Shown here: piece by piece, positions 1-64,000 of the stretch
Layout of the letters: each line of letters begins with the position of its first letter
How positions within the stretch are numbered: the first letter of the stretch is position 1
Origin: Marsupella aquatica
Lineage: Eukaryota > Plantae > Marchantiophyta
Length of the DNA: 64,000 nucleotides
Assembly: GCA_973895155.1 (NCBI GenBank)
Contig: OZ316898.1
Coordinates: 14,290,330 to 14,354,329 of the forward strand
Direction: 5' to 3'
Translations under genes and position numbers: made by a program
Notes under the pieces: model-generated
What the model saw: the letters and a program-made list of their open reading frames with translations, nothing else
Database searches by the model: none
Told to the model about the DNA's origin: nothing

Positions 1-530
1 ACCCCCCCATCACCTGCGACGTTTTCATGCCTAGACCCCCATACTTATTAAGTTGAAATTTTTTTTTCCTCCCTCTTTCTTTCTTCTAAGAGTCTAAAAT
101 CCAAATTGTATTGCCCCTATAATTTGTGAAGTAAAGTGTCACATATCAATATAAAATGCCTAGAAAGAAAAGATAAGTCTATGTCAGTACCTTGTGAAGT
201 CGTATGTCAGACATGGCACGCCCTGCAACAGTTCTTGCACCTTTGTCGACCTTAAACTTTGATCATTTCAATGCATCATTTATATTGTGTACCTAAAAGG
301 TCATCCCAATATAAACCTTACGTGCATAAGTGGGATGGCCTTTAAGGTCACAACATAAATAATCCATTCCACCCATTGATCACCAATCCCATGCTCCATC
401 CATACTCCATTTAAAACTTATGTTGAGAGATGTAACATGTGACGGAGGGGAATTGAACCCCTAATTGAGAAAGGATCTCAAGTTGCCAATCCGTCACCCC
501 CTATCCTATCCCACTACACCCACTAATATT

Positions 531-610
531 AACAAAATAAAACATATATACAGACTCTCAAAAACTAAACAACAAAATAAAACATATATACAGACTCTCA
601 AAAACTAAAC
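531..610. repeat. 40-bp tandem duplication downstream of the transposase
   Basis: AACAAAATAAAACATATATACAGACTCTCAAAAACTAAAC occurs twice in tandem. Confidence 0.9.
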
Positions 611-623
611 AGTAACATGATAT

Positions 624-3600
624 TCATACCATTGTTTGAAGATACTGATCCAAAGCACGTCTATCTATTGGATCCAACACATAGATACGATCCATAACCC
701 CTTCTTTCATGGTTAAACTAACACTAGCAATGACCATTTCAATATCCATCCATTTCAAATCAGTGGTATCATATCTGAATTCACTTTTGCTCTTACCAAT
801 AGGACTATACCAATTTAACAACAGTTCACAAATGTTACCTGATTGCCCTGCAAGTGGAGTTGGCCTATCCATCAAATCAATTGGTGACCGACAATTGCCC
901 CACCTACTGCCATACTTCTGTCTCATTTGGACAATCCGACCCAACCAAAAATATTTCTTACCTGCTGAGATTGCCTCCACCACAACCTTATTCTTTCCTC
1001 CCTTTCTTTTTCCAGATCTAGTACTTGGAGCAGGACTATCATCAGACTCAAATGCAATTGCACAATCAGTGCCAACATCAACAAAACATGAGTTAGGATT
1101 GACTTCTTGCACTTTTCTCTTGCCAGTACTATAGTATAGCACTTGTTTCACCCTTGTCAGCCTATCTTTTGACAAATGCGGATTTCCTACCAACTGGCTT
1201 ACCAGAGTGGATTTGTAAATCACCTTGCCTTCATAAGTAACAGTAGGCACTACCTTGGTACGATTCTGTACATTAGTTACAGCATGGACAACTGATCCAA
1301 ACACATGCCGAACTTCATGACCTAATGTCTCAAGCTCATCTGAGGGGTCTACATCAAACTGTATATCATCTCTGTGTACATCATCTGAATGCATCTCAGG
1401 AACAACAATGGGATCTGGTTCTGTTAACCATGCATCTATTCTATTCAGATCATCCTCAGGATCTTCCAATTCATGAAAATCTCCAGTTGGGCGAGGACCT
1501 ATGTCTGGTGGTTGGTGCTCTACTTGCTCCTCAGAATCATTGCAAACAATTGCTTCCTTCAGAACCACCTCTAGTGGCCAGGTCTCACTTTCCACAACCC
1601 AAGGACATGTCCACCATCTCTTTCTAGCTGCTGGTAAGGAACTTCGTGGAGACATCTGCAATTGATGCATAAGATCCTTAGCAGCAACAAAACCTTCTTT
1701 AAGGGCTGCAACCACTAATTCATTAGTCTCAATGAGAGAATAGTCAAGTAGATTTGGTGCTTCCTCCCCTTCCCCTATAGGATGAATCTTCCCCCATACA
1801 TGATCTTGTTTCTTATGTGAACGACCTATCTTCAAGCCTTCTGGTCCATATTCTAGGGCAGCAAGCCGGTTCAGTCCAACAGCACTATCCAATAGAGAGC
1901 CAAAATCATAATTCCGCTCATGGCCACTCATGCCTCCTACCTTGCTAAAGAAAATCTCACAACAATCTGAACCTAGCAAGTGGAAGGGAACACCTAGATG
2001 TGGGAACTTATCTCGAAAGGCACAAATTAACAGCACAATGAAATGACATGACATGTTAACATCATGAAAAGCCTGAATAGACATCATGTCTTTCTCAGTG
2101 TGTGCTGCAAAGTTCCCACCCACTGAATGGTCACCAAACCTCAACCACAATCTCCACAAACGTAGAAAGAATGAAACCTTGGATGCTAACACAATACGGG
2201 ACCTCAAATCATGAACTGGAGAAAAGAAAATATCTAAGTAATCTGCACAAATCTCCAAGTACAACTGAGTTCCTAAACTTCGTTCATGTTGTACATCTCT
2301 CCTCTCATACATATCTTTCAGACATTGCTGCACTCTTCTTGCTGCTATTCGTTGTGGACCTGCCCAATTCTGCCGGTCAGTCCTATTCACATCATCCCAA
2401 GCCATGCCATGTTCATGAATTGGATAATGATTGTAGACATTAGCTACATAAGATAAAGATGCATGTTGATCTCCTAGCACCAGTAAAGAAGACACTCTGT
2501 CTAAGGGGTTTATCATCTTTTTCCCATTATGAGGTTGGTCTTGGTCACCAAAGCCATACAAATCTCCATTTGGTAGAATTGAAACAGAGTATGTCCACCC
2601 TTCCCACCCAACTCCGTACCTTGGGTATGATCCATTCTGCCCTCTGTAATCTTCCAGCATCAGCTTTCGGCGACGTGCATCACCATCACTAGCATGTCCA
2701 AGCAAAGGGCCTACCATAGCTCTACAATATTCATCCCAAAAAGCCTTTAACTGGACCCAATGCTCTCGTACCCAAGAAGCTGTGAACTTATTACAAGTTG
2801 GAAGTGCACACACAGCCAATTTAGGTAAGGACTCATGCAGAGGATTCACAATCACAACTCGGGCATACATGCACTTGGGGCATTGTTCAAATGTACTTAC
2901 AATTTTATCATACCCCTCATCACCTTCACCAACTAGAATTTCCAAACCATAGGAGCATACATGCTGCTCTGAAGGTCCACAGAAACCAATGAGAGTATCA
3001 TACTTTGCCTCCCACCTGAAACACAGACATGCAATTTTTCAATATCACAGCAATTCCAGCCAAGTGCTACTTGTAAAGTCATTAAAAAAACAATTGGAAA
3101 AATGTCCAGTTCCAATTACCTAGGGCGTTCTTTGATCCTTGTTTCATCCTCAGCAAAGATAACAGGCACATCCCCCTCAATGCCCAATGAGTGCTTTGCA
3201 GCAGACAACACTCTAGCAATCTCCTGAAAGGTTTCCTTCCGTAACCCGGTTCGAAAAGGTGTGAGTTTTGCTCTATCACGTTTTAGGGTCACAAGGCTAG
3301 GGGCTGTCAAGTTTCGTGCAAAACAATGAGCAACTTGACGGCCCCCAAATTGGAACATAGCCTGAGCAATAGCTCGAGTCCTATTACTGTAACGATTACC
3401 TTTTGGCTTCCTGCCTAAATTGCGAGCTACATCCTTCAAGAAATCCCACAAACCCTCCTTACCACCAAATGCACCATTCCTGTGTCCATTCAAAATACTC
3501 CTAAGAAACAATCTCAAATCCTTCCTGTCTGCTGCAACTCCTAACAACTCCTCTAGTTTTCGTTTCCTGGTGCTCAAGGCACATACTTTCTGAGCCTGCA

Positions 3601-5200
3601 AAGCTAACAACCAACGCTCTTTTCGTCGCACAGAGTTCAGGTTGTGCACTTGATCTCTTAACTCTGTGTTGGTCAAATAATCCAAACGTATACCACCAGC
3701 AGTGGTTCGGCTCCCTCTGTGGACTACTGCTTCCGCTTCCCTGTGCACCCGTCCACGAAAATCATCTTCTAGTGTTATAGAATCACATTCACTACAAGTT
3801 AGATTTTCAAATCCTCCTCCATTCTGTGATAACCTCAAGCAATCCTTGTGTCTAAAACAGCCTGCTATACTCACAACACTCTCTCTACTTGGATGGAAAA
3901 CATCCAAGCAACAACTTGGCTCACAATGCCATGTAATTCCCCCAGACTGATCATCTAAAATGCCAGAAATATCATAAGATATACCCTTCCATAACAGTCG
4001 AGGCACACCTCTCTCTACCCATAATCCCCAGCAAAGCAAACTCAGACCAAGATCAACAGATTCACACACACCTGAACCTGAACCTGAACTGCTGCCTGTC
4101 CGGGACCCATCATCTTTAAAGAACTTCAAAATCCCGCTCTGACCAGGATGTAGGTCCCTAGAATCAGTCCTCTTTGGCCTGCCCCTCTTCCCAGACCTCA
4201 AGGCAAGCATTTTTGTGTCATGCCTAGTCTCCAATGCATCCAAGTGATCTCGACTCACTAAGTGTGTCCTCAAATTGGGCTCCAAGGTAAGCTTCTTGGG
4301 GCACAAGTCAGTGTGAAGCATTCCACAGACAGTACATCGAACCTTAAACAGGAAAGACCTGTTTACATACTCAGGAGTACTGGGATCAGGAACAATAGAG
4401 AATAGTTTGCCATCATCCCCAAGCTCAGCATTCAATCGTTGAACTATCTCAACACCTACTTTGATGGCGTCTGCATGATCATATTCTGGCTTCTCAGAGA
4501 TGTCTGCTACCTGAACCAAAGTAGAAGGAATGCCCCTTCTCCGACAATAGTTATCCTTGTGCTTATTGAAGACCAAGTGTTTGGTCTTAAAATTACTAAA
4601 GCAATTGGAGATGGATTTAGGGTTCTGAGAGTTGTCTGCATTGCCATAAGTTTCCCTACATTCAAGACACTCCAGATGCCCTCGAACATCTGTCCCCTCA
4701 TCCCAGGTACGAATTCTCCAATTGTGATCACCATAACCCTTCTTATGTACCCATTTCTCTAACCTCATCCACTCATCTTTCCATAGCTTTGATGGGACAT
4801 CTCCCATCAATTGTGACTCAAAAGAAGCCCTTACAGGGGAGGGTGCTAGTGCCGTTGGCCCCAGTTGTGGTGTCCCAGTATTTGGACCCAATGATGCAGG
4901 AGTGCAAGGATGACAGGGTACTGGTGGGATCCTCCCACCATCTCCAAGTTCTTGTTGTACAACAATAACTCTTCCATCCAGCTCAGACAGATCAATTAAT
5001 TTCTCATGTACAAGTTTCACTCGACCAGGAAGTCTCTCATCCCAAAAATCAAAGTCAAAGTCTAGAGTAGAGGCAATACGAGCCCTAAAATCATGTAGGG
5101 TGTGTCCTTCTTTGAATGACAAAACACAAATTGGTAAATCAGCCTTGTCATCCCCAACTTTGCGTATTAATTTAACAGAGTTGGGTTTAGGGGCTGCCAT
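624..5200 (-). CDS. P-element/THAP9-like DDE transposase, 2 exons (5200-3120, 3015-624), 1490 aa, apparently intact
   Basis: A GT..AG intron at 3119-3016 (104 bp) joins the 694-aa and 773-aa ORFs in frame, giving VIFAEDETRIKERPR-WEAKYDTLIGFCG. P-type motifs follow in order: DET, ASDGD, QDQPHNGKK..N (D-x2-H), DRQN, LGSDCCEIFFS. The N-terminal half has C2H2-like fingers (CLEC..H..H, CTVC..H..H). Confidence 0.85.
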
Positions 5201-5695
5201 TGCAATACAAATCTAGAACATGCATAGCACCATTGCTTTTGGAGTTGATAACAGAAAGACCTGCACAAATACATTTGAAATACACACAAGGGAAACACAT
5301 TAGGATCTTCAAGAGATGCAATGACAACATACACATTCTCATGTAATGTACATAATGTCAGCATACATTTAACAATAGAAGTGCTAATAGGCCAAAACAC
5401 TTTATAATGCAATCCATCATACATGCAAATGTATTCAGTGAAAATCATGATATACCGCTAAAGTTGGATAAAATATCTTTGGACAAAATATCCTTTTCGC
5501 CTGCTTTTCTAACAATTCCCGAAGTTTAGTGCTTCTGCTCATCAAAATGCAGCACTATTAGTGACCTTAATTATGACAAAATGTCAACACTAATAAAATT
5601 GGGTACTACCACCCATGATGCACCTTAAGTATGTGCCTTGCTCATACCCCACTAAGACGTTGAAACCTAAGTAATAGGTTTGTTCATTATTCAGA

Positions 5696-6370
5696 TCATT
5701 GGAGCCATGAAATGTGGTCCCTGATTGGAGTCTTGAGGTGTGGATCAATAGGATGACGGGGGCAATAAAACATCTGTCGCTGTTGTCCATGTGCTTCATG
5801 GTCCCAGATGTCCCTATCATGAGCGAACCCTTTGCTTTTGATCATCTGGAGACAATCTGTATGCCAGGCATTTGGACATCGTAGACATTGTACCATGTTC
5901 TTGACCATCTGACCCTCAAGACTCTGATAACATGTCACACATGTATGCAGTGGGCAGGACTTTGCATCAGCTACCAAACACCCAAAGCAATAAAATCGTA
6001 CACAAAAACGATCAGAGCATTTTCGCACAATTGTAGGTGACGGTCCCACAGTGCGGCACCCATAACACATGGCCTGGTCCTGGTTACAATTTGGGCAAAA
6101 CCATGGCTTCCCTCCATGATGGAGGGGAAGGACTACACAGGGGCAAGAGTCATTAGGGGCTTCATCTCCAACCACATAATGAAATTGCCTGTGACATGGC
6201 CCATCACAAATTACCAACTTCCCACCATGCTCACAAATTGCACAAACATGAGGGCTAGTTTGTAGAATCTCTTGCTCAGAGAACAACGGAATACGCAATA
6301 CCTCTTCCAAAGAGGCTCCTCTGTCAGAGGACTGTGTTGCTTTCTTTATGTTTGAAGTCCTTGTCGGCAT
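5696..6370 (-). CDS. EDM2-like composite (tandem) PHD-finger protein, 224 aa, transposon cargo
   Basis: Motifs CAICEHGGKLVICDGPCHRQFH, WFCPNC..CYGC, CPLHTCVTC, QCLRCPNAWHTDCL and YCPRHPIDPHLKTPIRDHI follow the order and spacing of the EDM2/NSD-type composite PHD region. Confidence 0.8.
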   Translation of the reverse strand: MPTRTSNIKKATQSSDRGASLEEVLRIPLFSEQEILQTSPHVCAICEHGGKLVICDGPCHRQFHYVVGDEAPNDSCPCVVLPLHHGGKPWFCPNCNQDQAMCYGCRTVGPSPTIVRKCSDRFCVRFYCFGCLVADAKSCPLHTCVTCYQSLEGQMVKNMVQCLRCPNAWHTDCLQMIKSKGFAHDRDIWDHEAHGQQRQMFYCPRHPIDPHLKTPIRDHISWLQ

Positions 6371-6686
6371 GGTTCAACTGCAATCATCACAAAGCACATC
6401 ACATATGAGGGGGACATGATGATAGTGAGCAATCCATAGACAAAGATAAGGTTAATCATAGCACCTGCTCCAATGATCTGCAAACCTCCCTCCCAGATGA
6501 AGTCAACTACACAGTGCAACCTGAACACCCACCAACCAAGACATACATAAATACAATGCCAGCTTGCAAAACTTTGCCACATAATGGGAATGAAAAATAT
6601 TCTCATATATCATGGATGGTACAATTGCAGCCTTGCAAACAAAGGCCTAGTCATATATGAACAACGCATCCATGTACTATCAAGGA

Positions 6687-7085
6687 CTACAATGTCAAGC
6701 ATCCATGGGTTGTAACCTTAGCTTGATCTGATATACTATCTGGGGCTACAATATCAAGCTCAGTTGAATGTGGAATACTATCAGGGACTACAATGTCAAG
6801 CGTGTCCGGGATGACAATCTTGCGTAAAAGACACTCATTTTGAGGCCAAATGGTTGGCCTTATACAAGAGCACTTCCAACGACGTGTGACAACTTTGCCA
6901 TGCTTTCCCATGTATGTCCTAGTAACAAGCCTTCCACGCATTTTCAAGCAGAAGCAATGGAACCATTCAAAATTCCCATCACCAACCCTGCACTTGACAC
7001 AAGGTTCACACCAGCAGCATTCATCTGGATGCTGCAGAAGGAGCTTCTCATAATTCGCTTCTAATGTAATGCCCAATATAGCCAT
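6687..7085 (-). CDS. Small Cys-rich protein, possible degenerate ING-type PHD finger
   Basis: CCWCEPCVKC...FEWFHCFCL...RWKCSC resembles the EWFH-x2-C...W-x-C signature of PHD fingers. Confidence 0.4.
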   Translation of the reverse strand: MAILGITLEANYEKLLLQHPDECCWCEPCVKCRVGDGNFEWFHCFCLKMRGRLVTRTYMGKHGKVVTRRWKCSCIRPTIWPQNECLLRKIVIPDTLDIVVPDSIPHSTELDIVAPDSISDQAKVTTHGCLTL

Positions 7086-8319
7086 GGCACTATTTTTTTA
7101 TACTCGGTGAATGGCCAGACGATTAGACGTGCAATGACAGGCAACTTACAATTCACTAGGTACACTATGTGTTCTAGCAAACTGCTTCACCGCAAGTGTT
7201 GGTGCTCACTGCTGCAAGCGCTGATGACAACCTCTACAATTCCTTTTGCAACCTGTGAACAAAATTGAAACCACCATTCAATTTCTAAGTTTCAAAAACT
7301 TCCCATTACATGAAGACAACCAATTGGCCATGCATGTTACTACAGCAATAAAATAATAACCCAATCGCTCAACAGACCTGAATAGCTAACCTGAATAGGA
7401 TCAAGTTCAGAATCCAGAATGGTAATGCCCTTGCCCAGAAGCTTGAGAAACAAAAGAGAATTTAAAATCAAGCACGAGCGTCATCCACGTCTTGACCAGG
7501 CCCGCCACCCAGTATGGCTGGAGGCTGTGGTCCCCCCTGGCTGAGTAAACACTTAAAGAAGTCTTCTCTTCTAGATGACTTAAAGAAAATTGCAGGAACC
7601 AGCCAACGGGACACCAAGGCATGTAATAGAGAACCAGATTTGTGCGGGTGTGTGGGGGACGACAGAAGTCAAGTTACATGATTTTTTTCCTGGGGTCCAG
7701 CCCATGGATGGAGATCATGTAAGGTGGTCAATCATGGCAAGTGCAATCATTGGAGACCTGTACTCGCGGTTACTCTAACGATGCATCCAAAAAACATGTG
7801 CGTCAAGTCGTCGATGCGGACACAGAAGGAGAGATGAGTATGGACAACGTCGAGACAAATGACGACAATACTGAGCTAGTATTCGGCTGGGAAGTTGGAG
7901 CTGGATCTCAGCAGTGGCTCCAAACCTTATCTGCGAGGGCATGGCGAGCTCTGGAGGACAAAATACTCAAAGAGCTTATCGCCATTCACGGAGCTCAGAA
8001 CAGGAATTTTATAGTTGAAAAGCTAAACGGGCAGATCAGGTGCTTCCTCGTCTATGACCGCTACCAGATCGACTCTAGGTGTGCCATGCGTGATAGATTT
8101 GGGCGTCAAATAGTAGCAAGCAAGCAAGTACGATCGTCAAAGTAGGCAGCGCCTACCTCCCGATTGAGCAACGCAGCAATGCAGCTCCAATCCTGGCACT
8201 CCGGTTTGAGATATCGCAACACTCCCTGCAGTAGCCACCTCCCGTTTCAGCAAGCTAGCAGCTCCCGTTTTAGAAAGCAGCAATGCAACACTCTCGACAC
8301 CCACCTCCCGGAGCGCAAC

Positions 8320-9180
8320 ACTCTTGCTCGATCCTTCACTCCCGGGTTCACTTCAAGCAGCAGCGCAGCTACAAAGTCTCGCTCTCCCCTTCACTCCCGG
8401 GTTCACTTCAAGCAGCAGCGCAGCTGCAAAGTGTCGCTCTCCCCTTCACTCTAATCAGCACACGCAACTGAGAAGTCTCGCTCTCTCCTTCACTCTAATC
8501 AGCGCACGCAACTGAGAAGTCTCGCTCTCCCCTTCACTCTAAGCAGCAGCGCAGCTGAGATGTCTCGCTCTCCCCTTCACTCTAAACAGCAGCGCAGCCA
8601 GGAACTCTTGGTCGATCCTTCACTTCAAGCAGCAACGGCAACAGCACAGCCGAGAGCGCAACACTCTCGCTCTCCCCTTCACTCCAAGTAGCAGCGCTTC
8701 ACTCGATCCTTCGCTCGATCCTTCGCCGAGAACTCTCGCTCTCCCCTTCACTCTCGCTCTCCCCTTCACTCCTTCGCTCGATCCTTCGCCGAGAACTCTT
8801 GCTTGATCTTTCACTCCAGCCGCAGCAGCAACGCAGCTCGATCCTTCTCTGAGAAATCTTGCTTGATCCTTCACTCCAGCCGCAGCAGCAACGCAGCTCG
8901 ATCCTTCACTCCAGCCGCAGCTCGATCCTTCACTCCAGCCGCAGCTCGATCCTTCACTCCAGCCGCAGCTCGATCCTTCACTCCAGCCGCAGCAGCAACG
9001 CAGCTCGATCCTTCACTCCAGCCGCAGCAGCAGTGCAGTCGAGAGCACAACAGGAGTCGATCCTTCACTCCAGCAACAGTGTAGTCGAGAGCACACTCTC
9101 GCTCGATCCAACCTTCACTCCAAGTGCAGTCGAGAGCACACTCTCGCTCGATCCGACCTTCACTCCAAGCAGGAGCACAA
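8320..9180. repeat. Subterminal minisatellite array (core GCTCGATCCTTCACTCCAGCCGCA, 24 bp, plus related 40-60 bp units)
   Basis: Directly visible tandem units built on (C)CTTCACTC and GCAGCAGC motifs. Confidence 0.9.
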
Positions 9181-10019
9181 CTGGTTTAGACCCCGTTTAG
9201 GCCATTTGCTGCAAGGTACAAACAAAAGAGACTCTGTTGAGGCAAAGAGCGGGTGGGGCCAAAGGGATAGTGGAGGGAAACGACACGGGAGGGACTGACA
9301 AGGGCCAATTGAGGTAAACGAGACACGTTAAACAGAAAAATTTCAAACTTAATCCCGGTCAAACCCTAAACGTGAGTCCCCATAAAACCAGATCATTCTC
9401 AAATTCTTGCCATGTTAACATCTTAGAAAAATTAGGAAAATATATTGGGAATGTTATGTGTGCCACGTGTACCAATGACATAGTGACACGTGTACTTTAC
9501 ATAGTCCGACACAAAGACCCCCTAACTTCTTTGTATGCCTTCCATCTACAAAGTCAAAAATATTAATATCCCTATTATTCTTACAAGTTGTCCAACATAT
9601 AAAGTTGGCCCTATTGTTCTTACACAAATCTTCTTAAGTCTTCCGAGAAACCCAATTAACGGACCCTATACTTCGTCGCACGTGATATGAGATTTTCGCG
9701 GAGTGAGACCCCCGAGAGTTTGCTTGACCTTTCGCTTGCTACTTTCTTCTGATGTATTATTTTGCTGACATTTGAATAGGAGGAAGGCGATGCTCTGAAG
9801 AAACAGTGGGAGGACGTTGTTGCCTGGCTAAATGTTTGGATTGAGCTCATTGTGGAGGTCACAATTGTCTGTACACATTGCGAAGGTCTGTATATGTACA
9901 TTGCTATTTTGTTGCATTCATAATCATTGCTTCAATTTGTAATGTGCTTCAACATCGTTGCCTTAATGTTTGTTGGTGCCTCACATTCATTCCTGCATTC
10001 ATTCCGTCCCGGTTGTGGA

Positions 10020-10470
10020 ATAGGGTTGACTATGGATCGCGAGGCCGGGAGGACTACTGGGTGTGCAAGTTTGGAGCTCCATCTCTTTGTGGGAAATTGT
10101 AGGACTATTGTTGTGCAGCGCTACTGCAACATTGGAGCTCTAGTGGATTGTGCCGGAGGAGGCCGAGAGGACTGTTGGTGCAAGTTTGGAGGCTCCCCAT
10201 TTTCTTTGTGAGAAATCAAAGGTCGATTGCTGTGCGCTGCCGCCATTTTGGATCTTTAGTCGACTGTGGAGGTCGGGAGGAGTATTGTTGCTGCGAGTTT
10301 GGAGCTCCATTTTCTTCATGAGAAATTGGAGGATTGTTGTTTGCTGCCACAACCTGGATCTCTAGTTGACTGTGGAGGCCGAGAGGACTGCTATTGCCAC
10401 AAGTTTGGAGGTTGGGAGGACTGCTATTGTCGCGAGTTTGAAGGACTGTTTGGAGGTCGGAATGACTGCG
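10020..10470. repeat. Degenerate tandem repeats (GAGGACTG..GCAAGTTTGGAG units)
   Basis: Recurring GGAGGCCGAGAGGACTG and AGTTTGGAGCTCCAT motifs. Confidence 0.65.
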
Positions 10471-10962
10471 CAAGTTCAAGAGCCTGTCATTCAAGACGTT
10501 CGCTACTGCTAGTCAACTTTGAGCAGTGAAGGTTAGTGGTCTATTGCCTAATATTTTCACGCTGTGGTGCGTCCCATGGCTCCCTAAACCCAAGAAACCC
10601 CCCAGCTCAAGCCGATTCCCGCAGGTTTCGTGCTTGGCGAGGCCGTTTCCGCGGCTTAGCGGCATGGGACGCTGCTAACCTTCTACTACTACTATTAACA
10701 TTTTACACACATATACTGGACAGATCCTTCATCGGGTCATGAGATACGTAGCCGGCCTAATATAGGCCTTCCCCTGTCTTCCCCTGTCTTCTTGTTAGGT
10801 ATGTTTGGATTCCGCCGCCGGAATGATCCCCAATAGGCTTGGTTAAGCCGCTAAGACCTCTCTCAGCTCGACACATCCAACTCTCACTCCCCTGCTTACT
10901 TTCCTTCCTTCTGTTGATGTGGGCACTCTTCACACAAGTTAATGCGACACACAAATAGCAAA

Positions 10963-10985
10963 ATGACTCATTCTGACTGAGTCAT
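10963..10985. promoter_or_regulatory. Inverted pair of TGACTCA (GCN4/AP-1-like) motifs in the LTR
   Basis: ATGACTCA-ttctgac-TGAGTCAT is present in all four LTR copies, ~200 bp upstream (minus strand) of a TATA-like CCTATATTAGG near 10760. Confidence 0.4.
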
Positions 10986-11471
10986 ACCATGCACTTGCCA
11001 TACAAACAGTACATCTCATACACAAGTTCTGCGAACTAAGCCGTGAGGCCAACTCTATTCAGCTCTTAGGCATGAGGAAACATGAATATACACAAGGGTC
11101 ACTGTATGACTAACCGAGAGCTTCTCATACTACTTGATCCCAGCCCGGCTGGTGCAAACTAAAAACTTGCTAAAGAGGCCCTGAGCTCCCCGTTGCCCAG
11201 GTACTTATCCTGGTAGTGGATCCGCCATTCTTTGCATCGTAAGCCTAATCTACTTAACAGTAATCTACTTGCCCGAATCTACCTATGTACAGCAAGGCAG
11301 GAGCACAAGTGTTGCTCCTACCAGTGGGACCGCAATCCCACTAAGCTAAGTGTCAGGGCCGCTCCTGGTTCTGATCCTAATCCTAAACGTGGAGATCCGC
11401 GCCCGCCCTGCCCACTCACGCCTCCTCCCTCCACGTCCGCCCTCCCTAAAAGGAACGGCGCCCTTGCACCG

Positions 11472-14400
11472 TCACGACACCGGTGGTGGATCCTTAATGG
11501 ACGCCCCCAACGCTTCCTCCTCAGCCACTGCCGTAGGTTCATTCTCTGACAGATTACCTGCACTTGACTGAGTCAACTCTCCATCGGCCTGACTGGGTCC
11601 ACCTTCGGCTTCAGCCTCGACACCGGCCTCGGCAATACCCACGGCTTCGGCCTCCCCTTCCCCTAGGGTAGTTGGATCCCTAGCCGTGACCCTGTCTGGG
11701 GTCGGTGCTGGGTCTACCTCCTTGATCACCACGGCCTGTGAAGTCGTATTACTCCTTGACCCTGAAGGTTTCCGCTTCTTCTTCGTTGGTGGCTCGGCAG
11801 CTGGTCCCTTCCCCTTCCCACTTACTTTCGGCACTGGTGCAGGTGGCGCGGCTTGTCCTTCGGCAATTACCACCCCTGGTAACTGGTTTGTCCCAACAGG
11901 AGATGGACCTGCTGCAGCTAAGCATTTAAATACTGCGGCTTGTTTCTTTAGCCGCTCTGTTTGGTTGTCGGCCCGCCGCTGTAGGTTCTCCATCTTCCTC
12001 GTGATTTCCTCCAACTCCTCTTGGGTTTCATCCAGGTCCTTACGTGCCCCCTCCAGCTCGTTTTTGGCCTCCTCCTGCTCCCTGTGGGCTTCCTCCAATT
12101 CCTTCTTCAAGGTAGCCCTCTCCTCCTGGGTTGCTCTTAGCTCCTTGTCGAGCTCTGCAATGATGACAGACTCCATCTGGTTCATCTTGGCGTAAGTCTG
12201 TTCGAGCATCTCGTCCTTCTCCCTTAGGTCGGCCTTGAAGCTGGCCGTCAGGGACGCAAGCTCCTGCTGCAGTGCCATAATCCCTTGATAGGATTTCCCT
12301 AACTCGACCTCCTTTTGCTCAAGGGCTCCGCGGATTTTCTCGAGCTCCCCTTTCAACGCCCATTCCTTTCTTTGGGTCTCCGCCATGGCCCGGCTGTTGG
12401 CTGTTATGTGGGCCTCCTCTGTATTCTTCAGCTCTTGCTTCCACTTCTCCCTCTCTTTGATCATGTCGGCCAACTCTTCCTGCGTCTGAGTCAGTTTATC
12501 CTTGATATTCTGATTATCAGCCTGCGCGGTGTCCAACTGCCCCTGCATGATGTTCAGCTCATGTCGTTTAATCCGCAGTTCATCTTGGGCTTTCTTGGCC
12601 GCCCTTAGATCTTCAATCTCGGCTTCCATCCTCCTAAGCCGCCGAATGACCTCGTCCTTCTTGCTTCTCTCTAAAGCCACCGCTTCTTCTAATTGGTGCT
12701 TCTCCAACTGCTCCCTATGGAAAAAGGGTCCTACCTCCAATTCCTCTCCAAAGATGCCGAGCGCAAGTTCCCCACACATCTCACCATACTCCATGGCTCT
12801 ATTCTTAGCGTAGGTGGAGTAAGTAGAAGTGATCGGCATCGCCCATCGTGGCCTCTGCTCCCAAGCCGTCCTGCGGATCTCTTCAATCGTGGCTAGAGGT
12901 TTGCTTCCTTTTTCGGCTAGCCGCCTGATGTCCTCCGGCCAATCTCCTCCTGGTAAATCCTTTTCCTTAGCCAGGGCGGCCTCCTCCTCCTGCTTGATTC
13001 GCTCCTGAAATTCCTGCACCGTCTGTTTTATGCCGTCGAAGCTCGGGGGAGCAACATCTGGTGGGGGAGACTCAGGGCTACTCTGTTGGTTGGGGTCCCC
13101 TCGCACTACCCTTGGAAGTGTGGGGACAAACTGGCCACAGGTCCTTACTCCTGGAACGTGATGGTCCAACCCATAGCCGGAATTATCATGGCTGCAGTCC
13201 TCCACTGCCTCCTCTACCTCTTGGACGTCCGGCTTCTCCCTCTCCTCTTCGTCGGTAGGAGCTTCAGGCAATTCTGCCTCAGATTCGGAGCTTGAGGTTC
13301 CCACGTACATTCGAACACCTGGCTTGGATTCCGGCCTGATTCTCTCCTTGTCTCCAGCAAAGGGGTTTTCTCTTGTGAGCCGGTGTAGGCCTACCTCTGT
13401 AGTAGTGTCCTGCATTGTTGCCATTGCCGTTGTTGTTGCCGATGCCGATTTCTTTTCTTTCTCCAGTAGTTTCAGCAGACTCTGCATGCCTGGTTGTTGC
13501 ATCGGCAAGTCTTCCTTCCTGGGCCTAAACACCTGCTCGATCGTAGGACTAACAGGTGGTTGAGGCTTCTCAGCCAACGGCCTCGGCGTTGGAGCTTCCT
13601 CGGGTGCCCTTACCTGCAGGGGAAGTACCGGGGCAAAAGTCTGACCTCTGGCATACCGGCACAACAGCGGCATGTGATAGCCAAGCCGCGACACGCTCCC
13701 CATGCCGATTACCTGCTGCTCCTCCTTTAAGATCTTCTTCAATTGGTTGAGGAGGTACCCGTTGTAGTCCCGGCTTGGGTCTGGCCTTTCTGCCAGATAG
13801 ACCTGTGCCTTGCCGATCTCTGCCCTCGGCAAGTTACAATGCATGGTCACCCGCAAGAAGTCGATTATCTCTCCTATGTGCGGGTTGGTGCAGGTGTTCC
13901 GGAAGAAGCCATTCTTCGTTGATGGCCCGGGGAACGACCGGAACTCCTTGTCAGGCAAGGTCTTCCTGGTATCAACTTTGGTCTTATTGCCTATCGGCAA
14001 GCCAAACACTTCGGCAATTACCTTGGGAGTAAGATAGAAATCATTCCCATATATCCTCGTGCAATTGGTCTCGGGTTCCCATGACCCCACGAATTCTAAT
14101 AGGTCTGACTCCGGTACCTCCGGCTTCAGCCATGGTAATCTTACAAAGGCCTCCAAGCCGGATCCGGCCATGAAGCCTTGGTACTTCTTGGTCTGCATGG
14201 CCGTAAAGCATGCATCCTCCTCCCGTGCAAAATGTAGTTGCACCTCCACCGGTAGGGTTGCCGCCCAGCCCTTCCAGGTGTCATCCCTGGTTGGAATGGC
14301 CTTGATGGGATCGACCTCCTCCTCTTCGGCTTCTCCCTGCCTCCTGCTCTGCTGCTCGGCTGGCCTCTTTGGTGCCGCCAACCTCGTTCTTTTTGCCGGG

Positions 14401-14789
14401 GTGGCTTCATCGTTGACGGCCCCCTTCCTCTTCATCTCTGCTGCCGTGGAGGTTTCTCCTAGCACCATTGCTTGGGTCCACCTTTCCGTGCTACCCTTTA
14501 ATTCCCAGTGTATGTCGTTGCAGTTCTTGATGGCCTCTCGGATGCCGACGACGCTGTCTTTGCAAAACAGAAGATCGTCGAGTTGATTGGAAGTAGGCGT
14601 CCACAGGAACTCGTCCTTGATGAGTTCGCCTCCTAAGAAAGCCGTCTTCTGCAGCTCCCACAATCGAGCGAGCTCTTGCCGTTCTCGAGCTGCCCTTTCT
14701 GACTCCTCGTCCTCGTAAGTCTTGATGTACTCAGTTGCCCATTCGAACAGGCATCCCCAGAAATGTGCCGCTTGATTGACGTTGCTCAT
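11472..14789 (-). CDS. LTR-encoded accessory protein, 1105 aa (consensus 1191 aa from ATG 15047): PMD/Transposase_32-like domain + long coiled coil + low-complexity tail
   Basis: Uninterrupted ORF inside the LTR. Motif GLEAFVRLPW..LLEFVGSWEPETNCTRIYGNDFYLTPKVIAEVFGLPIG; ~270-aa E/K-rich heptad region. The N-terminal extension is blocked here by TGA at 14871-14873 but is open in the other copies. Confidence 0.85.
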   Translation of the reverse strand: MSNVNQAAHFWGCLFEWATEYIKTYEDEESERAARERQELARLWELQKTAFLGGELIKDEFLWTPTSNQLDDLLFCKDSVVGIREAIKNCNDIHWELKGSTERWTQAMVLGETSTAAEMKRKGAVNDEATPAKRTRLAAPKRPAEQQSRRQGEAEEEEVDPIKAIPTRDDTWKGWAATLPVEVQLHFAREEDACFTAMQTKKYQGFMAGSGLEAFVRLPWLKPEVPESDLLEFVGSWEPETNCTRIYGNDFYLTPKVIAEVFGLPIGNKTKVDTRKTLPDKEFRSFPGPSTKNGFFRNTCTNPHIGEIIDFLRVTMHCNLPRAEIGKAQVYLAERPDPSRDYNGYLLNQLKKILKEEQQVIGMGSVSRLGYHMPLLCRYARGQTFAPVLPLQVRAPEEAPTPRPLAEKPQPPVSPTIEQVFRPRKEDLPMQQPGMQSLLKLLEKEKKSASATTTAMATMQDTTTEVGLHRLTRENPFAGDKERIRPESKPGVRMYVGTSSSESEAELPEAPTDEEEREKPDVQEVEEAVEDCSHDNSGYGLDHHVPGVRTCGQFVPTLPRVVRGDPNQQSSPESPPPDVAPPSFDGIKQTVQEFQERIKQEEEAALAKEKDLPGGDWPEDIRRLAEKGSKPLATIEEIRRTAWEQRPRWAMPITSTYSTYAKNRAMEYGEMCGELALGIFGEELEVGPFFHREQLEKHQLEEAVALERSKKDEVIRRLRRMEAEIEDLRAAKKAQDELRIKRHELNIMQGQLDTAQADNQNIKDKLTQTQEELADMIKEREKWKQELKNTEEAHITANSRAMAETQRKEWALKGELEKIRGALEQKEVELGKSYQGIMALQQELASLTASFKADLREKDEMLEQTYAKMNQMESVIIAELDKELRATQEERATLKKELEEAHREQEEAKNELEGARKDLDETQEELEEITRKMENLQRRADNQTERLKKQAAVFKCLAAAGPSPVGTNQLPGVVIAEGQAAPPAPVPKVSGKGKGPAAEPPTKKKRKPSGSRSNTTSQAVVIKEVDPAPTPDRVTARDPTTLGEGEAEAVGIAEAGVEAEAEGGPSQADGELTQSSAGNLSENEPTAVAEEEALGASIKDPPPVS

Positions 14790-15162
14790 ACCCTCCTTAG
14801 GTCGATCGTCGGTATCTATTCTCTCCCCGAGTGCTTGCCTAAGCAGCTGACAGTAGTTGGCCTCCCGTAGTCATCTGCCTAGTTCGTGCTCGCAAATGAG
14901 CCACCATCTCCTGCAAGCGCTCCTTACCCCTCTCCTCTGCCGGTCCTTCTTCCCGTTGATCCTTCCTAGCCGCCGACGCTTAACGCGCCCTAACCCTAAT
15001 CGGGTTTTCACCCTCAGCCTTACCTCCGGCCTCTGCCCGGGTTCCATGGTTGCCCCTAATTGTTTATATTTTCCTTGTTTTGTCCGTATACTAAGGTGTT
15101 CCTAGGGTGCCTTCCTGCTTTACCCACTTAACCGGCCGAGTGATTCCTGTCTAGGCATCACA

Positions 15163-15175
15163 TAGCTCCCCACTT
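15163..15175 (-). other. Polypurine tract (AAGTGGGGAGCTA)
   Basis: Purine-rich run abutting the TG of the 3' LTR. It lies inside the integrase reading frame, whose stop codon (15151-15153) falls within the LTR. Confidence 0.75.
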
Positions 15176-18100
15176 AATTGTGAAGCGTCCTCGCGAAGAA
15201 CTTCATCTTCGTCCATATAGTATTCCTTGAGGCGGTCATAATGGATGCGAACTGGATATACCTCTCCCGTAATGTTGGCCAATTGTACGGAGCCATTGGG
15301 GAACATCATGGTTACTCTAAAGGGTCCTAACCAGCAAGTGTAAAGCTTTCCTGGAAACCTACTATACCTACTGTCATAAAGTAGCACAAGATCACCGGTA
15401 TGAATACTAACTACTTTTAACCTTTTATCATACTGCTGCTTCATGATATTCTGTCTATATTCTACTCTCTCGGCTGAAATCATTCTCGCTTCCTCTAAAG
15501 CTTCTAACCTATATTCTCGCTCCTTTAGGCTCTCCTCCGCTGAGGCTCTTTCCTCAATTGTAACTTGAAATGTCGGTATCTCAAGTTGCATGGGTACCAG
15601 GGCTTCTTGTCCAAAGGTTAAGAAGAAGGGTGTATGACCGGTAGTGGATTTATAGGCAAGATTGTAAGCAAAAACAGCAGCAAACAATTTATCATCCCAA
15701 TCGAGTTTGTTCTGAGCTACTGTCTTGTTCAATATCTTTCCTATGATTCCGTTTGCTCGTTCTGTCAACCCGTTTGCCTTTGGATGGTAGGGAGTAGTAG
15801 GCCTATGTTTAACTAAATACTGCTCATTTAAACGACTAATTATATCATTCAAAAAATGGGTTCCTCTATCACTAACTAATTCTAGGGGTGCTCCATACCT
15901 GGTGAAGATCTGCTCATACATGAATCTAGCCGTAGTAATTGCATCATCCTTCGTTGTTGGTCTGGCCTCTACCCATTTAGTTGCATAATCCGTAGCCAGG
16001 ATTATGTACTTGTTCCGTCGAGGGTGGGTCAGTGGTTTCAAAGGTCCAATGTAATCAATACCCCACTTCTCGAATGGTGCCAGAGGTAGAATAGGGTGCA
16101 GTGGATGCCAGGTGGACGCCCTTGGTCCTCCCGCTCGTTGACAAGGATCACATTGTTTGATAAACTGATAGACATCTTTGTGCAAGGTGGGCCACCAGTA
16201 ACCGACATTTAATATCTTCTTAGACGTGGTTACTGGGGCAAAATGTCCTCCGGCCTCCTCTCCATGCATGGCCCGTAGGACTCGTTTTACCTCTCTCTTT
16301 CCCAAACATCTTTGAATCGTGCCGTTGATTCCATGCTTGTGCAGTATGCCTTTAATGCACTGATACTGTCTGACCTTCCGCACAAAGACTGCGGCTTGCT
16401 CTCGGCTTAATCCTGGCTGTAATCTGGAAGTGCTGAGAAATTGTAAAATCTCAGGGTACCATGTACCAGCTATTTCCACAACGAATAGCTCCTCGTCGGG
16501 GAATCGATCATCGATGCAATCCGTGGCAGGTTTACCTGTGATCCTTGAAAAGAAGTCGGCATTGGCATGTAACTTTCCCGGCTTGATCCTCAGCTCATAG
16601 TCAAACTCCTGTAATAGCAAAATCCATCTTGCTACTCTGCCTGTAAGGTCCGGCTTATTGACTAGGTACTTCAAACTTTCATGATCAGTATGAAAGATTA
16701 CCTTGTACCCTAGTAAATAATGCCTAAACTTTTTACAAGAATAAATGACTCCTAATGCTTCTCTTTCCGTGGGAGAGTAGTTCCGTTCGGCATCGGCAAG
16801 CTGACGGCTTGCGAAGTATATGGGATGGTCCCTTCCTTTCTCATCCAACTGACTTAGTACTGAGCCAATACAGAAGCCCGAGACATCTACAAAAACATGA
16901 AAATCTTTGTTCCAGTCCGGTGCTATCATGACTGGGGCCTCTACTAACATCTACTTCAATTCTACCACCGTTGTGACTCGTTCGGGTGTGGGTTCGAAGT
17001 CTGCTCCTGCCTTGAGCATATTGGTTAATGGTAAAGCCAGCTTGGCAAAATCCTTGATGAACCGGCGATAGTAACCAATGCATCCCAAGAAGGATCTTAC
17101 ATCCTTTATGTTCTTAGGTTGCATGATATCTAGCCATACTGCTAGCTTACCTTTGTCAATCTCAATGCCCTTCCTTGATACCTTGTGACCTAGTAGCACC
17201 CCCTCGGTTACTGCAAAAAAACATTTATCTGGGTGTAACTTGAGACCCACCTCTCTACATCTCATGAAGGTTTTCCTGAGGTATTTAGCATGTTTCGATG
17301 CCTTCCCGAATACTACAAAGTCATCAATGAAGATTTCCATGAACTTTCTCAAGTAATCATGAAAAATGTTCACCATTAATCGTTGGAACATAGCTGGTGC
17401 GTTGCAGAGTCCAAACGGCATACGATTGAAGACATAGATCCCCCATTCCGTGATGAAGGCCGTCTTGATTTGGTCTTCCTGCCGAATCCTGATTTGGTTA
17501 TAACCAGAGTATCCATCCATGAATGAATATAGTTCATGACTGGCTACCATGTCTAGTACCATATCAGTAAACGGTAAAGGAAAATGGTCTTTTAATGTTG
17601 CTTCATTCAGCTTCCTGTAATCCTGACAAACCCGGATCTTGGGTTTACCATCGGGTCCAGCTTTATTGGGAACTATCACAATTGGAGACACCCAGTCTGA
17701 ATGCAGGACTGGAGTGATGAATCCAGCTTCCACTAGTTTGTCGATTTCTGTTTTGACCAGCAGGGAATACTTCGGGTTCATCCTTCGAATTGGTTGTTGA
17801 AATGATTTGGCTCCTAACATGAGATCAATTCGATGTTCCCCTAGTGTTGGATCTACTCCCTTTAGATCTTGGTGACTCCATGCAAACACATCCTGAAATT
17901 CAATCAATAAGTCACTGATCTCTTTCTCGAGCTCAGGTGCTAGGTTTCTCCCTAAGTTCAGTTCTCTTCCCTCTCCTAAGTCGAGCTTCCAATATTGCCG
18001 TGCTTGGATCATATTAATCTGCTTCTTCAAATTCGGGTCCAGTTCGGCTTCCAGTCTCTCTAATCTCATACCTCCATAAACTGGGATCTCGGCTGGACTA

Positions 18101-18323
18101 GCCGAGTCGGTCCCTTCCTTGGTGTCCATAGATTGTCCCCTTACCGGTCTATTCGGTTTTGAATTAGTGGTCGGCTCCCCTTCCTGCCTTGGCTCTGGAT
18201 CATGTCTGTCCATCTCATCCACTTCTTGCTCCTGAGAGTTAGGCCGCTGTGCTCTCTCGGCTTCTAATAGGGCCTCAATTTGTTCTGCCCTCGTAATCGG
18301 CTTGTATGCCGATCCCTTGGTAT

Positions 18324-21317
18324 TTAATTCCTTGCCGATGATCGATGGCGTTGTGGACCCCGTCGGCTCTGCCACAACGCCTGCAGAAAATCCACTGTCC
18401 CTGCTACTGCTCCCCACTTAGCCGTTTCATCCAATTGGTCTACATCCTTTACTTCCTCCGGAATTGCAGCTAAAAAGGTGGATTCTATTGTAAAGCAGTC
18501 CTCGACCTCTTCGTCTTCTTCTTCCAAGTCACCTTCCATTGGTTCTTGCCATAATCCGCTGGGGGGTACCTCTGGTCCAAAGACACCTTCTTCGGTTAGG
18601 TTAGTGAGGCATTCTAACCAACGTACTTCATCGGCTGACTCCAGTCCACTGTCGTACCCATCTACTTCCCTTATGCTTTTCCTACGGTCATCCTTAGTGT
18701 CCCAGGATACCGTGATAGAGGGGGTCCCGAAAGTGAACTGCTTTTTACCCCAATCTTCTATTACCTCGGCTAGGTACAGCCATGGCCTACCAATCAATAG
18801 CCGGAATGACGTAGGATTTACCGGCTTCATTACTACATAGTTAATGCTAAAGAAGATACCTCCTATCTCTGTCTTGATGCCGGTTAACACTCCCGTCGGA
18901 ATGACCTGATATCCATTGGCCATGTTCAACACTCTTCCAGTCATCTCCGGTGTTAGACCCCACCCTTTTGCTGTTGAATCAATCATAATACATACCCCTG
19001 ATCCTCCATCGATGGGTACCCGTAGTAATAATTCTCCTTGAATCATTAATGGTAATGCTGGGGCTCCTTGATCTTCTTCTATCATTAGTACGTCGGATCT
19101 GGTTGCTACCTTGGGTAATCTCGGCTTGCCGAGAATAGCCTTCCTTAATTGCTTCCGGAAGTACGGGCTATTTTTCAATAGTTGACCTACTGTTGCCGAG
19201 ACTCTAGATTCTAGTACATCTTTAGCCAGGTCATAGGGAACAATCGGCTTCTCTTCTGGTGGTGTTTCCGTCTTGGATTCGGCCAGTTTTGCCACGCTAG
19301 TCTCCACAGCTGTTGGGTCTTCCGAAGCAAACAATGCTTTTGCTCGTTTTACATCCTTGGCAATGGCTTCGGTATTCTCCAGGGTTTCTAATTCTCTTAG
19401 TTGTTCCTTAACACTAGCCGTAACAGAGGGGTAGAACAACTTAGGATGATCTCGATTGAAGTCGCTATCTTGTGAAGGATTGGTTTCACTGGTGGGCTCA
19501 TGGCTTACCTGTATTGCCGGAGCCCTCCCTTCTCCTTCTGTTGATGTTGACGAAGAGTCGATCCTTTCCTCCGTAACCTTCCCTTTATTTTTGGCCAGCC
19601 CATCCCACCTTTCCTTCCTTCTGGTAGATCGAGTAGAGACCCGGTAGCAATCATGATCTAAATCCTCCTCTGAGAAGGTTGATAGGGCTTCGGCCTCATC
19701 ATCAGATGGTACGAACTCTGCCTCGGCATCCTCTTGCCATCCTAGTTCGATGTGGTTGATTTGAACTCCTCCGGGGGTAGTACCTGGCGGTAAGATCTTG
19801 ATCGGCAAAAGCTTATGATTTGCGGCCAGGCCTGCCAACCAAGTAGGACATTGCCCTAGCATATGACCTTCCTGTCGGCATCCCATACATAGCTGAGCTG
19901 GTTGTCCATCACCCTGTTTGCGTGCATTCGGGCATTCTCTAGCAAAATGGCAAGGTTGACCACAATTATAGCACGCCGCAAATCTTTGCACATTCGGCCT
20001 AGGAGGTACTGACGGGTTCTGAATAATCCGAGGATACATCTCTCCTGGATTGTTCCTTAACCCTGACCATAGAGATGCAGGTCTGTTGGATAGGTCTCGT
20101 GCTCCAGTCTCACTGATGCCAAAATCACTATCAGCGGCATCTCCCAAAAAGTACTCTACTTCTCCCTGACATGGTCTGATCTCGGCCACATGCCGAACAT
20201 GATTAGTATTAAGCTTAGGACACGCATCTTTATGGTGTCCGGTTTTATAACATAAGGCACACCATACAGAGCTATCCTCCTGTACTACCTTCTTCTTTGG
20301 TTTTACCTCTGCAATGATAGCCTTAAGTTGCTCGGTAAGGGCTACGATGTTATCTGGTGGCTTAGTCTCCATCTTGACTTTCGTCTTCCCTCTCCTTCTG
20401 CCCTTCCTTTTCCTAGTTTTTTCTTCTTCAGAACTAGAAGATGACTCACTCTTGCTACTCCCACTATCCGAGCTTGACTTATCACTTCTAGACTTCTTGG
20501 GATGTTTCTTCTTCTTATCTTTTTTCTTATGGGGTGATCCCTCCTCTGATGAGGAACTCTCAGACTTAAGCTGTTTCTTCCGGCTTGTGATATCTGCATT
20601 AATGTATAATTGAATATCCTTAATTGCTTCGGCTAAAGTCTCCGGGTTCTCCTTCCTAATTGCAAAACTCATCTTCTGTGGCAAAGCATTCACCAACCAT
20701 TGAAGTTGCATACCTTCAGATGCATTGGTCTTTGTACGTCTTACCAGTTTCTGAAAGCGTTGCAAGAACTTCCTGAAGGATTTGTTCTCCTTGAACCGAA
20801 GTTGTCCCAACTTCAGCACTGCTAGTTCTGAAGTTCCAATGGGTCGAAACTCCTTAACAAAGAGTGTTTTGAAGATATCCCAGATGGCTTGATCTTCCAC
20901 ATCTAATGCTCTGTACCAAGGCCTAGCCTCACCCTTGAACAGGCCGGGAAGAATCTGCATCTTGATGGCCGATTCTCCATTTGCTGCAGCGGTTCCCTCG
21001 AAATCATCCAACCATTCGTCCGGATCCTCATCTCCTCTCCCATGAAATGCCTTGTAATGTATACGCGACCGCTGGCTCAATCTGGTCCCTGGCCTCTCGT
21101 CTGGCCGTGCCTCTGGTTCCCCCATGTCGGTTGGAGACTCACTTCTCCTTACCGACTCTTCTTCTGGTATGTCTTCTTCGATGCCACTTCCAGTTTCGGA
21201 GCTACCAACTCTTTCTGCCCCTCTCAGTCGCTGTGTATCATGCCACCCGGCGAGCTGCTGCAGTCGAGCTCTCTCCCGTTGAATCACTCTTTCTTCCCTC
21301 GGCGTAAGGTCAGTCAT
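18324..21317 (-). CDS. gag: Gag-protease polyprotein, 997 aa
   Basis: Retrotrans_gag-like capsid (F.G..EDP.EWL..F, A..WY), three CCHC knuckles, aspartic protease (PIDGGSG..LLIGRPWL). Confidence 0.93.
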   Translation of the reverse strand: MTDLTPREERVIQRERARLQQLAGWHDTQRLRGAERVGSSETGSGIEEDIPEEESVRRSESPTDMGEPEARPDERPGTRLSQRSRIHYKAFHGRGDEDPDEWLDDFEGTAAANGESAIKMQILPGLFKGEARPWYRALDVEDQAIWDIFKTLFVKEFRPIGTSELAVLKLGQLRFKENKSFRKFLQRFQKLVRRTKTNASEGMQLQWLVNALPQKMSFAIRKENPETLAEAIKDIQLYINADITSRKKQLKSESSSSEEGSPHKKKDKKKKHPKKSRSDKSSSDSGSSKSESSSSSEEEKTRKRKGRRRGKTKVKMETKPPDNIVALTEQLKAIIAEVKPKKKVVQEDSSVWCALCYKTGHHKDACPKLNTNHVRHVAEIRPCQGEVEYFLGDAADSDFGISETGARDLSNRPASLWSGLRNNPGEMYPRIIQNPSVPPRPNVQRFAACYNCGQPCHFARECPNARKQGDGQPAQLCMGCRQEGHMLGQCPTWLAGLAANHKLLPIKILPPGTTPGGVQINHIELGWQEDAEAEFVPSDDEAEALSTFSEEDLDHDCYRVSTRSTRRKERWDGLAKNKGKVTEERIDSSSTSTEGEGRAPAIQVSHEPTSETNPSQDSDFNRDHPKLFYPSVTASVKEQLRELETLENTEAIAKDVKRAKALFASEDPTAVETSVAKLAESKTETPPEEKPIVPYDLAKDVLESRVSATVGQLLKNSPYFRKQLRKAILGKPRLPKVATRSDVLMIEEDQGAPALPLMIQGELLLRVPIDGGSGVCIMIDSTAKGWGLTPEMTGRVLNMANGYQVIPTGVLTGIKTEIGGIFFSINYVVMKPVNPTSFRLLIGRPWLYLAEVIEDWGKKQFTFGTPSITVSWDTKDDRRKSIREVDGYDSGLESADEVRWLECLTNLTEEGVFGPEVPPSGLWQEPMEGDLEEEDEEVEDCFTIESTFLAAIPEEVKDVDQLDETAKWGAVAGTVDFLQALWQSRRGPQRHRSSARN
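18334..18393 (-). promoter_or_regulatory. Putative -1 programmed ribosomal frameshift signal (G GAT TTT + stem-loop/pseudoknot)
   Basis: Heptamer at 18393-18387 in the gag frame, 5-nt spacer, then a perfect 10-bp stem GGCGTTGTGG/CCACAACGCC. Loop GCCGA can pair with downstream TCGGC. pol is in the -1 frame. Confidence 0.75.
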
Positions 21318-21363
21318 TACCTACGCTTCCGTTCTAACTTCATATCTCACGGCTTAAGAAATG

Positions 21364-21382
21364 CCCCCTCCATCTAGCGCCA
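21364..21382 (-). other. Primer-binding site TGGCGCTAGATGGAGGGGG
   Basis: Starts with TGG 4 nt (TTTT) after the CA end of the 5' LTR. The cognate primer was not identified. Confidence 0.75.
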
Positions 21383-21386
21383 AAAA

Positions 21387-24300
21387 TGTGGTGCGTCCCA
21401 TGGCTCCCTAAACCCAAGAAACCCCCCAGCTCAAGCCGATTCCCGCAGGTTTCGTGCTTGGCGAGGCCGTTTCCGCGGCTTAGCGGCATGGGACGCTGCT
21501 AACCTTCTACTACTACTATTAACATTTTACACACATATACTGGACAGATCCTTCATAGGGTCATGAGATACGTAGCCGGCCTAATATAGGCCTTCCCCTG
21601 TCTTCCCCTGTCTTCCCCTCCGTCTTGTTAGGTATGTTTGGATTCCGCCGCCGGAATGATCTCCAATAGGCTTGGTTAAGCCGCTAAGACCTCTCTCAGC
21701 TCGACACATCCAACTCTCACTCCCCTGCTTACTTTCCTTCCTTCTGTTGATGTGGGCACTCTTCACACAAGTTAATGCGACACACAAATAGCAAAATGAC
21801 TCATTCTGACTGAGTCATACCATGCACTTGCCATACAAACAGTACATCTCATACACAAGTTCTGCGAACTAAGCCGTGAGGCCAACTCTATTCAGCTCTT
21901 AGGCATGAGGAAACATGAATATACACAAGGGTCACTGTATGACTAACCGAGAGCTTCTCGTACTACTTGATCCCAGCCCGGCTGGTGCAAACTAAAAACT
22001 TGCTAAAGAAGAGGCCCTGAGCTCCCCGCTGCCCAGGTACTTATCCTGGTAGTGGATCCGCCATTCTTTGCATCGTAAGCCTAATCTACTTAACAGTAAT
22101 CTACTTGCCCGAATCTACCTATGTACAGCAAGGCAGGAGCACAAGTGTTGCTCCTACCAGTGGGACCGCAATCCCACTAAGCTAAGTGTCAGGGCCGCTC
22201 CTGGTTCTGATCCTAATCCTAAACGTGGAGATCCGCGCCCGCCCTGCCCACTCACGCCTCCTCCCTCCACGTCCGCCCTCCCTAAAAGGAACGGCGCCCT
22301 TGCACCGTCACGACACCGGTGGTGGATCCTTAATGGACGCCCCCAACGCTTCCTCCTTAGCCACTGCCGTAGGTTCATTCTCTGACAGATTACCTGCCCT
22401 TGACTGAGTCAACTCTCCATCGGCCTGACTGGGTCCACCTTCGGCTTCAGCCTCGACACCGGCCTCGGCAATACCCACGGCTTCGGCCTCCCCTTCCCCT
22501 AGGGTAGTTGGATCCCTAGCCGTGACCCTGTCTGGGGTCGGTGCTGGGTCTACCTCCTTGATCACCACGGCCTGTGAAGTCGTATTACTCCTTGACCCTG
22601 AAGGTTTCCGCTTCTTCTTCGTTGGTGGCTCGGCAGCTGGTCCCTTCCCCTTCCCACTTACTTTCGGCACTGGTGCAGGTGGCGCGGCTTGTCCTTCGGC
22701 AATTACCACCCCTGGTAACTGGTTTGTCCCAACGGGAGATGGACCTGCTGCAGCTAAGCATTTAAATACTGCGGCTTGTTTCTTCAGCCGCTCTGTTTGG
22801 TTGTCGGCCCGCCGCTGTAGGTTCTCCATCTTCCTCGTGATTTCCTCCAACTCCTCTTGGGTTTCATCCAGGTCCTTACGTGCCCCCTCCAACTCGTTTT
22901 TGGCCTCCTCCTGCTCCCTGTGGGCTTCCTCCAATTCCTTCTTCAAGGTAGCCCTCTCCTCCTGGGTTGCTCTTAGCTCCTTGTCGAGCTCTGCAATGAT
23001 GACAGACTCCATCTGGTTCATCTTGGCGTAAGTCTGTTCGAGCATCTCATCCTTCTCCCTTAGGTCGGCCTTGAAGCTGGCCGTCAGGGACGCAAGCTCC
23101 TGCTGCAGCGCCATAATCCCTTGATAGGATTTCCCTAACTCGACCTCCTTCTGCTCAAGGGCTCCGCGGATTTTCTCGAGCTCCCCTTTCAACGCCCATT
23201 CCTTTCTTTGGGTCTCCGCCATGGCCCGGCTGTTGGCTGTTATGTGGGCCTCCTCTGTATTCTTCAGCTCTTGCTTCCACTTCTCCCTCTCTTTGATCGT
23301 GTCGGCCAACTCTTCCTGCGTCTGAGTCAGTTTATCCTTGATATTCTGATTATCAGCCTGCGCGGTGTCCAACTGCCCCTGCATGATGTTCAGCTCATGT
23401 CGTTTAATCCGCAGTTCATCTTGGGCTTTCTTGGCCGCCCTTAGATCTTCAATCTCGGCTTCCATCCTCCTAAGCCGCCGAATGACCTCGTCCTTCTTGC
23501 TTCTCTCTAAAGCCACTGCTTCTTCTAATTGGTGCTTCTCCAACTGCTCCCTATGGAAAAAGGGTCCTACCTCCAACTCCTCTCCAAAGATGCCGAGCGC
23601 AAGTTCCCCACACATCTCACCATACTCCATGGCTCTATTCTTAGCGTAGGTGGAGTAAGTAGAAGTGATCGGCATCGCCCATCGTGGCCTCTGCTCCCAA
23701 GCCGTCCTGCGGATCTCTTCAATCGTGGCTAGAGGTTTGCTTCCTTTTTCGGCTAGCCGCCTGATGTCCTCCGGCCAATCTCCTCCTGGTAAATCCTTTT
23801 CCTTAGCCAGGGCGGCCTCCTCCTCCTGCTTGATTCGCTCCTGAAATTCCTGCACCGTCTGTTTTATGCCGTCGAAGCTCGGGGGAGCAACATCTGGTGG
23901 GGGAGACTCAGGGCTACTCTGCTGGTTGGGGTCCCCTCGCACTACCCTTGGAAGTGTGGGGACAAACCGGCCACAGGTCCTTACTCCTGGAACGTGATGG
24001 TCCGACCCATAGCCGGAATTATCATGGCTGCAGTCCTCCACTGCCTCCTCTACCTCTTGGACGTCCGGCTTCTCCCTCTCCTCTTCGTCGGTAGGAGCTT
24101 CAGGCAATTCTGCCTCAGATTCGGAGCTTGAGGTTCCCATGTACATTCGAACACCTGGCTTGGATTCCGGCCTGATTCTCTCCTTGTCTCCAGCAAAGGG
24201 GTTTTCTCTTGTGAGCCGGTGTAGGCCTACCTCTATAGTAGTGTCCTGCATTGTTGCCGTTGCCGTTGTTGTTGCCGATGCCGATTTCTTTTCTTTCTCC

Positions 24301-25509
24301 AGTAGTTTCAGCAGACTCTGCATGCCTGGTTGCTGCATCGGCAAGTCTTCCTTCCTGGGCCTAAACACCTGCTCGATCGTAGGACTAACAGGTGGTTGAG
24401 GCTTCTCAGCCAACGGCCTCAGCGTTGGAGCTTCCTCGGGTGCCCTTACCTACAGGGGAAGTACCGGGGCAAAAGTCTGACCTCTGGCATACCGGCACAA
24501 CAGCGGCATGTGATAGCCAAGCCGCGACACGCTCCCCATGCCGATTACCTGCTGCTCCTCCACCGGTAGGGTTGCAAAATGTAGTTGCACCTCCACCGGT
24601 AGGGTTGCCGCCCAGCCCTTCTAGGTGTCATCCCTGGTTAGAATGGCCTTGATGGGATCGACCTCCTCCTCTTCGGCTTCTCCCTGCCTCCTGCTCTGCT
24701 GCTCGGCTGGCCTCTTTGGTGCCGCCGACCTCGTTCTTTTTGCCGGGGTGGCTTCATCGTTGACGGCCCCCTTCCTCTTCATCTCTACTGCCGTGGAGGT
24801 TTCTCCTAGCACCGTTGCCTGGGTCCACCTTTCCGTGCTACCCTTTAATTCCCAGTGTATGTCATTGCAGTTCTTGATGGCCTCTCGGATGCCGACGACG
24901 CTGTCTTTGCAAAACAGAAGATCGTCGAGTTGATTGGAAGTAGGCGTCCACAAGAACTCGTCCTTGATGAGTTCACCTCCTAAGAAAGCCGTCTTCTGCA
25001 GCTCCCACAATCGAGCGAGCTCCTGCCGTTCTCGAGCTGCCCTTTCTGACTCCTCGTCCTCGTAAGTCTTGATGTACTCAGTTGCCCGTTCGAACAGGCA
25101 TCCCCAGAAATGTGCCGCTTGATTGACGTTGCTCATACCCTCCTTAGGTCGATCGTCGGTATCTATTCTCTCCCCGAGTGCTTGCCTAAGCAGCTGACAG
25201 TAGTTGGCCTCCCGTAGTCGTCTGCCTAGTTCGTGCTCGCAAATGAGCCACCATCTCCTGCAAGCGCTCCTTACCCCTCTCCTCTGCCGGTCCTTCTTCC
25301 CGTTGATCCTTCCTAGCCGCCGACGCTTAACGCGCCCTAACCCTAATCGGGTTTTCACCCTCAGCCTTACCTCCGGCCTCTGCCCGGGTTCCATGGTTGC
25401 CCCTAATTGTTTATATTTTCCTTGTTTTGTCCCTATACTAAGGTGTTCCTAGGGTGCCTTCCTGCTTTACCCACTTAACCGGCCGAGTGATTCCTGTCTA
25501 GGCATCACA
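21387..25509 (-). repeat. 5' LTR (4123 bp) with ~0.5-kb internal deletion; LTR ORF broken (25394-24621, 24413-22308)
   Basis: Colinear with the 3' LTR except for loss of the segment matching ~13726-14225 and TAG stops at 24621-24623 and ~24450-24452. Confidence 0.95.
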
Positions 25510-26273
25510 CACGCCCTTGGAGATTGCTCATCGTCTTTCCTTGTTGTTTGTCTGGGTTGACACATGTCCTGCCTCATCTGTGCTGGCATTGTACATCCTG
25601 CTTGTTTGTTGTCACTGCCTATTAGTAAACTGTTCATGGTTGTTACTCGGTACTTGTTGACTATAGCAGTTTGGACCTGCTCATCGCTTGCAGTTGTTGA
25701 TTGTAAGACTGAACAATGTCACAGTATAGGTCAACATTATTGTTTGCAAGAGCTACATTTTAAATTTGGGCTGGCATCCCCCACTCGCATCCGGAAGGAC
25801 ATTTGTCATCTTCATTTTCCCCACGTTGTGGAGGCTTGTCTCCATTGTCACACCCAAACATGTCATTGTTGTAGGGGAGGTGACTCAAACATGTAGTGCA
25901 GATTGAAGCACAGTATATGGCAAGAATGGCATGGGGCGGTTGCCTAGCGTGGAATACTTGTCATTTCATCAATGATTGTGTCTGTGGTGGGACACATCCA
26001 GCATCTGCCCATGATGGTGATGCCATTCAAGTTGAGCTGACTTCTGATTCTACATTGCTCACATTGCAGGATGGCCGGATCAAAGGAGCCCACAGGGAAG
26101 TGATGCCCCTGGTGGAGGCTACTGGCTGTGATTGCTGGTGGACTGTTGCTCCTTCTGGTACATCACATGCCTGCCCCTAATTTTTGAAGGTAATTTTGCA
26201 GATCTTGTTCAACATTGCACACATTGCTCATCAGCTGCTAGATCCAAGATTTGGGCATAGGGAGCACCTTCGT

Positions 26274-26905
26274 ATGGATCCCCCTTGTTGTTTTCACTGT
26301 GACAAGGGAGGAACTCTTTTGTTCTGTGATGGCCCTTGTGGTTGCCATTTTCATTATGTAGTTGATGGCCACAACCCCGACAAATAAGATGGCCATGGAC
26401 CTACATGTCAGCGGATTGTCAGGTCATGATTGGGCTGCAGCTTGGCTTTGTGACCTCTGTCAGCAAAACAAAGGAAGATGTTTTGGTTGTGGACTCCTTG
26501 GCAGAACCTTGAGACCCACCACAGATGAGCCCCTTGTGATCCAGTGTTCTCATGATGACTGCTACTCATATATTTTACCATGTGGACAGTCTCCGAACAC
26601 TTATGCGGTTGGGGGAAATGCCTTTCACCCACCATCTAGATAACCCTGATGCATGCACATCCTGATGCTCTTATATGCCAATGACATTACTGTGAGGTTT
26701 GTAAGGAGTATCGGGAGGGCATTTGGGACTTTGTCCAATGTCGTAGATGCCCTCGTGCATGGTGTCGTGATGAAGGACCAACAGCAGATAGGCACTTGAG
26801 GAGAAGGGTAAGGGGCCAAGACACCTGGGACATTGGACAGTGGCGCATGATTTACTGTACTTGCCATGTCATCCCTGAGGGTTCTGATATCCCTAGTACA
26901 CATGA
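26274..26905 (+). pseudogene. Frameshifted EDM2-like PHD gene of P-like copy 2
   Basis: CFHCDKGGTLLFCDGPCGCHFHYVVDG, WLCDLCQQNKGRCFGC and VQCRRCPRAW are homologous to 5696-6370, and the gene sits in the same position upstream of the transposase. Confidence 0.8.
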
Positions 26906-26984
26906 CTAGACCAGCATGACTGCTATTGATTCCACCATCTTATAACTTGAACCTTTTTTGTACTGGACCCATAAGACAACCTAA

Positions 26985-27135
26985 ATTATATGAACTTAAG
27001 TATTTGGTTGAAGGCTATGGACTTAAGTATTTGGTTGAATGCTATGGACTTAAGTATTTTGATAAATGAATTGGACTTAAGTATTTGGTTGAACGAAATG
27101 GAATTTTGGTGAATTGAAATGGACTTAAGTAAGTT
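26985..27135. repeat. ~25-28 bp tandem repeat (TGGACTTAAGTATTTGGTTGAA)
   Basis: About five imperfect copies are visible. Confidence 0.85.
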
Positions 27136-27284
27136 TCATTGACTACAATAGATTGAGTGTTCAGATGACATTGTGAATGGTTGACTTGAGTCCTAATCTT
27201 TTTCCATGTCTGTCCATTGTTGTATGACAGGTTCATCTACCTAATCCCTGTCCCTTACTTTCACAGCCTGTATAACTGTCCATC

Positions 27285-27773
27285 ATGGCACACCTAGGCA
27301 TGAGCTCTGTCAGATTGGTAGAAAAGGGTGGGGAGGGAGGAAAGCCTGATACGCCAATCTGTGTCATGTCTTTCAAAGAAGGGCAGACTCTGGCAGATTT
27401 CCGTCTGAAATGTGTTGGTGCAATAGAGTTTGACTTTGATTTTTGGGATGAGAGGTTGCCTGGTCAAGTCCGGCGCTTTTCAGAGAAGACCGTTGGGGTG
27501 ATTGAACTTCAAGGGACAATTTACGTGATTGCACAATTACCCTCAATTGCCTTGCCTACTAAGAGGGTCACAATTGGTTCCTCTCATTCATCTGTTGCCA
27601 CTATGTCCAATGTGGCAGGCACGATTCCATTGACTGAAGGACAAACATAAGGGGTGCCAGTACAGGCTATTGTACAGCCTGTCACAGGCTCCTTTGAGTC
27701 TCACCTCATGTCTAAGGCTGCATCAAATACCTGGAATGATGAGTGGTTGAAGCTACAATCCTGGGTAAACCAG
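27285..27773 (+). pseudogene. P-like transposase copy 2, N-terminal part
   Basis: PICVMSFKEG..DFDFWDERLPG and SFESHLM..WNDEWLKLQSWVNQ align with the N-terminus encoded at 5200-4750. Confidence 0.9.
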
Positions 27774-28099
27774 CACAAGGAGGATATGCATGGTCGAGGA
27801 GTTGGGGATTTCCCCACCTGACTTGGTGAATCAGTGTACCATAACAAAGAAGTGGGGATTCCGGACATCTTAGGGAATTTGGTTGAAAATACCCATGCTT
27901 TCCCATACATAACGAGGGATTTGATACTTCTAGCAGTTCGACGTTTCCCTGGGGTAATTTGCCTATGTGTCCCACAGGCGTGACATTTGGGGCGTTTCCC
28001 ATAATATACCCAACTACATAAGGGTTTAGCGCCTCCGCATTTCCCCACATTTGCCTGTTTATTTGTATAAGCCGGAGGCAGTTGGCATAATCCAGGTCC

Positions 28100-28960
28100 T
28101 TGGATGGTCGCGCTCTCCGCAACATCCGTGTGCATATTACCCGCATACCGTGGGGTATCGTTGGGGTATTTGGGATGTCAGCGTCCAATTGCCGCTCTCC
28201 AAGTGGCTTCGCTGAGGTGTGCAGGATGATATTCATCTCCACCATCCAATTTTGTTGTGGTAAAGTGGGGATTCCGTGTGCATATTACCCACATACCGTG
28301 GGGTATCTCTGGGGTATTTGGGTTGTCAACGTCCAATTGCCGCTCTCCAAGTGGCTTCGCTGGCAGCCCTGGAGGTGCGCAGGATGATATGCATCTCCAT
28401 CGTCCAATTTTGTTGTGGCTAAGTGGGGATTCCGTGTGCATATTACCCGCATACATTAGTGTATCTCTAGGGTATTTGGGTTGTCAGCGTCCAATGGTCG
28501 CTCTCCAGGTGGCCTCGCTGGCAGCCCTGGAGGTGTGCAGGATGATATGCATCTCCACCATCCAAATTTCCTGTTGTAAAGTGGGGGTTCTGTGTGCACA
28601 TTACCCGCATACCCTGGGGTATCGTTGGGGTATTTGGTATGCCACTTCCAATTGCCACTCTCCAGGTGGCTTCGCTAACAGCCCTGGAGGTTTGCAGGAT
28701 GATATGCATCTTCACCGTCCAGATTTCCTATGTCGAAGCAGGGATTACTTGTGCATTTTACCTGCATACCGTGGGGTATTTGTAGGGTATTTTTGATTCC
28801 AGGCTTCTTGCTGCGTCAAATTGCATCCGCATCGTCAAATTCCAGGATAATGTGCATCCGCATCTTCCAAATTGCCTACGATGAAGTGGGGATTCACGAT
28901 GTAACGCCTATGTATTGTGGGGTATTGGGGGATCCTCACGTATTACCAATGGGGTATTAA
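28100..28960. repeat. Subterminal ~158-bp tandem repeats rich in GGGGTAT/ATTACCC
   Basis: The anchor GTGTGCATATTACCCGCATAC recurs at ~28128, 28276, 28434, 28592 and 28750. Confidence 0.9.
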
Positions 28961-29663
28961 AAATATCTGGCGTCCCAAGATGAATTGCATCGAAAACCAT
29001 CCAGTCATATTGCCAATGAATACCATGAAATGTCGATGGGTATCGTGAATGTAAGGTTCTTTATTGGGCCCAGCTTACGCAAATCAAATTTCTAATATGG
29101 TTTTGAATCATTTCCTCATAGCATTGTAAATAAGATCACAGTGAGTTAAGTAGCATTCATTTGTACATTAGAAACTAAGTACGATAGCAACTCCCATCTC
29201 TCTCTCTCTATATATATATATATGTATATATATATGTGAAACACGAAGCAAGTAGTGGTGGCCCTTGGTCAATATATAATGCAATCATATTCATAACCTG
29301 TCTAGCTTGTGCCATTCATAGAGCGATGCAGGTATGCTATCTATGTAGTGAGTACTATACCTCTTCCCCGGCTTTCTTCATAGCATTTTCAGGGAAGATC
29401 CTTTGCTGGCCATCGGCATTTAAAGCCGGAAGATGTGTAACGATCACTACATTCTGTTCTACAATCCACCTGGCCACCGTGTCCAATAACTCTGATGCAT
29501 TCTTCTGAGCGTGTTTGGTGAATGGCTTGGCGGTAGTCTTTGACTGCTTGTTCGTATCTGCTACAAACGTGCGCAATTTGGCCTCCACTTTGCAGGTCTT
29601 CATCAAACCCATGGCTCTCATGCACAATACTAGTTTGGCGTCTTTGGTGAGCTTTTCAAAATT

Positions 29664-32600
29664 CTGCAAAAGTTACAGTCTTTGGTGAGCTTTTTAAAAT
29701 ATGGTAGTACACCAATGACAAGCTATAAATGATTATTTACAGAATCGTGCAAAACTTCTCAGTATATGCTTACTATATTGGAGTCTCCAGAAGCCTGGGA
29801 CTTGTTACTTCTCGTCGACCGGGTTCCTTGAGCACCCAAAACTTCTTCCTGGTTTGCCTGTACATATATAATGACCACATAATGAGACCACAAGAGTACG
29901 TTCCACACATACAATTTCTGTCTACACATTGTACACAATGATTGCTGCAACCTAATAAAGACTGCTGGCTTACAATGGATGGAAATAAGAAATCATACCA
30001 TGTTTTTGCCGGTCAACAACCGTTCCCTTGCATCCTCCTGTACCTTTGTTGAAATAGCTCTAAATGAGGGTACGTTTTCTTTGCCTGGGTTCGGACCCTT
30101 GCCTCTTCGTGCTCTACTCAATGGTTGATTTAGGTCCCGAATGCTTGCAAGGACTCCACCTTGTTCCTTCTCGGTCTTAACCTGCCATGCATATGTGGAT
30201 GTGCAAATCATTGTATATATTGGTGAACCTAGGCTCAAAGTAGAATGAATTGCAAAGTCATATACATCACTTACAATAGAACTTTTAGGCCATTATAATA
30301 ATTGCAATATACAAAACTTATACATACAATGATATATGAGATATACCTTGGACAGTAGCGGGTTGTTTCCCCCTGCAAAAGTTACAGTCTTTGGTGAGCT
30401 TTTTAAAATATGGTAGTACACCAATGACAAGCTATAAATGATTATTTACAGAATCGTGCAAAACTTCTCAGTATATGTGTGGTGCGTCCCATGGCTCCCT
30501 AAACCCAAGAAACCCCCCAGCTCAAGCCGATTCCCGCAGGTTTCGTGCTTGGCGAGGCCGTTTCCGCGGCTTAGCGGCATGGGACGCTGCTAACCTTCTA
30601 CTACTACTATTAACATTTTACACACATATACTGGACAGATCCTTCATCGGGTCATGAGATACGTAGCCGGCCTAATATAGGCCTTCCCCTGTCTTCCCCT
30701 GTCTTCTTGTTAGGTATGTTTGGATTCCGCCGCCGGAATGATCCCCAATAGGCTTGGTTAAGCCGCTAAGACCTCTCTCAGCTCGACACATCCAACTCTC
30801 ACTCCCCTGCTTACTTTCCTTCCTTCTGTTGATGTGGGCACTCTTCACACAAGTTAATGCGACACACAAATAGCAAAATGACTCATTCTGACTGAGTCAT
30901 ACCATGCACTTGCCATACAAACAGTACATCTCATACACAAGTTCTGCGAACTAAGCCGTGAGGCCAACTCTATTCAGCTCTTAGGCATGAGGAAACATGA
31001 ATATACACAAGGGTCACTGTATGACTAACCGAGAGCTTCTCGTACTACTTGATCCCAGCCCGGCTGGTGCAAACTAAAAACTTGCTAAAGAAGAGGCCCT
31101 GAGCTCCCCGCTGCCCAGGTACTTATCCTGGTAGTGGATCCGCCATTCTTTGCAGCGTAAGCCTAATCTACCTGACAGTAATCTACTTGCCCGAATCTAC
31201 CTATGTACAGCAAGGCATACCTCCTACCAGTGGGACCGCAATCCCACTAAGCTAAGTGTCAGGGCCGCTCCTGGTTCTAATCCTAATCCTAAACGTGGAG
31301 ATCCGCGCCCGCCCTGCCCACTCACGCCTCCTCCCTCCACGTCCGCCCTCCCTAAAAGGAACGGCGCCCTTGCACCATCACGACACCGGTGGTGGATCCT
31401 CAATGGACGCCCCCAACACTTCCTCCTCAGCCACTGTCGTTGGCCCGCCTACTGACAGATTACCTGCCCTTGACCGAGTCAACTCTCCATCGGCCTGACT
31501 GGGTCCACCTTCGGCTTCAGTCTTGACACCGGCCTCGGCAATACCCACGGCTTCAGCCTCAGCCACTCCCTCGGCTTCGGCCTCAGCCACTCCCTCGGCT
31601 TCGGCCTCCCCTTCCCCTAGGGTAGTTGGATCCTTAGCCGTGACCCTATCTGGGGTCGGTGCTGGGTCTACCTCCTTGATCACCACGGCCTGTGAAGTCG
31701 TATTACTCCTTGACCCTGAAGGTTTCCGCTTCTTCTTCGTTGGTGGCTCGGCAGCTGGTCCCTTCCCCTTCCCACTTACTTCCGGCACTGGTGCAGTTGA
31801 CGCGGCTTGTCCTTCGGCAATTACCACCCCTGGTAACTGGTTTGTCCCAACGGGAGATGGACCTGCTGCAGCTAAGCATTTAAATACTGCGGCTTGTTTC
31901 TTCAGCCACTCTGTTTGGTTGTCGGCCCGCCGCTGTAGATTCTCCATCTTCCTCGTGATTTCCTCCAACTCCTCTTGGGTTTCATCCAGGTCCTTACGTG
32001 CCCCCTCCAGCTCGTTTTTGGCCTCCTCCTGCTCCCTGTGGGCTTCCTCCAATTCCTTCTTCAAGGTAGCCCTCTCCTCCTGGGTTGCTCTTAGCTCCTT
32101 GTCGAGCTCTGCAATGATGACAGACTCCATCTGGTTCATCTTGGCGTAAGTCTGTTCGAGCATCTCGTCCTTCTCCCTTAGGTCGGCCTTGAAGCTGGCC
32201 GTCAGGGACGCAAGCTCCTGCTGCAGCGCCATAATCCCTTGATAGGATTTCCCTAACTCGACCTCCTTCTGCTCAAGGGCTCCACGGATTTTCTCGAGCT
32301 CCCCTTTCAACGCCCATTCCTTTCTTTGGGTCTCCGCCATGGCCCGGCTGTTGGCTGTTATGTGGGCCTCCTCTGTATTCTTCAGCTCTTGCTTCCACTT
32401 CTCCCTCTCTTTGATCGTGTCGGCCAACTCTTCCTGCGTCTGAGTCAGTTTATCCTTGATATTCTGATTTTCAGCCTGCGCGGTGTCCAACTGCCCCTGC
32501 ATGATGTTCAGCTCATGTCGTTTAATCCGCAGTTCATCTTGGGCTTTCTTGGCCGCCCTTAGATCTTCAATCTCGGCTTCCATCCTCCTAAGCCGCCGAA

Positions 32601-35600
32601 TGACCTCGTCCTTCTTGCTTCTCTCTAAAGCCACCGCTTCTTCTAATTGGTGCTTCTCCAACTGCTCCCTATGGAAAAAGGGTCCTACCTCCAACTCCTC
32701 TCCAAAGATGCCGAGCGCAAGTTCCCCACACATCTCACCATACTCCATGGCTCTATTCTTAGCATAGGTGGAGTAAGTAGAAGTGATCGGCATCGCCCAT
32801 TGTGGCCTCTGCTCCCACGCCGTCCTGCGGATCTCTTCAATCGTGGCTAGAGGTTTGCTTCCTTTTTCGGCTAGCCGCCTGATGTCCTCCGGCCAATCTC
32901 CTCCTGGTAAATCCTTTTCCTTAGCCAGGGCGGCCTCTTCCTCCTGCTTGATTCGCTCCTGAAATTCTTGCACCGTCTGTTTTATGCCGTCGAAGCTCGG
33001 GGGAGCAACATCTGGTGGGGGAGACTCAGGGCTACTCTACTGGTTGGGGTCCCCTCGCACTACCCTTGGAAGTGTGGGGACAAACCGGCCACAGGTCCTT
33101 ACTCCTGGAACGTGATGGTCCGACCCATAGCCGGAATTATCATGGCTGCAGTCCTCCACTGCCTCCTCTACCTCTTGGACGTCCGGCTTCTCCCTTTCCT
33201 CTTCGTCGGTAGGAGCTTCAGGCAATTCTGCCTCAGATTCGGAGCTTGAGGTTCCCACGTACATTCGAACACCTGGCTTGGATTCCGGCCTGATTCTCTC
33301 CTTGTCTCCAGCAAAGGGGTTTTCTCTTGTGAGCCGGTGTAGGCCTACCTCTGTAGTAGTGTCCTGCATTGTTGCCATTGCCGTTGTTGTTGCCGATGCC
33401 GATTTCTTTTCTTTCTCCAGTAGTTTCAGCAGACTCTGCATGCCTGGTTGTTGCATCGGCAAGTCTTCCTTCCTGGGCCTAAACACCTGCTCGATCGTAG
33501 GACTAACAGGTGGTTGAGGCTTCTCAGCCAACGGCCTCGGCGTTGGAGCTTCCTCGGGTGCCCTTACCTGCAGGGGAAGTACCGGGGCAAAAGTCTGACC
33601 TCTGGCATACCGGCACAACAGCGGCATGTGATAGCCAAGCCGTGACACGCTCCCCATGCCGATTACCTGCTGCTCCTCCTTTAAGATCTTCTTCAATTGG
33701 TTGAGGAGGTACCCGTTGTAGTCCCGGCTTGGGTCTGGCCTTTCTGCCAGATAGACCTGTGCCTTGCCGATCTCTGCCCTCGACAAGTTACAATGCATGG
33801 TCACCCGCAAGAAGTCGATCATCTCTCCTATGTGCGGGTTGGTGCAGGTGTTCCGGAAGAAGCCATTCTTCGTTGATGGCCCGGGGAACGACCGGAACTC
33901 CTTGTCAGGCAAGGTCTTCCTGGTATCAACTTTGGTCTTATTGCCTATCGGCAGGCCAAACACTTCGGCAATTACCTTGGGAGTAAGATAGAAATCCTTC
34001 CCATATATCCTCGTGCAATTGGTCTCGGGTTCCCATGACCCCACGAATTCTAATAGGTCTGACTCCGGTACCTCCGGTTTCAGCCATGGTAATCTTACAA
34101 AGGCCTCCAAGCCGGATCCGGCCATGAAGCCTTGGTACTTCTTGGTCTGCATGGCCGTAAAGCATGCATCCTCCTCCCGTGCAAAATGTAGTTGCACCTC
34201 CACCGGTAGGGTTGCCGCCCAGCCCTTCCAAGTGTCATCCCTGGTTGGAATGGCCTTGATGGGATCGACCTCCTCCTCTTCGGCTTCTCCCTGCCTCCTG
34301 CTCTGCTTCTCGGCTGGCTTCTTTGGTGCCGCCGACCTCGTTCTTTTTGCCGGGGTGGCTTCATCATTGACGGCCCCCTTCCTCTTCATCTCTGCTGCCG
34401 TGGAGGTTTCTCCTAGCACCGTTGCCTGGGTCCACCTTTCCGTGCTACCCTTTAATTCCCAGTGTATGTCATTGCAGTTCTTGATGGCCTCTCGGATGCC
34501 GACAACGCTGTCTTTGCAAAACAGAAGATCGTGGAGTTGATTGGAAGTAGGCGTCCACAGGAACTCGTCCTTGATGAGTTCGCCTCCTAAGAAAGCCGTC
34601 TTCTGCAGCTCCCACAATCGAGCGAGCTCCTGCCGTTCTCGAGCTGCCCTTTCTGACTCCTCGTCCTCGTAAGTCTTGATGTACTCAGTTGCCCGTTCGA
34701 ACAGGCATCCCCAGAAATGTGCCGCTTGATTGACGTTGCTCATACCCTCCTTAGGTCGATCGTCGGTATCTACTCTCTCCCCGAGTGCTTGCCTAAGCAG
34801 CTGACAGTAGTTGGCCTCCCGTAGTCGTCTGCCTAGTTCGTGCTCGCAAATGAGCCACCATCTCCTGCAAGCGCTCCTTACCCCTCTCCTCTGCCGGTCC
34901 TTCTTCCCGTTGATCCTTCCTAGCCGCCGACGCTTAACGCGCCCTAACCCTAATCGGGTTTTCACCCTCAGCCTTACCTCCGGCCTCTGCCCGGGTTCCA
35001 TGGTTGCCCCTAATTGTTTATATTTTCCTTGTTTTGTCACTATACTAAGGTGTTCCTAGGGTGCCTTCCTGCTTTACCCACTTAACCGGCCGAGTGATTC
35101 CTGTCTAGGCATCACAATATGCTTACTATATTGGAGTCTCCAGAAGCCTGGGACTTGTTACTTCTCGTCGACCGGGTTCCTTGAGCACACAAAACTTCTT
35201 CCTGGTTTGCCTGTACATATATAATGACCACATAATGAGACCACAAGAGTATGTTCCACACATACAATTTCTGTCTACACATTGTACACAATGATCGCTG
35301 CAACCTAATAAAGACTGCTGGCTTACAATGGATGGAAATAAGAAATCATACCATGTTTTTGCCGGTCAACAACCGTTCCCTTGCATCCTCCTGTACCTTT
35401 GTTGAAATAGCTCTAAATGAAGGTACGTTTTCTTTGCCTGGGTTCGGACCTTGCCTCTTCGTGCTCTACTCAATGGTTGATTTAGGTCCCGAATGCTTGC
35501 AAGGACTCCACCTTGTTCCTTCTCGGTCTTAACCTGCCATGCATATGTGGATGTGCAAATCATTGTATATATTGGTGAACCTAGGCTCAAAGTAGAATGA

Positions 35601-35729
35601 ATTGCAAAGTCATATACATCACTTACAATAGAACTTTTAGGCCATTATAATAATTGCAATATACAAAACTTATACATACAATGATATATGATATATACCT
35701 TGGACAGTAGCGGGTTGTTTCCCCCTGCA
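29664..35729. repeat. 709-bp tandem duplication; the second unit is interrupted by a solo LTR
   Basis: Unit 1 is 29664-30372; unit 2 is 30373-30477 plus 35122-35724; CTGCA occurs at the junctions. Confidence 0.92.
30478..35116 (-). mobile_element. Solo LTR (4639 bp) carrying the LTR ORF (35001-31378, one TAG at 33037-33039)
   Basis: TG..CA ends; TSD ATATG at 30473-30477 and 35117-35121; no gag-pol adjacent. Confidence 0.96.
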
Positions 35730-35738
35730 GGACTGCTC

Positions 35739-38136
35739 TCAATCTTTTGTTTTTTTACCTGAAAAATAAGTATAAAGCAAACTCAGTGTCTTAATTATAA
35801 TTACGTACGTATGATATATAAGAACGCAACTAGGATGACAAAATACTCGTACCTCCGGTTCCGGTTGATCGTTAGGCCTTATATTAGTGTCTTCATCATC
35901 CTCGTCAGATTCAATGTAAAGTTGGGTGGATGTAGTGAAGCAATCAACTTGCAAGTTGATAGTTGATGTTGACGATGTTTTCTCCTGGCTGCATGTAGTG
36001 GTATCCAGTACTTCAGTATCCTCGCTTGGCTCTCCATCGCTGGACCTGACCGCATCATCTGCTTTGCTTTCCTCTCTATGCTCTACTTCCGCCCCTCCCT
36101 CTGCATCTTCTTCATGGCCAGCTAATGCCAACACTCGCTTCTTCGGTTTTGAAAGAGGGTTTTCCTCAACGTCAGGAATCTCCGGTAACCCCGCTCCATT
36201 GGAGGCCTTTCCTGAGACAGTAGAACCCTCGGGAGAGGGACCTATCTCCGGTAACCCCGCTCTCTTGGAGGTATTTCCTGAGACAGTAGAACCCTGAGGA
36301 GAGGGACCTGAATACGATTGGCATACTTTATGAGCCAGATTGGGACTCATGGAACAATATGCTCTCGGAACAAAAATGGACATGTCCTGCAATATGTACA
36401 TGCACATCAATAGTGACGGTGCATGAGTGCCAGGGAATCTTGCAATATAAATATATTGTAGAAAACCAGATTCATTCAACATCTCTACCTCTCGATACAT
36501 ATCGATTGGGCAACATGAAAAAACCTGCAGAACCCGGAGAAGCAGATTCATTCCGATGCAATGAACCTAGGGTTGGTAAATGCATATATTTATATATGTA
36601 TATGGCACCATACTTACTGGTTTTAAGTGCCCAAACTGTACCATCTGCAGACCCTTTGAAGGTGTCATTAATGGCACCTAGTAAGGCGCCAGCAATGACG
36701 GATTACCATCAGACAAGGCCTTCATGAACTTAATCTTCCACCATCTCACTTTCTTAATAACATGGACGCTCTCTGGTATTCCACGACCAACGACCTCTCC
36801 ACTGTACTGCCCCCTATACCTTACAGACTTATCGGCGTCTCTCATTTGCAGTTCTACCAAGGTCACCTTGAATGCATACGCACGAAGTTCCACAAAAATC
36901 TCTGGGTATGATTGTCCATGTCCAATGGCAATCGCTTCATCTGCATCTGGTTCTACCTTCATATCTGCAAAATCAGTCGGCTCCTTTTTTCGGGCCGTAG
37001 GGATGGCACCTGCAATGAAATTCAGTGCAAGTACTTGAGGTTAATTCCAGGGTATTTCCAGGTTATTTCCAAGTTGCGAAAGATAGAACACAGTTCATTG
37101 CCAAAATCAATGGCACTACGCTAACTAATGAATGGGAATCTGTCAGTACGTACCTTCCTTGACTTTTGCATTTGCTTTCCTCCATTCATGCTTTCTGTTC
37201 TTGATGACCTCAAACAGGAAGCTTTCTGGCCAAGGCATCTCATGTTTAGATCCAGTTTCTGGACACTCAAATTTGAGAGGTGAAAGTTCGTGCATTCTAC
37301 TCTGAACATACAATCGACAATTCTCTTTTGTCTTTGTGTCAGACTTGAAATCTGCACTGAGGTATTCGTATATCTCCTTGTCGGCGGCGAAATTTGCAAA
37401 CCAATTCCTCACCATTCTGTAATTTTCCTTGTGAGCTTGGTGCGCTTCTACATGCTTAGAAGCCAGAATGGACCGTCCTCCAGATTTGTTGGTCACATTG
37501 AAGATGTCCTCTGCCAAAGGATAGAACTGTGCACAGCAGTGTCGAAACACACATCAGCGTGTATTCAATCAAACAAAGAAACTACCATTGAGCACTGCAT
37601 TAGATGCCTTCACGTGATTATCAGAAGAGGTCCTTGCCGTGGTCGCAATGGATTTCAATAGGCTAATTTAATGTCACGGGAGACAAACAACTTACTTGAT
37701 GATGCTTGGTAGAACCAATCATAGACGTCTCTCTCTCCGGCGCATCAGGAGTGCGGGTATTTTCAGTAGGCCTGATAGACTTGTGCTCTTCTTCACCAGA
37801 GCTCTCCTTTCGATTCGTATCACGTTCAGATAGTGTCTTCATTGGCGGCAACGGTGATGGCTGCAGTGGTGATGGCTGTAGCTGTGATGGCTGTGTGACT
37901 CCGGTATTGCTGCTCCCGTTGCATTCATTCACCCATCTCCTCAACTTCTTCCTGTGCACCCATGTCTTCATCCCCACACTGTCAAAGAAAAGTTGCCAAT
38001 CATCCCCATCCATACAGAAGAAGCTTTCCCCAGTAAGATCCAACTCCTCAATTTTGGAAGTGTACATTGTCGATTCTAAACATCGATCAATGTTTTCACA
38101 CAATTCCTTACACGTAAGCCTGCTCCATTCATGCAT
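35739..38136 (-). pseudogene. Multi-exon CACTA cargo gene beginning with a SAM-like domain, function unknown (further exons likely down to ~29350)
   Basis: A chain of minus-strand ORFs (38136-37663, 37550-37143, 36962-36678, 36551-35739) with splice-like ends. The N-terminus W...ELC..I...YTSKIEELDLTGESFFCM...W resembles a SAM domain. Confidence 0.45.
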
Positions 38137-38403
38137 TGCAACTCTATTTCAATCAACGTCGATCAAGTGTAGGAAACTTTGAAGATCGACTTCACTCTGA
38201 AGATCGACTTCACTCTGAAGATTGACTTCACTCTAGGCGTACGCGTAGCAGAAATAGTGAAATACAGAGGGGGACTTAAAACAAAAAGGGAGTATTACAC
38301 CAAGCACACTCACTGCCTCTCTCGTTCATTGTTTGTTTGAATCGCCCGCCCGCGCGTGTTGAAGGTAAAGGCTGCGGGTTCATCGTCCGTTTGAATCGCC
38401 CGC

Positions 38404-41400
38404 TGTGATGCCTAGACAGGAATCACTCGGCCGGTTAAGTGGGTAAAGCAGGAAGGCACCCTAGGAACACCTTAGTATAGGGACAAAACAAGGAAAATAT
38501 AAACAATTAGGGGCAACCATGGAACCCGGGCAGAGGCCGGAGGTAAGGCTGAGGGTGAAAACCCGATTAGGGTTAGGGCGCGTTAAGCGTCGGCGGCTAG
38601 GAAGGATCAACGGGAAGAAGGACCGGCAGAGGAGAGGGGTAAGGAGCGCTTGCAGGAGATGGTGGCTCATTTGCGAGCACGAACTAGGCAGACGACTACG
38701 GGAGGCCAACTACTGTCAGCTGCTTAGGCAAGCACTCGGGGAGAGAATAGATACCGACGATCGACCTAAGGAGGGTATGAGCAACGTCAATCAAGCGGCA
38801 CATTTCTGGGGATGCCTGTTCGAACGGGCAACTGAGTACATCAAGACTTACGAGGACGAGGAGTCAGAAAGGGCAGCTCGAGAATGGCAGGAGCTCGCTC
38901 GATTGTGGGAGCTGCAGAAGACGGCTTTCTTAGGAGGCGAACTCATCAAGGACGAGTTCCTGTGGACGCCTACTTCCAATCAACTCGACGATCTTCTGTT
39001 TTGCAAAGACAGCGTCGTCGGCATCCGAGAGGCCATCAAGAACTGCAACGACATACACTGGGAATTAAAGGGTAGCACGGAAAGGTGGACCCAGGCAACA
39101 GTGCTAGGAGAAACCTCCACGGCAGCAGAGATGAAGAGGAAGGGGGCCGTCAACGATGAAGCCACCCCGGCAAAAAGAACGAGGTCGGCGGCACCAAAGA
39201 GGCCAGCCGAGCAGCAGAGCAGGAGGCAGGGAGAAGCCGAAGAGGAGGAGGTCGATCCCATCAAGGCCATTCCAACCAGGGATGACACCTGGAAGGGCTG
39301 GGCGGCAACCCTACCGGTGGAGGTGCAACTACATTTTGCACGGGAGGAGGATGCATGCTTTACGGCCATGCAGACCAAGAAGTACCAAGGCTTCATGGCC
39401 GGATCCGGCTTGGAGGCCTTTGTAAGATTACCATGGCTGAAGTCGGAGGTACCAGAGTCAGACCTATTAGAATTCGTGGGGTCATGGGAACCCGAGACCA
39501 ATTGCACGAGGATATATGGGAAGGATTTCTATCTTACTCCCAAGGTAATTGCCGAAGTGTTTGGCTTGCCGATAGGCAATAAGACCAAAGTTGATACCAG
39601 GAAGACCTTGCCTGACAAGGAGTTCCGGTCGTTCCCCGGGCCATCAACAAAGAATGGCTTCTTCCGGAACACCTGCACCAACCCGCACATAGGAGAGATG
39701 ATCGACTTCTTGCGGGTGACCATGCATTGTAACTTGTCGAGGGCAGAGATCGGCAAGGCACAGGTCTATCTGGCAGAAAGGCCAGACCCAAGCCGGGACT
39801 ACAACGGGTACCTCCTCAACCAATTGAAGAAGATCTTAAAGGAGGAGCAGCAGGTAATCGGCATGGGGAGCGTGTCGCGGCTTGGCTATCACATGCCGCT
39901 GTTGTGCCGGTATGCCAGAGGTCAGACTTTTGCCCCGGTACTTCCCCTGTAGGTAAGGGCACCCGAGGAAGCTCCAACGCTGAGGCCGTTGGCTGAGAAG
40001 CCTCAACCACCTGTTAGTCCTACGATCGAGCAGGTGTTTAGGCCCAGGAAGGAAGACTTGCCGATGCAGCAACCAGGCATGCAGAGTCTGCTGAAACTAC
40101 TGGAGAAAGAAAAGAAATCGGCATCGGCAACAACAACGGCAACGGCAACAATGCAGGACACTACTACAGAGGTAGGCCTACACCGGCTCACAAGAGAAAA
40201 CCCCTTTGCTGGAGACAAGGAGAGAATCAGGCCGGAATCCAAGCCAGGTGTTGGAATGTACGTGGGAACCTCAAGCTCCGAATCTGAGGCAGAATTGCCT
40301 GAAGCTCCTACCGACAAAGAGGAGAGGGAGAAGCCGGACGTCCAAGAGGTAGAGGAGGCAGTGGAGGACTGCAGCCATGATAATTCCGGCTATGGGTCGG
40401 ACCATCACGTTCCAGGAGTAAGGACCTGTGGCCGGTTTGTCCCCACACTTCCAAGGGTAGTGCGAGGGGACCCCAACCAGCAGAGTAGCCCTGAGTCTCC
40501 CCCACCAGATGTTGCTCCCCCGAGCTTCGACGGCATAAAACAGACGGTGCAGGAATTTCAGGAGCGAATCAAGCAGGAGGAGGAGGCCGCCCTGGCTAAG
40601 GAAAAGGATTTACCAGGAGGAGATTGGCCGGAGGACATCAGGCGGCTAGCCAAAAAAGGAAGCAAACCTCTAGCCACGATTGAAGAGATCCGCAGGACGG
40701 CTTGGGAGCAGAGGCCACGATGGGCGATGCCGATCACTTCTACTTACTCCACCTACGCTAAGAATAGAGCCATGGAGTATGGTGAGATGTGTGGGGAACT
40801 TGCGCTCGGCATCTTTGGAGAGGAGTTGGAGGTAGGACCCTTTTTCCATAGGGAGCAGTTGGAGAAGCACCAATTAGAAGAAGCGGTGGCTTTAGAGAGA
40901 AGCAAGAAGGACGAGGTCATTCGGCGGCTTAGGAGGATGGAAGCCGAGATTGAAGATCTAAGGGCGGCCAAGAAAGCCCAAGATGAACTGTGGATTAAAC
41001 GACATGAGCTGAACATCATGCAGGGGCAGTTGGACACCGCGCAGGCTGATAATCAGAATATCAAGGATAAACTGACTCAGACGCAGGAAGAGTTGGCCGA
41101 CACGATCAAAGAGAGGGAGAAGTGGAAGCAAGAGCTGAAGAATACAGAGGAGGCCCACATAACAGCCAACAGCCGGGCCATGGCGGAGACCCAAAGAAAG
41201 GAATGGGCGTTGAAAGGGGAGCTCGAGAAAATCCGCGGAGCCCTTGAGCAGAAGGAGGTCAAGTTAGGGAAATCCTATCAAGGGATTATGGCGCTGCAGC
41301 AGGAGCTTGCGTCCCTGACGGCCAGCTTCAAGGCCGACCTAAGGGAGAAGGATGAGATGCTCGAACAGACTTACGCCAAGATGAACCAGATGGAGTCTGT

Positions 41401-43006
41401 CATCATTGCAGAGCTCGACAAGGAGCTAAGAGCAACCCAGGAGGAGAGGGCTACCTTGAAGAAGGAATTGGAGGAAGCCCACGGGGAGCAGGAGGAGGCC
41501 AAAAACGAGCTGGAGGGGGCACGTAAGGACCTGGATGAAACCCAAGAGGAGTTGGAGGAAATCACGAGGAAGATGGAGAACCTACAGCGGCGGGCCGACA
41601 ACCAAACAGAGCGGCTGAAGAAACAAGCCGCAGTATTTAAATGCTTAGCTGCAGCAGGTCCATCTCCCGTTGGGACAAACCAGTTACCAGGGGTGGTAAT
41701 TGCCGAAGGACAAGCCGCGCCACCTGCACCAGTGCCGGAAGTAAGTGGGAAGGGGAAGGGACCAGCTGCCGAGCCACCAACGAAGAAGAAGCGGAAACCT
41801 TCAGGGTCAAGGAGTAATACGACTTCACAGGCCGTGGTGATCAAGGAGGTAGACCCAGCACCGACCCCAGACAGGGTCACGGCTAGGGATCCAACTACCC
41901 TAGGGGAAGGGGAGGCCGAAGCCGTGGGTATTGCCGAGGCCGGTGTCGAGGCTGAAGCCGAAGGTGGACCCAGTCAGGCCGATGGAGAGTTGACTCAGTC
42001 AAGGGCAGGTAATCTGTCAGAGAATGAACCTACGGCAGTGGCTGAGGAGGAAGCGTTGGGGGCGTCCATTAAGGATCCACCACCGGTGTCGTGACGGTGC
42101 AAGGGCGCCGTTCCTTTTAGGGAGGGCGGACGTGGAGGGAGGAGGCGTGAGTGGGCAGGGCGGGCGCGGATCTCCACGTTTAGGATTAGGATCAGAACCA
42201 GGAGCGGCCCTGACACTTAGCTTAGTGGGATTGCGGTCCCACTGGTAGGAGCAACACTTGTGCTCCTGCCTTGCTGTACATAGGTAGATTCGGGCAAGTA
42301 GATTACTGTTAAGTAGATTAGGCTTACGATGCAAAGAATGGCGGATCCACTACCAGGATAAGTACCTGGGCAGCGGGGAGCTCAGGGCCTCTTCTTTAGC
42401 AAGTTTTTAGTTTGCACCAGCCGGGCTGGGATCAAGTAGTACGAGAAGCTCTCGGTTAGTCATACAGTGACCCTTGTGTATATTCATGTTTCCTCATGCC
42501 TAAGAGCTGAATAGAGTTGGCCTCACGGCTTAGTTCGCAGAACTTGTGTATGAGATGTACTGTTTGTATGGCAAGTGCATGGTATGACTCAGTCAGAATG
42601 AGTCATTTTGCTATTTGTGTGTCGCATTAACTTGTGTGAAGAGTGCCCACATCAACAGAAGGAAGGAAAGTAAGCAGGGGAGTGAGAGTTGGATGTGTCG
42701 AGCTGAGAGAGGTCTTAGCGGCTTAACCAAGCCTATTGGGGATCATTCCGGCGGCGGAATCCAAACATACCTAACAAGAAGACAGGGGAAGACAGGGGAA
42801 GGCCTATATTAGGCCGGCTACGTATCTCATGACCCGATGAAGGATCTGTCCAGTATATGTGTGTAAAATGTTAATAGTAGTAGTAGAAGGTTAGCAGCGT
42901 CCCATGCCGCTAAGCCGCGGAAACGGCCTCGCCAAGCACGAAACCTGCGGGAATCGGCTTGAGCTGGGGGGTTTCTTGGGTTTAGGGAGCCATGGGACGC
43001 ACCACA
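38404..43006 (+). mobile_element. Solo LTR (4603 bp), inverted, carrying the LTR ORF (38519-42094, one TAG at 39950-39952)
   Basis: TGTGATGCC..CACCACA ends; TSD CCCGC at 38399-38403 and 43007-43011. Confidence 0.96.
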
Positions 43007-45414
43007 CCCGCCCGCGCGTGTTTGAGGTAAAGGCTGCAAGGCAAGTAGTGCATGTGTTGCCCGCCTCAAAGCTGGTCCTCGTCACTTTTGAACTGACCGC
43101 CCTGGTCCAAATTAATAATGTCACTCTTCAAAATGCGATATATCCGCAGTCCATTGCGTCAACCGCATCGCTGATTTTGTTTCTATCCAGCCGATTTAGG
43201 CCGGGGATTTAGGAGTTGCGGTCATGATTATACAGCTGGGAAATTTTCCCTCACTCTACTATTCTAGGCCTAACTCAAAAGTCCACGCAGTTTGGATTAC
43301 TATGACAAGTTAGGACAAGATACAAACTATTCCCATGGAGACTAGTGCAGCCTGCGCTTCGGGAAAGTAAAGCCGCCAGCTGCGATGACCTTCTGATCAA
43401 TCAGAAGCCTATGTGGCAAATACCCTACATAGGATACCAAGAAGATAAGGCTGGCCTCAGTTTCCCTCCAGTTTCAGAGGGATCGTTTCCGCGGGAACAA
43501 TTCCAAAGGTACTAAAGAGTGGAGGTCATTGACCGTAGCTCACACCTCCCACTCTAAGTGTTCGATCCTCCTCTGTGCGAGCTCAGACAACTTCAGAATA
43601 AGTTTTACACGTTCGCGCCCGATAACATCATCCAAAACGTGGAAGTCCACAGGCCACCTGCGGATCTTCGTACTACGTGGGAGAATTCTCTGTCAAATCC
43701 CATGCCACCTTGTGCGATATCCTGTAATGTGTTTTGGATTTGGTAGAAATTATTGGCAGCACTCGGAGTCAATTCTTTTGATTGCAATAGTTTTTGCTTA
43801 TGATTTGAGTTTGAAATGTGCTCGCAGGTCAAATACAGGGTTCTCGTATACTTCAAAGTGAAAGCAGATCTTACCTTACCCTTTACCACCCACTTCTTCC
43901 TTAGCCCGGGCTTACTAGTAAATATCCTACAGTACCATTTACGCATCCTTGAAACTCGTCATCGATTTCACCGATCCCAAGGCTGGCCAGCCACCCCCTG
44001 TACACCGATCCTTAGAAACCAACTAAACCATATATCTTCTTCGTGTCCGGTGCGCTCTGATCGATGGAACAGGTATGAATCTGGATGTTCAATGATACAG
44101 ACTCTGCGATCTATTTTCATGCAACATGCATCATTAATTATATATGGTATGTGGAATGTTTTGCAGGCTACGCAGGTCATATGAAACAGGTAGAGCATTA
44201 ATATCAGAGGAAGTGAAGAAGCGGATGTGACGTAGTTTGTTCTGCCGGTGCGAGGTATGTGAGGGGTATGTTTGGGGTATTTGTGGTTATGCTCGTTCCA
44301 ACACTAATGTTACAAGGTTAGTATGAGAATGAACTCGGATATTTAGAACAGACCACACTTTTTGAGTCTTTGAGATTACAGTTGAAGCAATATACATCAT
44401 GAGCGCCATGCTGACAAAGGTGTTGTGGCATCGTCCAAGGCCGATGCCTGTTTTGTGGCAACCGCCCGGGTTGCCTTGTCAGGTAACCAGGTTGCCAGTA
44501 TGCTGTCCACCCCCCCTTGCCAACCGGTATGCAGTGGTAAGTTGTCGCAAAAGATAATTTTACGACCTATTTTACGCATATGGAAGTTGTCGTCTATTTT
44601 TTCATGATTACTTACTTCTTCATTGAGTTGCAGGCGTTGCCCCGGCCTTCAAAGCGCAAACTCCATTATTCATGTACATACATTACCCATCAATTCTCCA
44701 TAAATATAATGAACACCTACTGGAACAAGAACACATCTGCCATAAATGTATTGTTTGGGGTCACGTTGTTTTTACGGTTGTCTGTATGCTTGTGTTTTTT
44801 TTCCCTTCCTAGTCGTTGGGATCGATGGAGCCGCGGATCCGCCCAATGAGTTTCAGGTGTTTCTCTATTTTTTTGGTCTGTTGATGTCCGGAGATTGGGG
44901 AGGGGCCCTTACCCAATTCTCCGTGAACTATGATGACCCACTACATGATGTCGATGCGATCCGCAAAAGTGCTATAGTGGCTGAGTTCTACTTGTTGTCC
45001 TGTATCAGAGTTTGAAGTTGGAAGTTTTCCTTGAGAAATTGCGCACAAATTGCAAAATGAAAAATTGCCGAGACCCATTCATCGATTAAACACTAGCCGA
45101 GACCCATTCATCGATTAAACACCAGCCGATTAACACCCAATTACTTTCTGGTACGTTTTAACAAATGCATCGTGGACATCACAACCTTCATTTAACAGAT
45201 GCAGGTCCGAGCCCCCCTTTATTGCACATTGAAAATAAGTCGACCATTCACATACATACATTCTGGTCCCACTTGCCCCACAAACCAAGCATACACGTTA
45301 TGCCATATCAAACCAAAATGGCAGGTCATTGCATGGCCTGTAGGAACCTTACAAACTAAAAGACTCCTGCCCAAAATGCCAAACCGTCGTACGTTGTGCT
45401 TGCATCTGGTCACA

Positions 45415-46176
45415 TCAGATATGAGTTGCATCCAAACTATCAAGCAGGTCCTGCAATCTACATCTAACAGAACTAAGCTGCGACGCCGTGGCCGGGTCTG
45501 AAGCATTAATAGATGATCTTGAAGATTCTGCTGTATGCCTCCCTCGTGCAGTATGATAACTTGAAGGTACACTGTCTGTCTTCAACTTCGTCTTCCGTGG
45601 AGTGACAGAAGTAGGCACCACAGAATGCAAGATCTCACAGTCATCATCGCTTACAGGTGACAAGGAATTAATAATGGCCTCACCGTCTTTGCAGCGGATC
45701 ACTACGTCCACACATTCCATCTTTGTTGTAGCTCTATGGACAGTAGCAAACTGGACAAAGTCTTACTTCTCGCTAAAATCCTGCGGAGGCATCCCTATGA
45801 GATCAGTCGCTGCATCAAAAATCTTAGCTCGCACTGGAGGGAAGTGTGGCCCGATAGTAGAGTCAACCAGGAACACCTCAAAACGATACCTTTCTGTCCA
45901 GGTCCCAGCAGCAACCGAATTATGGGGACATCGACTTGACCCTTCAACAGTGCGATTACACATCCACCCAGGTGTCACGAAGCGAGTACATCCATGGTAT
46001 AGAAACTTCCACGGAAAATCGATTGGAGCATCAAAATTGACCACAAAAACCCTCATTGATGGGAAGGTCCTCGTTTCTCCAGCATTGCAGCAGCCAACGA
46101 CATCTTTAAGTGTGGCCATGTCTCTGAAAAGAGCCGCCCAGCAGAAATCCAAACAATAGTGGCGAAGGGCAGGCAC
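45415..46176 (-). pseudogene. RPA70 C-terminal-like OB-fold ORF (in-frame stop at 45763-45765)
   Basis: FLYHGC..C..RCPH...RYRFEVFLVDST..AKIFDAATDLIGMPPQDF resembles the RPA1 DBD-C pattern (Y.AC, zinc ribbon, RY.L...D.T, F...A..LLG). Confidence 0.6.
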
Positions 46177-47107
46177 TCAGCCGGGTGCAAGCACTACTCA
46201 GGAAGGGACGAATACCGATCTGCAATGGTTGCGAATCAAATGACAAGCCGGACTGCAGAACACTCGACAAATTGTGCAGAGGGATCACTAGATAAGTAAA
46301 TTATCGTGGGGCGCAAAGTGAATGCAAGTAGAGGATCCAGAAGGGAGACCCGGAGTTTAGGGCCGAGTTTTGGGAGACGTTGATTTTACGGGGACGTTGA
46401 CTCTACAGAAGCGGAGCTTTGGGAGACGTTCATTTTAGAGAGACGCGGAGTTTTTCTCTTGGGAGACATGGCGGACACTTTGTGTACTTGGGCACGTTTT
46501 AATGGAGTAAATATGCGGCAAAATAAATCAAATAAAAAAAGACTTTGTCTCCTTCCGTTCTAAATTTCTCACCCTTCCCCTAACATAAATCTGAGTTTTC
46601 ATTTTCTGAAGGCATTGGCTGAACTTGTGGGAGCTTTCCTTACATACATTGAATCTTATAGAGGTTGCTATATGGCTGAACTTGTGATGAGGGGCCTAAA
46701 ACAGGGCCCATAATAATGTCTACAATACTTTGTCATTGCCATGTGCCACATGTTTCAAATGTTGGATCTAGGCCCTTATATTGCCAGTTATATGGACCAT
46801 TGGCACACTTTATGTCACATCATGATGACTTACAAGGGGAGAGTTTTTAACACATTTTCCTGCTTTTAAGGTGAAGTTATAAGGGTTTTTGAAGAGGAGG
46901 GACACAAAAGCATTGGGTGAGGCAGGGGTCATTTTGCTTTTTAAAACTCTATTTTCTTTTCTTTAGGGGGGGGGGGGGGGGGGTCATCACGCACTTAGTA
47001 TATATTATTACATAAATATGAGAAACATAAAAATAAGATTGGAAATGATTATCATTTCCTTGCCAAGTCCTGTGAAACGCGACCAAACATACAGCTAGGC
47101 AGGCGTA

Positions 47108-47590
47108 TTAATTAATTTAAGGATGAAACATGGAGGTAGCTCAGGGTGGGTGGGGGTGGGGGTCACTTCCACCCATTAAATGTTCACATCATGTGCAAAT
47201 GATCAAAGTAAGGGGCCTTTTATGCATTACCCTAACCCTAAACCCTAAGACTTGCGCACGTACATATATGCATGCATGCATATGTGGAAGGTTAATTAAT
47301 TTAAGGATGAAGTATGGAGGTAGCTCAGGGTGGGTGGGGGTGCGGGTCACTTCCACAAATTAAATGTTCACATCAAGTGCAAATGATCGAAGTAAGGGGC
47401 CTTTTATTCATTACCCTAACCCTAAACCCTAAACCCTAAGACTTGCGCACATATATGCATGCATGCATATGTGGAAGGTTAATTAATTTAAGGATTATGG
47501 AGGTAGCTCAGGGTGGGTGGGGGTGCCGGTCACTTCCACAAATTAAATGTTCACATCATGTGCACCAAAGTATGGGGCGTTTCAGTCATT
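47108..47590. repeat. ~185-bp tandem repeat (2.5 units) containing plant telomere motifs
   Basis: ATTAATTTAAGG anchors at 47111, 47295 and 47482; each full unit contains CCCTAACCCTAAACCCTAA. Confidence 0.9.
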
Positions 47591-49379
47591 ATTAATTTGT
47601 AAGGAAGTGCTTAGAAGTAGGGATGAAGTAAGGGGGTAACAATTCAAAAAGTCCCACTTTTCATCACACAATTCATTGGTTGCCACATGTCAATAAATGA
47701 TTGGTGGGTTTTGTGACCTTCCTATTCCTTTTTGAGAGAGTGATTAAATCAACATGCATGTTCGCAGATGCATGTATAACAAGTTCCGTGATCCTAAGGT
47801 GAACTTGGGAGGTAGCTAGGTAGGTACCAATTGTCTCAGTCCCTTAACAATAGAACTTATAAAGCGCCAACTACAAGGTAGATCATGTGGATGAGAAAAC
47901 TCATGACCAGTATGTCAAATAATAAGCATGTATGCCATTTGTCATGATTTATACGTACTATCCTCTATTCATGTTTGTGCAAAGAACAGGTAATGAAGGC
48001 TAGCTAGTATGATATGTCAATGGAAGGGTAATTTAAGGATTAATAATCCGTAATCTAAGGATTTTGAAGGTTGACCATCATTAACAAGTGTGACACTATA
48101 TAAGAAGTGATCAAGAGTAAATACATGCCATTCTATATTCAAGTAAGTTAGATTACTTTTGGTGACAAGCAGATAGACTCTGAATTGATGTGTGTAACTT
48201 AACATTTTACAAATGAAGCTCAATTACATTTCAAAATTTATTAAAGTTTGACGAATTGAAAAGCGGATTATGTACGTATTTATAAAATCAAAATCAAAGT
48301 AGAATCCCTCGGCCCTCCCTCTTTTGCTACATGAAGTGAACCCCCCTGAGAACAAACCCCCCCCCACCCCCCATGTATATCGTTTGATGCATTAAAAATG
48401 CCTTGTTATGCATGTAAAAACATTACTTATCCTATCACATTAGATCCTTTTGTAAATTAGTACTAGAAAATTATTGTTCTTCCTGTGTTAATTTGTCTAA
48501 AACTCTGGTAGCTTATAGACTTCATGAAGGTAAACAAACTAGTACTAAAATGAATTAACAAAGGGAATATTAGGCTACACTATATCCCTAGAGGAATATT
48601 CCATAGTCTACATTACTTATTTAAACTTCAATATATTGCGCCATTACTCTATCTTCATTTAAGAAGGGGGTATCAACCAATGACCTATTTTCAAATGGTA
48701 CATTGGGGGTCCTTAACCCCAAAACAAATTGACATGAGCACGTAAGATTGAGGCAGCAGGGTATTTCAGGGTCACACAATAATTAGTATGTGTGACACTA
48801 ATCTTGTGACATTTGAGATGGCTGATGTCGTGGCCAGCCCCTATAACCAGCTGGTATGCATTTGGTGAACTGGAATGCCATTAAAAAGCTTGGATGACAA
48901 TTCTATTTACATAGACCATATTGTAAGAAAGGATGGGTCGGATACAAAATAAATAAAGACCTAGACAGGGCCCAACAACAATTTCAATGTCCCAACAATA
49001 ATAAAAAACATGCACTTTGAACCAAAAATGTCAATAAACTCCCGGAGTAAGCTGCCCAAGAAAGAAAACCATACACATGAACTTCAAATTTGAATAGCAT
49101 AAGCATGAATTCAACATGGTGAGTGACTGCCTTAGAGGGATTAGAGGCAGTGGCCCCGGGCTTGCAGGGTCAACGATAAGGTTTCCCACCTACTGTAGCA
49201 CATTCGCTCACATGCAACAAGGATGTTTGAATGCTTTCTCGGAGTCATGAATGCCATGGGCCCCACCTAATTATGCACAGTATTCAACATAATAATGAAC
49301 TTCTCCAATCGTCCTTCCGACAATCCCACCGCACACATCCACCTCCTGAGGAATTCTGAATCGACTTCGTTGCAATATT

Positions 49380-52300
49380 TTGTACACAGGAACGATAGTG
49401 TGCACCATGACGCCAGAACCGAAGGAACGATGCACCTGTCAGTACAAATGTTCGCGCTTACGGGATGGGTATGATTTTGTGAGCCCAAGGAATCGAAGAC
49501 GACATGCAAACTATGACAAGACAGGCAGGGTCATTCCTGCAAAGTTTTTAGTGGACCGTGGGCATCCGGATGGCCATGGCCTATCGCATCAAGACGGTCA
49601 TTCTGCCAGCTTCTTAGGTGTTCAAATGTCCCGACAAGAACACAGATATACAGCCCCAACTTTGTTGTACAGGGCACTTACAGGAGGAGACGGGAATGAT
49701 GACGTTGGAAGAAACGATTTGCAGGACCTGGATGTTGATGGGATTGGTCAGACGCTTCCCATGCAGTATGGTATCCACATAATGCCTCGAAGAATACTGA
49801 CCGTGGACGAAGCAATTTATCGACAGACTTGGAGATTACAATCAATGCTTGACGAGGCTAAAATGCCTCAGGCATTGCAGGATAGCATTTTGAAAATGCT
49901 ATTCGGGAAGATTCAGATTCCCCCATCTACAAATTTGACACCTTCACCCGACCCTCCATCCGACATGGCAAATGTAGGACTGGGCGCACTCCTAAGGCAC
50001 GTTGGTGTGATGTGGGACGGAGGACGCCATGGAATTGATGCATTGTCATCATTCAAGGGTTTGTGTGGCACGTTTGAGGCATATGGTATGCCAAAAATGC
50101 AGCGGTGGAGAATGTGTATTGGACAGAAGCCAAACTGGCATGCTCCCGTAGTCCTACCGCCGTCGCACCAAGATGACTACAATGTCTGAACTGGACTGAA
50201 GTGCAGTTGTTCAATCGCAGGGACGAAGTGGCATCTAGCCAGGGATTGTTTGCGTTGTTCGGAACGTTGCCCATTGGATGGTTGCAGCACGGCTCGCAAG
50301 GAGATGCTCCGGTTTGAATATTTCCCCATTGGTCCCATGTTGCGGAAGTTATGTAGCAGTCGATCTGTTTGTCATGAGTTCCAGGCAATGTGGAGGGACA
50401 AAGATAAGTGGTTTAAGAAGGATTCCATGCCCAGACCTGTGTACAAGGAATGGGGGGATGGCTACCGTGCTTCCGAGCTATCCTACTTTTGGGACACTGG
50501 CACACAGTTTGAGATTCCCGTGTTATGCCGAAACTGTTATGCTTGCTATTCAACAACACCAAATAAATGTCCTGAGTTGTTGGATACTGCCAACTGGGAT
50601 AATGTCAGCAAACAATACGACTTCCAATGCTCAGATTGTGGATCTCGAGTCACGGCCCCGAAACAATTTGCAAAGGTTAGTGATTTCTTCTTGCGTTACT
50701 GTTGTTGCGCACTTTTGTATGACCAGGGTATGGTCTGGGTATTTTTAGGGTATTTATGGGTTATGATAGAGTAACTTTTGTCTAACTAGTGTGACCCACC
50801 GCATGCAGGGTGATCCCCAAAATATTGCACTCATGGCACACTGGGATGGATTTCAGTCTGCCAAGACTGCCCACAAAAGCACCTGGACTGTAGAGGTCCA
50901 AGTTTTAAGCGCCGGGTCTCAAACCAAAATTCCACCTATCCCTGTTCTTTTTATCCCGCCATGTGATGACGACGACGTAGGAAAAAAAAGCTGAAATGCT
51001 TGGATGCTTTCTTAGAACCATTCATAAGAGAACTGGAGGAGTTGTTTGTGGATGGGATAGAGGTGGATTACAATTACCCTGTGGAATTATTGGCTGAAGA
51101 GGATAATGTACCGAATGACTCCAGGTGTGTGCTACGAGCACTGTTAGCAGTTTTCACTGGAGATCATCCCGCACAATGTAAATTTGGGGGCTGGAATGTT
51201 ACAGGTTATTCCGCTTGTAGGAATTGTAAAATGAGCACTCGATGGATGAAGTGCAAGTTTGATCATCCTCGAAAGGAGACTGACCAATCACAACCCCGAG
51301 GTTTTCTGGGAAGGGCTGTGTATGACAACAATAGGATGCAGATGAGATATCCACCACCTACACGGAAAATTGAAGAGGTGAGGGAGGCGGCCAGGAACGT
51401 GACCAGGGCAGGAACAACTGCAGAGAGGATGAAGATAAGCAGGGAGTTCACGCGATTCATATTGTATTGTCTGCCTCATATCCTCCAACAGATGGACATT
51501 AGTGTCCACTCTGACCTTGGGACGCTTGGGATTCTTTTGGTAGAGATTGCACGCCTCTTTTATATCAAAAGTAGACAAGAGGGTTGGACTACAGCCACAT
51601 TGAAAAAAGGCAGGTCTCTACTGGCTTCTTGGAGAGTTCGCTCAGAAGAGGCTTGGGGCCCAAATGGAGCAATTCTAGAGCATGTTGCTGGTGAGTCATT
51701 TTGTTTACACTTGCTACATGACCATGATGACAGTGGGTATTCATTGTTGGTCGATCCATCATTGCACTAAGGTGATTTTCTAATCCCAATGTGTTTTGAT
51801 CCCAATTTTTAGGGAGCGGAGAGATATTTGATGGGATAGAACGACATGGCCCACACTATGTTTATTGGTGCTACCACTTTGAGAGGATGGTATCAGACTA
51901 TGGACGCACCAGAACAAATCAGAAGGACCAGGAAGTCACTTATTCTCTTCATTTTGCACGACGCTTTTTCACAAAAATATCGTCGTACATTTGGGAAGAT
52001 GACGATGGACTTTTCCCTCATCAGAGGGCTTTGGAGAAAGTTCATGCATCCCTGCGTGTACCTGCAGAGCATCGTAAGGAGCACAGGTGCAGAGTCACTA
52101 TACCACCATCTGAATGCCCACACTGGCACGGGAATTCGGTGCCAATAGTTTCAAGTCAAATTCTAGCGATGGAATTGTGGGATAGTATGATATCCTCTAT
52201 GGAGTCATATGGTTGCAAGCACATGTTGTTGAGCAAAGGGGTTGGCATAGGCTCAAACAGGAAGCTGACAAAGAAACTGGGGCTGTCCGCCAGGATGTCA

Positions 52301-53190
52301 TTGAAGCAGCATTGGACAGATGTTGGAGTATTCAACATCAGTGAGGACCACGAGATTAGTGAATCTTGCACTCCATTGCGATCAGCTGTGTGGAGAGCTG
52401 AAGTGTACAGGCCTGGCGATCACGTTGTTGTACTGGTAGATGGGAGTACAGATGCTTCACATCCTCAAAACTGGAAAGCAGTACTCCAAAAGATTTTCAT
52501 GCACGAATTCGATGGCCACATGGACATATTCTTTGAGGCGGATTGGTATAAACAACAGTATACACAGGATCCTCGGCGAAATTTATTGTCTTGGGAACGA
52601 GATGAGTATTCCCTGTTTACTCTTTTGGAACCAAAAGTATATCACGCACATGGCAACAACTGTAGGCCTATGTCAAGAATTCTACACAAGTTCTTCCCAA
52701 TTCGAAGAGGCGGGAGGGAGGTTGTAGCCTTGGAGATTGGAGATACTTTAGCACGGGAACTCCCTACCACAATTGCAAACTGCCCTCCTTTCCCAGAGGT
52801 AGGGGACATAATGATTGCAATAGCGGACTCACTTTCTGTCCCTGACCTGTGTGTTGTAAGGGAAGTCCTCCTTCCCAGGCGCGATGCGGCAACGGAAATG
52901 CAAGCGGGGGATGTAGGAGTGGACGGTGCTTCTGACGGGGAGAAGGAGGAGGAGGAGGGAGGGGATGACATGGCAGAATCGCACAATGCAAATGATAATG
53001 AGAAGGACCTCAGGAAGGTTGGTGTGAGCTGGTTGTCTGTATAGGGTTCTCGGTCAAGTTGCCCAATCTACAAGGCAGCGTCACAAATTGATGAACACAT
53101 CACCTTTCAAAGATTAGTTGCGTTGAGGCTTGATTTTCGTGCAATTGGACTTCACCATGGTATCCCTGTACGGTGGAATACCGTATATTA
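49380..53190 (+). pseudogene. CACTA (Transposase_21/TnpD-like) transposase, spliced, disrupted
   Basis: Motifs NIALMAHWDGF..STW, LEPFIRELEELFVDGIEV, TGDHPAQCK..GYSACRNC, HGP..YWCYHFER, and a C-terminal BAH-like region. Introns 50676-50808 and ~51690-51811. Stop at 50187 and an A-run frameshift at ~50985. Confidence 0.85.
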
Positions 53191-53937
53191 ATACCATGGA
53201 AAGTCCCAAGTACGACAAAAAGAAAGATACTATGGGATATGACAACACTTGAGAGGCGCCGTTTTGTCAATAACTGAATACTGACCAGGATGCAGACCGT
53301 AGGATGTGTGAGATGCAGGTCAGACGTGAGCCTGTGATGGTGACGCTATGGTGCTTCGCACGGGGTATGATCGGGGACGGCACGGGTCACGAATATCATT
53401 GGATTCTGGGTCGGACGTGACATAATGGATGGGTATTACCAGGTTACTTGCGAACGTGATAAAATGTACGTTGGGGTAGTGAAAGGGCGGTGCCACCGAT
53501 CGGAGATAGAATCTTTGTTGTGAGATCTACTACTGAAACTGCAGTGACTAAATGATGCATGCCACTGCGCACATGAACGCCCTATGAGGAATTCCTTATA
53601 AGCTTTGGGCAATGGTGCGAGCTCCTGAGCTCCAGTCTTTGATTGTGTAGGTTTCGTAGATCTTTGTGGCTGACAAGTCTGCCATTGGATAACACTTGGG
53701 GTGTTAGCGACGGAAGCAAGTATTGACGAGCGCGGGGTGACGTTGGAGGATTGGTGAAAGTATGGTTCGTTGACATGATCATCCAGCGCCGGTCGCATTG
53801 TTGATGCAGAGCGACGAGGATATCACAGATCGTATGTACCCCTCTTTCACTCAACTCCTTTGGTTCTTAATTCCGCATGAAGTATATTGATCGATTGTTA
53901 GAATGGCGCAACTAAGGCCTGCTTTGTTTGTAAAGTC

Positions 53938-56900
53938 GTGACGGAGACGATTTGGAAGTCATGCTCGGGGAGGGTAATACGGCATTATCTAGGGATGGCC
54001 CCTGCAGACCATAATTTAGCTAGAAAAGCTGGTTTGGTTCCATGTTTTGAACTCGACTGGCCCAGAGTTGCAATTCCTGCTGTAAAGGAGTTCGTAGTAG
54101 GGTATGATCAAGGTCGAAACTGTGTGTCATTTCGGGGTGCAACTCACACATTCAACAGAGAGGTATTGCGAGCTGCATTTGCTTTTCCGTCTGGAGAATG
54201 GGCCCGATTTAAACCTGGGTTGGTCCAAGGTCAACTAAATTCCATGTTTTCTGCCAAGACGAAAGGCAACCCATACAGTCTAGACAAAATCACTGCGCCA
54301 TATATGCAGTGGTGTGGGATAATCAAGGCGATTTCTGAATTGCTCTCAGGCAAGAGCAAACCCACTCAGGTCACCTCAAAAGACATGTGGGTATACTGGG
54401 TGTATTGGTGGGATACGATTAGGGTACGTGATCGTTTTAGAGGAGCTGAAACTCCCGTGGTGAAGCCCGATTGGGCACATTTGGTGTACGATAATCTGAT
54501 GAGTGAGATCCTCAGGTTAAAGTCACACCTATCGAAGAATGGTGTCGTAGACAAACGACTTCCTTGCTACTGTGGCACTGCTATAACGCAGATTCTTGTA
54601 CACTACGGGTATTCGCTGGAGGAGCTTATGGTCGAACAACACGAAGATGATCATGAGGAGGACGACAAGGAGAAAGGGGACAATGGCTCACAAGAGGACG
54701 AGGAAGGGGAGGCTGGCTCAAAAGAGGACAAGGACAGGGACAGTGGCTCATAGGAGGACGAGGAAGGGGATGACGGATCACGAGAGGACGAGGAAGGAGA
54801 AGATGGCTCACGAGAGGACGAGGAAGGGGATGGTGCGTCTGACGGTGAGGGGCAGCCATCAGAGGTTGCGCCCCAATTCTCCAGGGATGAACAGAAATGT
54901 CCTCAGGGTGAGCACAAATCGCCGCCCTCTGTGCCAGAGTGCATGCGTGTTCTATCACAGCACATACGTGCGCTAGAGGTTGATCTTGCAGAAAAATCGG
55001 ACATGCTACGAGAAGCAGTGGAGAATCATAAAAAATTGGTCCTCAATTTGATGAAAGAAAACGACAGACAGAGAGTCCGCATATTAGAATTGGAAAGGCA
55101 GGTTGGGTTGCATTTAGAACAAGTTGGCAGTGAGACATCGAGTGGAGAAGGTGAGAGCGGAGGTGACGAGAGATGTTGTGAGGTTCTGGTAGGTCTTGGT
55201 GCCAGGGTACATGCAGGTTATGATGCAGAGGCATCACAATGTAGCCCAATTTCAGAGTTACCGCCAGTTTCTGGTGTTCCAGCTATAGTAGAGGTACCAG
55301 CAGCAGCACCAGCAGAAGCAGGTACTTTCCCATTTTATTATCCTGGTGTTCCAGCTATAGTAGAGGTACCAGTAGCAGCACTAGCAGAAGCAGGTACTTT
55401 CCCAATTCATTATCCTACTTCAAAGATACAGCAAGAGGAGTCTATGTCGAGTGGAGGTGACTCACCAGTTTTGGTAGAGTTACAGGCAGCCGCACCACCA
55501 GTACTGGCAGAGGTACCGGCATCAGAAGAAGAGATGTCACTTTTAGAAGGAGAGGCACCAAATGCTGCACCAACATCAAAAGTAGAGGTCTCAGCTATAG
55601 AGGAGGACAAATCGTCGGGTGCAATTGCATCAGAAGTACCAGGGTCACCTCCGATTTCTGTTCTATTTCATGTTCCAACTAAGAGTCCGGGATGGGAGGC
55701 TAGGACGAGTCACATTTCACAACAACCAAATTTGCCTCGTGCTTCAAAGAGAGGGCGAGAGGACTCTATTCCGAGTGGCAGTCACTCACCAGCGAAGAGG
55801 AGGGCTATCGAAGTGGAGGAAGAGGAAGAGGTAGAGGAAGAAGAAGAAGAAGAAGAAGATGAAGATGAAGTGGAGGATGACGAGCATTCAGAACAAGACA
55901 TTCACTGGGAAGAGTGTGCCACAGAGAGTGGAAAGGTTAGCAATTTTTTTCCTTTGTTGTGTGATTACTGTTTTTTCAGAAACAATGTTCAAGCATATCT
56001 AACTTGGCTGTGAGCGGGATCCGCAGATTGATATCCAAGGGTCTCACTTGACAGAGGAGGCATGCCCTCCACCTGGTACAATGACTACAGCTCTATATCC
56101 ACACCAACGGATTGGTCTTGCATGGATGTTGGAACACGAATCCGGAAAAAGCTCTCCAATTGGTGGGATGTTGGCGGATGACCAGGTACAAAAGCCCCCA
56201 AATTAAGCCGAAGTCGCACTCATTATTTTCATTCAGCGGGATACTTTGGGGGTATTTTTGGAGTATGTTAGGGGTACGCGCGCACCTTGTCTGCAAGTGA
56301 GTGGGTCCCTGACCGTTTTCTTGGCTTGGATTTTTTTAGGGAATGGGGAAAACCATGCATGTCAAAGCGCTATTTCTCGCGAATCGCCCTCATAAGTGTG
56401 GGCCAACTCTAGTTGTTTGTCCAGCCAGCGTGGTGATTCAATGGGGCCAAGAAATAGCTGCAAGGACCTCCAAGATAGCAAAAGTGAAGGTCCTCCTCTA
56501 CCACAACAAGAGGAATAAAGACATCAACTTTATTTCAAGCCATGACGTGGTTGTCACTACGTACTCAATCATGACAGGGGAGTCTCCCATTGCTCCAAAG
56601 ACGTCCAGCGTGCCAAAAGGGAGTATGAAGAGACCTGTAAAAAAACCTAGACTTGTAGGTCCACTGTTTAAGATTAGTTGGCTTAGAGTAGTCCTGGATG
56701 AGTGTCATGTCATGAAAAATAAAACTAGTCAAAATTTCAAGGCCTCGCGTTGTCTCAAGGCAGAGAGGAGGTGGTGCCTAAGCGGTACACCCATACAGAA
56801 CGAGGCTTCTGATCTGTTTCCTTACTTCAGTTTTCTGAGGTATTATCCTCTAGGAGAGTGGAATTAATTCTCGCAGTTAAAGAAGCTGCTGAAGACAAGG

Positions 56901-58719
56901 CCAAAGATAGCGAATGGCATCCTCTTGAAACACTTGGTTGCGATTGCGCTCAGGAGAGACAAAAGTAAGCGTGCATGCATATATCATGGTAGAGTTCACT
57001 TTGTTTAATCCCAAGCCTGATTTCTTTATCAATTGTGCATTTACCCTGCCACTGTGCTTACATGCAGGCATACTCCCACTGCCCCCTAAGATGATCGAGG
57101 TGCAAATTGTTGAATGGAGAACACAGCAAGAACGAAACGCTTATTTTGATCAGGAGGAAAAGAGTAAGGAGTTATACAAGGTACGTAAGGCTCTTAATAA
57201 TCCCCAATGTTGAAGACGTATGAGAGTTCAATTTGATCCCTTGAAGGTGTCTGTTCGGTGGCAATTAATGTGCCTATAATGTTGTAGGAATTCCGTGACG
57301 CCGAAAGAGGTGCCTTATCGAATGTGTTGAGCGTTCTGCTCCGGTTGCGACAATTTGCAGTGCACCCAAAACTTCCTTCCTTATGTAAAATTCGCGAAGA
57401 GGAGATCGGGAACAAAGTGCAAAGAACGCCCCTTAGTGAGCCTCAACGAGCCCGACTCGTGTCAGAGTTTCAGCAATTGAAGATTGGAAGTGCTTGCGTG
57501 GACTGCAAGGTGACTACAGTCACTCTATGTATGGGGTATGATTGGGGTATTATTGGGGTATGATTGAGGTATTTCAATTAACGTGCTTTGCCTAACAATT
57601 TCTGCACGCACTCACTTTAACGGTTGGATTGTGCAGGGGGGCTTGATTGGAAGTCCATTTCAGATTTCTGGCTATGGCCATGTATACTGTGGCATTTGTG
57701 CAATAGACCGGGAAGCTGGAACCTGCAAATCGGCAAAATGTTCAAAATACGTGACAGCCCAGGTCCTATACAGGCCAGCTGATTTGAGGCTAGTGAATGG
57801 TGGTGCGGAGTCAAAAGGGAAGGCGCGAAGAGAATATGATGTCCGACACCCACCTTCTCCAAAATTTGATGCAGTCTTGGAATACCTGAAGTCGATTCCG
57901 CTGGACACTACAAGACAGGGCAGCAGCGAAAGCTTTGTGCCCAGGCAGAAGGCTCTTGTTTTCTCACAATGGACTTCGTGTCTCAACATGCTTGAGCCAC
58001 ACATTCTGAAGGCTGGTCTAAAGTTCACAAGGATTGATGGAGGAATGAATTCCAATGTCAGAGAACAAGCCTTGAATGATTTCAAGACGACCCCAGAGGT
58101 ACAACCGTCATTATCCGTGCAGATCGGTGTCTGTATTTGTTCAAAGGGTAAACTCTTCATATTCTAATTAAACTGTTTCTACTCATTTCATGCAGATCAG
58201 CATTATCCTCTTGTCCTTGATGGCAACGAACACAGGACTCAACATCACTGAGGCTACACATGTTCTTATGGTAGACGGGTGGTGGAATCCCACGGTAGAG
58301 GACCAGGCCGTCGATCGGTCACATCGTATAGGGCAAACAAGGCCGGTGAAAGTTGTCAGGTTTATCGCCAAAGATTCGATTGAGTTGAAGATTTTGGAGC
58401 TGCAGGTAAGATTAGAAGTGCTTGCGTGGACTGCAAGGTGAATAAAGTCACTCTGTGTATGGGGTATTATTGGGGTATTTCAGTTCGCGTGCTTTGCCTA
58501 ACAATTCCTGCACGCACTCACTAGTAATGATGAATTACAAATTCCATATATGTGGTCTCTAATTGTACGCATGTTGCATGTTTTGTGCAGAACAAAAAAC
58601 GAGTGATGATCAGGGACATCATGTATGGCTGTGCAACCGGGAAAAAAGATAACATGGAACAAAATCTGGAGTTCATTCTGGGAGAGAATCGGCAGCAGAG
58701 GTTCAATGCATCAGAGTAG
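53938..58719 (+). pseudogene. Fusion gene: PMD/Transposase_32-like domain + acidic/coiled-coil linker + SNF2-RING-helicase (RAD5/RIS1/CHR27-28-like)
   Basis: 53938-55935 is one frame with a single TAG at 54751. Phase-0 introns 55936-56026 and 56186-56339 give LYPHQRIGLAWM..GGMLADDQ-GMGKT. Later motifs: VVLDECH, WCLSGTPIQN, LLRLRQ, split RING, KALVFSQWT, WWNPTVEDQAVDRSHRIGQ. TAA at 56865. Confidence 0.85.
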
Positions 58720-59313
58720 CTAGATGAGTTTTAGCTAAGGCTCTCTTCGGTGCTTGAGTCAGTTAGGCAGTGACACTCTTACTGTTCGTTTACTTGTCAG
58801 TGCCACTCTCGTTTCCTCCCGTTGTGATTTTAGTGCAGCGGGACAACGATGAGACTAGGAGGACAGAGCCTGAGTGGGTCTTTCCTTGCCACATATGTAC
58901 CTGTTCGAGCCTCCTGCGGGAGCATTATGAATTGAACACTTCATCTTTGAATCATGTCCACTGTTTCTCATGTCCACTGTTTCTTTGGTATTCTTTCTTG
59001 TGTTCTTTTGTGTGTGTTTAGGGTTTAGGTTATGCACTTGCAAGACACACCGAATGATTACCCTAGGGACATAGGTAATTTACAAGCATAGCAGCCCGTC
59101 CACTACAAGGAGATTTGGTTCCCTACTAAATATGGGACAAATACCTTACCATGAATCGCTTTGATAAGAGGGGAATGAATTCCCAACTCATCTTCTGGAA
59201 ATTACCCCCAATAGTAAGGGGGCGGGGAGCATGAGGTACGTTGGGGTTAATTTCCCTACTTACCCCATATATTCCCCTCTTTCAAACTCCTAACCTTGCA
59301 GATCTTCCTTGTG

Positions 59314-60690
59314 CAGAAGGGCTTTGGTGAGCACAAGTGGAGAGTGCGGACGTGGGATGAGGGAGAGGAGTGTCGAGGTCATCTAGAATATCAGTGATTT
59401 CACTAACTCTGGACATTCTTTTGTCCAATTTTTGATCATGAAATTTCCAACACCAATTATTCTTTTCCCTATAACTTGAGTTCTAGAGTACATTGTATGT
59501 TATGCATAGATTTATTAGGAGTAGCTTGTTAAGCTTCATATATCTTGATCAAAAAATTTCAAATATGATATTGATAAGTCTCATATTTATCTACAATTTA
59601 GTTGATTTCAATTTCCAAAAAGTTGTTATGAAATTTCCAAATCGTTAATAATATTCCAGAATTAGTGAAACTATTGATGAATGCTTAGAGTGTAGGAAGA
59701 CTTATGGGAATGCAACCAATTCACAGGTGCTCAAGTCCATTGCAAATTTCTTTAGCAATTTCAAGACAAAGCACATGACCAACCCTAAACACAAGGACAA
59801 TTGGTGGAAGCAAAGGGGTATACCTGGGGCTTTGGTAACGGCTGCTGACACTATACAACAGCCATTGTTTGATCATAGTATGCAAATAGGGGCTGGTGTG
59901 GAAATAGTGGGAAAGTTGAATGCAGAGGTAGGTGGGCCCATGGTAGAAGTGTTCTCTATCACACCATCTCCCACTAATCCAACATTTGCACAGAGGTCAT
60001 TCCTGTTTAAGGTCAGATGCATGTATAGTCTGTGGCAAGCTACATACTGACATGTGCCCTAAGAAATCCAATTTGGAACACAATTTAAGGCAACACCTTG
60101 TCTGTCGGGATCATATGGATGCACTTGAGAACGTCGTCACCAGTACCCAGGCTGCACTGAGGGCAGGGAAGAAGGGGAGACCAAGGAAGCCTGATGCTCA
60201 TGATCTGTTTCCATCTCAAAATTCTATTCTGAATTTCTTTAGAGAGGACAGCTCTGCTGCAGGGAGCAGTTTAGGCAGAGGTGGGTTGTATTCCTCCATT
60301 GAGCCAAGTTTAAGTTTGCTTTGTTGGGGTTTGTGGGAGTCAGAGGTGAAGTGGACAAGGGATTCTATGGCTGTGAAAGGCATACTTGATGATCAAGAGG
60401 GAGGAAATGTGTCAGTGGGATTGTGACCGTACATCCTGTGCTGAGGTTTTCAATGTAACTAGTCAGTTAGTTGTTGGTATATAGGGTGTTTTAGGCACAA
60501 GCAATGTCACAAGGTGTCCATTAATGGAGGTGGTTTTGAAAACCTCACTTGCACTCTATGTGATTCTATAAAATGTGAAGATGATTTTTGTGGCAGGGTG
60601 CATAGGGAAGCGGAAGCATTAGTGCAAAGAGGAGACATGACTACACAGGGTGGGATGAGGTTGGCATACAAAACCGAACTGAGGGAACAC
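59314..60690 (+). pseudogene. P-like transposase copy 2, continuation after the CACTA insertion; truncated at ~60690
   Basis: KGFGEHKWRVRTWDEG..HLE/CLECRKTYGN, FSNFKTKH, SFLFKVRC, LSLLCWGLW and GGGFENLTC align with copy 1. Confidence 0.9.
59390..59678. mobile_element. 289-bp MITE with ~28-bp TIRs and a 4-bp TSD
   Basis: Ends ATCAGTGATTTCACTAACTCTGGA / TCCAGAATTAGTGAAACTATTGAT; TSD GAAT at 59386-59389 and 59679-59682; removal restores HLE-CLEC. Confidence 0.88.
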
Positions 60691-61719
60691 ATGGCAACAA
60701 ATAGATCTCTCATCAGCTCATCATAAGATCAAGATGGCCCAGCCCCATCTCCTCCATCACCCGATCCTCCCTCCCCCACCATCTCTCCTCCTCCCCAATT
60801 GCTCTTCTTGTCTCAGCCTTACACAAAAAGCCACAAAGAACATTGTCAAAAGGAAGGCCCAAAGCGTGGGTTTTCGCACCTGCATCGGGACTTCAGGTTT
60901 TCAATAACTCCTGCAAAGTCCGATCAATCCCGCATCGGAATGTCCGATGCATAACGTATGGGATCTACAATTGGACATTGCGTTACGGGTTGTATTGGAC
61001 CCCTCATAGAATTCATTGGACCTCTTCAATGGCTTTCCCAAGTGATTTGTGATGCTTCTCCTTTGGGTTTTATATATATGGGAAACTTAGTTTTAAGGCT
61101 TAAATAATAAGGGGGTTTGAATTGGCCTGCTGTGTTGGGTAACTTGCAATATGAGTTTGGCTTGGATATGGGGTTTGGTCGGGTTTAGGGTATTGAAATT
61201 TTATGGCCGTGCTTGAATTCAGGTTTTGTAGGGCCATATATATACCTCAATGGGCTGGCGACCGTGTGCTGGGTCCTCTTGCAAGTTCTTTTTTGTGGAT
61301 TCAATTTTGGGGTTTGTACTTGACTTCAAATTTGTTTGGGGGAATATATGCTTGGTTATCCCTGACTCAAAACTTTTGGCTCATTTCTTCTCGCTCCCAC
61401 ATCCGCTTGCTCCCGAGCAGTCCACACTCTGTATGCATATTTGAATTTCCCAAGTCAGACTAGAAAAATAGGTGAGAGTCATATATCTTTTTGGAAATGA
61501 CAAGGATGAATCCCAAATGGGATATGACGTATCCGGTTTGGGATTCAATCTTCAAAAATCCAGTTTTGGCATGACAAAATATGAGAAAATGATGTTGGAT
61601 GCAAAGTGGGATACCGGATATGAAGCTCTTGGTTGAAAAATGCAGGAAATTTTAAAAATGGGATAAAGTGTTTAGGGTTTAGGGCTCCACTAGTGAATCA
61701 CATTCATTCAAAATCAAAA

Positions 61720-62890
61720 GTCACTTCCAAAGAGCTTTTTGATGTTGGTAACAGTCATCATGCATGACAAGACTACGTTGAAGCTGGATGCGGTGAAGGC
61801 TACAGTTATTCTTGCATAATGGAGCAAGCAACATCTATCTATTTGTGATGATGAGTGTCTTGTCTTAGTGGTTAGAGGTAGATCAACTGAGCGTATTGCG
61901 GATCAATCTAGGTCTAGATTTCATAACAAATCTAAAACTAAGTCTTGTGGTAAGAAGGTTCAATGTTGACATTGCCATGAGAAGGGCCACACCAAGTGGT
62001 CTTGCCCTTCTTTGACCAAGCAGAAGCGTCTAGGTACTTCTGATGGTGCATCTTCATCTTTGACTGGCATAGTGATTGCTAATCATGAGGATGGTGCTAA
62101 AGCGCTATGTATTGGTGTTGTTAATTGTGTGTATGACGATAAATGGATGTTGGATTTGGGTTCCTCTTATCACGTGTGTCCAACGTGTCTTATAAGTTTC
62201 AGTTCAAGTTCCTACCATTCTCATGAGATTCTTGAGTATGTACATTTGGATGTTTGGGGTCGAGCGCTGGAGCCGTCATTAGGTGGAGCCAAATATTTTA
62301 TGACGTTTGTAGATGATTTACTCTTGAATGTGTTGGTTGTACTACATGCTCGGGGGTTTCACTTCCACAAAAATGGCACATCACGTGCGACAAAGTATAA
62401 GGTCAATTTATTGGTTTGAAGGGAAGACTTAAGAATTTTTGTAGAAGAACAATAGGGTCCTTTAAATTCAATTTTGAGACTTATAAGAACATTAGGGTCT
62501 TTCTAACCAAATTTTTGGAATATTCCAAGAATATTCCAACTTTATAGGGATTGAAAAATAATATTTTTTTTCTTACATTTTAGGGGGTCCGAGGCCTAAA
62601 AACGTCACAGGGGATGGGGAGACATCCATATAGTGAGACCCCCGAGACTACATGATGGAGAAGTCTCAAGTATTTGAGATCTTCAAGGAGTGGAAAGCCA
62701 TGGTGGAGCTACAAATTGAGAAGGAGTTGAAGTGTGTTTGGTCAGATACGGTGGCGAGTATAAGTCCAATGAGTTTGACCAATTTGGTCAGGACCTTGGC
62801 CTCAAGTGTTGTTACATTGTACCGGAGACCCCGCAACAGAATGGAGTGGCACAACGGTTGAATCAGACATTACTGGAGGAGGCTCACTTT
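61720..62890 (+). pseudogene. Ty1/Copia remnant (gag knuckle, protease, integrase)
   Basis: HCHEKGHTKWSCP, WMLDLGSSYHVC, LEYVHLDVWG..SLGGAKYFMTFVDD, KSQVFEIFKEWKAMVE, GGEY, TPQQNGVAQRLNQTL. Confidence 0.9.
62349..62646. mobile_element. 298-bp MITE of the P-like family
   Basis: TIRs CTCGGGGGTTTCAC / GTGAGACCCCCGAG; 8-bp TSD ACTACATG at 62341-62348 and 62647-62654; both ends are homologous to the ends of the element at 1-9716. Confidence 0.93.
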
Positions 62891-62999
62891 GGTCACTCCT
62901 TTGGGTCAACCAAGAGGCCTCACTTGATAGATTGATAGTTCTAAAGATTTCTCCCAAACTGTGCCCAACTGTGGGTAGAGTTGTCCAATATCAATATAT

Positions 63000-63560
63000 A
63001 TGGTGATTGTCTCCTCTTGAACTCCACATCTTTGCAAAACTCTTCCTGATACATCACACAAGCATCCATTGACAGTGATTGGGCCTTCTGCTCCAAATGA
63101 GTTCACTTAATTGGCACTTTCTCCAATGTTGGTTTTTTTTTTGTGCACTTGGTCCACCGCCATGAGAACTCTGTCCAGTGCGTTTCTTAGAAGAAGTACG
63201 AGTCCCAATTATAGTGGTCCAGATGTGCTGATCCCCCAGTCAGCGTTGTCCCCTCTTAGGATCTCCCAACCTCTGACCCGCCGGCAAATATCTGGGTAGC
63301 AACAACTGTCTTCCCAACAGGGCCGGAGCTTGGCCAGCCCTAGATAGTGAAGGCCCCTAGCTTATAGGGACTAGCTATATAGTAGATGGACCAGACTTTG
63401 GAGGATGCACATTCCTCTTCTCATCAGCTGACACTTTCCGTAGAATCTTCTTTGACTGTCGAATAGCAATCTTCAATGTGCTAGCATCACAGGGGGGTTC
63501 ACTAATTTTACTTGGACTTAACTTGCTGGTATCTAGGTCACCACCGGGGTCACCACTAAA
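63000..63560 (-). pseudogene. Possible highly decayed LINE (L1) RT C-terminal remnant
   Basis: Weak motifs KVWSIYYIASPYKLG (like KV.W..I..P...GGLG) and QRCGVQEETI. Confidence 0.25.
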
Positions 63561-64000
63561 CAAAATTTATCGATGACAACAATGTGGTGAACTATGAAAT
63601 AAGTTTAGGGCGACCACAACATAATTCTGGTAGGAATTGTTTTACAACTGACTATTTCTATGTTCCTAGAAAGGGTACGTTGGAATATTTAGGGTTGAAT
63701 GTGAACTAAGACCTGTGAGACACGTGTTAGCTTTTGCATTTCTCTCAGCTTTGAGTTTCAAAGAGAAATCAAACCTTTTCTAATTTTTTAAGTTTGATCA
63801 AAACCACAACATTTTATCAAATCAGTCTTTTTGCAACACCTTTAACTTGAATTGCATATTATAATGACCTACTTGTCTTGCAACTTTCCTTTGCAACATT
63901 TCTTGATGCCAAACTAAAGCCAAGCCAAACAAACACAACCACAAAAACTAGTAGATCTGTACTTTTTGTTTCACATTCCTATAGAAACAATGGCTTTTCC

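What the first reader, a model, noticed from the sequence alone, without database searches (positions are those of the whole stretch)
1..62654. Three unrelated TE classes in one nest each carry chromatin-related accessory genes
Seen nesting: P-like copy 2 was hit by the CACTA and a MITE; the CACTA was hit by two Gypsy insertions; Copia was hit by the P-MITE. Several stops are C-to-T-type changes relative to sister copies, consistent with methylation. Cargo: EDM2-like PHD (P-like), PMD-like coiled coil (Gypsy), PMD-like/SNF2-RING (CACTA). Inference: convergent acquisition of silencing-pathway modules as counter-defence or heterochromatin-targeting tools.
Basis: inference. Interest (0 to 1): 0.7.

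Follow-up and report, generated by a model that had tools for sequence, protein, structure and literature searches.

The report
Nested transposons carrying own chromatin genes
Three kinds of plant jumping genes are stacked inside one another here and each carries an extra gene (a histone-reader-type finger, a chromatin-motor-type enzyme fused to a likely DNA-binding domain, and a likely relative of that domain placed wholly inside a retrotransposon's end repeat), which likely help the elements manage their own chromatin, though no function is shown.

Summary
The nesting is real: termini and target-site duplications check out. All three cargo genes exist and look like family-level accessory genes, not chance captures.

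(1) The Gypsy gene (about 1,100-1,190 codons) lies wholly INSIDE the 4.6-kb LTR, and the two 'Gypsy insertions' in the CACTA are solo LTRs that carry it.
(2) The CACTA 'PMD-like' and SNF2-RING parts splice in frame into one predicted 1,317-codon gene whose ATPase best matches CHR27/CHR28 (FRG1/2).
(3) The Gypsy and CACTA 'PMD-like' domains are probably homologous, so not independent captures, and neither passes Pfam PMD.

New here: the CACTA carries GGGTAT pairs at 11-bp spacing in introns and spacers (17 inside, 0 in the other 41.7 kb), candidate self-target sites.

Individual copies decay by CG/CHG deamination; the LTR gene shows no significant selection since insertion. Anti-silencing or targeting function is inferred only; no RNA or chromatin data were available. 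Chromatin-type cargo on transposons is a known theme (PMD-coiled-coil ORFs of Tat/Ogre, VANC, TET/JBP). The in-LTR gene and the PMD-like::SNF2 fusion were not found in ten literature searches.

The parts
1..9716 (-). P-like DNA transposon, copy 1; right terminus 9703-9716, left terminus just outside the window
   Evidence: Ends match the 8-bp-TSD MITE at 62349-62645
624..5200 (-). Intact P-like transposase, 1,490 aa, one predicted 104-bp intron (3119-3016); D(2)H motif
   Evidence: Splice model has no internal stop and matches the intronless relative in L001 at the junction; no Pfam or PDB hit
5696..6373 (-). Intact stand-alone PHD-cluster gene (224 aa), NSD/EDM2 type, last finger C4HC2H
   Evidence: Pfam PHDvar_NSD 5.8e-8; NSD2 E 4e-6
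10563..25509 (-). Full-length Ty3/gypsy element, TSD CACGC; LTRs 10563-15162 and 21387-25509 (the latter with a net 489-bp in-frame deletion); PBS and PPT present
11472..14870 (-). Accessory ORF inside the LTR (1,132 codons stop to stop in this copy; the frame opens at LTR position 116 and ends at 3691 of 4600): PMD-like domain about residues 190-420, coiled coil about 720-980, no transmembrane segment
15151..21320 (-). gag(+protease-like) ORF and overlapping pol ORF (RT, RNase H, integrase); one stop in pol; integrase ends 12 bp inside the LTR; no additional RNase H seen
   Evidence: Pfam
26145..27773 (+). P-like copy 2, left piece: decayed PHD gene (26145-26873) and start of transposase
   Evidence: tblastn 35-39% identity to copy 1
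27774..59313 (+). CACTA/EnSpm element, 22.3 kb without the two solo LTRs; TIR CACAAGGA.., TSD CAG; 158-bp subterminal tandem array 28125-28792
30478..35116 (-). Solo LTR carrying the accessory ORF (one premature stop), TSD ATATG
38404..43006 (+). Solo LTR carrying the accessory ORF (one premature stop), TSD CCCGC
49407..53044 (+). CACTA transposase (Tnp2/TnpD type), broken by a stop and an apparent frameshift in this copy
   Evidence: Transposase_21 E 6e-8; sequence
53902..58719 (+). Predicted 8-exon fusion gene, 1,317 codons, 2 internal stops: PMD-like domain + acidic/coiled-coil/low-complexity linker + Ris1(CHR27/28)-like SNF2 ATPase with degenerate RING
   Evidence: 7 of 7 introns GT-AG and in frame; homologue search
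28153..58478 (+). Dispersed GGGTAT-N5-GGGTAT pairs (11-bp period) at 28153-28774, 37050, 44253-44264, 50726-50748, 54389, 56250, 57534-57556, 58462
   Evidence: 17 pairs inside the CACTA, 0 outside; 8 loci against a best-of-all-motifs null maximum of 4 in 40 shuffles
59314..60693 (+). P-like copy 2, right piece: transposase N-terminal region, truncated before the catalytic core
   Evidence: 53-60% aa identity to copy 1
59386..59678 (.). 293-bp MITE in P-like copy 2 (ends uncertain by up to 4 bp)
   Evidence: Empty-site joints in 4 of 4 runs; inverted ends
61700..62932 (+). Copia-type relic (zinc knuckle, protease-like, integrase pieces)
   Evidence: superfamily inferred from domain order
62349..62645 (.). 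P-type MITE, 8-bp TSD ACTACATG, many different flanks in contigs

Best explanation
The window is a methylation-scarred transposon nest in which three multi-copy element families each carry an extra gene, and these genes likely act as the elements' own chromatin regulators rather than being dead passengers. Shown: the anatomy, the nesting, the in-LTR position of the Gypsy gene, the domain content and the CG/CHG-biased decay. Predicted: one spliced PMD-like::SNF2-RING protein from the CACTA. Inferred mechanism: the CACTA's PMD-like domain would bind the element's own 11-bp-phased GGGTAT arrays and bring a Ris1-type ATPase motor to open or remodel chromatin on copies of the family (VANC-like logic with other parts). 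The Gypsy PMD-like/coiled-coil protein would be a nuclear regulator like the PMD-CC ORFs of Tat/Ogre, but encoded in the LTR so that solo LTRs keep it. The P-like PHD cluster would read histone marks for the transposase or for the element's transcription. The PMD-like domain likely moved between TE classes; SNF2 and PHD were likely captured long ago from host genes. Copies lose their genes by deamination after insertion, while selection acts on the transposing lineage.
For: Old, selected cargo: the SNF2 part is only 31% identical to Riccia CHR28 over 537 columns yet keeps Walker A, DExH, motif III and VI look-alikes and 7 in-frame GT-AG introns (motif names recalled). The PHD gene lies upstream of the transposase in two P-like families whose transposases are 53-60% identical; PHD dN 0.57 with synonymous sites saturated. 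The LTR ORF has 19 plausible relatives among 20 hits (one bacterial adhesin-type hit set aside), best 41% over 225 aa; two named ones are from the liverwort Calypogeia fissa. Family-level: in run X1 long contigs over the CACTA cargo have depth 198-248, like those over its transposase and spacers (165-207), against 41 for a junction contig; one contig links the SNF2 end to the right terminus. In X2 the PHD contig has depth 1,636 against 1,999-2,162 for transposase contigs. Contig depth is not a copy number and is used only as a rough pointer. Homology of the two PMD-like domains: a profile built without window sequences ranks the CACTA ORF first among non-LTR ORFs of 793 (E 0.004; 12.5 bits against a maximum of 3.2 among 1,000 shuffles); hhalign E 0.0014, probability 18%. 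Superfamily lead: Atlas neighbours of two Calypogeia relatives are PMD, DUF1985, Transposase_32 and ATHILA ORF-1 clusters. Self-target candidate.
Against: No function, expression or chromatin state is shown. Among the four LTR copies the ORF shows no significant purifying selection once the mutation spectrum is allowed for (33 of 82 differences synonymous against 33% expected, p 0.10; 4 stops against 3.7 expected), and every copy has a stop. PMD identity is below every bar: no PF10536 hit for the window ORFs or 20 of 20 search hits, Atlas scores under 0.9 and under the naming bar, AlphaFold model pLDDT 48. The one related P-like locus found elsewhere (L001) has no PHD match in the 1.2 kb upstream or 5.5 kb downstream. 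The SNF2 sits on a very long branch and the tree does not place it inside the CHR27/28 clade (quick tree). The RING has a ligand cysteine replaced in this copy. The GGGTAT arrays could be bound by a TnpA-type protein of the CACTA instead of the fusion.
Confidence: 0.55

Rival explanations
1. The genes are real accessory genes but serve transposition itself: the PHD cluster steers target choice, the SNF2-RING translocase clears nucleosomes or protein from ends or helps repair the excision break, and the PMD-like/coiled-coil protein helps nuclear import or particle handling.
For: Same conservation evidence as the best explanation. The best eukaryotic PDB match of the ATPase exon is the repair protein RAD5. 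Nested insertion into other TEs fits heterochromatin targeting. Reviews propose nuclear-import or regulatory roles for extra ORFs (PMC7264820).
Against: The GGGTAT pairs lie throughout introns and spacers, far from the ends where transposition happens, and keep one orientation whichever strand the local gene is on. The ATPase's best hits are CHR27/28, reported as needed for RdDM (PMC5452414 passage).
Confidence: 0.28
2. The cargo genes are sporadic host-gene captures decaying neutrally, and their chromatin flavour is coincidence.
For: All four LTR ORF copies and the CACTA gene carry stops; recent LTR differences fit neutrality; L001 lacks the PHD; no genome-wide baseline of cargo types was possible.
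Against: Deep divergence from host relatives with motifs and splice frames kept, the same PHD position in two diverged P-like families, diverged protein relatives of the LTR ORF and even contig cover of cargo and transposase do not fit recent Pack-type capture.
Confidence: 0.1
3. The LTR ORF is an env-like or structural protein unrelated to chromatin.
For: Long coiled coil; sense orientation directly after pol in the 3' LTR, where env-like ORFs lie in other lineages (PMC7264820).
Against: No hydrophobic segment (maximum 19-residue Kyte-Doolittle mean 0.82), basic NLS-like stretches present; nearest Atlas families are PMD/Transposase_32/ATHILA ORF-1.
Confidence: 0.07

Closest known systems
PMD-coiled-coil extra ORFs of Tat/Ogre Ty3/gypsy elements (PMC4408406 and PMC6317226, passages read; PMC7264820 parts 1-2 of 3 read)
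   Same: Sense extra ORF with a PMD-like domain followed by a coiled coil; LTR of about 5 kb as in Ogre; 5-bp TSD.
   Different: ORF lies wholly inside the LTR, so solo LTRs carry it; the published ones are in the internal region. No additional RNase H seen, so not Tat. Domain does not reach Pfam PMD. Relatives found are from a liverwort, whereas PMD is described from seed plants.
VANDAL21/VANC21 anti-silencing system (one passage in PMC8616336; binding to motifs in the element's non-coding regions is recalled, primary paper not read)
   Same: DNA transposon with an accessory gene and element-specific short motifs repeated in its non-coding DNA.
   Different: CACTA rather than Mutator; the candidate effector is a PMD-like::SNF2-RING fusion with no VANC similarity detected; no activity shown.
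FRG1/CHR27 and FRG2/CHR28 (Ris1 subfamily SNF2-RING; PMC5452414 passage)
   Same: Best hits of the ATPase exon; LADDQG Walker A variant; RING between the ATPase lobes.
   Different: 31-45% identity, long branch, fused to a PMD-like domain, and carried inside a transposon.
EDM2/NSD-type PHD cluster (PMC3776765 and PMC3632883, passages read)
   Same: Adjacent PHD fingers with the last one C4HC2H; Pfam NSD-type PHD hits.
   Different: 224-aa stand-alone ORF without the methyltransferase-like domain; no direct EDM2 hit was obtained.
Chromatin-enzyme cargo on EnSpm/Plavaka and other DNA transposons: TET/JBP in fungi (PMC12730594, passages), PAG1-3 in red algae (bioRxiv 10.1101/2025.02.11.637652, passages)
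   Same: Giant CMCT-clade elements with accessory chromatin genes that move between TE superfamilies.
   Different: Different cargo; neither text mentions SNF2 as TE cargo; this is a land-plant EnSpm-type element.
MMTV sag and HIV nef, ORFs in or overlapping an LTR (recalled, no call)
   Same: Protein gene in the terminal repeat.
   Different: About 1,100-1,190 codons, filling three quarters of a plant retrotransposon LTR.

Membership tests
Plant mobile domain (PF10536) | Pfam match above threshold | tested here: not met
   No hit for the LTR ORF, the CACTA ORF or 20 of 20 search hits
Plant mobile domain (PF10536) | Same fold as PMD/Transposase_32/ATHILA ORF-1 | tested here: inconclusive
   Atlas rows for relative P0014: TM by row 0.51-0.63 over 109-148 residues, all under the naming bar; P0011 features 0.76-0.82; own model pLDDT 48
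Tat/Ogre Ty3/gypsy | Additional (archaeal-type) RNase H domain | tested here: not met
   RNase H is followed directly by integrase; only RT_RNaseH families hit
Tat/Ogre Ty3/gypsy | Extra ORF in the internal region | tested here: not met
   Internal region holds only gag and pol; the extra ORF is in the LTR
Phygy/Selgy non-chromoviruses | Polyprotein spans nearly the whole internal region | tested here: met
   gag-pol 21320-15151 within internal region 15163-21386; criterion from PMC6317226
Phygy/Selgy non-chromoviruses | RT/RH/INT phylogeny against REXdb lineages | not testable with these tools
   No reference set available in the script box
EnSpm/CACTA | CAC..GTG termini with 3-bp TSD | tested here: met
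   27774 and 59313, TSD CAG; criterion in PMC12730594
EnSpm/CACTA | Tnp2-type transposase | tested here: met
   Transposase_21 E 6e-8, above the curated cut-off
P superfamily | 7-8-bp TSD | tested here: met
   8-bp TSD on the MITE that shares both ends with copy 1; copy 1's own TSD cannot be read, its left end is outside the window
P superfamily | DDE triad with D(2)H motif | tested here: met
   D-x2-H and candidate D, D, E conserved between the window and L001; motif named in PMC3698922; residue assignment by eye
P superfamily | Profile or structure match to P transposase; THAP domain | tested here: not met
   No Pfam or PDB hit for the window protein, L001 or their alignment; hence 'P-like'
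EDM2 | NSD-type PHD cluster with last finger C4HC2H | tested here: met
   pattern read from the translation; criterion in PMC3776765
EDM2 | Full-length protein with C-terminal methyltransferase-like domain | tested here: not met
   224-aa ORF; no longer homologue found among 89 candidates (weak evidence)
Ris1 subfamily (FRG1/CHR27, FRG2/CHR28) | Best similarity and LADDQG motif | tested here: met
   Named top hits mostly CHR27/28 among the 120 listed of 847; 105 of 120 share the DQ variant with the window
Ris1 subfamily (FRG1/CHR27, FRG2/CHR28) | Placement inside the clade in a tree | tested here: inconclusive
   Quick IQ-TREE on 27 of the 120 hits plus the window protein: long branch, unplaced; few outgroups
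VANC-type anti-silencing | Protein binds own-element motifs and lowers methylation in trans | not testable with these tools
   Only the motif arrays are shown

The most novel reading that the evidence does not exclude
A non-seed-plant CACTA family encodes a sequence-specific chromatin remodeller, built by fusing a TE-borne PMD-like DNA-binding domain to a captured RdDM-type SNF2-RING motor, that docks on helically phased GGGTAT arrays in its own introns to undo silencing. An abundant Gypsy family carries a homologous regulator inside its LTR, so that its many solo LTRs remain trans-acting regulator genes. The PMD-like domain would then be an old, class-crossing TE counter-silencing module that predates the seed-plant PMD family.
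Probability: 0.25. Interest if true: 0.85.

Novelty: new variant of a known kind. Interest (0 to 1): 0.62.

Why it matters
The function of TE-encoded PMD proteins is an open question; a counter-silencing role has been suggested (PMC8616336). The CACTA offers a direct test: a candidate binder, a motor and a candidate site (GGGTAT pairs, 11-bp period) in one element. A kilocodon gene inside an LTR means that solo-LTR formation, normally the way a host removes a retrotransposon's genes, leaves this gene in place; pipelines that scan only internal regions would miss it. A P-like element with an intact transposase and a histone-reader partner in a land plant is a possible tool and a model for target choice.

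Tried and rejected
No genome held: no survey of cargo per family, no intact sister copies.
Runs: one search listed 7 runs, no RNA holder listed; 4 of the 7 were laid, all contigs, so nothing on expression, transcription start or splicing.
Word-indexed homologue search found nothing for the LTR ORF or the PHD gene (longer proteins only). The single full HMMER search went to the LTR ORF, so the CACTA PMD-like domain and the PHD gene have no sensitive search of their own.
Atlas would not read window sequences or P0001; stored relatives P0011 and P0014 were used, so those hits are theirs.
AlphaFold models were poor (pLDDT 48 and 31); Foldseek on viral models gave no hit with E under 0.001; no PDB fold search was run. 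PDB sequence searches for the PMD-like profile, the P-like transposase and two small CACTA ORFs gave nothing.
Related-locus search: alignment A1 too variable; viral contigs none; the metagenome scan with the transposase gave 1 locus.
Raw pN/pS of 0.26-0.50 in the LTR ORF was rejected as evidence of selection after the context-aware null.
Env-like reading rejected (no transmembrane segment). No termini found for P-like copy 2. No dispersed phased motif above null in the P-like or Gypsy elements. First splice model had a frame slip, corrected. The careful tree did not finish; the quick tree is reported.
Literature: ten searches found no report of an ORF inside a plant LTR, a SNF2-carrying plant CACTA or a PHD-carrying plant P-like element; the library lacks most subscription papers and Repbase, no supplements were read (those of PMC6317226 could bear on in-LTR ORFs), and the primary VANC, FRG and PMD-DNA-motif papers were not read.
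Full report
ANATOMY. Self-comparison shows four copies of a 4.6-kb TG..CA repeat. Two bound a full Ty3/gypsy element (10563-25509, minus strand, TSD CACGC, PBS and PPT present) with gag and pol only in its 6.2-kb interior (Pfam). The other two (30478-35116, 38404-43006) have their own 5-bp TSDs and are solo LTRs. They sit in a CACTA element with CAC..GTG ends and TSD CAG (27774-59313), which interrupts the first transposase exon of P-like copy 2. A 293-bp MITE sits in the same exon. P-like copy 1 (1-9716) has an intact 1,490-aa transposase and an intact PHD gene 500 bp upstream. A MITE with the same ends and an 8-bp TSD splits a Copia-type relic. Public contigs join across the empty sites of the MITE (4 of 4 runs) and the CACTA (3 contigs in X2) and leave the P-MITE at exactly its ends with many different flanks. 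The host is not known; named relatives of the LTR protein are from a liverwort, so a non-seed plant is likely.

DECAY. Each LTR copy has a premature stop in the LTR ORF; 4 of 4 stop events are single C/T-type differences from the sisters. Among the three full-length copies C>T/G>A differences occur at 6.8% of CG, 3.0% of CHG and 0.8% of CHH sites, as expected from methylation-driven deamination. In the CACTA region, contigs differ from the window mostly as T>C and A>G (147 of 258 places in X1), so the window copy carries the decayed letters. With a context-aware null the LTR ORF differences fit neutrality (33 of 82 synonymous against 33% expected, p 0.10; 4 stops against 3.7).

GYPSY CARGO. 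The ORF runs from LTR position 116 to 3691 of 4600, in the sense of gag-pol, starting about 100 bp after the integrase stop, which itself lies 12 bp inside the LTR. It has an N-terminal block, a domain at about residues 190-420, a long heptad region (about 720-980) and no transmembrane segment. A full HMMER search gave 20 hits, best 41% over 225 aa; one (P0013) is a bacterial adhesin-type chance hit and was left out of the alignment. None hits Pfam PMD. Atlas neighbours of two Calypogeia relatives are PMD, DUF1985, Transposase_32 and ATHILA ORF-1 clusters, all below the tool's bars. So 'PMD-like' is a fair lead at superfamily level and not membership. PMD plus coiled coil is known from Tat/Ogre extra ORFs (PMC4408406, passages), but those lie in the internal region and in elements with an additional RNase H, which was not seen here. 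Summed contig depth over the LTR is roughly 4-5 times that over pol in three runs; this is not a copy number, but it agrees with solo LTRs being common (2 of 3 insertions in the window). Whether the ORF is in U3 or U5 is open.

CACTA CARGO. The PMD-like ORF (53902) and the SNF2 exons join through 7 of 7 GT-AG introns in frame to 1,317 codons with 2 internal stops; the start codon and the fusion junction are predictions. The ATPase exon's top hits are mostly CHR27/CHR28, named FRG1/FRG2 and required for methylation at some RdDM loci (PMC5452414, passage). It shares their LADDQG variant (105 of 120 listed hits) but is 31% identical to the Riccia protein and unplaced on a long branch. A profile of the Gypsy domain's relatives, built without window sequences, picks the CACTA N-terminal domain as the best non-LTR ORF of 793 (E 0.004; 12.5 bits against at most 3.2 in 1,000 shuffles), and hhalign aligns 172 columns (E 0.0014, probability 18%). 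The two domains are therefore probably homologous, which fits exchange between TE classes (as reported for PMD between Gypsy, genes and MULEs in PMC5418596, passages) better than convergent capture. In run X1 contigs over cargo, spacers and transposase have similar depth (165-248) against 41 at a junction contig.

A FEATURE NOT IN THE FINDING. GGGTAT pairs at 11-bp spacing (at most one mismatch) occur 17 times in the CACTA's own 22.3 kb, all on the plus strand, and never in the other 41.7 kb; other spacings of 7-15 give 0-2. Of 35 exact hexamers in the element, 29 are outside the 9.6 kb I scored as coding. They form 8 separate loci against a best-of-all-motifs maximum of 4 in 40 shuffles; two loci belong to a duplicated intron and one is a weak match in coding sequence. 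Orientation does not follow the local gene (37050 lies by a minus-strand ORF), so a DNA-level site is more likely than a splice signal. One helical turn of spacing suggests binding on one face of the helix (inference). The binder could be the fusion protein or a TnpA-type protein.

P-LIKE CARGO. The 224-aa gene holds NSD-type PHD fingers ending in C4HC2H, the EDM2/NSD1 signature (PMC3776765, passage). EDM2 alters H3K9me2 and CHG methylation of some transposons in both directions (PMC3632883, passages). A decayed copy lies at the same position in the diverged copy 2, with most ligands kept. The one outside relative, L001 (41% identical core, 1,517-aa single ORF), shows no PHD nearby, so the cargo is lineage-limited. 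P membership rests on the 8-bp TSD and D(2)H motif; no profile confirmed it.

MECHANISM AND VERDICT. Shown: structure, nesting, domain content, decay pattern, motif arrays. Inferred: family-level maintenance (about 0.85) and a role as self-directed chromatin regulators (overall 0.55), against transposition helpers (0.28), neutral captures (0.10) or an env-like role for the LTR gene (0.07). That three such families share one nest carries no weight without a genome baseline. Chromatin-type cargo on transposons, shared between superfamilies, is in print for fungi and red algae (PMC12730594; bioRxiv 10.1101/2025.02.11.637652; passages), and earlier unchecked notes of this scan report SNF2 on fungal Plavaka elements and small genes in solo LTRs of other kingdoms; I did not test those. 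What is unusual here is the kilocodon in-LTR gene and the PMD-like::Ris1-type fusion with phased own-element motifs; ten searches of the held library did not find them described. Also read: PMC12973397, PMC11963269, PMC7466625, PMC3698922, PMC8616336 (passages) and PMC6431247 (passages and section 7). Novelty: new variant of a known kind. Interest 0.62.

Noticed in passing
window 21387-25509 vs 38404-43006 and 10563-15162: The 5' LTR of the full element is closer to the inverted solo LTR (K2P 0.0066) than to its own 3' LTR (0.0103); 5 shared sites including one stop group them, against 1 site grouping the element's own pair. Gene conversion or template switching is possible; LTR-pair dating is unsafe here.
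   Followed up: partly
window 24561-24573: The 5' LTR has a net 489-bp in-frame deletion that removes most of the PMD-like domain.
   Followed up: partly
   Followed up: partly
window 57480-57616 and 58408-58522: Two introns of the SNF2 gene are copies of each other (78%), including sequence that encodes the first RING cysteines in one copy and is intronic in the other; both carry GGGTAT pairs.
   Followed up: partly
window 45600-46176, minus strand: ORF in the CACTA that by eye resembles the zinc-binding C-terminal OB fold of RPA1 (recalled); Pfam, PDB and a single-sequence fold did not confirm it.
   Followed up: partly
window 29300-38148, minus strand: Multi-exon gene or genes in the CACTA, split by the solo LTR, possibly the TnpA equivalent; starts with a SAM-like stretch and ends with a trihelix-like stretch by eye (recalled); unconfirmed.
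   Followed up: partly
window 6687-7097 minus; 8239-9169: P-like copy 1 has a further Cys-rich ORF without Pfam hit and about 900 bp of CpG-rich tandem repeats near its 5' end.
   Followed up: no
LTR positions 3692-4600: The non-coding 3' part of the LTR differs less between copies (0.2-1.0%) than the ORF part; TATA-like words lie near positions 95 and about 4,420.
   Followed up: no
window 47108-47564: 184-bp tandem repeat in the CACTA containing short CCCTAAA telomere-like runs.
   Followed up: no
window 9717-10562 and 25515-26145: The target of the full Gypsy element is unassigned sequence with about 110-bp repeats; no match to P-like copy 1.
   Followed up: partly
L001 1181-5731: Intact intronless 1,517-aa P-like transposase in a metagenome contig, no Pfam hit, no PHD neighbour.
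   Followed up: yes

Follow-up and report, generated by a model that had tools for sequence, protein, structure and literature searches.

A coding-intact, probably P-superfamily transposon carrying a PHD-finger gene on liverwort contig OZ316898.1

The window, that is the whole stretch of 64,000 nucleotides of contig OZ316898.1 that was analysed, contains at its left edge a transposon with terminal inverted repeats (TIRs), which encodes a transposase in two exons and, separately, a PHD-finger protein. A fragmentary second copy and a MITE of the same family lie further to the right. The features, in window coordinates, are as follows.

1..9716, minus strand: body of the P-like TIR transposon; alignment matches its two subtermini to the MITE's ends
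9..21, plus strand: subterminal motif ATCAC[C/G]TGCGACG at the 3' end, in inverted orientation
624..3015, minus strand: transposase exon 2, 796 codons and stop, with the remainder of the RNase H domain, the alpha-helical insertion domain and the C-terminal part
660..1094, minus strand: C-terminal beta-rich domain, tentatively BAH-like, mapped from a homolog model
1944..1967, minus strand: DCCEIFFS, exon 2 residues 351-358, with Glu E354 (1956-1958) as predicted third catalytic residue
2529..2540, minus strand: D-x2-H (DQPH), exon 2 residues 160-163, with D160 and H163, both invariant
2679..2690, minus strand: SDGD, exon 2 residues 110-113, whose first Asp, D111 (2685-2687), is the predicted second catalytic residue
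3016..3119, minus strand: intron of 104 nt, GT-AG, phase 2, donor AG/GTAATT at 3120/3119 and acceptor TTTCAG/G at 3016/3015
3120..5200, minus strand: transposase exon 1, 693 codons and 2 nt, whose product runs from an N-terminal beta/alpha domain through two zinc-finger modules of C2H2 type (aa 178-214, aa 289-319), a beta domain rich in Cys (aa ~385-500), a long helix of coiled-coil type (511-543) and a helical HTH region (549-672) to the first catalytic Asp, D685
3146..3148, minus strand: Asp D685 of AEDET (exon 1 residues 683-687), predicted first catalytic residue
5696..6370, minus strand: accessory gene; its product of 224 aa has PHD fingers in tandem, of the NSD/EDM2-like variant type (PF23004)
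8239..9169, no strand: tandem repeats with units of 23-60 bp, ~0.9 kb in all, within the element's 5' non-coding part
9674..9686, minus strand: subterminal motif ATCAC[C/G]TGCGACG, 31-43 bp inside the 5' end
9703..9716, minus strand: 5' terminal inverted repeat of 14 bp, reading inward CTCGGGGGTCTCAC, from the 14-mer match
9717..9724, no strand: flanking 8 bp AGTTTGCT, presumed right copy of the target-site duplication (TSD) of the main element, one flank being visible
26151..27809, plus strand: fragment of the divergent second copy, with a frameshifted PHD gene (26151-26873) and transposase aa 1-158 (27285-27809)
59290..60693, plus strand: probable continuation of the second copy, transposase aa 145-518
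62349..62646, plus strand: 298-bp MITE of the same family, in the opposite orientation to the main element, with shared termini and subtermini

Two open reading frames on the minus strand, at 3116-5200 (694 aa) and at 624-2945, the second of them open up to 3015, had been proposed from the sequence alone to be fused by the intron into a protein of 1490 amino acids. This gene structure is upheld: the joined exons form an open frame of 1490 codons (694 + 796 codons), and a relative that is 65% identical (L003) has a GT-AG intron of 139 nt at the identical codon. Between these two sequences the intron is ~30% identical as against 61-69% for the exons. A homolog of 1492 amino acids without interruption, P0214, is colinear from end to end and gapless over the exon junction; its contig has no TIRs. 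Both exons are open, all invariant residues are kept in the window protein, and dN/dS between the window transposase and L003 is ~0.13, which indicates, from coding-sequence comparison, that the P-like family is under purifying selection. The contigs examined keep the intron, with record 4 of X1 covering 2402-3531 at zero differences, and no joint across 3016-3119 was found. Among the listed runs with the element none is recorded as RNA, and they gave no spliced contig, which is not proof of silence. Near-identical copies of the element occur in DNA runs labelled as three organisms, and the unitigs over it are many short, very deep pieces broken at variant sites, as expected of a repeat in many copies. 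The MITE with its perfect TSD, the second copy and these near-identical copies speak for mobility of the family. Looked up by its exact product, exon 1 of the transposase had no record. A scan of genome contigs that were all bacterial or archaeal turned up no relative, a blank that carries no weight. The closest named homologs of the transposase are from Riccia, and the host is probably a liverwort and not an angiosperm, the plant group to which the sequence-only reading had referred.

At the right end of the main copy GTGAGACCCCCGAG terminates at 9716, and the 14-mer occurs three times in the window compared with 0.32 expected, at 9703-9716 (minus), 62349-62362 (plus) and 62633-62646 (minus). 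By alignment with the MITE end, window position 1 lies 23 bp in from the 3' (left) terminus; the last ~23 bp of that terminus lie beyond the window edge and the full length of the element would thus be ~9.74 kb. The MITE is flanked by a perfect 8-bp TSD, ACTACATG, at 62341-62348 and 62647-62654, and because the family MITE has a TSD of this length the octamer that follows the main element is read as a TSD copy. The CTC terminus, and a MITE with the same ends and an 8-bp TSD, had both been noted beforehand and are both present. The subterminal motif, an inverted motif of 13 bp at +32, has only four matches in the window, one for each of the four element and MITE termini and all equally far from the end, and is a candidate transposase-binding site. 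In two metagenome pattern scans, aimed at the left TIR and TSD, the terminus together with the subterminal motif was found nowhere.

The probable continuation of the second copy lies 31.5 kb from its first part, behind nested retrotransposons, and no transposase sequence of this copy was found past aa 518. The main element also sits among nested retrotransposons. A full copy, a divergent second copy and a MITE, as originally described, are therefore all present, the second copy as a broken fragment. The order of PHD gene then transposase is common to the main and second copies, so that two diverged subfamilies of the P-like lineage carry the PHD gene. In the main copy this gene lies ~500 bp upstream of the transposase start, and its product matches PF23004 (5.8e-8, 33.1 bits against a cut-off of 27). 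Homologs of this protein that stand alone are 213-304 aa long. No PHD gene was found upstream of the transposase in a decayed Riccia copy (L001), nor a P-like transposase adjacent to the PHD homolog held by contig L005.

All four of the motifs DET, SDGD, D-x2-H and DCCEIFFS listed in the sequence-only reading were found, and their D, D-G, D-x2-H and E are invariant across 43 diverse homologs of ~20-30% identity. The exons were searched separately, with the natural full-length homologs P0005 and P0214 standing in for the joined protein, and the fold evidence comes from the AF2 model of P0005, which is 42% identical to exon 2 (core pLDDT ~90). In this model the D/D/E motifs map to beta1, beta4 and alpha4, with the SDGD Asp at the end of a beta-strand and the Glu of DCCEIFFS on the helix after the insertion domain. 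The insertion is all-helical, its helices (265-415) coming after a strand at 222-224 and before the helix that bears the E (429-438). The N-terminal fingers of the transposase are of the form C-x2-C...H-x5-H, and in the exon 1 model there are two C2H2-type modules, which match fingers of the matrin/U1 and ZBED types best (Z 5-7). There was no THAP Pfam match in the window or in ~60 homologs. At the other end of the protein, the C-terminus of the homolog model aligns with the plant BAH domains of EBS, AIPP3 and SHL (Z 6.5-7.4 over 84-88 residues), suggesting that this domain is possibly BAH-like. Since the C-terminal part, when searched in the atlas, yielded nothing usable, this reading draws only on fold matches of Z ~7; sequence-level support for BAH was not found.

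Searched against the PDB with Foldseek, the P0005 model gave P-element transposase as the top match (6p5a_A, E 5.5e-9, TM 0.66), the next matches having E ~1e-2. In VIA-align it superposed on residues 168-569 of the P transposase with Z 25.1 and an rmsd of 3.6 A over 374 aligned residues. A structural test of P against hAT or MULE had been set in advance, and the best match, for the homolog model on which it was run, was P; as modelled, the transposase core has the P-element transposase fold. Transib (Z 10.4) and RAG1 (Z 9.6) were rejected against the 25.1 for P and with a TSD of 8 bp rather than 5 bp. At the sequence level, PDB searches with single sequences and with the family profile gave chance-level matches only, and the window protein has no Pfam match even at E 10, including to the P models PF12017, PF21787, PF21788, PF21789 and PF12596. 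Two other members of the family, P0166 (24.1 bits) and P0086 (23.7 bits), pass the cut-off of 23 for PF12017, the P-element HTH, and P0166 has a weak match to PF21787 (TNP-like_RNaseH_N); they match the family profile with E 6e-94 and 4.5e-139, respectively. The search with this profile returned 6023 cluster representatives. The nearest language-model neighbours of the window protein are unannotated Basidiomycota proteins, and those atlas neighbours that have any Pfam family all have TNP-like families. The 8-bp TSD of the family MITE is within the 7-9 bp, usually 8, of P elements. The termini begin CTC, not the CA(TG) of P; because terminal sequence varies within superfamilies, the latter is a weak criterion. 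On the fold, the motifs, the TSD and the transitive Pfam matches, the distinct P-related lineage of the sequence-only reading is supported, and we consider it highly probable that the element, intact in its coding sequence and nearly complete in structure, belongs to a divergent cut-and-paste lineage of the P superfamily, in a probable liverwort genome.

The same observations can be set against other superfamilies. Elements of the hAT superfamily have 8-bp TSDs and BED/C2H2-type N-terminal fingers and are common in plants. The TSD, the transposase fingers, an RNase H domain with a helical insertion and the plant host are shared with Ac and Hermes, and Hermes is among the structural matches; its match is weak, however (Z 8.4, rmsd 7.8 A, compared with Z 25 for P), the motif is D-x2-H and not the C-x2-H of hAT, neither the hAT C-terminal dimerisation domain (hATC) nor any other hAT Pfam family was found in ~60 family members scanned, and the termini are not of the YARNG type. 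That the element belongs to hAT is accordingly very improbable. Kolobok is considered a relative of P, and in animals THAP is used by both. The likeness to P might reflect the lack of a closer PDB entry for Kolobok, or for some other superfamily whose structure is unsolved: no Kolobok chain came up in the PDB search, the window protein fails every Pfam P model and, since Kolobok is without a solved structure, the fold alone cannot part the two. The TSD of Kolobok is TTAA (4 bp), in contrast to the 8-bp ACTACATG here, and the two members above the PF12017 threshold, the one that touches TNP-like_RNaseH_N and the exclusively TNP-like atlas neighbours likewise point to P, leaving this explanation unlikely.

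A dead relic, or a host gene domesticated in the manner of THAP9, would be P-like without being an autonomous transposon. No RNA evidence was found, the listed runs not being RNA, activity has never been observed, the element is in a retrotransposon nest and the second copy in the window is badly decayed. On the other hand, the gene is flanked by TIRs and subterminal motifs that are specific to the family and shared with a MITE that has a perfect TSD, which makes domestication unlikely, and the unitig pattern is that of a multi-copy repeat; a recently dead copy is conceivable, though the open exons, the retention of every invariant residue and the low family dN/dS speak against one. This explanation is possible but would seem the less expected outcome. 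Of the 'intact autonomous' element first proposed, the coding intactness stands, while autonomy is putative, no excision or new insertion having been seen.

The element shares with the Drosophila P transposase (PDB 6p5a/6pe2) and vertebrate THAP9 a coiled coil, an HTH region, an RNase H domain split by an all-helical insertion between beta5 and alpha4, and the D..D..D-x2-H..E signature; with P elements it also shares an 8-bp TSD, short TIRs with internal subterminal repeats, and associated MITEs. The spacing from the second catalytic Asp to the Glu is ~240 residues here and 228 in P (D303 to E531, PMC7776569), and that between the first two Asp residues ~120 here compared with 73. Sequence identity to Drosophila P is ~13%, and at 751 aa that protein is half the length of the 1490 aa here. 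The insertion domain binds GTP in Drosophila; here the domain as such is present in the homolog model. Animal P elements have THAP, in place of which the transposase here has the two C2H2-type modules and the Cys-rich beta domain, and the extra C-terminal beta domain, possibly BAH-like, and the separate PHD-finger gene are likewise not seen in P. THAP domains are absent from plants and fungi according to a review of P elements (PMC7776569). Repbase P-superfamily entries from Pucciniales and Allomyces, reported in PMC5751038, are also non-animal members, from fungi where the host here is a land plant. They may belong to the same clade as this element, so that 'undescribed', as the lineage had been called, holds for the literature searched and is qualified by these entries.

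In the mechanism we propose, the C2H2-type fingers at the N-terminus of the transposase, together with its HTH region, would bind the termini and the subterminal motifs, and its coiled coil would serve for dimerisation. Excision would be followed by insertion with an 8-bp stagger, with catalysis by exon 1 residue D685 and exon 2 residues D111 and E354, and MITEs that retain only the ends would also be mobilised. More speculatively, the PHD-finger gene, and perhaps the BAH-like C-terminus, may link the element with histone marks, serving the choice of targets or a modulation of silencing. A broader reading, which we regard as rather unlikely in full, is of a sister lineage of P elements that lacks THAP, is undescribed and invisible to Pfam, and extends over land plants, fungi and animals, and whose liverwort members use a chromatin-reading PHD gene and a fused BAH-like domain to steer integration or counter silencing.

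A 2019 survey recognised seven DNA-transposon superfamilies in plants, P not included (PMC6839031), and P-like mobile DNA of this kind in land plants was not listed in the literature searched. A coding-intact element of P fold with defined ends, TSD and MITE in a liverwort would widen the host range of the P superfamily, and suggests that the catalytic core of P is able to function behind a different DNA-binding front end. A very large protein family that lacks annotation in current domain libraries comes to light as well; its members are for this reason filed as 'hypothetical protein' in genome annotations. The pairing with histone-reader-type modules provides a testable lead on how transposons deal with chromatin, and the intact copy a concrete sequence for transposition assays. 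If the broader reading is true, this copy may be autonomous and still active, which would make it a candidate for a native transposon tool in bryophytes.

The fold of the catalytic core was assessed on a homologous protein, P0005, of 865 aa; it shares 42% identity with exon 2 of the transposase and contains the AEDET strand as well. In the resulting model, the core of which has a pLDDT of ~90, the aspartate of AEDET is located on the first strand and the first aspartate of SDGD at the end of the fourth, with the glutamate of D-x2-E-x-FF on a helix coming after a helical insertion of ~160 residues, the counterpart of the GTP-binding domain of Drosophila P. When this model was compared with the PDB using Foldseek, the sole significant matches were two strand-transfer complexes of the Drosophila P-element transposase (6p5a_A: E 5.5e-9, probability 1.00, TM 0.66), RAG1, Transib and Hermes coming next at E ~1e-2 or worse. 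Alignment to P residues 168-569 with VIA-align gave a Z of 25.1 and an rmsd of 3.6 Å over 374 aligned residues, against Z values of 10.4 for Transib, 9.6 for RAG1 and 8.4 for Hermes. The P-related lineage proposed in the sequence-only reading is thus upheld by the structural comparison, in which the P element rather than hAT gives the best match.

The window's own protein had no match in Pfam even at E 10, and sequence searches of the PDB, including one with a family profile, gave chance-level matches only. The family is very large: with a profile built from 23 homologs, 6023 cluster representatives were retrieved at an E of 1e-3 or below, 1162 of them at 1e-30 or below. Named homologs occur in the liverworts Riccia sorocarpa and R. 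fluitans, the fern Adiantum nelumboides and Daphnia pulex, and the closest of them indicate that the host is probably a liverwort rather than an angiosperm. The proteins that a language model places nearest are from Basidiomycota and lack annotation. Two family members provide a bridge in sequence: P0166 (E 6e-94 against the family profile) and P0086 (4.5e-139) both score above the gathering threshold of PF12017, the P-element HTH, with the hit where it would be expected, and P0166 has a weak match to TNP-like_RNaseH_N too. All the atlas neighbours that bear any Pfam family bear TNP-like families. The aspartate of AEDET, the first aspartate of SDGD, D-x2-H and the glutamate of D-x2-E-x-FF are invariant in 43 homologs of ~20-30% identity.

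The end of the element at 9716 reads GTGAGACCCCCGAG. A 14-mer from it, CTCGGGGGTCTCAC, is found three times in the 64 kb window (0.32 expected):
9703-9716 (-), pattern match at the element's 5' end
62349 and 62646, inverted pair bounding a non-coding 298-bp MITE
On either side of the MITE stands ACTACATG, a perfect 8-bp TSD (chance of an 8/8 match ~1.5e-5), so that both the end at 9716 and the MITE with shared ends and an 8-bp TSD, as noted earlier from the sequence, are borne out. The element's 5' end is 85% identical in alignment to the first ~110 bp inside the left end of the MITE, and the other end of the MITE aligns with window positions 1-60. As this alignment puts position 1 at 23 bp inside the 3' terminus, the element is ~9.74 kb long and complete except for the part beyond the window edge. 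The window has just four copies of a 13-bp motif, ATCAC[C/G]TGCGACG, one ~32 bp inward from each terminus of the element and the MITE and inversely oriented; the motif is a good candidate for a transposase-binding site. Part of the 5' non-coding region is taken up by tandem repeats, ~0.9 kb in all.

Taken together, the fold, the invariant residues, the sequence bridge and the 8-bp TSD put the element within the P superfamily or beside it. Assignment to hAT was rejected on that superfamily's hallmarks, the C-x2-H motif (D-x2-H here), the hATC domain and the Hermes fold, and Kolobok and Transib on their TSDs, TTAA and 5 bp respectively, against the 8 bp seen here.

The transposase is encoded in two open frames:
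3116-5200 (-), ORF 1, 694 aa with an ATG start
624-2945 (-), ORF 2, the same frame being open upstream as far as 3015
A donor, CCT AG|GTAATT, at 3120|3119 and an acceptor, TTTCAG|G, at 3016|3015 define a GT-AG intron of 104 nt in phase 2, which joins both frames into 1490 codons. The intron and the open frames that it joins, as noted earlier from the sequence, are present in the window, and the four motifs AEDET, SDGD, D-x2-H (DQPH) and DCCEIFFS are all found in the exons of the spliced model. The exons were searched separately, with uninterrupted natural homologs standing in for the whole spliced protein. One of these, P0214 (1492 aa, encoded without interruption in a single ORF of a 6.6-kb contig), aligns colinearly with exon 1 from its first residue and with exon 2 as far as its end, and the junction is gapless, with DET, seven residues and WEA in both. 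The spacing from AEDET to SDGD is 120 residues in the spliced model and in every contiguous homolog. In a relative on contig L003, 58-66% identical, both exons are open and a 139-nt GT-AG intron interrupts the identical codon; the exon sequence on either side of it is conserved, whereas the introns are ~30% identical and unalignable. The dN/dS between the two is ~0.13 for both exons, a value that is only approximate because dS is saturated. The Riccia sorocarpa copy (L001) likewise has a ~160-nt gap at the intron position. The intron is present in the contigs of the five runs in which the stretch occurs, none of them on record as RNA. In contigs of the sequencing runs X1-X3, other family copies diverge from the main copy exactly at the boundary of exon 2 and the intron (loose ends at 3018 and 2975-2977; window 2975-3018), which suggests subfamilies with unrelated intron sequence.

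The element differs from canonical P in its termini, which start CTC, and in the lack of a THAP domain in its transposase. Outside the catalytic core the following regions were recognised, those of exon 1 in a model with a mean pLDDT of 70:
exon 1, aa 8-66, small beta/alpha domain
exon 1, aa 178-214 and 289-319, two modules resembling each other, both made of a helix and a C-x2-C...H-x(3-5)-H finger
exon 1, aa ~385-500, Cys-rich beta domain, confident in the model, no listed match
exon 1, coiled-coil helix of 33 residues, at the place of the leucine zipper of P
exon 1, after the coiled-coil helix, helical HTH region
exon 2, residues 642-786, beta-rich C-terminal domain after a disordered acidic linker
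The finger modules best match matrin/U1-type and ZBED-type fingers (Z 5-7). In the homolog model the C-terminal domain matches the BAH domains of plant EBS, AIPP3, SHL and ASI1 and of DNMT1, MTA1 and DIM2 (Z 6-7.4, ~85 residues). These Z values are near the noise level of the method and sequence-level searches gave no support for a BAH identity, so the domain is only tentatively described as BAH-like. Some distant family members (P0150, P0166) have a C-terminal PHD finger (Pfam PF00628), preceded by what appears by eye to be an Ulp1-type protease-like stretch; a SAP domain is seen in one other member and a PTM/DIR17-like Tudor domain in another.

The transposase start is preceded, at a distance of ~500 bp, by an intact gene of 224 codons for a tandem-PHD protein, with a PF23004 score of 33.1 bits (cut-off 27). 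Stand-alone PHD homologs of equal length are known at 44-82% identity, and one PHD homolog lies in a contig that has no P-like transposase. The order of PHD gene then transposase recurs in the divergent second copy (26151-27809), which makes the gene part of the element in two subfamilies at least; the gene was looked for upstream of the transposase in the decayed Riccia copy and not found there. Farther upstream, at 6687-7085 on the minus strand, an ORF of 132 codons has neither a Pfam match nor an equivalent in the second copy and probably does not represent a gene.

The second copy reported previously is present but is interrupted by nested retrotransposon sequence over ~31.5 kb, and it breaks off past transposase residue 518. 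Adjoining the main copy is a Ty3/Gypsy retrotransposon:
10563-25509 (-), whole element
18324-21317, Gag
16951-18417, RT
15151-16950, RNase H and integrase
10563-15162 and 21387-25509, flanking direct repeats of ~4.6 kb, 98.9% identical
A 1105-codon ORF inside the repeats (11472-14789) has no Pfam match; LTRs so long with a large open frame are unusual. Two further copies of this 4.6-kb ORF-bearing unit (30478-35116 and 38404-43006), 98-99% identical and mutually inverted, lie within the 31.5 kb that splits the second copy. At 49380-58167 (+), a series of ORFs on one strand, each of 170-385 codons, probably represents one more decayed mobile element; three that were scanned (49380-50189, 51887-53044 and 54931-56013) had no Pfam match and no similarity to the other ORFs compared.

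Seven DNA-transposon superfamilies are listed for plants in PMC6839031, P not among them; THAP domains are stated to be absent from plants and fungi (PMC7776569), and fungal P elements are reported from Pucciniales and Allomyces only (PMC5751038). Literature searches turned up no description of P-like elements in bryophytes, nor of a transposase with a BAH domain.

The main copy has open frames and keeps all the conserved residues. DNA runs whose labels name three organisms contain near-identical sequence, at likenesses of at least 99%, 95-99% and 90-95%. The stretch is broken up there into numerous short unitigs of very high depth, which is what a multi-copy family would give. These observations fall short of proving current activity; the odds that the element is autonomous are about even. 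Its ends, TSD length, fold and invariant residues are established; the transposase would bind the ends, dimerise and carry out cleavage, and may also mobilise the MITE. The transposase family has acquired chromatin-related modules repeatedly, and the modules in the element's proteins may have a role in chromatin.

Follow-up and report, generated by a model that had tools for sequence, protein, structure and literature searches.

The window analysed here, the whole stretch of 64,000 nucleotides from contig OZ316898.1 of the liverwort Marsupella aquatica (positions 14,290,330 to 14,354,329), holds two elements of a P-like DNA transposon family. One of them, copy 1, carries an intact gene for a short protein made of PHD fingers immediately upstream of its transposase gene. 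The features of copy 1, from its 5' end, are:

9702..9716, minus strand: 5' terminal inverted repeat (TIR), 15 nt, CTCGGGGGTCTCACT read inward from 9716
6371..9701, minus strand: 5' internal region, with tandem repeats at about 8300-9200 and a Cys-rich ORF at 7085-6687
5696..6370, minus strand: stand-alone PHD gene, an intact ATG-to-stop ORF of 224 codons, product about 25 kDa
5201..5695, minus strand: spacer from the PHD stop codon to the transposase ATG, 495 nt, DNA without conservation relative to copy 2
3120..5200, minus strand: transposase exon 1, 694 codons (ORF 5200-3116, 694 aa)
3016..3119, minus strand: transposase intron, 104 nt, GT-AG
624..3015, minus strand: transposase exon 2, with a predicted P-type RNase H core, a long insertion domain and a C-terminal beta-rich domain (ORF 2945-624, 773 aa)

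A preliminary description of this DNA had reported an intact PHD ORF directly upstream of, and co-oriented with, the transposase. This is confirmed: both genes lie on the minus strand, the PHD ORF is open from ATG to stop, and the transposase ATG, at 5200, follows its stop codon after 495 nt. The PHD gene is situated 3,346 nt (about 3.3 kb) inward of the 5' TIR. The 15-mer of this TIR, inverted, is identical to the ends of a miniature element (MITE) elsewhere in the window:

62349..62646, plus strand: MITE of the P-like family, 298 bp, with perfect 15-nt TIRs (CTCGGGGGTYTCACT) and an 8-bp target site duplication (TSD), ACTACATG

The 150 nt inside position 9716 are 76% identical to the 5' part (first 150 nt) of the MITE, of which the perfect TIRs and TSD suggest that the P-like family was mobile fairly recently. 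Copy 1 is longer than 9.7 kb, and its 3' end, and hence its own TSD, lies beyond the start of the window. Because the PHD gene is located inside the 5' TIR, and because a copy with a transposase of only 57% identity has the same synteny, the gene is part of the transposon, which agrees with the earlier attribution.

There are imperfect tandem repeat arrays at 8300-9200 inside copy 1 and at 10040-10410 just past its TIR, which give rise to long spurious ORFs on both strands. The Cys-rich ORF at 7085-6687 (minus strand, 132 aa) was rejected as a gene, having no Pfam match and no relatives and being unlike the Cys-rich ORF that precedes the PHD gene of L001, a locus described below. Cys-rich ORFs are found 5' of the PHD gene at 6687-7085 (minus strand) and 25564-26180 (plus strand) in the window and at 743-1177 in L001, loosely alike in a C-x-C-x2-C...C-R pattern; no homology was detectable among those of the two window elements and L001, and none had relatives in the databases. 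By eye, no BRCT or F-box gene was seen upstream of the copy 1 PHD gene among stop-free segments of at least 35 residues on the minus strand at 6371-9730, where the Pfam search covered ORF 7085-6687 only.

The transposase gene consists of two exons with a total of 1,490 codons and is free of stops once spliced; the frame was checked on the joined exons, and searches and fold predictions were carried out for each exon. The splice junction, at which KERPR is followed by WEAKYDTLIGFCG (that is, AEDETRIKERPR by WEAKYDTLIGFCG), is colinear with the uninterrupted homologues P0012, P0014, P0022 and P0024. Exon 1, with homologues in L004, L005, L009, L014 and L015, encodes Cys/His-rich putative DNA-binding stretches and ends in a conserved AEDET motif that contains the candidate first catalytic Asp. 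In exon 2 the D of ASDGD and the E of SDCCEIFFS are invariant (alignment A1). The candidate catalytic triad, assigned by motif, thus comprises the acidic residues of AEDET (aa 684), the D of ASDGD (about aa 806) and the E of SDCCE (aa 1047), with a D-to-E spacing of about 241; this spacing is 228 in P transposase (PMC7776569). Relatives of exon 2 are encoded by the liverworts Riccia sorocarpa and R. fluitans, the fern Adiantum and many environmental assemblies.

No Pfam family, THAP and TNP-like families included, matched the transposase at E values up to 0.1 for exon 1 or up to 1 for exon 2; the THAP domain is reported to be confined to animals (PMC7776569). The relationship to P transposases is visible by fold comparison alone; the sequence profile of exon 2 had no match among PDB sequences. 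The top two Foldseek matches of the exon 2 model were both the Drosophila P element transposase (6p5a and 6pe2; probabilities 0.99 and 0.97, at E values of only 0.01), and re-alignment to 6p5a gave a Z-score of 12.7 and an rmsd of 4.6 over 231 residues (model residues 18-334, chain residues 241-534), the next unrelated match having Z 7. Neighbours found with a protein language model (Atlas) carry the TNP-like RNaseH_N, GBD and RNaseH_C families. From its modelled fold and 15-nt TIR, and from the 8-bp TSD of the sister MITE, the carrier is assigned to the P type, in line with the first description of it as a P-like transposon; short TIRs and an 8-bp target duplication are the P-element pattern (PMC7776569). 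With Drosophila P and vertebrate THAP9 it has in common a predicted RNase H core interrupted by a large insertion, the 8-bp TSD, short TIRs and MITEs (PMC7776569), whereas it lacks THAP, encodes a transposase of 1,490 aa that has stretches rich in Cys and His at the N-terminus and a beta-rich C-terminal domain, carries an extra reader gene and resides in a land plant. A review of land-plant transposons does not include the P superfamily in its list (PMC9033089).

The beta-rich C-terminal domain of the transposase (624-1100; exon 2 aa 618-762) resembles BAH domains, which are readers of histone marks: DNMT1 BAH1 with H4K20me3 at Z 7.0, and ORC1 and BAHCC1 at Z 5.3-6.1. The transposase may have a chromatin-reading domain of its own, at Z values low enough for the resemblance to be a mere common arrangement. 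P0056, a distant homologue, ends instead in a PTM/DIR17-type Tudor domain.

The product of the PHD gene, which is intronless, is predicted to be a triple zinc-module of the composite PHD type of EDM2 and NSD proteins, arranged as follows:

about aa 41-97: PHD1
about aa 100-142: second finger
about aa 144-220: variant PHD with C-terminal extension

The Pfam family PHDvar_NSD (PF23004) was found at 33.1 bits (5.8e-8), above its curated gathering cut-off of 27 bits. PHD-1st_NSD (25.0 bits) and PHD_NSD (19.3 bits) were both under their own Pfam cut-offs, and the match to the PHD family was also weaker. The best match among PDB sequences was NSD2 PHD1-3 (E 4e-6), and the first finger is also similar to fingers of AIRE, TRIM33, CHD4 and PHF21A. 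Every family-invariant Cys/His position, the predicted zinc ligands, is kept in the window protein, which has the C-terminal signature HPIDPHLKTPIRDH. An AlphaFold2 model based on an alignment with 15 relatives has a mean pLDDT of 72 and disordered termini. Its top fold matches are multi-PHD binders of the histone H3 tail, with the PZP modules of JADE1 and BRPF1 at E values of 4e-5 to 3e-4. The model matches the PHD5-C5HCH tandem of NSD1, NSD2 and NSD3 at a TM-score of about 0.6 normalized on the target, and among these are structures determined in complex with H3 and H3K9me3 peptides (NSD3 PHD5-C5HCH). The TM-scores normalized on the query are low overall because the orientations of the fingers differ between the model and the solved readers. 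We infer that the PHD protein would bind H3 tails.

Many stand-alone PHD proteins of this family begin with MARPKxKAK, MARTK or MARSKQKAK, which may be compared with the H3 tail itself, ARTKQTARK; such N-termini were found in P0006, P0076, P0082, P0098, P0137 and P0212 (alignment A2). This N-terminus could be a mimic of H3 or simply a nuclear localisation signal. That of the window protein, MPTRTSNIKKA, is a degenerate version, of which the likeness to the H3 tail (4 of 9 positions) is at the level of chance, being reached by 809 of 2000 shuffled sequences.

A phmmer search of 1.8 billion representative sequences with the PHD protein returned 267 matches, headed by five short proteins with E < 1e-30 and followed by long proteins aligned over residues 41-222. 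The long matches include proteins named ENHANCED DOWNY MILDEW 2 (EDM2) in Neltuma, Mangifera and Selaginella, and the closest long match is Mp1g03210 of Marchantia. The named EDM2 proteins were matched over residues 41-222 at E values of 1e-14 to 1e-21, and a profile of the stand-alone family matched EDM2 proteins over the whole module at about 1e-40. The C-terminal motif YC.KH.ID..GTP.RDH, which had been read as an EDM2 signature, does indeed occur both in the window protein and in the proteins from Neltuma and Mangifera that bear the EDM2 name. A 90%-clustered database contains six stand-alone relatives of 213-304 aa that are 44-82% identical to the PHD protein, the closest being P0001 (82%), and a scan of metagenomes for PHD loci added one more short stand-alone member (L016) as well as EDM2-like transcripts. 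In most of the relatives the chain stops no more than a few residues from DHISWL, and the window protein ends 5 residues past the PHD module. The stop near DHISWL in most relatives indicates that the stand-alone form is conserved, so the gene had rightly been called stand-alone.

In a 132-row tree rooted only by midpoint or outgroup, the stand-alone proteins group in a separate clade (SH-aLRT 89-94) that lies outside every long EDM2-like protein, and the same separation from EDM2 was obtained in a careful tree of 23 rows. No other EDM2 domain was found by Pfam in the 224 aa of the PHD protein; a DNMT1-RFD domain was seen in the EDM2 protein P0092. Beyond its PHD region of two and a half repeats, EDM2 has an RFD-like N-terminus, acidic and PGR domains, a domain resembling N6-adenine methyltransferases (ELP) and a Pro-rich tail (PMC7529245). 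The window protein and EDM2 are alike in the whole composite PHD module, including the YC.KH.ID..GTP.RDH tail, and both fall into NSD-type PHD families in Pfam; they are unlike in that the former has 224 aa rather than about 800-1,400 aa, belongs to a separate clade that is not nested in EDM2, and is transposon-encoded and intronless. With no other EDM2 domains and a separate clade, the protein is best described as an EDM2-type module and not an EDM2 orthologue. The preliminary description of an EDM2-type reader therefore holds for the homology of the module, to NSD (PHDvar_NSD, NSD2) as well as to EDM2 fingers, and not for orthology, which the domain content and the tree exclude.

The homology to the chromatin-docking module of EDM2 brings with it the idea that the PHD protein acts as EDM2 does. 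EDM2, the subunit of the ASI1-AIPP1-EDM2 complex that docks on chromatin, is a binder of H3K9me2 that brings ASI1/IBM2 and EDM3/AIPP1 to heterochromatin within introns to suppress proximal polyadenylation (PMC7529245). A transposon protein with such a role would dock on H3K9me2 and, like this complex, promote read-through to a distal poly(A) site, which would suit an element of more than 9.7 kb with internal repeats and an intron; alternatively, it would be a dominant-negative antagonist of EDM2. EDM2, however, acts through partners that are recruited by its other parts, and the PHD protein lacks every non-PHD part of EDM2 (PMC7529245). The branch of the stand-alone proteins is also outside the EDM2 clade, so the specificity for a mark need not be conserved. 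We regard such an EDM2-like role, whether as a pro-transcription factor or as an antagonist, as decidedly unlikely.

The second element, copy 2, is on the plus strand and consists of the following parts:

about 26226..26873, plus strand: PHD pseudogene, frameshifted twice and interrupted by one in-frame stop, in CPLH
27285..27809, plus strand: transposase N-terminus, aa 1-158, 39% identical to copy 1
59290..60693, plus strand: transposase continuation, aa 145-518, 53-60% identical to copy 1, with one frameshift

The possibility that the window contains three elements was considered and rejected: the pieces at 27285 and 59290 are parts of one protein in the same orientation, split by LTR elements, which leaves two. 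The split (27809-59290) is due to about 31.5 kb of nested LTR-element insertions. A 4.6-kb LTR is present in four copies in the window (10563-15162, 21387-25509, 30478-35116 and, inverted, 38404-43006) that are 96-99% mutually identical. No 5' TIR of copy 2 was found; the end of an LTR element, at 25509, lies a short way upstream. The PHD-like stretch is 31-37% identical to the copy 1 protein, spread over two reading frames, and is a pseudogene because of the two frame changes and the stop inside CPLH. Copy 2 is dead. Thus, the order of PHD and transposase recurs in it as first reported, with the PHD-like stretch preceding the transposase at 27285, but its PHD gene is not intact. In the tree the pseudogene has a very long branch, and the AU test does not reject its grouping with copy 1 (p-AU 0.30). 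The transposases of the two copies are only 57% identical over 332 columns, which makes the linkage of PHD gene and transposase older than a deep split.

Among other P-like relatives, the PHD gene was found upstream of none of six, with 1.2-10 kb of upstream flank, versus two of two elements in the window. The six are L003 and L004 from Riccia, the Logan contig L005, L009 from JGI (with identical gene copies in L010-L013), and L014 and L015 from ENA. L005, with a transposase 58-65% identical, has an upstream flank of just 1.2 kb. The claim that the arrangement is ancestral to the family thus fails for the wider family: the gene is a lineage-specific cargo that transposition does not require. 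The transposase tree joins copy 1, copy 2 and L005 in a trichotomy, so the PHD gene may equally have been gained on the lineage of the window elements or lost in L005. L009, which is distantly related and comes from JGI metagenomes, contains at 5442-9961, as do L010-L013, nine small co-oriented ORFs of 50-259 aa without Pfam matches upstream of a transposase of 1,307 aa, and no PHD gene; these ORFs may be a different accessory set.

Relatives of the PHD gene in L001 and L007/L008 are upstream of and co-oriented with genes of another transposon superfamily, CACTA, each encoding an N-terminal Transposase-associated domain followed by a TnpD-like continuation; in L001, BRCT and F-box-like ORFs lie between the PHD gene and the transposase gene. 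These CACTA-borne genes are 46-50% identical to the window gene and like it in length, start region, stop and position upstream of and co-oriented with a transposase. They are unlike it in their carrier, which in the window is P-type, and copy 1 is without the BRCT and F-box-like genes of L001. In the careful tree the CACTA-borne members are in the starred clade, apart from the window gene and P0001, which indicates that the sharing between superfamilies is old and not a recent swap. The PHD gene appears, from sequence comparison, to be a member of a clade of stand-alone PHD genes that is old and that is carried in bryophytes by DNA transposons from two or more unrelated superfamilies (P-like and CACTA).

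This distribution bears on the proposal that the PHD protein is an integration-targeting subunit, which would bind the transposase or transpososome, tether it to a given H3 state and steer insertions to heterochromatin or other safe sites. The location of the PHD gene directly upstream of and co-oriented with a transposase gene at four independent loci is as expected of such a partnership, for which the chromodomain-integrase fusions of chromoviruses are a precedent (PMC3605345). The BAH-like fold at the C-terminus of the transposase (Z 6-7 to DNMT1, ORC1 and BAHCC1) hints at a concern with chromatin state, and the window consists of transposons nested within transposons. One PHD family, however, serves the unrelated P-like and CACTA TnpD transposases, which argues against a co-evolved interface, and six P-like relatives do without it. 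We consider targeting unlikely. The association with unrelated transposases, together with the absence of the PHD gene from most P-like relatives, makes action in trans on chromatin most likely, and no fixed subunit of the transposase. A transposase-independent role, in which the protein would occupy or compete for silenced chromatin, is thus favoured over a tethering subunit.

When the window gene is compared with L001, L002 and L007, identity is 57-67% at codon positions 1 and 2 and no more than 36-38% at position 3. Maximum likelihood dN/dS is 0.05-0.12 in these comparisons, with synonymous sites saturated, and 0.23-0.29 for the less diverged pair L001 and L002. On this evidence the PHD gene is under purifying selection, as measured across the stand-alone clade rather than within the P-like lineage, and the ratio is well under 1, as the earlier proposal of a stable accessory gene implies. 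The gene would be a functionless passenger if it were a captured or hitch-hiking copy, or if a host family had piled up in transposon-rich DNA; the pseudogene of copy 2 and the lack of a PHD gene in most P-like relatives are consistent with this. Saturated synonymous sites with dN/dS well under 1 are not, and intronless full-length ORFs, start region, stop and zinc ligands persist at 44-82% identity. The upstream, co-oriented position recurs in two superfamilies, and the copy 1 gene is inside the TIR. We find a mere passenger very improbable.

On a slender balance of probability, the PHD ORF is a functional accessory gene of the P-superfamily transposon that acts in trans on host chromatin, by anti-silencing or as a decoy. 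The protein would represent only the three-finger PHD cassette by which host EDM2 docks on H3 tails, and would bind H3 tails on silenced chromatin, including that of the element's own copies. As a reader that lacks effector domains, it would take up the sites of host readers and writers or compete with them there, which would keep the element transcribable. Which mark it would read, and what the element would gain from it, are inferences. A broader proposal, which we offer as possible though doubtful, is that a portable EDM2-type reader cassette has been exchanged between P-like and CACTA elements of bryophytes and long kept by them as a decoy or anti-silencing factor against H3K9 silencing by the host, with the MARPKxKAK tail perhaps serving as an H3-like pseudo-ligand.

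Mobile elements with chromatin readers of their own are, to our knowledge, mainly retrotransposons bearing chromodomains, and essentially the only proven anti-silencing gene of DNA transposons that we know of is VANC. The chromoviruses (Ty3/gypsy) resemble the present element in encoding a chromatin-reader domain (PMC3605345), but there the reader is a chromodomain joined to a retrotransposon integrase, whereas here a separate PHD gene is carried by a DNA transposon. VANC of the Arabidopsis VANDAL elements (Mutator-like) is likewise a separate, lineage-specific accessory gene of a DNA transposon, and it counteracts epigenetic silencing (PMC5735166, PMC10398659). It is, in contrast, a sequence-specific DNA-binding protein unrelated to PHD, and anti-silencing by the PHD gene is a hypothesis. 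Rehavkus transposases contain a PHD finger (PMC6446971), and a full-text literature search for EDM2 together with transposons returned no account of an EDM2-type PHD gene carried by a transposon.

Thus, an apparently intact P-type transposon is documented, with MITEs, in a land plant. A separate, selected gene that is the docking module of EDM2 alone, present in two unrelated transposon superfamilies, would be a natural experiment on what this module does on its own, and the PHD gene would give direct access to the ways in which transposons of early land plants cope with silencing of the H3K9 type.

Follow-up and report, generated by a model that had tools for sequence, protein, structure and literature searches.

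The LTR and its open reading frame

This locus raises the question of whether a complete protein-coding gene can reside inside the long terminal repeat (LTR) of a plant retrotransposon and, if so, how it came to be there and what it encodes. The window, a stretch of 64,000 nucleotides from the liverwort Marsupella aquatica, contains a complete Ty3/Gypsy element on the minus strand (10563-25509) together with two solo LTRs. The 3' LTR of the element (copy A, 10563-15162, minus strand) is 4600 nt long and the 5' LTR (copy B, 21387-25509, minus strand), which carries a 489-nt in-frame deletion, is 4123 nt; solo LTRs C (30478-35116, minus strand) and D (38404-43006, plus strand) measure 4639 and 4603 nt. 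All four have TGTG..CACA ends, and sequence comparison within the window gave identities of 96-99%. A 5-bp target site duplication (TSD) borders each of the three insertions: GCGTG for the full element (10558-10562 and 25510-25514, flanking B..A), CATAT around C (30473-30477 and 35117-35121) and CCCGC around D (38399-38403 and 43007-43011), with both solo LTRs devoid of an internal region. The target region of C is also present as an uninserted tandem duplicate (29664-30377), in which the empty site (29764-29768) holds the TSD 5-mer a single time. The polypurine tract (PPT) adjoins copy A, and a PBS-like 18-mer starts 4 nt past copy B. The limits of the 4.6-kb LTR are thus confirmed by the TG..CA ends, PPT, PBS and three TSDs on which the sequence-only reading had relied, and by the empty site besides.

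Two observations might raise the suspicion that the unit is no LTR but a small element in its own right, a segmental duplication or a product of misassembly: copy B lies nearer to solo LTR D (K2P 0.0066) than to A, the other LTR of its own element (0.0103), and B and D have a stop codon in common. The distinct TSD pairs, the empty site, and a PPT and PBS placed precisely at the LTR borders rule this out for practical purposes; moreover, the unit lacks inner terminal repeats, and at least half of its words were found in 6 public DNA runs from 4 studies.

A sense ORF opens with the ATG at nt 116 of the LTR; its stop is codon 1192 (numbering of A and D), giving 1191 codons. It occupies 11472-15047 in A, 25394-22308 in B and 35001-31378 in C (all minus strand), and 38519-42094 in D (plus strand). 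Each copy carries one or two premature stops (A59; B258 and B315; C655; D478), B315 being the same site as D478, and none carries a frameshift; the indels, the deletion in B and a 48-nt insertion in C, are in frame. No codon site reads as a stop in all four copies, which bears out the earlier claim of a 1191-codon consensus starting some 115 nt into the LTR. The longest stop-free run is 1132 codons; when the bases of the LTR were shuffled 1000 times, it averaged 176 codons and never exceeded 397. Because homologues begin near codon 90, Met87 may be the true start; from there (14789-11472, minus strand) copy A is open for 1105 codons without interruption. The proposed gene size of about 3.6 kb therefore holds from the first ATG and would become 3.3 kb from Met87. 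A check for selection had also been suggested: silent changes are in excess among the family variants (19 of 35, against 9.2 expected), and purifying selection acts on the 5' third of the ORF. Because the ORF lies wholly inside the LTR, the gene is present twice per full element and once per solo LTR. A selected gene of more than 3 kb that is part of an LTR has its dose doubled and can outlast deletion of the element.

Affinities of the element

The Pfam matches of the internal region follow the Ty3/Gypsy order on the minus strand, from gag to reverse transcriptase (RT), RNase H and integrase. The gag (Retrotrans_gag, zinc knuckle) and protease-position region spans 18324-21320, with frame changes ahead of RT (16951-18417); one stop separates RT from RNase H in this copy, and the RNase H and integrase region (15151-16950) ends in a stop codon no more than 12 nt into the LTR. 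The terminal PPT (15163-15197, minus strand) is accompanied by a lineage-wide upstream motif, to which it is the sole match in the window. The PBS-like 18-mer (21365-21382, minus strand) may be of the tRNA-Asn type, and that of the related loci L001, L003 and L007 of the tRNA-Asp type; in Athila elements the PBS is for tRNA-Asp or tRNA-Asn.

Several other features resemble those of Athila (REXdb non-chromovirus|OTA|Athila; PMC6317226). The TSD is 5 bp, as in 95% of Athila elements; no additional RNase H was seen in the full element, a trait separating Athila from most Tat elements; and the size of 14.9 kb falls inside the Athila range of 7.3-22.8 kb (PMC6317226). The PBS is offset from the LTR, by 4 nt here and by 5 nt in Diaspora/Calypso (PMC1142308), and an extra ORF follows pol whose predicted domain is remotely ATHILA/Transposase_32-like. 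In contrast to Athila, this ORF lies downstream of the PPT and inside both LTRs rather than between pol and the 3' LTR, and its protein has no membrane helix. The moss non-chromovirus Phygy (PMC6317226) shares a bryophyte host and a polyprotein occupying nearly the whole internal region, but it has a 4-bp NCGN TSD, a length of 7.7-10 kb, no recorded extra ORF and a PBS that is mostly Trp. LTR length is comparable in Ogre (over 5000 bp) and BAGY-1 (4200 bp), whose LTRs, unlike those here, have no gene described in the accessible portion of PMC1142308; long non-coding regions of that group often hold tandem repeats (PMC6317226).

We found no case of a gene encoded in the LTR of a plant element in the literature searched. 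To our knowledge, extra ORFs are assigned to the internal region in reviews of the LTR retrotransposons of plants, which credit solo LTRs with no more than promoter function. Accessory genes in or overlapping the U3 of an LTR are familiar from MMTV sag, lentiviral nef and foamy-virus bet. As with sag, the gene described here is LTR-encoded and copied to both ends at every replication; the retroviral genes encode proteins that are unrelated and a few hundred residues long, whereas this one has about 1100-1190 codons, is carried by a plant retrotransposon and persists whole in solo LTRs.

Transcription and origin of the in-LTR gene

The sequence-only reading had placed the ORF in U3 on the basis of a TATA-like motif about 200 bp from the LTR end. 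Such a motif exists (TATATT, 10759-10764, minus strand) and is a weak candidate promoter for genomic RNA; the best TATA match of the LTR is TATAAA at nt 95-100 (15063-15068, minus strand), present in all four copies ahead of the ORF and a candidate promoter for it. The weakness of the first motif and the presence of the better one mean that TATATT fails to establish the U3 placement, although the ORF probably does lie there.

Were genomic RNA instead to start at the LTR front, the ORF would be a first cistron in R/U5, as the best TATA match and the 5' extra ORFs of Tekay (33%) and Ogre (21%) (PMC6317226) might suggest. This we regard as quite improbable: the standard mechanism would then call for 4.5 kb of minus-strand strong-stop DNA and for translation of gag behind a 3.3-kb ORF, the homologous ORF of L001 sits 3' of pol before a ~1-kb LTR, and L007 has TATAAAA 159 nt ahead of its PBS. 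A more serious contender, if still the lesser one, keeps the ORF in U3 but has it expressed like an env-position gene, and only where it sits in a full element's 3' LTR, through a spliced or subgenomic RNA starting upstream in the leader or pol; the copies in 5' and solo LTRs would be carried along unexpressed. The ORF begins 104-360 nt beyond the pol stop, relatives hold it behind pol in either layout, and the sense 3' ORFs of barley Bagy2 are reported to be spliced (PMC7264820); against this, TATAAA is found in 4 of 4 copies, in relatives some 170-770 nt of non-coding spacer still separates the tract from the ORF, and the accessory gene of Grande, although antisense, has its own promoter (PMC7264820).

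As to origin, we asked how the homologous ORF is placed in related metagenome loci. Among the 12 related loci carrying the terminal PPT motif, the ORF is internal, before the motif, in 3 and downstream in 8; these eight appear to share the in-LTR layout. The architecture proposed earlier, a whole ORF in a TSD-defined LTR that is kept in solo LTRs, is supported; this family is apparently not alone in having it.

Our main reading, to which we assign a probability of about 0.6, is that this is an Athila-like Ty3/Gypsy element whose accessory gene came to lie wholly in the 4.6-kb LTR, likely because plus-strand priming moved from a site behind the gene to one directly behind pol. The ancestor would have had the order pol, purine tract, ORF, terminal PPT and ~1-kb LTR; once the tract upstream had taken over as terminal PPT, the spacer and ORF would have turned into U3 ahead of the old ~0.9-kb LTR. 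We give this ancestral order and switch slightly better than even odds as the source of the U3 gene. Standard reverse transcription would then place the ORF in both LTRs, and LTR-LTR recombination would leave it behind in solo LTRs.

It is rather unlikely that no PPT shift took place, the gene having been inserted as a cassette into a short LTR, or its place in the LTR being ancestral. The motif past pol is of the terminal type, the tree, built on unlabeled relatives only, leaves the order of the two states undecided, and a possible decayed former PPT just past the ORF stop (11430-11465, minus strand) was picked by eye and is not significant (p about 0.2). However, the order pol-spacer-ORF is identical in both layouts, L012 and L013, which group with angiosperm proteins, have the ORF internal, and the LTR shows neither an internal duplication nor a second LTR start. 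Because the same lineage has both layouts, LTR border movement and gene capture can now be tested by comparison.

The predicted protein

The ORF protein is predicted to comprise a small conserved helical block near its N terminus (codons ~90-175; 14523-14780), common to Logan proteins P0007 and P0009, a conserved globular domain of ~220 aa (13626-14288), and a long coiled coil rich in E, K, Q and R (approximately 11868-12710; all minus strand), beyond which lies a disordered tail containing the basic cluster KKKRK. The coiled coil agrees with the earlier description. The label of a plant mobile domain (PMD) or Transposase_32-like domain stands only as a remote similarity: the protein has no Pfam match (ATG16, over the coiled coil, falls below cut-off), with none to Transposase_32 (PF20167) at E<=1, and neither it nor the homologues scanned match PMD (PF10536). 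Homologue L012 reaches 21.4 bits against Transposase_32, under the Pfam gathering score of 45 bits. Feature-level similarity in Atlas to the Transposase_32/ATHILA group is 0.86-0.87 (0.92 for one homologue), with a link by hhalign (E 4e-13). On weak evidence, the domain may be related to Transposase_32/ATHILA and to VANC21. A similar domain is also present in a DNA transposon within the window.

Against the comparison set of VANC21 (DUF1985) of VANDAL DNA transposons and the PMD proteins MAIN/MAIL1, as described in PMC5735166, PMC13547354 and 10.1101/2024.09.27.615353, the ORF protein has no sequence-level match, and no array of target-like tandem repeats was found in the LTR. We tentatively suggest, at a little under even odds, that the product is a nuclear, oligomeric DNA- or chromatin-binding factor of the Transposase_32/ATHILA/PMD/VANC group, expressed from a promoter at the LTR front, which would help the family escape host silencing. 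Somewhat less probable is a structural or targeting role (particle component or integration tether) or an env-like one. The long predicted coiled coil would suit it, as would the Athila domain, described in PMC13547354 as predicted to be pentameric through coiled coils and poorly characterized in function. Host PMD proteins, moreover, function in silencing (PMC5418596), so that a PMD-like fold would fit an effect in either direction. An env-like role is disfavoured by the lack of a membrane helix (highest 19-residue hydropathy 0.82), and a structural role by the similar domain in the DNA transposon, an element that makes no particles.

If the product is VANC/PMD-like, anti-silencing proteins of transposons would extend to bryophyte retrotransposons. 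Solo-LTR formation is normally the host's route to element removal. It is a bolder and improbable extension that, throughout an entire clade of Athila-like elements in bryophytes, the LTR has become a self-contained cassette of promoter, VANC/PMD-like anti-silencing gene and 3' end, such that solo-LTR formation would seed extra copies of the factor keeping the family active. Solo LTRs of this kind also pose an annotation hazard, being liable to be called as orphan host genes.

A gene inside the LTR

Self-comparison of the window revealed four copies of one 4.1-4.6-kb repeat, with identities of 96-99%. Two of these, B (21387-25509) and A (10563-15162), are the 5' and 3' LTRs of a minus-strand element (10563-25509) and enclose a 6224-nt internal region coding for gag, RT, RNase H and integrase on that strand, in the gene order of Ty3/Gypsy; C (30478-35116, minus strand) and D (38404-43006, plus strand) are solo LTRs. 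All four copies start with TGTG and end with CACA, and the full element, C and D each have a separate 5-bp target duplication. A 714-nt sequence is duplicated in tandem around C: one unit holds C itself, and the other carries C's target 5-mer once and represents the empty site. A purine tract directly adjoins LTR A, the integrase stop codon falls in the first 12 nt of the LTR, and a PBS-like 18-mer, which we take to be of the tRNA-Asn type, begins 4 nt past LTR B. Because termini, target duplications, empty site, PPT and PBS agree, the LTR limits are shown rather than assumed; the sequence-only reading had drawn the same limits from TG..CA, PBS, PPT and three TSD pairs, to which the empty site is now added. 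Between the LTRs (15163-21386) the reading frame shifts from the protease region to RT, which could be programmed, and a single stop separates RT from RNase H; by its polyprotein, the copy looks defective.

There is a real gene inside this LTR. A sense ORF had been claimed about 115 nt into the LTR, open for 1191 codons, and we do find an ATG at LTR nt 116 and a frame that closes at codon 1192 in A and D, but the start may instead be Met87, because homologues of the protein begin near codon 90, one short predicted protein with its own Met. From Met87, copy A is uninterrupted over 1105 codons. Premature stops occur at A59, C655, D478, B258 and B315 (the last at the same site as D478), and the only two indels of the ORF, 489 nt absent from B and 48 nt added in C, are both in frame. 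The longest stop-free run is 1132 codons in A, versus a maximum of 397 in 1000 shuffles. TATAAA is present at LTR nt 95-100 in all four copies; the TATA-like motif previously noted about 200 bp from the LTR end exists as TATATT, but is the weaker of the two. Judged from the sequence, a transcript starting about 30 nt past TATAAA would miss ATG116 and suit Met87.

MMTV sag is a retroviral precedent for an LTR-encoded gene. In plants, the main text of PMC7264820 puts extra ORFs between the LTRs, and the portions seen of PMC11963269, PMC11728184, PMC1142308 and PMC12885004 describe no gene within an LTR. We found no plant example in the literature covered, which takes in few subscription papers, and PMC6317226 without its per-element table.

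Selection and exchange among copies

Comparison of the four copies in the window gave 90 differences that could be classified, of which 37 are silent; a null matched for mutation class predicts 31 (P=0.11). The excess is not significant, which is what one would see if most changes postdate insertion. For variation across the family, contigs from four public DNA runs were aligned to codons 1-460 of copy D, the best-supported 40 of 236 variant positions were used, and 5 variants private to D were removed. Of the remaining 35, unphased and confined to the 5' third of the ORF, 19 are silent versus 9.2 expected (P=0.0004), so that selection, on which the sequence-only reading had made its claim depend, is detected in that third. 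Protein homologues at E<=0.001 comprise 20 representatives (Calypogeia fissa contributes two, and one is probably spurious), the best being 41% identical over 225 residues. This conservation says the same as the excess of silent changes, and both point to selection on the ORF.

What sets copy C apart lies mostly in one stretch around the ORF end, where LTR nt 3500-4000 hold 21 private changes in 500 nt and the 48-nt insertion; it is like a recombinant with another subfamily. B and D, 13 kb apart, have five variants in common, one of them a stop, and are separated by a K2P distance of 0.0066 versus 0.0103 for B and its partner A, which suggests gene conversion or mixed templates. Since B is nearer to D than to A, LTR-pair dating is unreliable here.

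Relatives and a possible route into the LTR

By RNase H-integrase, the nearest named relatives belong to two liverworts, Calypogeia fissa (54-64%) and Riccia sorocarpa (47-54%), which points to a liverwort-like host. Compared with the lineage table of PMC6317226, the 5-bp TSDs, lack of an additional RNase H and 14.9-kb length fit Athila and do not match Phygy; according to PMC10508981, the extra RNase H is also absent from some liverwort Tat clades. We call the element Athila-like and do not assign it to Athila proper.

Integrase alignment retrieved 62 metagenome loci, the closest of which carry a sense ORF downstream of pol. A profile made solely from the domain in the window and the proteins matching it finds the ORFs of five relatives (E 1e-6 to 5e-3) and aligns to a profile of the relatives' ORFs with a probability of 97.9%; reversed sequences yielded no matches. 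In the window, a 35-nt motif ends exactly at the proven LTR start; the same motif is present a single time in each of 12 of the 62 loci and nowhere else in the 627 kb scanned. Short LTRs with the ORF internal in most family members had been named as the contrary outcome; the ORF is internal in three of the 12 (L001, L012, L013), where the motif follows the ORF, a different purine tract follows pol, and, in L001, about 1.0 kb lies between motif and PBS. In the other nine the motif is directly behind pol, with the ORF or a fragment downstream in eight, four of which had contributed to the detecting profile; the ninth, L010, is too short to show it. The bases past the motif in L003 and L007 are an inverted repeat of those ahead of the PBS, and L006 and L008 show no second motif in the 3.6 kb continuing past the first. 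As these loci come without TSDs, we infer their long LTRs. In a quick integrase tree with 30 rows, seven of these loci form one well-supported group separate from that of the window; two changes are required for either layout, and the base is unordered.

The PPT determines where the LTR begins on the left, and both ends of the element receive a copy of the U3 of the 3' LTR. We infer that an L001-like ancestor switched plus-strand priming to the tract behind pol, by which the spacer and ORF would have joined U3 in front of the old LTR. The roughly 0.9-kb non-coding tail of the LTR fits an old LTR behind a captured ORF. A purine stretch 14-31 nt past the ORF stop, first chosen by eye, is the top match within the LTR to a profile of the upstream tracts, at a non-significant p of about 0.2.

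Eight loci (L001, L002, L009, L011, L012, L013, L017 and L023), including the three with the ORF internal, have a second, non-terminal polypurine tract just after pol, which could be an extra plus-strand priming site. The extra ORF of L013 (L013:2663-5098) runs past its coiled coil into a region of about 400 residues that has many Cys, His and aromatic residues and no Pfam match above cut-off.

Other features of the window

A decayed CACTA-type element occupies 49350-56013 (plus strand), with a Transposase_21 match at 50970-51770. Its ORF at 53902-56013, broken by one stop, encodes the same remote domain as the LTR ORF (E 2e-5 to 3e-5), with an acidic linker and a stretch resembling a coiled coil behind it; by this similarity, a DNA transposon and a retrotransposon of this genome may have the accessory domain in common. 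SNF2 and helicase-C fragments lie directly behind the CACTA-type element (56340-58167, plus strand). Two long minus-strand ORFs at 624-5212, of 804 and 698 aa and with no Pfam match, adjoin a PHD-finger ORF (5696-6373), and 3714-4663 has a 67% inverted match to 59688-60632; the 624-5212 region is possibly an unclassified DNA transposon. Tandem arrays lie at 8239-9169 (units of about 24-60 nt), 28125-28792 (about 158 nt) and 47108-47564 (about 184 nt).
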